Of a DNA stretch of 40,888 bases, positions 1 through 40,888 are shown one piece after another. The DNA is from Perkinsus chesapeaki ATCC PRA-425 (taxonomy: Eukaryota; Protista; Perkinsozoa), in the NCBI GenBank assembly GCA_013115145.1, contig JAAPAO010000308.1:1-40888 (forward strand). The letters are read 5' to 3'. The notes beneath the pieces were generated by a model. It searched no databases. It saw nothing but the letters and a program-made list of their open reading frames with translations, and had not been told where the DNA came from. Numbering within the stretch: the first letter of the stretch is position 1; each line of letters starts with the position of its first letter. Position numbers and translations under genes: made by a program.

Positions 1-639
1 AGGCCTCAAAGGACAAGTATCTGGTTTATTGCTTTGCGCGTTTGAGTTGGTTACAGTTCTACGGAACAGCAGTAGGTTTCGGAAGTAGCCGCGCGGATCA
101 CGCCTTCTGAAATGAATAGAAACCGCGTCCTCTTTGCCTCACTGCTGGAGCACGAAGGCATGGTGCGACCGCTGAGACTGTTGCACTGTTCGCTCTACGC
201 GGGGTCGTGCAGAATTGTTGGATTGTCGTACTGCTAATTGCTGATCGACTCATCTTGTTGAATCCTTTGTGGATGAATTGTTGTCTATTTCGATACGATA
301 CGGTGCACTTTTGATAGTAATTGAAGCACTTCTCCGAGACTAACCAAACGCCTGGCCATCCATTTGAAAGTTAAGTCGCTTGAAAATCACCTATTATTAA
401 ATATATGGCGTGGTAATTGTCGAAGGTTATTATTCCTAAAATATTCTTGAAACGGGCAAGTAAGGAGGAGGCTTGGTCATTATGGTGTGGAAGGCTGAAT
501 GCCTGGAAAATTGTCGGAGGGTTTCCAGAGCTGCGTCTACCTTCAGGCGATAATCTGAAACCCTCGAGAGGACGGCAGTGTGCCCATCACTGAGTCGATC
601 ACAGCTTTGATGTTTGATTGTCTTGTAGCTAATAAAAAG

Positions 640-3007
640 CTAGTCAACGACAGTCCAAATGACACTTACAAAAGCTCCAAGATGTTCATAAAGCGCTTCG
701 ACTTCTCTCTCAAATACTTTTACTGCGACGTTACGTTTCAGCTTGAATGACGGCGTGAGAATGTCATTGTCAACAGAGAACGGTTCGGGAGTCAAGTGAA
801 CAGCACGGACCTATCAGAGGCTTCGTTTCATTAAAGAGGGCAACACGCTGTACCCATTCAAAAGTCCTCAAGCCTGAGTTCTTTGACACTTCGCGAAGGC
901 TCTTCAAGATTAGCGCCTTGACGAAGTCACTTCGGCAAATGTCGTCTGGGGACCTAAAAATAGCAGTCCAGAATGTCAGCGGCCTAAAGTCAGCTTTCAC
1001 GGAGAAGCTCCTTACTTGAGACGGTCTCGTTCTCCAAGCTTTTTCTGAAGGTTCTCGAAATCAGGCACGATAACAGCTACAAGAAACGATCTCAAAGGGT
1101 TCCCATATACAAACGCTTGACCAACGTATGGTGAGAGTATTAGAACGTTCTCGATCCTCTCTGGGGCAATGTATTCTGACAGGCCATTTGAAAAGGGTAA
1201 GGGCATATTTATGTTGCTTACCTCCTTGACTTAGTTTGAATATACTCTTTTTCCTATCAATAATCTTCAATTGTCCACCTTTCAACCAAATACCAATATC
1301 ACCACTATGAACCCAACCATCGGAATCGATAGTATCTTTGGTTTTATCTGCCATCTTGTAGTATCTAGAAATGACATAACTTATACCTGGTTGAGGGTAA
1401 CTAAAAGATACCCGAGAAAAGCAGATGGTCCGCGAAGATATATTTCTCCTCGACCGCGACACTCCAACTTAGCCAACCCCGAACCTGACAAAAGTTTCCC
1501 CTGACAGCAAGCTGCCATTTTACCATGTTCAGTATCCGACATAAGATACCCCATCTCAGGGACATCAGCAAGTTTTACCTCTATGCAACTGGCCGGTCCG
1601 CCGATGTGTCCCGATGTGAAATCAAGGGGATGAGTGTAGGTGGCGACACCAGAGCACTCAGTCGCGCCGTAGCCCTCTATCACTGGGCAAGCAAAGAAAA
1701 CCCTCAGGAAATCGAGCACGTGCGTGGCGATGGGTGCAGAGCCGGTGAATACCAGCTGAACTTTCTGGAGACCGAGTGCGACCTTGACATCTTCAAACAC
1801 TTCTTTGTCCCACTTAGGGTGCTTCAACTCGTGCCGCTTCAGCCCCGCGAGCTTTTCTACGACAGCTTTGTTGAATAGCTCGTTCGAGCTGTTGGCTGCC
1901 ACTATTTTCTCGTAAAGTCTGTTGAGAAGGCGAGGCACAGATATGAATATCGTAGGTTTGAGAGCGGCTATATCATCCATTAACTTCAAAGCATCTCCTT
2001 GATAGAAGCCGATTCTCACACCGAGGTAGTACATAGCAATTTCGACCACTCTACCAAATACGTGGGGCAGTGGTAAGTAGTTGAGATAGTATTGCTCTCC
2101 ATCTCGAACATCGCAAGCGGGATAGGGAGATGTAAAGGACTCAACAAAGGAGGCTGCATTGGCAATCACGTTACCTTGGCTTAAAAGAGCGCCTTTAGGC
2201 TCGCCAGTGGTGCCGCTCGTGTAGCAGAATGTAGCGATATCTGTGGACTTACCGACAAGAGGTGGGTAAGCGACCTTCGCTCCGGCGAGCTCAATCTCGT
2301 CGAAGCTGAATAGCTTGATGTCGACAGAGTTGCAGGCCTCCCTGGCTCCTGCTGGTAGAGGGTCTACAGAGATTATTGCACGTAAACTCGGGCATCTGCC
2401 TTTAACGTCTACAAGCTTTGCTATCTGTGGTGAAGAGCAAACTACTGTAGTAAGCATAGTCTGATTGATTATATAGTGGACTACATCTTCCCCAAGAGTA
2501 TCATATAATGGTACTGTTGTTGCCCTTCTAGTAAATGCACCTTGTTCGGCAATAACCCATTCAGATCTATTTTTCATATATAAACCAATTAATCTCATTG
2601 AACCATCATCAGATAATAGATTTAATTCTTCAATACCTCTACCAAAATTAACTATTCTATTATAAACATCTTTATATGTTTGCCATTCAAAAGGTCCAAC
2701 ACCATCATCTAATAATGGACGTGTACCATGACAGGGGCGATCAGGGTATCTCTCCGCCGCCTGAGCGATATATTGACCAATATCACCACACTGAACTCAC
2801 CCTCTTGAGGACATCGAAGCTTGTAACCAAAGAATTATCATCATCAATGAATCCTTGTAAGCTATACTTGAAGCGTGGGTGACGATATATTGGCCCGCTG
2901 ACGCCAGGAATCTTTGAATCAGGCATCTAACATTGAGTGGGAACGGCAAAACCCCTTCAGGTTCCCACCTCGTATACTCGTCCGTTCCGCGAGTTGTTGT
3001 CAGCCAT
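640..3007 (-). CDS. Long-chain fatty acyl-CoA synthetase (AMP-binding family), multi-exon
   Basis: The translation contains the AMP-binding motif YTSGTTGEPKG, plus EGYGATE, GWVHSGDIG, IIDRKKSIFKLSQGEYIAPERIE and C-terminal ILTPSFKLKR. ATG at 3007. GT-AG introns of ~40 nt can be placed by eye; a 39-nt in-frame intron probably lies at ~1485-1523. The stop at 640 is uncertain because a last intron is possible. Confidence 0.93.
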
Positions 3008-3861
3008 TGGAAAGCGCAACTGTGACAGTGTCACCGTCATTCAAGACATGATACTTTCCCTACAAGTCAGTCTACTACAGGGCACATACGCTACTGAAGG
3101 CCGATCGCTAGTCTGGACAGAGATGCGAAACCTGAGGTTTACCTGGTAAGCTTTACCATTAAGATGTAATTCGCGGGGGGGTGACGTGTGCGCGAGCACG
3201 CATGCACATCAGGGCTCACACAGAACACTACATATAGGGGATGTGAATACACTACTGTATCCAATATTGGGAATCAAGTTGTACCCACACAGTTCAGGGC
3301 ATTTGGCTCTCTTGTCAAACAAAGCGGCAGGGAGGGAATCGCCCCGGGCAATCACTATTTCAAAGGTTAACTGCGCGTCGTACGGTGCATGCGTTCGATG
3401 TAGCCGCATGATGTAGCCTACATCGCCCAAATGTGTGCTTGTAGAGAGAGTTTTACATCTATATTGTGATACCTATTATATGTTCCCCCAGATCAAAGCA
3501 TAATCGTAGCCGAGAGGCTCTACTCCTATCACAATCCACTCGCTCAAGTAAAGGCTTGTGTATAAGCACTGGTTAATTTCTGCCATTGGCTTCTCTTCTG
3601 TGAATCAAGCTCCCCTTCAACCTTACTTCTGCGAAGATGAAGCTATTTGGGAGGCGGGTCACCTTACAGGTAATAACAAGCTACTTGATAGTATCAGGTA
3701 CCCAACTTAATACGGAAGGAATGTAGCTATGAATAAGTCTAATTGAATACAATATTCATAAAGAGTACAAGTCGATACGAGATCAGGAATTATTCCTGAA
3801 CTCGCTTCTGGGAGTGAACTTCACTCTCTTTGTTGAACAGCGGGCGAATTTCGTCGAAACT

Positions 3862-3883
3862 GTTAAACGGTTTAACTTAAACT
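3862..3883. repeat. 22-bp direct-inverted-direct scar, inferred 8-mer GTTAAACC (1 mismatch)
   Basis: gttaaac-g-gtttaa-c-ttaaac(t); the last base is T instead of C. Confidence 0.75.
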
Positions 3884-3949
3884 ACCATTGTCTATAACCA
3901 ATCCTGGCATAAGAACCCAGGAGGTGCGTTCAATTTCGCGCGCTTAGGG

Positions 3950-4940
3950 AAATTCGTATTTCGGGTAACTGGTCCGATATCCATTGGAGTGACACAAGGC
4001 AGATACTAGATATCACATGGGAAACCTTCAGCCCGCACGCCAAAGTGCGTAGATTCTCAAACACAGTCGTACATGTGAACTCCAGAGAGGAGAGTGAGCA
4101 ACAGAAACTGATGCGCGAGGGCGAGCGAACACCTCCTGAGGTGGACCAGTCGCACTGTGTGTAAACACACGTAGCAAGCCAATTTCATCTCTTGACATAC
4201 TTACAGCCTCTTGATTCTAATCTCGGCGGCAAGCTAGCAGTAGCGTGCTTCCAGCACGCCAGCCCTGGTAACGGTCGGTTCTATACTACCTGGCAAAAGA
4301 ACATACTAACAGTTATTGTCGAACTTGAGAATCCCATGGCGAGAGTTGAAATTCTAACGGAGAAGCAGCTCTTTCCGTTTCAAGGGCGTGCGCTCATATT
4401 TGACCGGAAAAAATTTCCAAGGCGAAGCTGACATTCCAAAGTGCGAACTTGATGTACAAAAGGAGTAGATATGAAGTACAAGGCGATTCATGACGAACTG
4501 ATAAACGAAAAATATGAAATTATATTCTTGTAAATAGTAAACCTTGCTCCGCATCCCAATCAGGAAATCCGAATGTCTTCCTATCAATTGGTATGTCATT
4601 TAGTGACATAGTGACATGGATTTAGTGACAGGGTCTGGACAAGCCATATCATAACTGGTGCAGCCGCGACTTAAAAGGTATCATACACCGGCCCACTAAG
4701 CTGAAGTCCCGGTTATGGTGAGTTCTACCATAACCTCAATGTCATGAGTACAGCCATTGCCAACGGTATCGACATGTAGATTATCGTTGGTGGATGGATG
4801 TGGCAAAGAAGCAACGTTATCCGCTTGGCCGCGCGGGAGACACGCCCAATATTTTTTATCATGTCGCTCGCCACGAGCATTTTCCAAGGAGATGCTTATC
4901 GAGCGCCTTGACCTGTTCCAGGACGCTTTAATGCTTAGCC
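3950..4940 (+). pseudogene. Possible decayed non-LTR retrotransposon ORF1/gag-like relic
   Basis: Broken protein-like frames (EIRISGNWSD..., LTVIVELENPMARVEILTEKQLFPFQGRALIFDR) precede a degenerate CX2CX4HX4C-like knuckle YSHCQRYRHVDYRW at ~4747-4790. There are many stops and frameshifts; the family call is inference. Confidence 0.25.
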
Positions 4941-5432
4941 CCAGGTTTCGCGTGTTCCGCTTATTTCATCAGTTCGTTCAAGAGACTGGAAACCTAAAGC
5001 TGGTTATTGTACTGGTGTTTGCAAAGTTTACTTAACGATCCGCGTATCACCTAAAATTGGGGAGGCTTCTCTTGTAGGTGTGCAACTGTTGCTCCACGCA
5101 TCTCGCTAAATGAAAGACAATTCATGTTACAAAGTCGCTCTAGGTTGCTAATATTAGCCCTTAATGAGGTTAGTCGACTTGCACTGTTACGCACTTCTCT
5201 GCGCGTTGTTGACCAGTATGGCCTCGGGCGCCGCCCTAAGAACTGACTCAAGATGGGATGGCTGGAAGATATGCCAATCTCCGATAGTATCGGGGTAGAG
5301 TCACTAGCAGCAGAGTGTGATTGCGTAACCCTGGTCGAGATAAAATTTAATTCGAACTTGAAAGTCTAATGCGGAGATATCAGAATATGAGACGCTTGGG
5401 ATTGAACAGGTACATTATCCGATTATCCATGG

Positions 5433-5454
5433 TGCATATAATATGCAGCATATT
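5433..5454. repeat. 22-bp scar, inferred 8-mer TGCATATT (perfect)
   Basis: tgcatat-a-atatgc-a-gcatatt. Confidence 0.9.
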
Positions 5455-5609
5455 ATATCGTCCTTTTGGTGGGCATTTGTACCACTCGCTAGCTATCAAC
5501 CAATCTTAGAAAAGTTGCCAAATTCGTCTATTCTCCCAACAATGGGTTAAACAAATGGCTAATCCCAGTCATAACACCAACGTATCTTCTCCCATATTTC
5601 TGTGTTCAG

Positions 5610-6104
5610 ATGGTCATGTTTCAGGTGAGAAAGGGCACAACCAATACATCGTGCCGATTGGACCCTGGTGAGACATCTGACCATTTTTATGTTTCAAGAG
5701 ATAAATCAGTAGAAAATGGTGACTGGTACACGTTTGTGCTTTGGACAAGCAGAAGCGAGTACATCGCGATCTGGTAGTAGCTTCAATTAAATCACATGTT
5801 ATTTTACCATGGCAATCTTAGGTTATATGACAACGGTACGATGGAACTTTCTGTTAAGATGCAGCATGAAAGGACTCAAGGGCTTACCAGTGCCATTTAT
5901 AAACACTTCTCAGACAAGATTCCATTCAATTTGAAGATGATGAAGGGACTGACTAACACACTTACGAGATCCGATCTAAAATGTGATGAAGTCCTCGATG
6001 TGCTGATGGTCGGAAAAACTGACCCATTTTGGGTTACAAAATTCCTGAGTGACAATAAAGATGCCATTATTGAGAAGTTTGAAGAATGGAGGAATATGAG
6101 CTAG
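5610..6104 (+). CDS. Hypothetical lineage-specific protein, two exons visible; the 5' end may extend further
   Basis: Exon 5610-5773 and a 48-nt GT-AG intron at 5774-5821 splice in frame into the listed ORF (EYIAIW|LYDNGTMEL). The C-terminus resembles the ORF at 21201-21521. Confidence 0.5.
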
Positions 6105-6771
6105 GTTGTCTTGACGACTATTTATGAGGACCAGAATTTATTTTCGTCATGAGCATGTTGTCGACCCTATGAATGTGTATGTTATGATGTTTGTGTTATC
6201 GGTCATGGTACTGAGTCACAAGTCCCTTCTAATGATTATATGAGCGTTTGTCTAGGATACGTTCGTGCTTTCATGAAAGCTACGCTGCCTCAAAATGATT
6301 GCCTCCTTAGCTTACTGGTCACTTCACGCAGTGAACAATAGGCTGACAACTACAGCGTATCGTGATACTCAATTCTTCATGGATATATATCTGATACGTG
6401 AAATTACTATTCTGTTGAGCATCATTCATGTTGCGTGACTCCTAGATAGCAACCCTCATCTGTATTGTGAGTTTCGCATTATAAGCATACCATATTTCGG
6501 GACTGATAAGCCCCTTTTGAATGGAGGCATGCCCTGTTGAGGAAGGACTGGGGGTAACTCAGTTGAAAGGCTTTGTACAGAGTGGATCCAGCCCTCCTGG
6601 GGCACACCGGTTCACAAGTATCTTCACAATGGAATTAAAAATAAGAGAAGGGATGCTCACTATGACGATTTGGCATCATTCGAAGGGCAATAAGTTATCC
6701 ACAATACCATCCTTCGCTATTAACAAAACCTCCTTCATCTGTGATAAGTAATCCTAGAGTGTTATATTATA

Positions 6772-7745
6772 ATGTCCAGAGTAAACACCCGACAGGAATT
6801 ATATCCGACTAATGATGACCAAGTATTAAACACGATAGTAAAATACTGTAAATCACATGGCAAGACGTATCAAGACGGACCAACGTCAAACTCGAATGGG
6901 AACGATAGTAGAATTGATAAGGTTTTGGAAAAGTTAGATGCTCTGATGGACGGACGACAACCATCGGTCAGTGTTAGGGACCAGGATCTGAAAATAGTAG
7001 ACACAAACTTGGAAGAGTTGGGACGACTTGAAGGACATATAATACCCGAAATAATGAAAATGCAAAGGGGGATATTGACTGAGCTTCAGGAGAATAAACA
7101 AACTAAAGCAGGCCTGCAGTGGAGATTGCATGCATTGGAGGCACGTCTTAAGTCAAAGGACAATATAATCAGAGAACTGAGTGATAAAGTGAAGAGCTTG
7201 AGTGATGGAAGGGACTTGGCTATCATGAAAATGAGGAAGCAAGTGTTGGACTTGCAACATGAACTCGGAAAAACGGGGAACGACAAGGTAAAAAAAGAAC
7301 CTTCATCTTGCATCTGAATCATATGTTCTGAAATATACCGATTGAACATCTTCTTTTGCTTCTCAGACTTCATTCGTAGATGGCGACCACATAGAAGATT
7401 GTATCAAGACCCTAGACGAGTAAGTTAGGCGTCAGTAGGCGGCTATTGTCGTTCATGCAAGTCAACACAAAGAACGCTGATCATTCTTCATATGATTCTC
7501 ATATGAATCATGTTATGATATATCTGTGGTTCGAACGACTGAGTTAAGTATTATGCTCGAAGCATGCGATCGAGCATCGCAACCCCCAGCCGATTGTAGT
7601 ATGTCGTGCTGTCTCAAGGCTGATGGATCTCGCATCGGTACCTGCGGCCGAGATGACAGATGCTAGACTTGAACGTATCCGTGAAAGAAGCAAGGAGTTG
7701 AAGAAGGAACTGAAGTCTCTTTACCCGACACTAGTGAGCCCTTAA
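6772..7745 (+). CDS. Hypothetical coiled-coil protein, three exons
   Basis: The 181-aa ORF has heptad-like helical sequence. GT-AG splicing after NDK continues in frame (TSFVDGDHIEDCIKTLD|ELMDLASVP...KSLYPTLVSP*). Confidence 0.55.
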
Positions 7746-7813
7746 GCATCGTTTTCATCAGGTCACCCGTCTCATAAGCGCCAACATCTCCATAAATGCG
7801 CATGTCTCATTTA

Positions 7814-7835
7814 TGTTCATCATGAACGGTTCATG
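7814..7835. repeat. 22-bp scar, inferred 8-mer CGTTCATG (1 mismatch, C>T at a CpG)
   Basis: (t)gttcat-c-atgaac-g-gttcatg. Confidence 0.75.
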
Positions 7836-10702
7836 TCGATTGAGCGTTGCGTCTAGTCAAGCTAATGAGCCCCACTCATTTACGGTTCCAAAGCTGACGG
7901 GAACCTGGGAATGCGCATTCATGGAATACGTTCGAGGGGACAACACAACAAAGAAACGGCCATTGGCAGCAATCCACCGAGAAATAATTCTTAACACAAC
8001 GTAAAAAGTAGCGGGGCGGCTAGCAGGATATACCCTGCTAACCAGTATAGAAGTTGAATCATTTTTCACCGATCTACTAGGGGATAATAACAATAGGAAT
8101 ATTATGCAGCGTGGTTTATTCACGCCAAAGGAGTCTCATTGCAAAAGAGAAAATCACTTGACCACACTCCCAATGGCACACAGATCAGTTGATTTGGCCT
8201 TCTGGGCTCGAGTAATCTGAATGTTACTCTAAGGTTCATCAAGGCAGTAAGCAAATACAACCTAAGGACACCAGCATGTGGGTGTGGGCCTCTCACGGCA
8301 CTGGCAAGTTTTCCGGCAGTCTGAACATACCAGACCAGCCAAACTCCTCAAATGTTGTGGAAGATTCTCAATACCAGTACTGGAAAGGAAGATGATGAAG
8401 CAGACGATGGAGCTGGTATACTTGAGCATTATTAGAAGACAGCTAAAATAACAAAACGTCTTGGTTAAGGGTTGCCGTTGAGAAGAGGGGCTTTCTATCC
8501 AAGCACAGTAATAGAATACAGAGTAAGCAAAGATCAAGAGTCAGGTGGCCTGGTCAGGTACAAGACTGTCGCGACGACATATGAATTGTCTCTCCCCAAG
8601 TTTGCCGTAGATTATCTATTAACTGGGATACTACCTATTCTACACCACCTAATTTCCACGGTAGGGATCCTATCCTCACCTCCATATCAAGAGAAGAGAA
8701 AGGTGTACCCAGATGCCTCTATAGAGCTGCGCTCGTCGCCTTAGGTATCCAGACTATCGTGTCACCATCGGTGACTCACCTAGCCCCGGTCTTGCGCCTC
8801 TTCAAACATGCTTTGTTGAAAAAATTCATTTGAGAAAGATAATTAATCTCGGAAGAATCATGATTGATGAATTGGTGAACCACCTGATTGAAACACGTCA
8901 CTTATTGAGGAAGGATATTGCGTTTTCGACGATTTAATGGTTTTCAATGACTTATGTAATTTGCCCTACGATCCAGGTGAAGTCTTGTCACGTCACACTG
9001 GCTACTGAACAAGGCAACCTTCCGTTCGACAGAGGAACTCCTAAGCGTTGCCTATTCAATGGGCCCTATTGTGCATTCCTGGCCCTAGAGTAGGCAAGGA
9101 AAAGAGTGAAGGATACGTATTTGATTCAATTCTCCATGATTATCGGGGCTTGAGAGTGGCATAGCCTTGTAGAATCTCCTTTGGTTCGAGTTTCGTCATC
9201 AGATGCGCATGTTACTAAGGCCGGCTTAGTAAGGCTGCTCCAAGAAGTTCTTGGTCTCCTATCTCCTATGGTCATGTTAAGAATAGAGCTTGTAGAGTGC
9301 AAGTAAATCCGTTTGACATGAATGCATTTCCACGGAAGCGCAAGGTGTAATCCCGAGTAATTCTCTCTCTGGCGCATCACATGATAACGGTCGCGGACCG
9401 AAGCTTCGTATTTTGTAGCAAGCAAGATATATACAGTTTAAGGCATTATCATTCCCTCTTGGGGATAATATGGGTCACCCCATCGTACTCTTCATCATGT
9501 CGATTTAAAATTATTCGGAGGACTATGTATCCTCGACAGTTAATCTCCTCCACCTGAATTCCAGGCACGGGTTACATTCCAGTTATATTCTTTCAGTCCC
9601 CTGAACACTCTCCACCACTAGTGCCCAGAATGGTGGTAGCAGCTCCCTTGGATGTACCCTTGATAGACTTCTTACAATGTTTGGTACTTAATAAGCACCT
9701 AACAACTTTTGCGAAATGGTTATACGCGATCGTAATAACCGCAATAACGGTTATGGATATTAGGTCACCCTTTTTTCTCAGTCTGTCGCTCTTGTGATAC
9801 ATTTAGTGGGGATTGTTTGCTCGTTGCCAGCAGCTTGCCGATTATCAGCTTTCATGGCGTAACTCGAGATTAATATGCAAAGCTCTCGGTCATTTGCCTT
9901 CCCGGTCAGCGAGGACATTGCTGTGCGGGAGGGGCCGTCGAAGTTTGTGGAAAGGCTTTCAACTTTGTTGATAGCCTACTTCTCAACGGTTGTGAGAATT
10001 CCCCAACTCATTTCCTCAAAGCCACGTTGAAACCTTTGGAGTGAGGTGGGTTAGCGACGTTCCCTGCCTTCATCGCCTCGTTGGTGACGCCTGCTCCCTC
10101 CCATTGACCGTTGGGACTTCGTACGGCACTCGACGGGAGCGATCGATGAGCAGCAAAGCAGCTGGCAGGTGTGAGCCAGCACTGCCAGGTGCAGCAGACT
10201 GAAGAAATCTATACTAGCTCATACACCGCCTAGCGGATTTCGCCTCGTAACGATGCGACTATCTCTGGGAAATGAATCGAGACAAAACCGATCAAGCTTC
10301 TCTGCGCACGAAGAAGGGGGATCTCTTCGCAGGGCTGTCCCTATCGCGCAAACTTCGTGTAGATCGCACAAGAAATTATTTTAGTTACTTTAACATTGTT
10401 CGCTGAAAGACCTTCTATGAATAGAAGAGCTACGTGCTCTCATTCTCTTGCTGCCATTGAGGGTTACCCTTCCGAGTAATTTCTAGTGAGGACCTCATAT
10501 TTCCGAAGTCCTTGTGCGCAAAGTTGTTTCCAGCAGGAAAAAGCTGCGTAGCGGCAACACACCGCGGGCACTCAGACAACACACACCACGCTACTGACTG
10601 AAACTCTCGAGCCTTTTTTAACATGGGAGATGAAAGTCGTAGCCTTCTTTAACTCATCCAGGGAAGGTTATTCATTCAGTTATTTGGCGATTATCTGTTA
10701 AA

Positions 10703-11158
10703 ATGCACCGCTTCTGCTGGTTATCAATCGCAGCAGGTTCTTTGTTGAACTGGTCAGTTATAGCCCAGGAAGATGGCTCTCTAGGCGGATCCTACATCCA
10801 TTACTTCGATGAGGACCGTCTCTACTCTCTCCGTTACAGCTTTCTTCAACATGGTGGCATCGCAATAATCACTCTCAACTGTACCAATGAGGTTGACGCT
10901 TTCGGGCCAGATGATTTTCCTAATTCCCCGGGGCCTAGTCCGAAGCCTGGTGTACAAGTTTACAGTATTGGTTTCGATGACCCCAGATACAACGAGATGG
11001 TGAAATATGCTTTAACCTACTGTTGCAGATTTGGCTATACCCGCTATCATCCGGACGACTTCGAGTTTTTATACTACTATCGCCAGAAGCATAATATGAA
11101 AGTAACTTACAAAGGCGGGTTCCTACAGCTTGATGAGGAGCTTCCTCCTCTCAAGTGA
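10703..11158 (+). CDS. Small secreted hypothetical protein (151 aa, intronless)
   Basis: N-terminal hydrophobic signal-like segment (MHRFCWLSIAAGSLLNWSVIA), a clean ATG-TGA ORF and a Tyr-rich mature region. Confidence 0.65.
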   Translation: MHRFCWLSIAAGSLLNWSVIAQEDGSLGGSYIHYFDEDRLYSLRYSFLQHGGIAIITLNCTNEVDAFGPDDFPNSPGPSPKPGVQVYSIGFDDPRYNEMVKYALTYCCRFGYTRYHPDDFEFLYYYRQKHNMKVTYKGGFLQLDEELPPLK

Positions 11159-11471
11159 GGCATAGGCGTGCCCGACTGCAACAGGTTGATACTCGTCAAT
11201 CAGTGCTGATTCTTATTATAGACGCTTCGGCTCCGAGGCTTAGTAGCCGGGCGTCTGCCAATCGACACTGCTGCCTCTATTTCACTATACTGGTGGCATT
11301 ACGCTTTAACCATTTTCCCTCTAATCATTTTCTCTATTATTGTGTTACCAGTCCCCGTGTGGGGTTGCAACTAACAGCTTCGGTCGAACCACAAATGTTA
11401 TTAACAAATTGCTACTAGCAATATACTAGAGCGTTGAACCCGATGGCCAGTGGCACTGGCTCAGTCCATTA

Positions 11472-12376
11472 TCAGGCCTCCGAGTCCTGGCTACTGGCCC
11501 TGGACTGAGGGCCAGTATCATACACGGGAGAACCTCGTATAATGCGAGTCGGACACCATGGTAGCAGCTCACGGTGCACACCGAAACCTTCAACGATATC
11601 GGATCCAACCAACGCAATCAACCCGAGGTCTGCGATGATGATCGAGAATCTCAATTTGAGATGACCTTGCCACTGGCATTGCACTTTGTGAGCTGCTACC
11701 GCATCCTATATCATATCATCCAAGGGATTCTGGATCCGTTGAAACGCGATGTCGCACTTGTCAATATAAAAGTGAATTGGATTCCCTTTGAAACACGGAT
11801 TATTGAGAAGATATAAGTAATGAAGATATCACGTCGGAAAGGTGCATGCAAATCACCATAATATCCATCTCTGCATGAGCATCACGCACTGGCCTAGTAA
11901 GGCCGAAGTAGAACCTAGCCGCAGCTACGAGATCCTTCACCACGTTACCAGTGATATAAGGTAGAGTTAAAGCAACGAGCTGGTACGAATCGTTAATATC
12001 GGGTGGGGATACGAACGGTATCTGGAAGCCAAAGCGATTGCCAAGCACTATTTCACCAGTGACATGCCACTTGGCAACCACAGAAGACCAGGAAGCTAGC
12101 GCCCGGGCCAAAACCTGTGAAACCCTGGGAACCTTCGACGTCTGTGCCTTGTTGCTCCTATGTGACACATCGCGGTACTTACTGAGAGGCTTGAGGGGGA
12201 GTACTTGACACAGGTTACTTGTTCTGATGAGATAATCACCATTCTTTTCTCCACTAGTCTGCGAACGAATTGCTGCTTTAGTTATTGTAGAAAAATGGAG
12301 CTCTTTCGTTCTAATAGTCACAGCTTTTTTGCTTGCTTTATGCTCTAACTTTTTACCTCAGACTGGATACACCCAT
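11472..12376 (-). pseudogene. Hypothetical multi-exon gene or decayed gene of unknown function
   Basis: ATG at 12376 and a GT-AG intron lead into a 170-codon open frame. The downstream protein-like frame (GNPIHFYIDKCD...) contains an internal TAG. Confidence 0.3.
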
Positions 12377-13098
12377 GGCTCTCAAAATTCCTAATGACGT
12401 CCCCAGACGTGCCTCAGAACAACACGCTGGAGCTTTCAAGGCGTTCTGAGAACAGACCGTTCTCAGACCACGCAGGGCGTTCCCAATCACGGCTTTATTA
12501 TTCACAGGCTTCACACGGTTTAGCTCGAATTCGTAGCGCGGTCGGTAGGTTCGCCTTGATTTCGAGCTACTATGGTGTTGCCTTAACGCTTCAATCGTTC
12601 CCTAATTCGTTGTGGTCTGACTAGTTCCCTTACATGGTTTCGAACTCTTAAGGTTACGACATTACACTTTGTAAAATGGACATTCGATTAGACTGCTCGT
12701 GCATGGCAAGGTCGCATGACACTGATAACTCATACGAGGGCCCCTATCACATACAGTGCGAAAATCCTTCAATGGATAGCAACTTCACACTATACTCACT
12801 GTATCTTGTACTGATGTATAGCAGTGTGCACTTGAACCTTGTGTAGAACGTAGGGTATTTCTATCATCCATATTAGTTCAATTTCACCACCGTGGAGATA
12901 TACGGACGGATGTTACTAGCCTCCATTTTTCGGCAGTGAGGGCTTACCAACGGCAAACCTTCATGCTACTGCCGTTTGATACACGTGCACGGATCTTATA
13001 GTGCATCCTTACAAGTACGCACCTTTTCCGGAAGCGTTTACTAAAATCACTCTGGACATTTCATGCCATGCTTTCTTCAGCGGAGATTTGGACTAGTT

Positions 13099-13120
13099 CC
13101 AATGACTCATTGGCAATGAG
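13099..13120. repeat. 22-bp scar, inferred 8-mer CCAATGAG (perfect)
   Basis: ccaatga-c-tcattg-g-caatgag, followed by a further ttccaatgag copy. Confidence 0.9.
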
Positions 13121-13259
13121 TTCCAATGAGCTGGCCGTCGCGTCGATGTGGAATGGTTTCCCGAGACGTGGATCGAAATCACTATGGAACGCAAATCATT
13201 GAAGAAATAAAAGCAACACAAATGTCATCTCGGCGAGATGCGTGCAACTCACCATGTGC

Positions 13260-14397
13260 CTAGCGCTCATTGCCGACTAGCGAGATAATGTAACTGATGA
13301 CATTTGCACGTTGAGATGAAAATTGATGATGATGCTTACATGAACAGCTGAATTATATCAATATAGAGGGAAATAGCAGCGAAGCAGTAATCATCCAAGG
13401 AGAAGCTGAATCTAGTGTGTTTACCACCAGCTATCAATTGAGTATCAAATACCAAGTACATCGAGAATATGAGAGCACCGATACCTGATGAGAGATTAGT
13501 AAGCAAACATCGTATGTGAGGTAGCTCACCAGCGTAGACTTTATGGAGGATGGGTGTGGTGCCAAAGAAAAGGAACATGAGACCAAACAGAGCCAGTACC
13601 AGGGTTGCCACGAAGAGATATGGGCCCATACCTGAGGGATGCCGATATGGTGCCAAGGAGACGAAAGAAGAGGAGACATCACCAGTAAAGTCGTGCTTGG
13701 TTTGGAAGGCATATGCTGTTAAACCCATAACGACTATGGCAACGATTCCCACAGCCAGGAGAATCTGATCAACACATGACGTGGAGTGGTCGGATGGAGC
13801 CGTACTGAGTTGATCTCATAGCGTGAAGTGATGATGCCAACCATGAAGCCCTCGGCTAGGGTAAAGATCGTTAGTACTATGTAGTTGGTAGGATAACTGA
13901 CGACAGCCGCTATTATGCGATAAAGCAAGAACAGGGCATACTTCCTCATTATGGACGGAGCACACATTATAGCTATCATAATGCCAATTGTTATAAACAC
14001 GCTTAGATACACCAGGGCTACTGTTTTAGGGCCCATAAAGTGCTCAGGATACCTGACGATAGAGTAGGCATGATGGCTTCGGCGTTAAAGCCTTACAGTG
14101 CAAATGGCGTCGCAATAGCAGCTGTCAATATGAGCTGCAATGATAGTATACTGTACACCTAATAAAACTGCTAGAATGCTTGCTCATTTGGTTATTCGAG
14201 TACTTTTTTGATGAAGTTATGTCTAACGTAGGTCGGTATACCTTCGACAATCTCATCACTTGGATAGAATTGTGTATCTTCGTAACCTATCATTTGCGTG
14301 TCTCTTATACAGTGTCGAGTCTACCTCTGCCAGCTTCAATATCATAGCTAGCTCTTCCTACTGCTGCTGCTGATGATGATGCGTTATTGCGTGACAT
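13260..14397 (-). CDS. Bax inhibitor-1 / TMBIM (Lifeguard-like) multi-pass membrane protein
   Basis: Spliced translation has VRHNFIKKVYSILSLQL, AYAFQTKHDFTG, YLVFDTQLIAGG and SLDDYCFAAISLYIDIIQLF. Short GT-AG introns; stop TAG at 13260. Confidence 0.88.
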
Positions 14398-15129
14398 TAA
14401 TAAGTCAATCTCTGAGAAACCTATACCGACTCTTCCCATATCTCCCTACAATTAACTGATAGCACACGCTAATAACGATCATAAGGGGTTCGCTCATTAA
14501 TGTCAGATAGTGTTCGGAAGACCTACCAGCATCCCCAGCTCACATAGGTGCCCCATTAAGCCGGTTGTAGTGCGACAAGCAATTGGGTGGTAGTCATTGC
14601 GTAGTATTCAGTGAAAATCTACTCAACGATTGCGGAACACTCAACGAGGATACCAATTCGCGTTGGAGGTTCAACTGCGCAGTAATATAATCGCGCCGCC
14701 CAGATAACCGTATTGACTGTAGTGATGACTAAAAGCCATATTTTGAGGTGGGTCAATATTCTTCATGGAGTAGTTTAACCAAAGTCTTCAATTATTATAT
14801 AATAGGCAGGTAGACGTGCTGCCAACCTCTCTCCAATCAATTACGTTGTCATGGTTCTACGATTATGTTCTCTCCTCAAGTCTCACAGATTTATCACTAT
14901 AGGTCCCTTAACTGACTGCCAGTAATAGTAGCGTTAGGGCGGCAGCAGGCTAATGCCAACCTCCGACAGACGTTATGCTGTCGCAAGTGTATAGTTATTC
15001 AATCTTGCGCTCTTGGGCGTTCTTGGATCTCCTCAGTTCCCTTCACGTCCACCAAATCTATAAGCGAGGGAAGGTTTTGTCGGTATGGGTTCATTTGGTA
15101 ACGGAAGAGAATGGTCATGGATACATCAT

Positions 15130-16530
15130 AGAGATAGTAAAGACCATTGTTCTGCATAGAATGGAATCTACCGCATTCAGATGAGAGGGATAGGGAAGGA
15201 TTGAGAGATAGTTTGGATAGTAAGTGGCGGACAAATCAGTGGAGGATAGCACCGTCTTCGAGATATCGTCAGTCAGTTGGCTCAGCAGGTAGTGCTGCTA
15301 GCTCTTGCTGGGAAAGGTCGCAAGTTCTACTCTCTCAGCCTGCAATTTTGATGGAAGCACTCCTAGTGTTGAGGATATAGGAGTTGAAGAAGAGCTACTT
15401 GATGACAGTCCGAGACTTTGCGATATTAGAATACCTGACATGTATTATAAAATGGAGTCTAAGATACATAATATGTTAATTAAGTTGCAACAGTTCAGTC
15501 CAACCGTCCAAACGAACTAGTCTCCTAATAAGAGTATCTTGAGTTCCACAGTACTAGCTGGCACCTTATAAAAGGCCCTTCACCTAGGAGCACTCCCTGA
15601 CTAAGGCATAAGGGTACTGTGCAGAGTAGACGGAGTCTGCTTAAGTCGCCGGAGCCTTTATAGACTTTATTTTACGGTTTTTCTATCAGTTGTTACTACG
15701 TTCCTCGGATGTCCGTGCAATATTCTGCATCAACCTATCCATGTTACGTTATCGGTGATACTGAAGTATCTCATAGTAATAATGACACTTTAATAACGTT
15801 ACGTCAACCTCTGGGGGAAGAGGCGTTCGACGGTAATAATATGCCATCACTTTCATAAGATTCCAGGGCGATATCTAACCTCACAGGAATGAGTTCTTCG
15901 GGGACCGAAAAGTGTTCCCAGTGCGGAGATACAATAGAAAATCGCTTATTAGACCAAATGGGGCATTCTGGGTACATCTGATGATTCCCTATATCTCAGG
16001 TATCCTAGAATGGTCTCAAGCGTGGGTATATTACCTCGAGGACGATAATAAAATAAATTACGAGGTCATAACTGGGAGAACGGTATAACTTTCCATAGTA
16101 AAGGTGGAGCAACTTTAGCTTTATTATCGGTGACGGATTTATTCTGGTTTGTGCTGACAGCCGCCGGGATCCCTGGAACTGAATTCAAAAGATTTAGGCC
16201 TTTAGCCACGCATAACGCTTCCTTCACGGATACGATGTAAAACGGCACAGCAATTTATTATTTACATTCTTGGCGCTCACTTGGGGGCTGTTCAGGGCTG
16301 CACACTCTATTCTTTTCGGGGTTCCCCTTCAAACTGACGTTGGTCTTATGTGCCATTAGTTATGGAATGCTGGAGAATACATGCAGCATGGCAGGCTTCA
16401 GGTATTCAACATCATCGACGTTGAGGGACGGTCCCTTCGTTTGAGACCTATTAATGACGATTATTGTATAGGAGTCGGGATAAGGGTCATCGACATTAAA
16501 CCCTATCACGCACTTGATGCAGTTGAATGA
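15130..16530 (+). CDS. Hypothetical multi-exon protein (boundaries uncertain)
   Basis: Several protein-like frames flanked by GT/AG (WNLPHSDERDREG..., GILEWSQAWVYYLEDDNKINYE, VTDLFWFVLTAAGIPG). No family recognised. Confidence 0.3.
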
Positions 16531-16789
16531 TACCAAATACTCTTGAGTTCGTACGTTAATCTTCGAACACGTATCCCAAGTGGAGCTGGCTCACTTGCCC
16601 GCCGCCCGCCCATCCAAAGGTGAATATGAAACTCATTTTTAGGGCCGCCGCCGCCCGGAACATTTCTCCTTATCGTGCAATATGCACAGATTCGCGATAG
16701 TTGTACTGGCAGTTTATATTCGATATTATCATCTCGAACAGTTGGTTTGATCTAGAGCACTCATTTTCAATTTACAGTGGCACTCTTGG

Positions 16790-19700
16790 ATGAATTACTA
16801 CTTGAGCTCTGCTGGGAGTGGTCCGCCGACGAAGAGATCTCGGAGCGGCAATCAGAGGACCCTTGATGCCTTCTTTGGAGTAGGGAAAAAAGAAGTAAGG
16901 ATGGACTGGGTGACGAGAGATTGATATCAAGTTGTATTAGCCCAGCAATAATCCTACCACAAAGGCAATCGATGTAGATTGCTGCAGTCAACACAGTGGT
17001 GACAAAGGGCATCATCAAGATACGCAGGAGATGATAAAGTAGGAGGGCTCTTGTACTTGTTGAGTGAATTCACGGACCTTATGGGAGACATTATGGGGCC
17101 ACAGGGCTTTTGGGCGATGCCCGACGAAGTCAAACAAAACACTAAATTCGATGAAAATAAGAAACGGAAGAAAATACAATCATTTGCCTCGAGAAAATAT
17201 GGGGACGATTCGTCATCTTGCGAAAGCCATACTAAAGGGCTTGCATACGGCCTGTGTGTCCTTAAGACTTTTCTTTCATTATTTTTGAGAAGGTAAATAA
17301 AGCGAATATGTTACAGGCTACCCCATCTCGACCTAGTATGTATCCTATCAATTTAGACCTAAGATACCTCTTCACAAGAAGGCTGCAATACCAGAAGGAG
17401 GACCACTGGCGCAGCGAGCTAGACCTATATGCTCCAAGGACTTGGTCTATGAAACCGTCGGGGCAGTTGACAGTTTAACACAGAGTTGTGGTGTCGGCAC
17501 GGTGATGAGGATAGTAGGAAGTAGACAAGTAAGAGAAGAAATTGTGTGCTCGACTTAGATTAAATATTATGAGGAGATGCCGAAGTTGATGAGTAACCAA
17601 CAGCTGCATGGAGGACGACAGCAACACCCCTCCGTACCAAGTAGGCATGTGGCGCGAATGATTGGCGGCGGTGTTGGGAAATATTGTACGTAGCCACATA
17701 GTGCTTAAAGTGCATCAAACTGCAAAATGCGACGATTATGGAGTTACACTGCCTTCTCCCAGACAAGGTTGACAAGGCTGAATTAAAGAGTATTGCCGTG
17801 CTACACCTCACCCCGCAAGGACTATTACTCAGAGATAGACGATAAACAGTCAAGTGCGGAAATATAGACTCATATTCTCACTTGTCAAAAGGCAGTGCAG
17901 TGAGCGGCCACGAAGTTCGCGATGGTATACCGTGCTCTGTTGGTGAAATATTTCGTTGCGCCACAAGTCGGAGCGGATGAGATTGGACTCGTCCACTCGC
18001 TCGACACCGTTCATTTCATGTGTAGCTCTAGCTGCTGTGATGGCATATGATAAATTGATGTATCCACTTTATTAGGTATGATACTCTGGGGGCCTCCAGG
18101 ATGCGGTAAGACGACTCTGGCTCAGCTGCTCTGCCGATCATTAACTTCTTCTGGTCTACCTTGGAGGCACACTAAGCTTAGCGCTGTTAATGCTGGGGTG
18201 AATGATGTGAGTAGAATATAGGGAGCTTTATTGAGGGTATCACGTCAGGTTAAAAAGACTGTTGATGAAGCTACGAATGCAAGGAGACTAACTGGCACCC
18301 GTAAGGAACGACGAAGGGCCCAGCGACCTTAGTGTTTCACGACCACTGATGCTCGGCATCTTGTTCTGAATATCGGTATTCCGACAAAGCTTGTGTTTCG
18401 TATTGGGAAAGCATACACGTCCCTTTCCCACAGGTTTTAAGCTCTCCTGCCCCGTGGTTATTGCAGATCCATTTCCATAGCATATATAGCTTATATAATC
18501 CCTTCTTGTATATGCTGTAGACGAAATGCTCGTGTGTCAGCAACCCCTTGCTTGCTTGCTTCTCATTGATCGTCGCATCCCCTCGGGCACCGCTGAGCAA
18601 ACCAGCAACTCCAGATGTTTGCCGCTCAGATACGTTATTGTTTCTTGATGAGATTCATAGATTCAACAAAGCACAGCAAGATGCGTTACTGCCGCATGTG
18701 GAGAACGGTACACTGACCCTCATTGGAGCTACTACGGAGAATCCAAGCTTCCAATGCAATAGGTCGGTAAGGATCTCTAGTTATCTCTTTTACTTGGGAA
18801 ATTTTCCGAAATTTTAAGGAATTTTTCCCGTGGATTCGGCGATGGTCGTCCTGAGATTTAGGAGGAATCGTGTTGGTTATCTTGCATGTGGAGTGTACCG
18901 ATGGTCATGACCTTTTGGTGGCCAACTACCGCTGAGTGAATAGTTTATTTATTGACAGAAAACCTAACTGTGTGTAAAACATCATCAGATGAACGACTCC
19001 TAAAGTATCGCTTCGTAGTCTAGATTTCCATTCGTGCGAGTAACTGCGATATGCAACCATATCGGGATGCATTGTAGCTCAAAACGTATCTTATCGTTTT
19101 CGCACTATTGAGATTTTACTTTCCGTTTCAGATCTCTGGTGTCTCGATGCCAAATAATAAAGCTTTCCTCACTCGACAGCACCTCCATTGAAAACATAGT
19201 AAGCTGAAGATGAAGTCTCGGAAATCACCGTTGATCCCGCAGTTAACACGCGCTATGTCGAACTACTACCCTCAAGTGGCGGTAGACAAGGAGGATGAAG
19301 GACTGATGAAAACCCTGGCGGACTTCGGATTGGGAGACGCTCGGGCATCTCTGAATGCTCTCGAGTTGGCCTGTGATCTTGCCATTATGGGCGTGCAACA
19401 TTTTGGAGCTACCGCACCTGTACTGCGCCGGCAACACGTTGAAGAGGTACGGATGGTTGTGCGAGTTGTAGTGAAAGTTTTTTGACTTTTTTCACTGCCC
19501 TCTAATACAGGTCAATGCTTGTCTTGCTTTTCATCCATAACAGACTTGGCAATCTTGTGTGAATTTTCGCCATATTGCTCGGCATTTTGGCACCGACATG
19601 ATTGTGTTTGGATTGAAGATATGTTTTGAATTGATTCTTCCAGGCAATGAGCACCTCGGCGTCGGGTAGACATAGGCTGCTTGGCTACGACAAGAACGGC

Positions 19701-20460
19701 GACATCCACTACGATCTTGCAAGTGCGTTGCAGAAGTCCATCAGAGGATCTGATAAAGACGCAGCAGCGTGAGAAATACTTATTTTTTCACCGTGTCCGC
19801 CTGATTTCTTATAGGTATTGGACAACCAGGATGCTATCCGGTGGTGAGCCTCCGGAGTACATTTCTCGAAGGCTCATGAGAATAGCGAGCGAAGATGTGG
19901 GGTTAGCAGATCCACAAGCCTTGCAGATCACAGCAGCAGCGCATACCGTTACTATGGCAACGGGCATGCCGGAATGTACGCATGCGTTGACGATGGTATA
20001 TCATTCCATTATTCAGGCTCGACTGCTCTTCTGGAAGCGGCGCTTTATCTGTGTAACGCTCCAAAGAGCAATGCCGTCTATATCGCTTATAAGAATGCAA
20101 AGACTGCCATTGAGAACGCCACGGAAGATGTTGAGGTATGGAAGTGCACGGGCTTGGAATGTTGAGGATAAAGGCAGGTTCCCATTCACCTGAGGAACGC
20201 CCCAACAGGGTTCATGAAGAGCCTCGGTTATGGCAGGGATTATGTGTACACCAATCAACCGCGGCCGACCGCCCCTGGCGAAATGGCGCCTCATCAGACG
20301 TATGCTTGTGCATCGGCTTGGCGCAGTTAGTGTGTTGGTTAGGTACCTCCCATCAGGGCTCCAACGTGGCGATATATTTCCGGCAGAATTTCATACATCT
20401 CCGCCCAGACCGAGCAATAGCGTTTGTCCTACTTGTGGTGCAATTTCCTCAAAACGTTAA
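16790..20460 (+). CDS. WRNIP1: WRNIP1/MgsA (RarA)-family AAA+ ATPase, multi-exon
   Basis: [25 protein letters not shown] (Walker A), [76 protein letters not shown] and [17 protein letters not shown]. Confidence 0.92.
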
Positions 20461-20998
20461 CAAGTTAACATGACTTGTTGGGTTAGCTAGTGACATGTAA
20501 CTTCACAATCGCTACTGTGCCTATGAGACATCGTTTTACATCGCTAAGTATCTACTTACTGTAGACCTTACTATTGGATATCGAAGTCATGCACACACAC
20601 TCAACGAGGCTTGCAAGACATATCTTGTATATTTGCTCAACGTACTTTTATACGAGGTAAACATATCTAACCAAAGAGGAACCTCACCACCTCTTGCGAG
20701 TATTCCCGACCTCTGAATGCAGGATACCAATGGATGCTCGCATAACTGAACCTCTGTGACGAAGGCTCTGTTCGAACCGTGCCAATAAATCACTATTTGC
20801 CATGGGAAACAAACCAGCGCAGATCGCAACGAAAATGCGAGATATTCCGATTGTGAAAATAATTGTTGGTAACAACGAACCACGAATAATGCGATGCAAT
20901 GTCATTTAAAGAAGAAAGTATTCATGTCGATGTCGCGAATGGGAAATTAGTTTTCGCGCGGTTGCACCTCCTTCAGCCGGTTCAACTATTCCTGCAGG

Positions 20999-21521
20999 AT
21001 GGCAGACTCTACTGGTAAAAGCCTCACCGTCGCTAGAGCAAACAAGTATACTCCCGCCAACGGAGGAACAAGCATTATGTGGAATGACTACCCACAGGAT
21101 AGATCCGTGGTCTATTGGTAGCGATGAAGCTCATCTTGCTGGAGATTCTGAATTTTTATATTGTCAGGTCTGATCCTGATGGATAACAAAAACCGCACTT
21201 GTGGATGATAGAAGATTTTTGGAAGTTTCGGGTCCCTCGGAGACCGTTGAAGAACATTTCGGGGGAATGAACCCTTTCCACGGCTTAGTTGATCAGGTGA
21301 AGGATACGCTACCCAGAAGCGATCCAGTTACCCTAGATAATTGCAAGGAGACCCTCGGTGCACTGGCTGAGGATGGCCCATCCCCCTTCGGTTGGATTGA
21401 TGAGTTCTTGGAAACTAACGCAGATATGATAAAAGAAAAGGCAGATGAATTGGATAAGTCTCCTCCGCCAGATGGCATCTCTCAGAGGAACGGTGTAGCT
21501 CCTTCGCTTACCTTCAGCTGA
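20999..21521 (+). CDS. Paralog of the 5610-6104 protein, with an apparent 1-bp frameshift after its intron
   Basis: The C-terminus CKETLGAL...PFGWIDEFLETNADMIKEK aligns with CDEVLDVL...PFWVTKFLSDNKDAIIEK, and the intron again splits a Trp codon. The spliced frame hits TAA at ~21183 unless a base is missing. Confidence 0.4.
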
Positions 21522-24299
21522 AGTGGCAATGCCAGTTAGCTTGGGATTATGTAGCGATCTGTGTTTGAACACATGTACATATCTACACATAGTGCCTCGA
21601 ATAAAGGTTCATTATGATGTTGTTGTATGTCTACGCCGATTTCTGAATTGTGTTGTTGACCTCTAAATGCCCAGTGCTAATTACTCTGCAAGTTCCACCC
21701 TTGAGGTACTTTACGAAAAATACCAAATTAATGCATTCGCCTGCAAAAAATAGATGGTCCCTAGTTGCTCAGCCGTTGACATCTGTAGACGGGCAATAAT
21801 TAGTAACCATCGGTTTTCTATTCTCAACAGTTCTCAGAATGATTCGGTAATTATAAAGCGGTAAGGATTCCGTGTCGGGTTGTGATTGTTCAAAGTTGGG
21901 GTATCTAGTCCATAGTCAGAAGTTTTGGTTCGCTAGGGTCACGGCCGCGTCGGAAGCGGCACTTGAAGGCCCCCTTTTGCTGCACTGCGCAACTTACTGC
22001 CCTCGGTTAACCGAGGTTCATTTGTGGAATGCCTACAGAGCGAGACAACCACTGAGCGACGAAAATCAACTGTAAAAGCGGATATTTATAACTCTACTCA
22101 AGATGCATTTATTGAGACTGACTCGCAGCAACCTACTTGCCCAAATATAGTGTAGGCGCACATACATCCACAGCTAAGTCAATAGCTGGGTCCATAGCGA
22201 TTCCTTGTTCGTGAATCAGAAGGGCTTACCCGGGATACGAAATTGAATGATTTGTTCCGGCGAACTGTGTTATCCCAGTCACTCTACCTCGGGTGGAACA
22301 GCATCTCGCGGGGTGCTTTTGAAAATAAACTCACAAGGCTTTTTGGAAAGGGCTCTATATGAGGCTGCCCGTGACGAACATCATCCGTTGCCTTGGCAAC
22401 TTACCTACGGGCTTTCCTCGACATCGGTCTAGAGTCTATTGCCTAACTCAGTAGAGCTCGGCGATGGTTCCGCTGGTAAAGTTGCGTTGGCAGTATGCGT
22501 ATTCGGCACAGCCCCAAGAATTCCCCAACGTCTCACTTCTATAAGACCATGATGAAGCAATGACTTATTATTCACATAGGCATCCACATTCGTTACTGAC
22601 AACTGCCTTTCAGCAGTTGTGATAAGATGCTAACCATTTCAAATTGTATCCTTATTTGTACTGAATTAGGCCCGGCAATCCGGGACAGCGGCGTAGCAAA
22701 CCTATGGTCACGGTGTGGCTTGTCACGCTGGCAGTTTGACTAACATTCTTCAACCTCCCTCTAGAAACGTCTCCAATTAGGAAACATCCACTCTAAGTAA
22801 TCCGCTCGTCCGTGCGCTCTTTCGAAGTTTGGGTGTCATTATGTCTGATCTGCCGTTCCTTCTTCCGATATTTCATTCTGATAACCTCATTATGCACCTG
22901 TGACATATCCAGTCGGAACACGCATGCGCCAAGGGAATATTCCGACCAGAAATTGTTGCGGACAGATACCTATCAGTATACTTCCTCATCTACCAATGAT
23001 ACTCAAGTATATCGTTATTGCTGCTTACATTACTACCACTCTGAAGGGAACCAAGATGATGCAAGATGAACCATTTCATTTAAGAAGCCTAAGTGGCGGC
23101 TTCATATGCCTATCCTGTAGAGATACTTGTGAGTGCGAAGATTTCCCACCCATCTCATGCCGATGCCCTTAGGGCATATAAGTAACTTGAAGCATATCAT
23201 TTAGTACAGTCAAGAATTTGACCATAGCCCATAGCATCTATTTGACATATTCTTCTTTGGCCTCCTTTTGAGCGGTTCTATGTTGCGTTGCATATTATCA
23301 ATAGTAGCGGACTTTAACAAGCAGTACGAGTAGGTCCCCACGGCTAGGCAACTATTTATCGAGTTCCGTACAGTGCTATTGACAAAGATTATGTAGTAAA
23401 TGCTATTTACTCCATGATATACGATGATGCTGCTATCATTAAATATTCGTGGGCATTAGCATGTTTGAAAGCTTTGGTAGATTAGCAGTCCTTCTTCGCC
23501 CATTGGTTCCTCTCTCCCTTTGTTTCATGATTTTTCGGATGGAGTTTTCACAATGTTTTTTAGCAGCGTATCTCATTGAATGTCATAGGAGGGGTCTCCG
23601 CCTTTCGCTCACCTTCACGTTCAGGTGGATGGTAGATGCCCCTCACACCACCTGCAGCAGACAGTGTAGAACCCATGGGGCGAATAACAATGTGGAACCC
23701 CGGGGCATTTCCCGACTCGTCTATAATCGTTCCGTCGACGGTATGCTTCGTCTCAGGTTGTAGTTCATCCAATACCAGACAGTCTAAGCACGATGTGAGT
23801 ATTTCGTTCGAATCTTTACTCGTAGTATCGTACGACTACTAGTATCGTGTCACGTACTATTCGGACAGCTTTTTCCGTACATGCTCGTCTCAGACAAAGA
23901 TATTTGTGAGGTTGACTATTTGCCCCGCCAAAGGGACTAATTTCACTCCTCTTAGTCTTTCATAATAAAAGCTTCATCAGCACTTAACAACTCTACTCGG
24001 ACTCGCTATTATTAACGGTGCTGGGTGTGAAACGGATGAATGAAACGATTCTGCATAAAGCATCGTTAGAACTCTTGAAGGTGAGTGTTGTCGTGAAGCG
24101 ACTTCCTGAAAAAACGAAGGGCATCATGTCGCTTGTTATGAATCATTCAATCTTACAATCGAAGCCCTTTGCTATAAGCCCGATGGATGGCTCTATCGAA
24201 AGCCAACCTGTTCGTCTCTTGTTGCTTACGGATGTACACACAAGCCTAAAATAGAGAGATCAACAAGACACTACGATAGACTATCGAGGACTGACATGT

Positions 24300-26490
24300 A
24301 AAGCTTGTGATGAGGGGAAAAGGTGAGGGAATCTATGCCGGTTGGTATGAGCGGACCTATGGGATAGGTGGACTAGTAGATTTCAGTGTCGAGCCAGTCA
24401 CTGACCAGGGTATGAAGGTAGGAGAGTCGAGCCTTGTTGTACGTTTCGAATCGATCGGGCAACACACTCGTATCTTGAAATAAGAATCAGTTAAGAAGCC
24501 TTGCATCGATTGCTTACCCCGCACATTTTCCAAACTAACCCCATAGACGGGTTCTGCACCAGTGTTATCGCCGTCAATCTATCATCTTTACTCCGTGGAA
24601 GATGTCCTCCATCCGAGAACGACAACTGCTTGACCAGGCCCCCCTCGACTGGCATCTGATAGGATACATTAGTATGAGCATTCTTGGGTAAGCTTACAAA
24701 ATAGCTGATATGTGCTCCTAGGACAGGTTCATCAAGTATCCACTTACCAACAGACCTGTAACATAGTATATGTCACAAGCCCATAATAAGTACTGCTACG
24801 GTACGGAGAAGGCTGTGGAAGACCCGTTCTGTATTTGCCTATCGCTTCTTTATTAAATATCATAGGGGCATCCAACAGATTGTCTGGTGGAAGCTCTAAA
24901 AGGGGCACTGTTCTTGTAGAAAGTGGTGACTCGTGCCCAAGTTACTGGCCCATGCAAAATTTTGTGCAAGAAATCTAGTTTGTAAAATAACTGGTAACGA
25001 GTCGTCCTTCGGCAGACAGTACTTAAATGTTGCGACCTGCTCAGCCGAAGGCATCTGAAAGGTTGTGAGCAAGTCTTCTCGTCGATCTATTCCTCGTCGA
25101 CATCTCCGTGAATGAACAAGGTAGAGCCGAGGTTGTCGCTGTACAGAAAGCTTCGATGTACTTATCCATCAGCATCGCCCTGCCAAACTGCTCGAATGAA
25201 TATCTGAGTCATCAATGGTTCCATCTCTGGCTTGCGATTGCTCTTACGTGTGTTCGTTCTTCCCTATATGCCTCTCGTATTTGAGGTTAGCTGAGTCGTC
25301 AAAACACTATATATGATTTTATGGCGGAATCTTTGGAATCTGAGAAGTGGGCTGAGAAATTAGGGAAAGAAAAGAAGACTGAAAACCTCGGGGAGTCCAA
25401 CACTGAACCGAGCATGATCGGCTTGTCCCACTTCCGAAGGGATTTCGTCGTCTTAATTATGACGAACACCTAGCACCGGATTAGATTCTCAACAGGTCTT
25501 GTTCAACGATAATATAAAACGTACTGGAAATTAAATTACGACATGTTTGCTGATTGGTCTGGTAATTATAAGGCGGAAGGTGTACTATAGCAAACCGAAA
25601 TCGGACGAAGAGTTTCTGTGAATCAGATTGAATCCTTTCGAATGTCATAAGAACCTCAAGAGAAGATAATACATGTATCCTTACATCAACAAGTGGATCT
25701 AGCTCATACAAGCGCATCTCTAAAATATCAAACTCATAAGCGAATAAGAATAAATCAACTATCTTCGCTGGTGTGGGCCTTGGGCCAGACATGGACCTGA
25801 GAAATTACAAGAAACAAATCATTCCGTGGGCCTTACGAGTTGCCAAGACAGTCCCATTTAAGTGGCCGATCCGGTGGCCGAGTGAGCTTCAGTGGCTTCG
25901 AGGACTCTGGCTCCCGGATAAGCAATGGTTGAAGTAAGCCTACGTAGCGGACAACCCAGGACTGAACAAAAAGTCGGTATGATCAAGCATACTGACGTAC
26001 TGTGAAGTTCGGATGGTGACTGTCGGGCAGTGCTTCCCAGTCAAAATGCTCACCAGCTCGTCGCGTTATATCACCGAACTCGGGGTTGACTTCCCATTGC
26101 ACTGAAAAATAAGACGATGAGCAGAGGGCTGAAGGGCTGCATTCTACCAAGCTTCCGGAGATCGACTTGGTGTTGTCTAGCACCTAGTATTCGCGATATA
26201 CCAACGCTACTGGCTTCTTGTACGCTATCAACCTAGCACGACACTAAAGCAATATCACGGAAAACTAGAAAGCTACCTTTAGTCGAAGCGAGGAGGCGGG
26301 CGAAGCCGACCGTATGGCGAAGTAAACGGAAAATGTGGCGCAAAGGCCGATGACGATGAGGAAGGAAGTCAGAAGATGCATTCTCGGGAACTGAGCACTC
26401 CATTGTGAGGTTTATCGGGACATCGACACACACCTTGCTGCTCTTTATTGGGTGCTTAGCTTCGACCGATTGTGATTTTACCATGGGCAT
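24300..26490 (-). pseudogene. GT17 (MGAT3-like) glycosyltransferase, decayed tandem paralog
   Basis: KIVDLFLFAYEFDILEMRLYEL, LFIHGDVDE and FPHLFP are present, exon-by-exon homologous to the neighbouring copy. It has a 1-bp deletion after YSVL, a second frameshift before STLFIHG, and a GA instead of GT donor at 25092. Confidence 0.7.
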
Positions 26491-26591
26491 CTTCTGGAGG
26501 AGCGAAGTTCCCACTGACCATGTTATCGATTACTAATAACACAACAATCAGTCTGAATAGGATACGGAGAAATTGTGTGTGACATGTCGGC

Positions 26592-29500
26592 TCAGGCTTT
26601 CCGATAATCAACGCATGAGTTGCATTTGCAATGGTCGTCTGAGGAGCCACACCATCCACCTGAGCTGGCAATTAGCAGCTGAATAGCCTCCCAGTCGTAC
26701 CCGGACTGCAACATGGGGCGGCACTTTTCGGGTTACATTCCGTGGGGCTGACATGAAAACCGTTCAGCGATATAAAGGAAAAAGCCTTACCTTCTACCGG
26801 AGGGATCGGCCAATTGAGGGCCACACCGCATGTCGTCGCGCCATCTTGGGAGGGAGGCAACGGAGCTGGCCGGCAATGCTCTGGGTTGAGATGGTTTCCT
26901 GAGATTGCTTGACATGTTTATGACTAGCTTCTTGTACTCACAGTCTTATTCCATTTTCATATGCCCATGCCAGAGCCCTGTCGAAATTAAGTCGATTTGT
27001 TTGTTGCTGCTTCCGGATATAATCACATGCCTGAGGAGATTACCTGGAGGAAGTGAACGCGGCGCGGGGGGCGTGCAGTGAAGCCCAAGTATGTCACGTC
27101 ACGCTAGGCTGTCGCACGGCTCGTGGTTGGAGCGCTCATTGCTGGAAACTCGAGCGGATGAGTTGTCAAAAGTTGGCCACTTTCCCACATTCCGCTCAAA
27201 GGCTCAATAGACAACGCGAAAACTGCATACGAAGGATTTTCAGTATCCTCAATCTTATGGGTTGTGCATGCGTACATCTGACAGCAGGTGCTGTGACCGG
27301 CCCTTGCAGAAAGCTTACCCGCAGTTGGTATTCAGACGGAAACATGTAAGGATACCTTTGGCGATTCAGGTCAGCATACCTGCCGTACAGTAAAGGGTTG
27401 TTCAGCGGGCTAAATCCTCACCAAGGTATCCAAGCATCTTCAACTCGGGCAGTTCGGCTGCTTTGAGCATCATCCCAGCAGCACACTCTGATCTGAGAGA
27501 CGCTGCTTCCTTATCAAGTGTCAATGCTCACCCCACAGGCCCTCCACACGTCAGCCATGGACGGATTCTTAGCAAGGGCGATGGCGATGCCTAGTTAACA
27601 CAAGGCTGAGGGGAGCTTCATCAATCTACGCGACCTGCGTTTATCATCTTCGCTTCTTTCTATTATTCCACCGTCAGAAAACGACAGCTGCTTTAGAAGA
27701 TCGCTCTCCGCTGGCATCTGTCGACTCCATGTGATTCGATCATTCGTCGTTTAGTAACTCACAAAGAAGCTCATGTGTGCGCCCCTTGTTGGATGGTCCA
27801 TCATCCAGTGCCCTTTGGTTCTAACGGTAATCATAAGCATTGTCAGTGGCCTCAAAACCGCTCACCGGGCTGGCAAACGTGCTCCTGATATCGGATGCTT
27901 TTGCATGTTATTTCTATCAAATATATTCGGGAAGGTGAGGTCAGCCATGTCCGCTCCTGAGGTAGGCCAGTAGTCCATGATGTAGGAGTTTCAACGTTAA
28001 CTTCTCCATGCGAAGTTCATTGCTAAAAATCTGGTCGGTAGGGCGACTGGGTACCGTGTATCTTTCGGTTGGCAGTACTTGAAGGGTGCCACCTGCTCCC
28101 CCGCTGGCATCTAATAAGGTACAACTTTATTCGAATTTTAAGTTTACATAATGATGATCCAAATGATACTAAGTATGTGGAGGCAGCGCTCGCTAACACA
28201 GCTGTATTGATCTTGCATTGATCTACCACAGCTGTATACCAGCGCTGTATTGATCTTTGTTGTAGTAGCGTTCGCCTCATTAGCTATATGGATTGATCGA
28301 CGAGAGACGGAGACGTATTTATCTCCGTGGTCTTTATCCATCACGCTATAATGCTGTATCAACAACAAATATGCCCGTGTTGTGTGGTAGTCTATATTCG
28401 ACCAAAGAGCCAGTACCCGATCGAACACACATTATCGCCCGATTAGTTCAGCTGGATAGAATGTCTGCCTACGGAGCAGATGGTCGTAGGTTCGAATCCT
28501 GCATCGGGTATTTTAACCAGCAAAAATAGTCCCATCAAACACGCGATATCCCCACCTCATCCATGTCCCCATGAATGAACAAAGTATTGTCATCCGGCTC
28601 TCCGAATGCCTCCACATATTTCTCAAACAGAAACCCTCGTGTGAAGGTCTCCAATGCGTATCTAATTGAATAGTGTACATGACTCCAACTTCAACTCCAC
28701 CGCAAAGACCAACCAAGTGGCGTCTCAGGTGGCGTCAACTTTACTTGCCTGTCCTCGGGGCGACCATGCATCATGCCATCTACCCTTTGTACAGCGGCAT
28801 CATCCAAAACACTATAAAGTATCTTATTGCGAAACTTTTCAAACCTATTCAAGCCCTGGTAGCTCAGCAGCTCAGCTGTGAACCATCGGTACCTCTTAGA
28901 TCCGAGGGCCGACCCGAGCAACAGAGGCTTCCGCCACTTTTTGAACGCCCTTGTTGATTCCACAATAACGAATACCTACGAGAGCCTTTTTTACCATGGA
29001 ACAGTGATGCGGCTACATCAACAACAGAGTGGAGCTCGTGGAAGCGAACTTCGAGAATGTCAAGTTCGTAAGCAAAGGGCAGAAGGTCGACGATGCGCGC
29101 TGGTGAGGGCCGTTTGCCCGACATATACCTGAATGACCGTTTCGTCTACCAGCTTCACGACACTCTACGGATTGCTCTGGCAGTCCCATTGCAGTTTTCG
29201 CGTTGGTGGTCTGTCGGATACTGTAGCTTCCATGGGGGGCTCCATGGCTAACCTCTGTTGTAGCAAGGACACATACCTTTTCACCCACACCTATACGAAA
29301 TGCCATAGATCTCCCTCAAATGCAGATTGTGCACCGACTTCATTATCAACGTGTCTTCGGTCTACCAAGGCATCCCAATTGAAGTCGCTCCCTGCTGCTC
29401 GCTCCAACTTCTCAAACTCAGGATTGACTTCCCATTCGCCTGTCATTCTTCTGGACGACCCTCTGGAGAGCTCCGGCCTACCAAATTCGTTTAGGTCCAC

Positions 29501-30470
29501 CTGGCCGGCGTCCATCCACATCAGGTCCCCTTTGTCTAGGATGCTCTCTGCCGTCACGGGCGACCCCTCTGACAGAAGACACCTCGTCGAGGGCAAGCCT
29601 ATCTGCATCACACCTGCTGTTCTATCGCAGGGCTGACGCTTTTCAAGCTTGTTAACGGTGGCACGGGCATCCTCTAATTCACGGGACTTGGCCTTCAGCT
29701 CAAGTTTTAGTTTGTCGATTCCATCCTACAAAGAAAGCATCGAAGTATCTGGACACAAAGCTGTCCCAGTAATTGCCTCTGAAGTCGGCGGCGTCGACGG
29801 TGATCCGCCACGAGGCCCAGTCGGCTGACGAAGGTCTCGAAGAAGTTGTTCCAACTTGGCCAGTATCTGCGTTGTCTAATTATTGGCGCATGGGATAGAT
29901 AATTGTTAATGCATTAATCTTCCATTGACCTGGACTCCAGGTCCTGGAGTGGAAAAAAAGTAACGCATGTCTGTTTTTTCACAGAGAACGTTTCCTCTAT
30001 CTATGTACCAGTAACATATTTTCTATCGAACTTTAAACTACATCTCGGCTGAGTAACATATTTTCTATCAAACTTTGAACTACATCTCGGCTGAGTAACA
30101 TATTTTCTATCAAACTTTACAGTAGACCTCCGCACTAGTAAAATACTTCCTATCAAGCTTGCTATATCTCCAAGCTAAGAACGCTATCTGCACCAGTTCT
30201 CTGAACACATTCCCATATGACTGGGAGAAATCGTGGCCATAGACGGCAATGCTTGATGAGAGTTGTTATCACATCATCAGTGCTCGGTTGGAGAAACGCT
30301 TCATCGTTATTCCCCATGGATCCCCTCAAGGGTAGCATAATTATATACAGTGCCGCTGGTATGACAGCAAGAAGCAGGCAAGTGCTCACACCAACCGAAC
30401 GCCGCTGCGCTTCCTTCGTGGCTGAGCCAGGAGTCTGAGGGTATCTTAGCTCCAACCGTGCATGATACAA
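26592..30470 (-). CDS. GT17 (beta-1,4-GlcNAc transferase-like) with C-terminal Cys-rich hevein/chitin-binding-like domain; 5' end uncertain
   Basis: Exons give RIVDLLPFAYELDILEVRFHEL, ESTRAFKKWRKPLLL, LFIHGDMDE|MP, WIPWYADLNRQRYPYMFP, then WRDDMRCGPQLADPSG-SPTECNPKSAAPCCSPGGWCGSSDDHCKCNSCVDYRKA*. A signal-anchor-like stretch (TCLLLAVIPAALYIIMLPL) lies near 30330-30400. Confidence 0.72.
28437..28510 (+). tRNA. tRNA-Arg (ACG)
   Basis: Acceptor GCCCGAT/ATCGGGT plus discriminator A; D-arm GTTC/GAAT; anticodon arm TCTGC-CTACGGA-GCAGA; T-arm GTAGG-TTCGAAT-CCTGC. Confidence 0.95.
28511..28514 (+). terminator. Probable Pol III terminator of the tRNA
   Basis: A TTTT run follows immediately after the discriminator base. 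Confidence 0.55.
29928..29949. repeat. 22-bp scar, inferred 8-mer ACCTGGAG (perfect)
   Basis: acctgga-c-tccagg-t-cctggag. Confidence 0.9.
30010..30160. repeat. 42-bp minisatellite, about 3.5 copies
   Basis: The unit agtaacatattttctatcaaactttgaactacatctcggctg starts at 30010, 30052 and 30094, with a diverged partial copy at 30137. Confidence 0.9.
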
Positions 30471-30717
30471 GGCACCTCATCGTATCGGGAGTGGCCTCCA
30501 CAACTGATTCCGCTTGCGGTTGATGAGGCTAGACTGCTCGTCCTGCTTCGTGTAGAGCTCGTGATACCCAAAGGCATCGCGAATGATTTGTACAACAACA
30601 AACGGTTTCTTTTCGACTGTCGGCTCCTTTTGCCGAAAAAGCGTCGCGTTCACTAAGGGAGCGAGGTGAAGAGAAACATAGGGAACTCCTTGGCCTAGCT
30701 GGATGGCTTCTACATTC

Positions 30718-30966
30718 GACATCCGTGCATTTCGAATTCATGTATCGATATTTTAGACTAGCCAGCCGCACAACACTTCCCGGTGAGGGTTTCACATAAT
30801 TTATTCCATACAAATGGTCATAGAGGAACGTCAGTAGTTCCCAGGATGAATGGATTTGATATCTGTAACCGTGAAAGGATTTCATCTGCCTTCGCATAAG
30901 AAACTCATTTCTATCCTGGAGGGATATATTCTATAAGGCGAGATGATTTACGGATTCGACAGGCTT
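30718..30966. repeat. 249-bp direct repeat, copy 1
   Basis: Matches 34237-34485 with three substitutions seen by eye. Confidence 0.95.
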
Positions 30967-30981
30967 GAAGCCTGAGGCTTC
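30960..30981. repeat. 22-bp scar, inferred 8-mer CAGGCTTC (perfect)
   Basis: caggctt-g-aagcct-g-aggcttc; the paralogous position in repeat copy 2 reads a single CAGGCTTC. Confidence 0.92.
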
Positions 30982-31492
30982 AGAGAACTGGTGATTTGTA
31001 CGACAAACCGAAAAAACACTAAGGTGCCGCATTCCTGCAAAACTTACAATTATCAGCCAATTATAGGAAACTTAGTGCGCATGGCAATCAGTCCCAATAT
31101 CCAAATAACCCAGAATCTCAGTGACATACTCCACTCGCTAATTAATAAACTCAAGCAGCAGAAAGGTCCAAAGACTCGATGATAGAGACGGTCCCATTTA
31201 TAGCATAGCACGGAAACTAGGACTTCATCTGGCCTCTTACAGAAAAATGTTCCTAGAGGCCAAATAAGTAATACTAATGGGAAGACACAGCAAGAATTTA
31301 TCTACAAGAAATGTGGCCAACATCAAATAGATCCTTGTGGAAACGTTTTGTGTTCCTCAATGACTCCCTGAGCTTGGCGCTAGGACGAAATCTAAAGTCC
31401 ATATGTTGGATAGCAATACAAAAATACGACACTTCACCTCGACTTACAGAGAGTGACCCTGAGTGGACCTATACATTGTTAGTTAGTAGAAG

Positions 31493-33196
31493 CTAGAAAA
31501 GGACAGGACCAGCACGCCAAATATCCCAACGATGATTCCAGGATTTACCCCAGAAAAAGATCCTTATCCAGGCGTTGAAGTTGACACCAGAGAGGAACTC
31601 CCACTTATTGGCAAGGTTCTCGACAGTGTTACCAGTGACATCAACCGATACACCAGCCCCTGCGAGCCATAGGGATATGTCAGTGCCGATCCTTCCGTAA
31701 GCGGTGATGTCGTTGTGGGGCCTCGCAGTAACACTGAAGTAAGCTGATATTCTCCAGTTAATGATGCTTCCTAATACAGGGACATTGACGTTGAAGCTGA
31801 CCGCGATATCCACTGAACCGGAGAAGGTGCGCAAGTCTGCCTGCAAGAGATTTTCACCGGAACCTTCGCCTACAATACAAACGTCAATAGAGAGACTGAA
31901 TCCTGCACCAAGTTGGAATACGACAACGCAGCCACTGGCCTCAAACCTTAGATCAAGGACCTTACCTTCAGAGCCCTTTGTTAAGGTTACAGATAAAAAT
32001 AATGATGCTGTTCTATCTGGCTTGTTAACATCAACAAAGGCGATACCAGCCTCAACAGTAAGCGAGGTCTGGATGCTACCATCATATGGTGATTCTGATA
32101 CAGTTGTAGCAACCAAGGCATGAAGACAAAATTTTGCATCGCGTCCTCTCTTGGTTTTGCAGCCGCGAGGAAACTGGAAGTTGACGGATAGAAGGAGATC
32201 TCTTCTTTTGCCAGCGTGAAAGAAGTAATCAGCAGCGGAACCCTTCTCGATAGTGAAGTACTCGATACCCTTGAACCCTCGTCTGAGACGCCGGCCTTTA
32301 GGCATCCAGTCGTAATCCTCATCATTCTCGAAGAATTCTCGCGCTTGCTCGGGGATGACATCGACTTCCATGTGCTTGGTATCCACATAGGGGGCTTTCA
32401 TATCTCCAGGGGGAGCAGTAGACTTAGAGCGAGAGGTATCGATATCATAAGTATAATACATCTCGTTCATAGCCTCATCAACATTAACACTATCATCGAG
32501 AGCTTCCCAGCTATCGAAGGTAGTCTCCTGGAAAATCTCACCAGCTTGGTAGGTGTTCAGACTGATGAGTTTAGATGGCCTGTCAGCGAGGTAGTCGATA
32601 TACAGGATCCATACATTAGGCACAAGACCAGTCTGATAAAGTGCTGTATAGTTGGTGCCATCATTGGGGTTTACACCCTCAGGACCATAACGAACCCACT
32701 TAATAAAGAGTTGGAAATCGATTATCTCATCGCCTTCATTGATCCATCCATCTTCCTCAAGCTTCTCAGAGTTATGAGCAGCAGCGGCGAGCATACGCTC
32801 AGTGCCGTGCGTCTCCTCCATAACAGTGCGAGCAGTGTTCATGAACATTTGGTCAACCCTATGGACCTTCGGAGTGTCAACATGCATCATATACTGATAG
32901 GGGCGGCTTGGGGAGGCCTCGACACTAACTTGACCATCCTTAGTAACGATAACATCTTCTCTTGTTGTGAGACTGCCGTCCTCCATACCAGGCATAGTAA
33001 GACCATAAGTCTCTCTCGCCATGGATTTACCACAAGGTGCTGGGTTATCATGAGAGTCAACAAGGTTCTTGTTACAATACTTAACGGTAGTGGTCTGGAA
33101 ATGCGCGTTAGTAGCCTTGAAAGCAACAACGACTTGCAGCAGCACTCCGGGTAAGACGAGCAACAAAGGAAATATATTGTAGGTCATGAAGGACAC
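31493..33196 (-). CDS. Secreted 567-aa hypothetical protein, intronless
   Basis: Uninterrupted ORF with a signal peptide (FPLLLVLPGVLLQVVVA), a central multibasic GRRLRRG site and a beta-strand-like C-terminal half with an aromatic tail. Confidence 0.85.
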   Translation of the reverse strand: MSFMTYNIFPLLLVLPGVLLQVVVAFKATNAHFQTTTVKYCNKNLVDSHDNPAPCGKSMARETYGLTMPGMEDGSLTTREDVIVTKDGQVSVEASPSRPYQYMMHVDTPKVHRVDQMFMNTARTVMEETHGTERMLAAAAHNSEKLEEDGWINEGDEIIDFQLFIKWVRYGPEGVNPNDGTNYTALYQTGLVPNVWILYIDYLADRPSKLISLNTYQAGEIFQETTFDSWEALDDSVNVDEAMNEMYYTYDIDTSRSKSTAPPGDMKAPYVDTKHMEVDVIPEQAREFFENDEDYDWMPKGRRLRRGFKGIEYFTIEKGSAADYFFHAGKRRDLLLSVNFQFPRGCKTKRGRDAKFCLHALVATTVSESPYDGSIQTSLTVEAGIAFVDVNKPDRTASLFLSVTLTKGSEGKVLDLRFEASGCVVVFQLGAGFSLSIDVCIVGEGSGENLLQADLRTFSGSVDIAVSFNVNVPVLGSIINWRISAYFSVTARPHNDITAYGRIGTDISLWLAGAGVSVDVTGNTVENLANKWEFLSGVNFNAWIRIFFWGKSWNHRWDIWRAGPVLF

Positions 33197-34236
33197 TATC
33201 GGGAAAAGTAGGAATCTTGAACCTGAGACGTTACTTACGACTTATCGCATTTTTATCCGAACTTCTGCTTCGTTCGGGCACCTTACTAGGCTTCCCTTCT
33301 CCCCTACACGCATACTCATTATCCTGTGTGGTATTCCTTGGGAGCCTTAGTGTCTGGCTAATGTTACCCCTTCATATGTAGCGCCCATCACACTGTGAAG
33401 AGGAGCTTAATCAATAATTTTATCATCCAATCCTTCCGCATTTCCGACTTGGTTCATCGTCGGGGTTCCCACCTGGTACCGTCCGGCTTACGGCTTTACC
33501 GAAACCTCTACACTGGGCCGTGAAGCCTCCGCACGCGTAGTGCGCAGGAGCCCTCGATTTCGTACGTGCAAGAAGATATCGACAGCTGACAAGGGAGAGT
33601 TACTTGCCGAGGTCAATGGTGTTTGTTTTCTATATTCTGCATAGTGATATTGCATACGCAGAACGCTGACAAAGTATTTGGCCCAAGATAACCCGTGGAC
33701 GATTGACAACAAGCGTTACGATTCCATCTTACTGGCTCGTTTGAGCTAAAACGTACTGTTACAGGGCGAATTGCACCACCTGGTGTAAGGCTTGGGTTTT
33801 CCTATCTACAATGTTCAAAAACCTTTGGCCACCATCACTCTGCCTGATGCCGGACCCTGTATGTGGAACTTTCCATCGTCCGTCATGGAAGTGGTTAAAG
33901 CCGGGTTCCGAAATATAGTGCCTTCTAGCCCGGACGTTCCTCTGCACGTCTCCTGCGCCGATCGATATCTTGATGCTCGGCTAGCAATGGCCCGACTAAC
34001 GACAATGCCGTGACAGTATCGCTGCCTCCCCCAGCGCTTTGCAGCAGACTGGTTCCCTTGCCGGGCAGCAAGGCCCGTAAAGCCTTCAGGCGGCAGGGGC
34101 CGCTGAAAGCGCGTGCCAACTACTACGTGTGCAGCAGGAGGAGGAGCGCATCGTAACTAAGGAGGCAGCTGACGCCCATTGCCACGAGTCGAGTTGGGCG
34201 CACCGTTAGTTCCTCTCATGGTGCGCATACTCCATG

Positions 34237-34485
34237 GACATCCGTGCATTTCGAATTCATGTATCGATATTTTAGACTAGCCAGCCGCACAACACTTCCC
34301 GGTGAGGGTTTCACATAATTTATTCCATACAAATGGTCATAGAGGAACGTCAGTAGTTCCCAGGAGGAATGGATTTGATATCTGTAACCGTGAAAGGATT
34401 CCATCTGCCTTCGCATAAGAAACTCATTTCTATCCTGGAGGGATATATTCTATAAGGCGAGATGATTTACGGACTCGACAGGCTT
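34237..34485. repeat. 249-bp direct repeat, copy 2
   Basis: See copy 1. Confidence 0.95.
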
Positions 34486-34680
34486 CGGGTATGCATTCCA
34501 TAATAATGGAAGGCAACTGCCTCCTGCTTACAGTGGTTTAAGTTTTATTGTCGCGCTTGAACCACTCTCACCTTAGACGGTTAATTAACAAGCCAACATC
34601 AGGAATAACTACGTAAGAAATACATATTATTAAGGAGGAACAGTAAAGTACGTGAAGGTGGTGCTGGTGGTGGTGGTCTA

Positions 34681-39111
<4,431 letters not shown>

Positions 39112-39690
39112 TTACAATAACTACCCCTGCCGTACAGTATGAAAGGTATGCCCGCTGGATTCATGTAGGTTGATCGATTACTAGTTCGATGCATTACTCA
39201 GTCTGGTGAGTGAACAATCGACTCGTGAGAAGGCCTCCACGCTCATTCCCTCTCCACCTGCCCCGATGGGTACAAAAGTCCGATGAGTGGCGGCGTTACA
39301 AGATAACACAAGCGGAATACAATTATGTTCCGTGAACTTTGAATATCATGTTCCACATCAGTTGCTCCAAGAGCGAAGAGAAATTCCAAGGGCAGTCAGT
39401 TAGTACAGACCACCTGCGCAGCACATCACGCTTCTCAACAGTGAGTTTCTTGCACTTGCACGAAAGCTAACGCATGCGTAGTGATAAGGTAGGTATGCCA
39501 CCATACATGGCATAGTATTAATACATAGAGATGGGCACCGTAACGGCCACGGTACGGCACGGTTTAAGGGATCCGTGGCCCAGTACGGAACGACTTGAGG
39601 TATTGCATATTACGACGCGTCACGCGCGTCATAGTGGAAAAGCATTATCTTCGAAAGGCAAACAGCAAAACGCACGAGTCCGAAGGGCAG

Positions 39691-39712
39691 CCAGGGAGTC
39701 CCTGGCAGGGAC
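39691..39712. repeat. 22-bp scar, inferred 8-mer CCAGGGAC (perfect)
   Basis: ccaggga-g-tccctg-g-cagggac. Confidence 0.9.
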
Positions 39713-39815
39713 AGTAGCCTATCTCGTTTGGGATAGCGTAGTCGTAGCACAGCAGTTATGGAGTAGTACACCGTGCACTAGATCACCCACAATCGGTCGA
39801 ATGATCAACCTTAAC

Positions 39816-39835
39816 AGACCCACTGGGTGACCCAG
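39816..39835. repeat. Trimmed scar, inferred 8-mer AGACCCAG
   Basis: agaccca-c-tgggt-gacccag; it overlaps the next scar by 2 bp. Confidence 0.7.
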
Positions 39836-39855
39836 CCTGGCCCAGGCTGCCTGGG
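39834..39855. repeat. 22-bp scar, inferred 8-mer AGCCTGGG (perfect)
   Basis: agcctgg-c-ccaggc-t-gcctggg. Confidence 0.9.
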
Positions 39856-40183
39856 TGGCACGAGTAAAAATGTGTGCCATCCTGGGCGAAGGCTTCGGGT
39901 GTGGTGGGCGGAGCAGGAGTTTGTTGTAGTTGCTCACAAAAGAGGTTGAGACGCATATTACAACCGTGGTCATGATCATTGCTGAGAATAAACAGTGTGT
40001 GTTGAGGCTACGCTTATGGTTGGACTGACCAGGTCAGCGGAGGAGAGTTGGTGATAGCTGCGATGAAAGGGAGAGCAGTTGCAACAGTTTAAGATTCTAG
40101 TGTAGTCTAGAAACTTCTCCCGTAGTAATGCTAGGTTTGCGGTATAGTATGTGCCGCACACACTATAATGGTATAAGGTATAA

Positions 40184-40216
40184 GGTCAATGGCGCACACA
40201 GTGTGCGCCATTGACC
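40184..40216. repeat. Perfect 33-bp palindrome with a single-base centre
   Basis: ggtcaatggcgcacac-a-gtgtgcgccattgacc. Confidence 0.95.
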
Positions 40217-40293
40217 CGCACGTGTGCTAGCACGCGTGCTCATTGTGTGGTCGGAGCGGCTCCGCCGGGGTGACCCTCGCGGGGTCCGGATCG

Positions 40294-40332
40294 AGACGTC
40301 GATTGATACTATGATAGTATCAATCGACGTCT
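40294..40332. repeat. Perfect 39-bp palindrome with a single-base centre
   Basis: agacgtcgattgatactat-g-atagtatcaatcgacgtct. Confidence 0.95.
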
Positions 40333-40422
40333 GATAGTGTTAGTATCCAGGCAGGCAATACAGCTTCGAGGTACAGTTGCTTGAGACCTCGGAGACAAGT
40401 AATGAAGCGTAGGTGAGGCTAA

Positions 40423-40444
40423 CTTCGCAGTGAGAAGTTCTCAC
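40423..40444. repeat. 22-bp scar, inferred 8-mer CTTCTCAC (1 mismatch)
   Basis: cttc(g)ca-g-tgagaa-g-ttctcac. Confidence 0.75.
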
Positions 40445-40888
40445 CAACAGCACGGATAAAAGATTCCGGTGAATCTTCTCTTTTGCGACTCACACCGTAC
40501 GTGGGCGCGATATAAAGACTCGTAGCTACATGTGGCCGAACGGGATCGAATCACATAAAATATAGCAGGCAAACAGCTACAAACGGCATAAACAGAAGGA
40601 AGGCAGTAACCCCCTACCACAATGGCGGTTGCATGGGTTTCCGCGCAGACGAACTTGTGGTGGAAAGTTGAAAGGCTACCGCAGAAGGTCCCGGAAGAAA
40701 GTGAGAGCATCCTTGAGAACGGGGTGCTGACAGACCCTCTTCACGCTCACCGTGACACGGTGCTACAGTGCCCTGTGCCCTTAGGATCTCCCGTTTCCGA
40801 AATTTCCGTATATTTCTGATAAGCGGATTGAGCTTGCGAATGTAGCGGCTGTGAAATCTCCAGAGATTAAGGGAGTACCGCACGCACA

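Follow-up and report, generated by a model that had tools for sequence, protein, structure and literature searches.

A 22-bp unit recurs in the window, an entire Perkinsus chesapeaki contig of 40,888 nt, and is very likely the donor-site footprint of a cut-and-paste transposon with an 8-bp target-site duplication (TSD) that was excised by hAT-type chemistry. In simplified form the scars follow the rule N1-7 + revcomp(N1-8) + N2-8, where N is an 8-mer. This pattern is genuine and well above chance. An edit-tolerant scan found 6, 13, 21 and 33 scars at up to 0, 1, 2 and 3 edits, compared with 0, 0.005, 0.26 and 4.2 expected from 200 block shuffles of the window (see Table 1 for coordinates). All twelve sites named in an earlier note on this DNA were confirmed on direct checking: those at 5433, 13099, 29928, 30960, 39691 and 39834 were perfect, those at 3862, 7814 and 40423, given with one mismatch, carried one edit each, the two-mismatch candidates at 8761 and 9215 carried two edits each, and the trimmed site at 39816 has the 20-bp form. 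The last is built as N1-7, c8, c7-c4, c1, N2-8 and overlaps the scar at 39834 by 2 bp. The scan also recovered four one-edit scars (3137, 9050, 11641 and 40741) and four two-edit scars (3403, 11408, 11446 and 40265) absent from the earlier list. An overlapping match at 11401 is probably the same structure as 11408. The match at 5440 was rejected as a separate scar; it depends on 5433, where the right palindrome runs to 11-1-11 because of local ATAT.

Table 1. Scars and tandem-palindrome footprints in the window.
Feature	Start	End	Strand	8-mer (N)	Remark
Perfect 22-bp scar	5433	5454	.	TGCATATT	right palindrome reaches 11-1-11
Perfect 22-bp scar	13099	13120	.	CCAATGAG	another CCAATGAG 2 bp downstream
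Perfect 22-bp scar	29928	29949	.	ACCTGGAG	
Perfect 22-bp scar	30960	30981	.	CAGGCTTC	exact end of 249-bp direct repeat
Perfect 22-bp scar	39691	39712	.	CCAGGGAC	upstream of minus-strand AAA-ATPase gene
Trimmed 20-bp variant	39816	39835	.	AGACCCAG	left P-tract 5 nt, right 1 nt
Perfect 22-bp scar	39834	39855	.	AGCCTGGG	
22-bp scar, 1 edit	3137	3158	.		
22-bp scar, 1 edit	3862	3883	.		
22-bp scar, 1 edit	7814	7835	.		
22-bp scar, 1 edit	9050	9071	.		
22-bp scar, 1 edit	11641	11662	.		
22-bp scar, 1 edit	40423	40444	.		within multi-copy repeat
22-bp scar, 1 edit	40741	40762	.		within multi-copy repeat
22-bp scar, 2 edits	3403	3424	.		
22-bp scar, 2 edits	8761	8782	.		
22-bp scar, 2 edits	9215	9236	.		
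22-bp scar, 2 edits	11408	11429	.		
22-bp scar, 2 edits	11446	11467	.		
22-bp scar, 2 edits	40265	40286	.		
Tandem-palindrome footprint	40143	40216	.	about TATGTGCG	
Tandem-palindrome footprint	40294	40347	.	ATACTATC	adjoins multi-copy repeat starting near 40348

The rule was generalised to units of length 3k-2 and compared across k values. Scanning over k against shuffles, as had been suggested earlier, gave k=8 as the sole enrichment maximum, for the window and for each Perkinsus locus alike. No perfect sites were present in the window at k=7, 9 or 10, and k=5 gave just 3 perfect sites against 0.6 expected. An 8-bp TSD is kept on either side of the joint, as in a hAT footprint.

Copies with and without a scar could be compared in five cases, and in all five a single 8-mer on one copy faced 14 additional base pairs on the other, which bears out the earlier claim of one +14-bp change rather than a stepwise origin. 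In P. marinus, L003:3184 was compared with its paralog; in P. olseni, L007:5365, 6814 and 7657 were compared with haplotype L005; and in P. chesapeaki one X1 contig, representing another copy of the multi-copy repeat, lacks exactly 14 bp at 40423/40424 and so retains the single 8-mer CTTCTCAC. A one-step change at an otherwise intact single 8-mer is again what a hAT footprint presents. The other copy of the 249-bp repeat (34237-34486) terminates in a single 8-mer CAGGCTTC; the pair 30718-30966 and 34237-34485 was rejected as an empty-site control, since the single 8-mer is kept but homology stops exactly there. A second, diverged X1 haplotype spans just 35313-37347, a scar-free stretch, so no allelic comparison is available for 39691 and 39834. 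One scar is common to P. olseni haplotypes that are about 90% identical, and scars with 0, 1 and 2 edits are roughly equal in number, which indicates that the scars have long accumulated and decayed.

P. olseni and P. marinus also carry such scars, and the Perkinsus loci hold 38 perfect ones in 185 kb. Controls from dinoflagellates (151 kb) and E. coli (50 kb) had none with up to one edit; counts at up to 0, 1 and 2 edits were 0/0/0 in E. coli (50 kb), 0/0/2 in Polarella (110.6 kb) and 0/0/1 in Durusdinium (40.3 kb). An assembly or sequencing artefact was rejected, since the assemblies of several projects, covering three Perkinsus species, contain scars, as do contigs from two P. chesapeaki studies. 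X1 record 4 carries 37030-40412 with 1 difference and X5 record 7 carries 34889-40299 with 0 differences; the two contigs come from separate sequencing studies, and the scars in these intervals are therefore not assembly artefacts.

In the annotated part of the window (1-13007), all scars lie outside both called genes, in agreement with the earlier observation that none falls in a definable exon. Long open frames contained 0 of 67 scars against 10.5 expected, a depletion that is real yet partly circular because the +14 insertion itself disrupts the frame. Scars cluster between and upstream of genes, with recurrent hotspots at 39691-39855 and 40143-40347.

The window has 27 perfect palindromes whose arms, of at least 7 nt, flank a 1-nt centre, against 2.55 expected, while those with spacers of 0, 2, 4 or 6 were at expectation. 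A second footprint class was found, in which two odd-centred palindromes stand back to back flanking one 8-mer, and the window's row of palindromes is therefore accounted for. The left centre of such a footprint complements N8 and its right centre complements N1, and the arms measure 8-29 nt. At 40143..40216, a left 12-1-12 palindrome (40143-40167) and a right 16-1-16 palindrome (40184-40216) are 16 nt apart; at 40294..40347, a 19-1-19 palindrome is followed by an 8-nt right P-tract and N2-8, with 1 mismatch each. The palindromes thus show the one-base offset expected of hAT flank hairpins, in which the complement of the outermost TSD base forms the centre.

The earlier note had read the units as products of hAT hairpin excision, and that reading withstood the refuting conditions set for it, checked directly or by approximation: the k=8 peak, the single +14 step and the odd-centre geometry support it. 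Judged from the footprint alone, the enzyme would be a hAT-superfamily transposase; the hairpin intermediate and the repair pathway we infer as follows. Insertion would duplicate the 8-bp target N1-8. At excision, the transposase would nick one base inside each flank, and the freed 3'-OH would attack the opposite strand to give covalently closed flank hairpins tipped by one unpaired base, the left reading N1-7, c8, c7..c1 and the right c8..c2, N1, N2..N8. Host nucleases may then cut the hairpins at a distance from the tip (8 to about 29 nt; about 20 nt for the left hairpin at 40294..40347), yielding unfolded 3' tails whose duplex-proximal segments, revcomp(N1-8) on the left and N1-8 on the right, would be fully complementary over 8 nt. 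Annealing of the tails, with flaps trimmed and gaps filled, would give N1-7 + revcomp(N1-8) + N2-8 and a net gain of 14 bp; joining without 8-nt annealing would leave two odd-centred palindromes back to back.

The middle 8 nt of the scar corresponds to the overlap between the two unfolded hairpin tails, and complementarity extends over all 8 nt rather than the 6-bp inverted TSD core through which annealing had been proposed. The joint lies within a stretch complementary between the processed ends, as in microhomology end-joining. Dominance of such joining, also part of the earlier reading, is upheld in 162.7 kb of Perkinsus loci, where 37 perfect 22-mers compare with some 8-10 tandem-palindrome joints and hardly any classical 16-bp footprints (6 vs 2.6 expected); intermediate classes numbered 0-3 sites each, and products with P-tracts totalling less than 8 nt were rare. 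Since the hairpins appear to be opened 8-29 nt from the tip and the ends joined mostly via 8-nt homology, the footprints point away from Artemis/Ku-type joining and towards Mre11-type opening with microhomology or single-strand annealing. The heavy hAT turnover once suggested is not required; an estimated 2e-4 or so events per genome per generation would sustain the density, a figure that rests on assumed values for the mutation rate and for the number of scars in the genome.

A hAT transposase consists of a BED finger, an RNase-H-like DDE core and a hAT dimerisation domain. A Pfam scan of the 150 window ORFs of at least 72 aa gave no transposase domain of any kind, and targeted scans of the open frames overlapping scars gave no domain over any scar. 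In-place elements with 8-bp TSDs and terminal inverted repeats (TIRs) were sought as identical 7-10-mers flanking TIRs, and nothing in the window rose above chance; the best candidate, 23747/24211 with CAGGTTG ends, was not significant. No unambiguous filled allele was found among the loci examined. The best candidate there, L005:14996-15367, lies between two P-tracts, flanked by CTCTCAA[T/C] within a scar; it is without convincing TIRs and may be captured filler. Two P. olseni insertions (L005:5625-6021 and L007:17036-17147) were rejected as filled sites because they lack TSD/TIR structure, and a third candidate, at L007:12238, proved to be an assembly gap.

The target consensus of Ac-type hAT elements is nTnnnnAn. 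In the symmetrised TSD logo of 36 distinct perfect sites, position 2 was T 0.38, C 0.32 and G 0.11, mirrored at position 7, that is, T/C at position 2 with G depleted and A/G at position 7 (chi-square on base counts by hand, p about 0.01). The logo comparison proposed earlier thus gave a weak resemblance to nTnnnnAn, but the target 8-mers are almost without sequence signal.

The same hairpin-and-annealing route could have been driven by a non-hAT enzyme with an 8-bp TSD (Mutator-like, Merlin/IS1595-like, Novosib or an undescribed one), which we consider unlikely. MULEs likewise form flank hairpins and can produce 8-bp TSDs (PMC5499845), Merlin has 8-9-bp TSDs and Merlin-related ORFs have been reported in P. 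marinus (PMC8101967), and no hAT gene is among the 150 window ORFs. Among the studies considered here, however, the one-base-offset centre is described only for Ac/Ds-type hAT footprints (PMC5873905, PMC1978519), while the MULE Muta1 forms a 43+43 nt hairpin lacking the offset and usually excises precisely (PMC5499845); palindromes with even centres show no excess here, and the P. marinus Merlin copies had no detectable TIRs or TSDs. It is improbable that a host-controlled or domesticated hAT-like excisase repeatedly visits intergenic and promoter DNA, with near-tip hairpin opening impossible and annealing of at least 8 nt obligatory; if it did, palindromes would be steadily written into regulatory DNA, as a major lineage-specific mutational force. 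More doubtful still is programmed or recurrent cutting by a domesticated nuclease that forms hairpins, on the model of V(D)J recombination or the DNA elimination of ciliates. Scars do far outnumber any visible element, and their clustering between and upstream of genes and recurrence at hotspots would suit it, but they are heritable, erode through point mutations and occur in common in diverged haplotypes, the alternative allele is a plain single 8-mer, the target 8-mers carry almost no signal, and a continually hopping mobile element accounts for many scars with few copies. Least probable of all is a transposon-independent replication or repair error, in which synthesis switches its template to the opposite strand and then returns (quasi-palindrome or fold-back synthesis). 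Such a template switch can make the direct-inverted-direct arrangement in one step and agrees with no element being visible at any scar site, but it gives no reason for a fixed length, whereas the inverted segment is fixed at k=8 (perfect k=7 and k=9 sites 0 vs k=8 6 in the window, 37 over 162.7 kb), and leaves unexplained the one-base offsets at both junctions, the paired palindromes with centres complementing N8 and N1, and the absence from dinoflagellate and bacterial controls.

Excision footprints are usually too short and too varied to recognise, and cut-and-paste history is invisible after the element leaves. With hAT-type excision and uniform repair in Perkinsus, each past visit would become readable, placeable on a haplotype or species tree and datable by decay, so that where elements insert and how often they transpose could be traced across whole genomes in commercially important shellfish parasites. 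Perkinsus is a parasite of oysters and clams. Each event would add 14 bp and one palindrome to intergenic DNA, and we estimate that new scars arise per base at about 0.3-1% of the point-substitution rate. The scars also offer a view of how the Perkinsus cell mends broken DNA, and the repair mode suggested here bears on genome editing in P. marinus.

Literature searches found no published account of these scars. Template-switch (quasi-palindrome) mutations resemble them in placing an inverted copy between direct copies and in their one-step origin, but are without fixed length or transposase-type offsets, and the k=8 peak argues against them. RAG and Transib make a 5-bp TSD and place their nick at the junction itself, so that the resulting palindromes are even-centred. 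Unlike these, Perkinsus has a palindrome excess that is odd-centred only, with k=8; of the even centres and TSDs of 5 or 9-10 bp expected of RAG, Transib or MULE-type footprints, spacer-0 palindromes were at expectation and k=9/10 sites were absent. With V(D)J coding joints, Transib/RAG and MULEs, the proposed route would share a closed flank hairpin opened by the host to give palindromic additions (PMC5499845). As with mPing, the duplicated target would supply microhomology that makes repair stereotyped; at mPing excision sites, direct TSDs are reported to anneal and restore the site (PMC4561436), whereas in Perkinsus it would be the hairpin-inverted copies that pair, with a gain of 14 bp. 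Excision of Ac/Ds leaves palindromic insertions whose centre complements the transposon-adjacent base, with arms of up to 20 nt in yeast (PMC5873905), and the Ac/Ds transposase cut is located at the flanking nucleotide (PMC1978519). Like Ac/Ds in yeast, Arabidopsis and Candida, Perkinsus has P-nucleotide palindromes with the same centre and microhomology joints (PMC5873905, PMC1978519). Experimental Ac/Ds footprints were varied (28 types in 128 Candida events), whereas those of Perkinsus, known from footprints alone, are dominated by one 22-bp product, use the full 8-nt inverted TSD and have accumulated naturally across the genus.

The scar takes its simplest form as N1-7 + revcomp(N1-8) + N2-8, a rule that is its own reverse complement. 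Extraction of the sequences confirmed that the rule stated in the earlier note is obeyed at all 12 of the sites it gave. The rule was then generalised to any k-mer (unit length 3k-2), and the window was compared with 200 block shuffles of itself. At k=8 there were six perfect sites, and k=6, 7 and 9-13 gave no perfect site, bearing out the enrichment peak expected at k=8. Using a minimum-edit metric at k=8, 6, 13, 21 and 33 sites lay within 0, 1, 2 and 3 edits in the window, against 0, 0.005, 0.26 and 4.2 expected; site 5440 is dependent on 5433 and is not a separate scar. The window has 27 perfect palindromes whose centre is a single base and whose arms are 7 or longer, against 2.55 expected; palindromes with spacers of 0, 2, 4 or 6 showed no excess there, standing at expectation. 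Two separate sequencing studies of the organism yielded contigs that include the scars at 39.7-40.3 kb; these contigs differ from the window at no more than one position, 38994, which no scar covers. In the annotated part of the window all scars are intergenic, and the earlier note had seen none in an exon that it could define (see the table for positions).

Features of the window and of comparison loci (L003, P. marinus; L005, P. olseni haplotype; L004, another Perkinsus locus)
Feature	Position	Strand	Detail
Further scars, one edit	3137, 9050, 11641, 40741		minimum-edit scan, beyond the earlier list
Further scars, two edits	3403, 11408, 11446, 40265		minimum-edit scan, beyond the earlier list
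Trimmed scar-family member	39816		20 bp
Acyl-CoA-ligase gene	670-3007	minus	
Small gene	7060-7745		
Bax-inhibitor, MgsA-like and glycosyltransferase-17 fragments	window		
tRNA	28437-28510		
DUF6740 gene	31493-33196	minus	ORF 567 aa
AAA-ATPase gene	about 35.3-39 kb	minus	
Tandem-palindrome footprint	L003:12749		arms 8 and 21
Tandem-palindrome footprint	L005:9128		arms 29 and 12
Tandem-palindrome footprints	L003:18210, L004:6670, L005:15285		

The comparison loci were regions around homologs of the DUF6740 and acyl-CoA-ligase genes. Scars with 0, 1 and 2 edits numbered 20, 20 and 26 in 79 kb of P. olseni, 12, 14 and 9 in 44 kb of P. marinus ATCC 50983, and 6, 9 and 9 in all P. chesapeaki sequence (62 kb). 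Sites were exclusively at k=8 in every locus given the k-scan. Since k=8-only scars occur in loci of three Perkinsus species, the scar is genus-wide. It was not seen in the two sampled dinoflagellates, Polarella (110.6 kb) and Durusdinium (40.3 kb), where no site had one edit or fewer, and 50 kb of real E. coli DNA contained no site with two edits or fewer.

Related sequences with and without the scar support the single +14-bp change against an intact 8-mer that the earlier note predicted. In P. marinus, three upstream regions are tandem paralogs. One has a scar (L003:3184); in the second the single 8-mer CGAATAGA stands there instead, a difference of exactly 14 bp; the third has diverged at this spot and is uninformative there. 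Two P. olseni haplotypes about 90% identical are separated by 12 indels of at least 6 bp within a 5.1-kb block; three of these measure 14 bp exactly, and they are the scars L007:5365, 6814 and 7657, each a single 8-mer in the other haplotype. In the window, 40424 lies in a multi-copy repeat, and one contig of run X1 is short by exactly 14 bp at this site, leaving CTTCTCAC. A scar with one edit is common to both P. olseni haplotypes (L007:3959 = L005:1101), and scars are about equally numerous at 0, 1 and 2 edits, consistent with steady input and mutational decay.

Other footprint classes were sought in 162.7 kb using the form N1-7 + a nt of left P-tract + b nt of right P-tract + N2-8. Perfect 22-mers came to 37 and classical 16-bp footprints to 6, with 2.6 of the latter expected; each intermediate class had 0-3 matches. 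The second real class is the tandem-palindrome footprint, a pair of odd-centred palindromes set back to back about a single 8-mer; the base at the centre complements N8 in the left palindrome and N1 in the right one. Two such events (40143-40216 and 40294-40347) make up the row of long palindromes in the window. A 42-bp P. marinus insertion relative to two paralogs (L003:9716-9757) can be read, around N=TACAGGGC, as about 22 nt of left P-tract, CTGG and 8 nt of right P-tract; it is a tandem-palindrome footprint that comparison of the paralogs exposes. At L005:14981-15382 both P-tracts are present 372 bp apart, with a single 8-mer in the other haplotype; the intervening DNA is captured filler or else an element lodged in an old scar.

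Several repeats and genes of the window were also noted. Its AMP-binding ORF is 97% identical to a P. chesapeaki protein. The DUF6740 ORF has its best match in P. olseni (62% identical) and no identical protein in the database, so the P. chesapeaki record apparently lacks an annotation for it. Tandem arrays of the family occur in each of the three Perkinsus species, with certain members called 'protein arginine methyltransferase 10' in some sources. The gene is bracketed by a 249-bp direct repeat, 99% identical (30718-30966 and 34237-34485), whose right boundary is the end of the 8-mer CAGGCTTC, exact to the base. At that boundary copy A has a 22-bp scar and copy B a single 8-mer followed by unrelated sequence; the repeat is possibly a transposon-associated duplication, by alternative transposition or filler copying. 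A 42-bp tandem repeat (about 2.6-3 copies, 30010-30135) lies between scars 29928 and 30960. The multi-copy repeat at 40349-40888 (contig depth 800-8600 versus about 87 elsewhere) starts near 40348 (CAGGCAGG...), with differing upstream flanks among other copies and variants that omit 87-133 bp around 40375-40517. It contains two decayed scars, and a Pfam scan of its 90-codon open frame (40617-40886) gave no match. In the region 36289-36488, a short stretch at about 36402-36435 that lies in an AAA-ATPase intron has a contig depth of about 12000 and is therefore a very abundant short genomic repeat. Run X1 also has second contigs for 35313-37347, which match it at 85-90% identity, carry several indels and omit whole blocks. 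They represent a diverged haplotype of the AAA-ATPase gene region or a paralog of it, as would suit a genome that is heterozygous or polyploid.

With steady input assumed, perfect-scar density multiplied by 22 gives the ratio of scar rate to point-mutation rate per base; by our own estimate the window comes to about 0.003 and the densest P. marinus locus to 0.011. At such ratios the heavy turnover suggested earlier is unnecessary, and modest, long-lived activity is enough for the scar density.

The assignment of the responsible enzyme to the hAT family is unproven. The target-site logo is weakly hAT-like; no transposase domain occurred among 150 window ORFs of at least 72 aa, and no TIR or clear filled allele was found. 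P. marinus has relics of Merlin, with TSDs of 8-9 bp (PMC8101967). An annotated DDE_3 (Tc1/mariner-type) transposase fragment, of a superfamily other than that implied by the scars, lies at L005:6710-7070 in a 3-kb, haplotype-specific P. olseni region rich in perfect scars.

In the proposed mechanism, the flanks would end in hairpins with a one-base tip complementary to the outermost TSD base, the hairpins would be opened 8 nt or more from that tip, and the unfolded tails of the two flanks would pair over the inverted TSD. Offset hairpins, distant opening and this pairing would together account for all 14 constraints of the scar rule. The excision chemistry is already known; what is new is the dominance of a single 22-bp product, its natural build-up throughout a genus and its value as a record of earlier transposition, and no description of these scars turned up in the literature searched. 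RAG and Transib joints are even-centred. The MULE Muta1 forms a 43+43-nt hairpin and its excisions are mostly precise (PMC5499845). Ac/Ds cuts at the flanking nucleotide (PMC1978519), and its footprints, described in the same terms with arms of up to 20 nt in yeast, resemble the scar in having palindromes centred on the complement of the outermost TSD base (PMC5873905). Because the Ac/Ds terms match, and Muta1 and RAG/Transib joints differ, the footprint behaves like the product of hAT excision and subsequent microhomology annealing.
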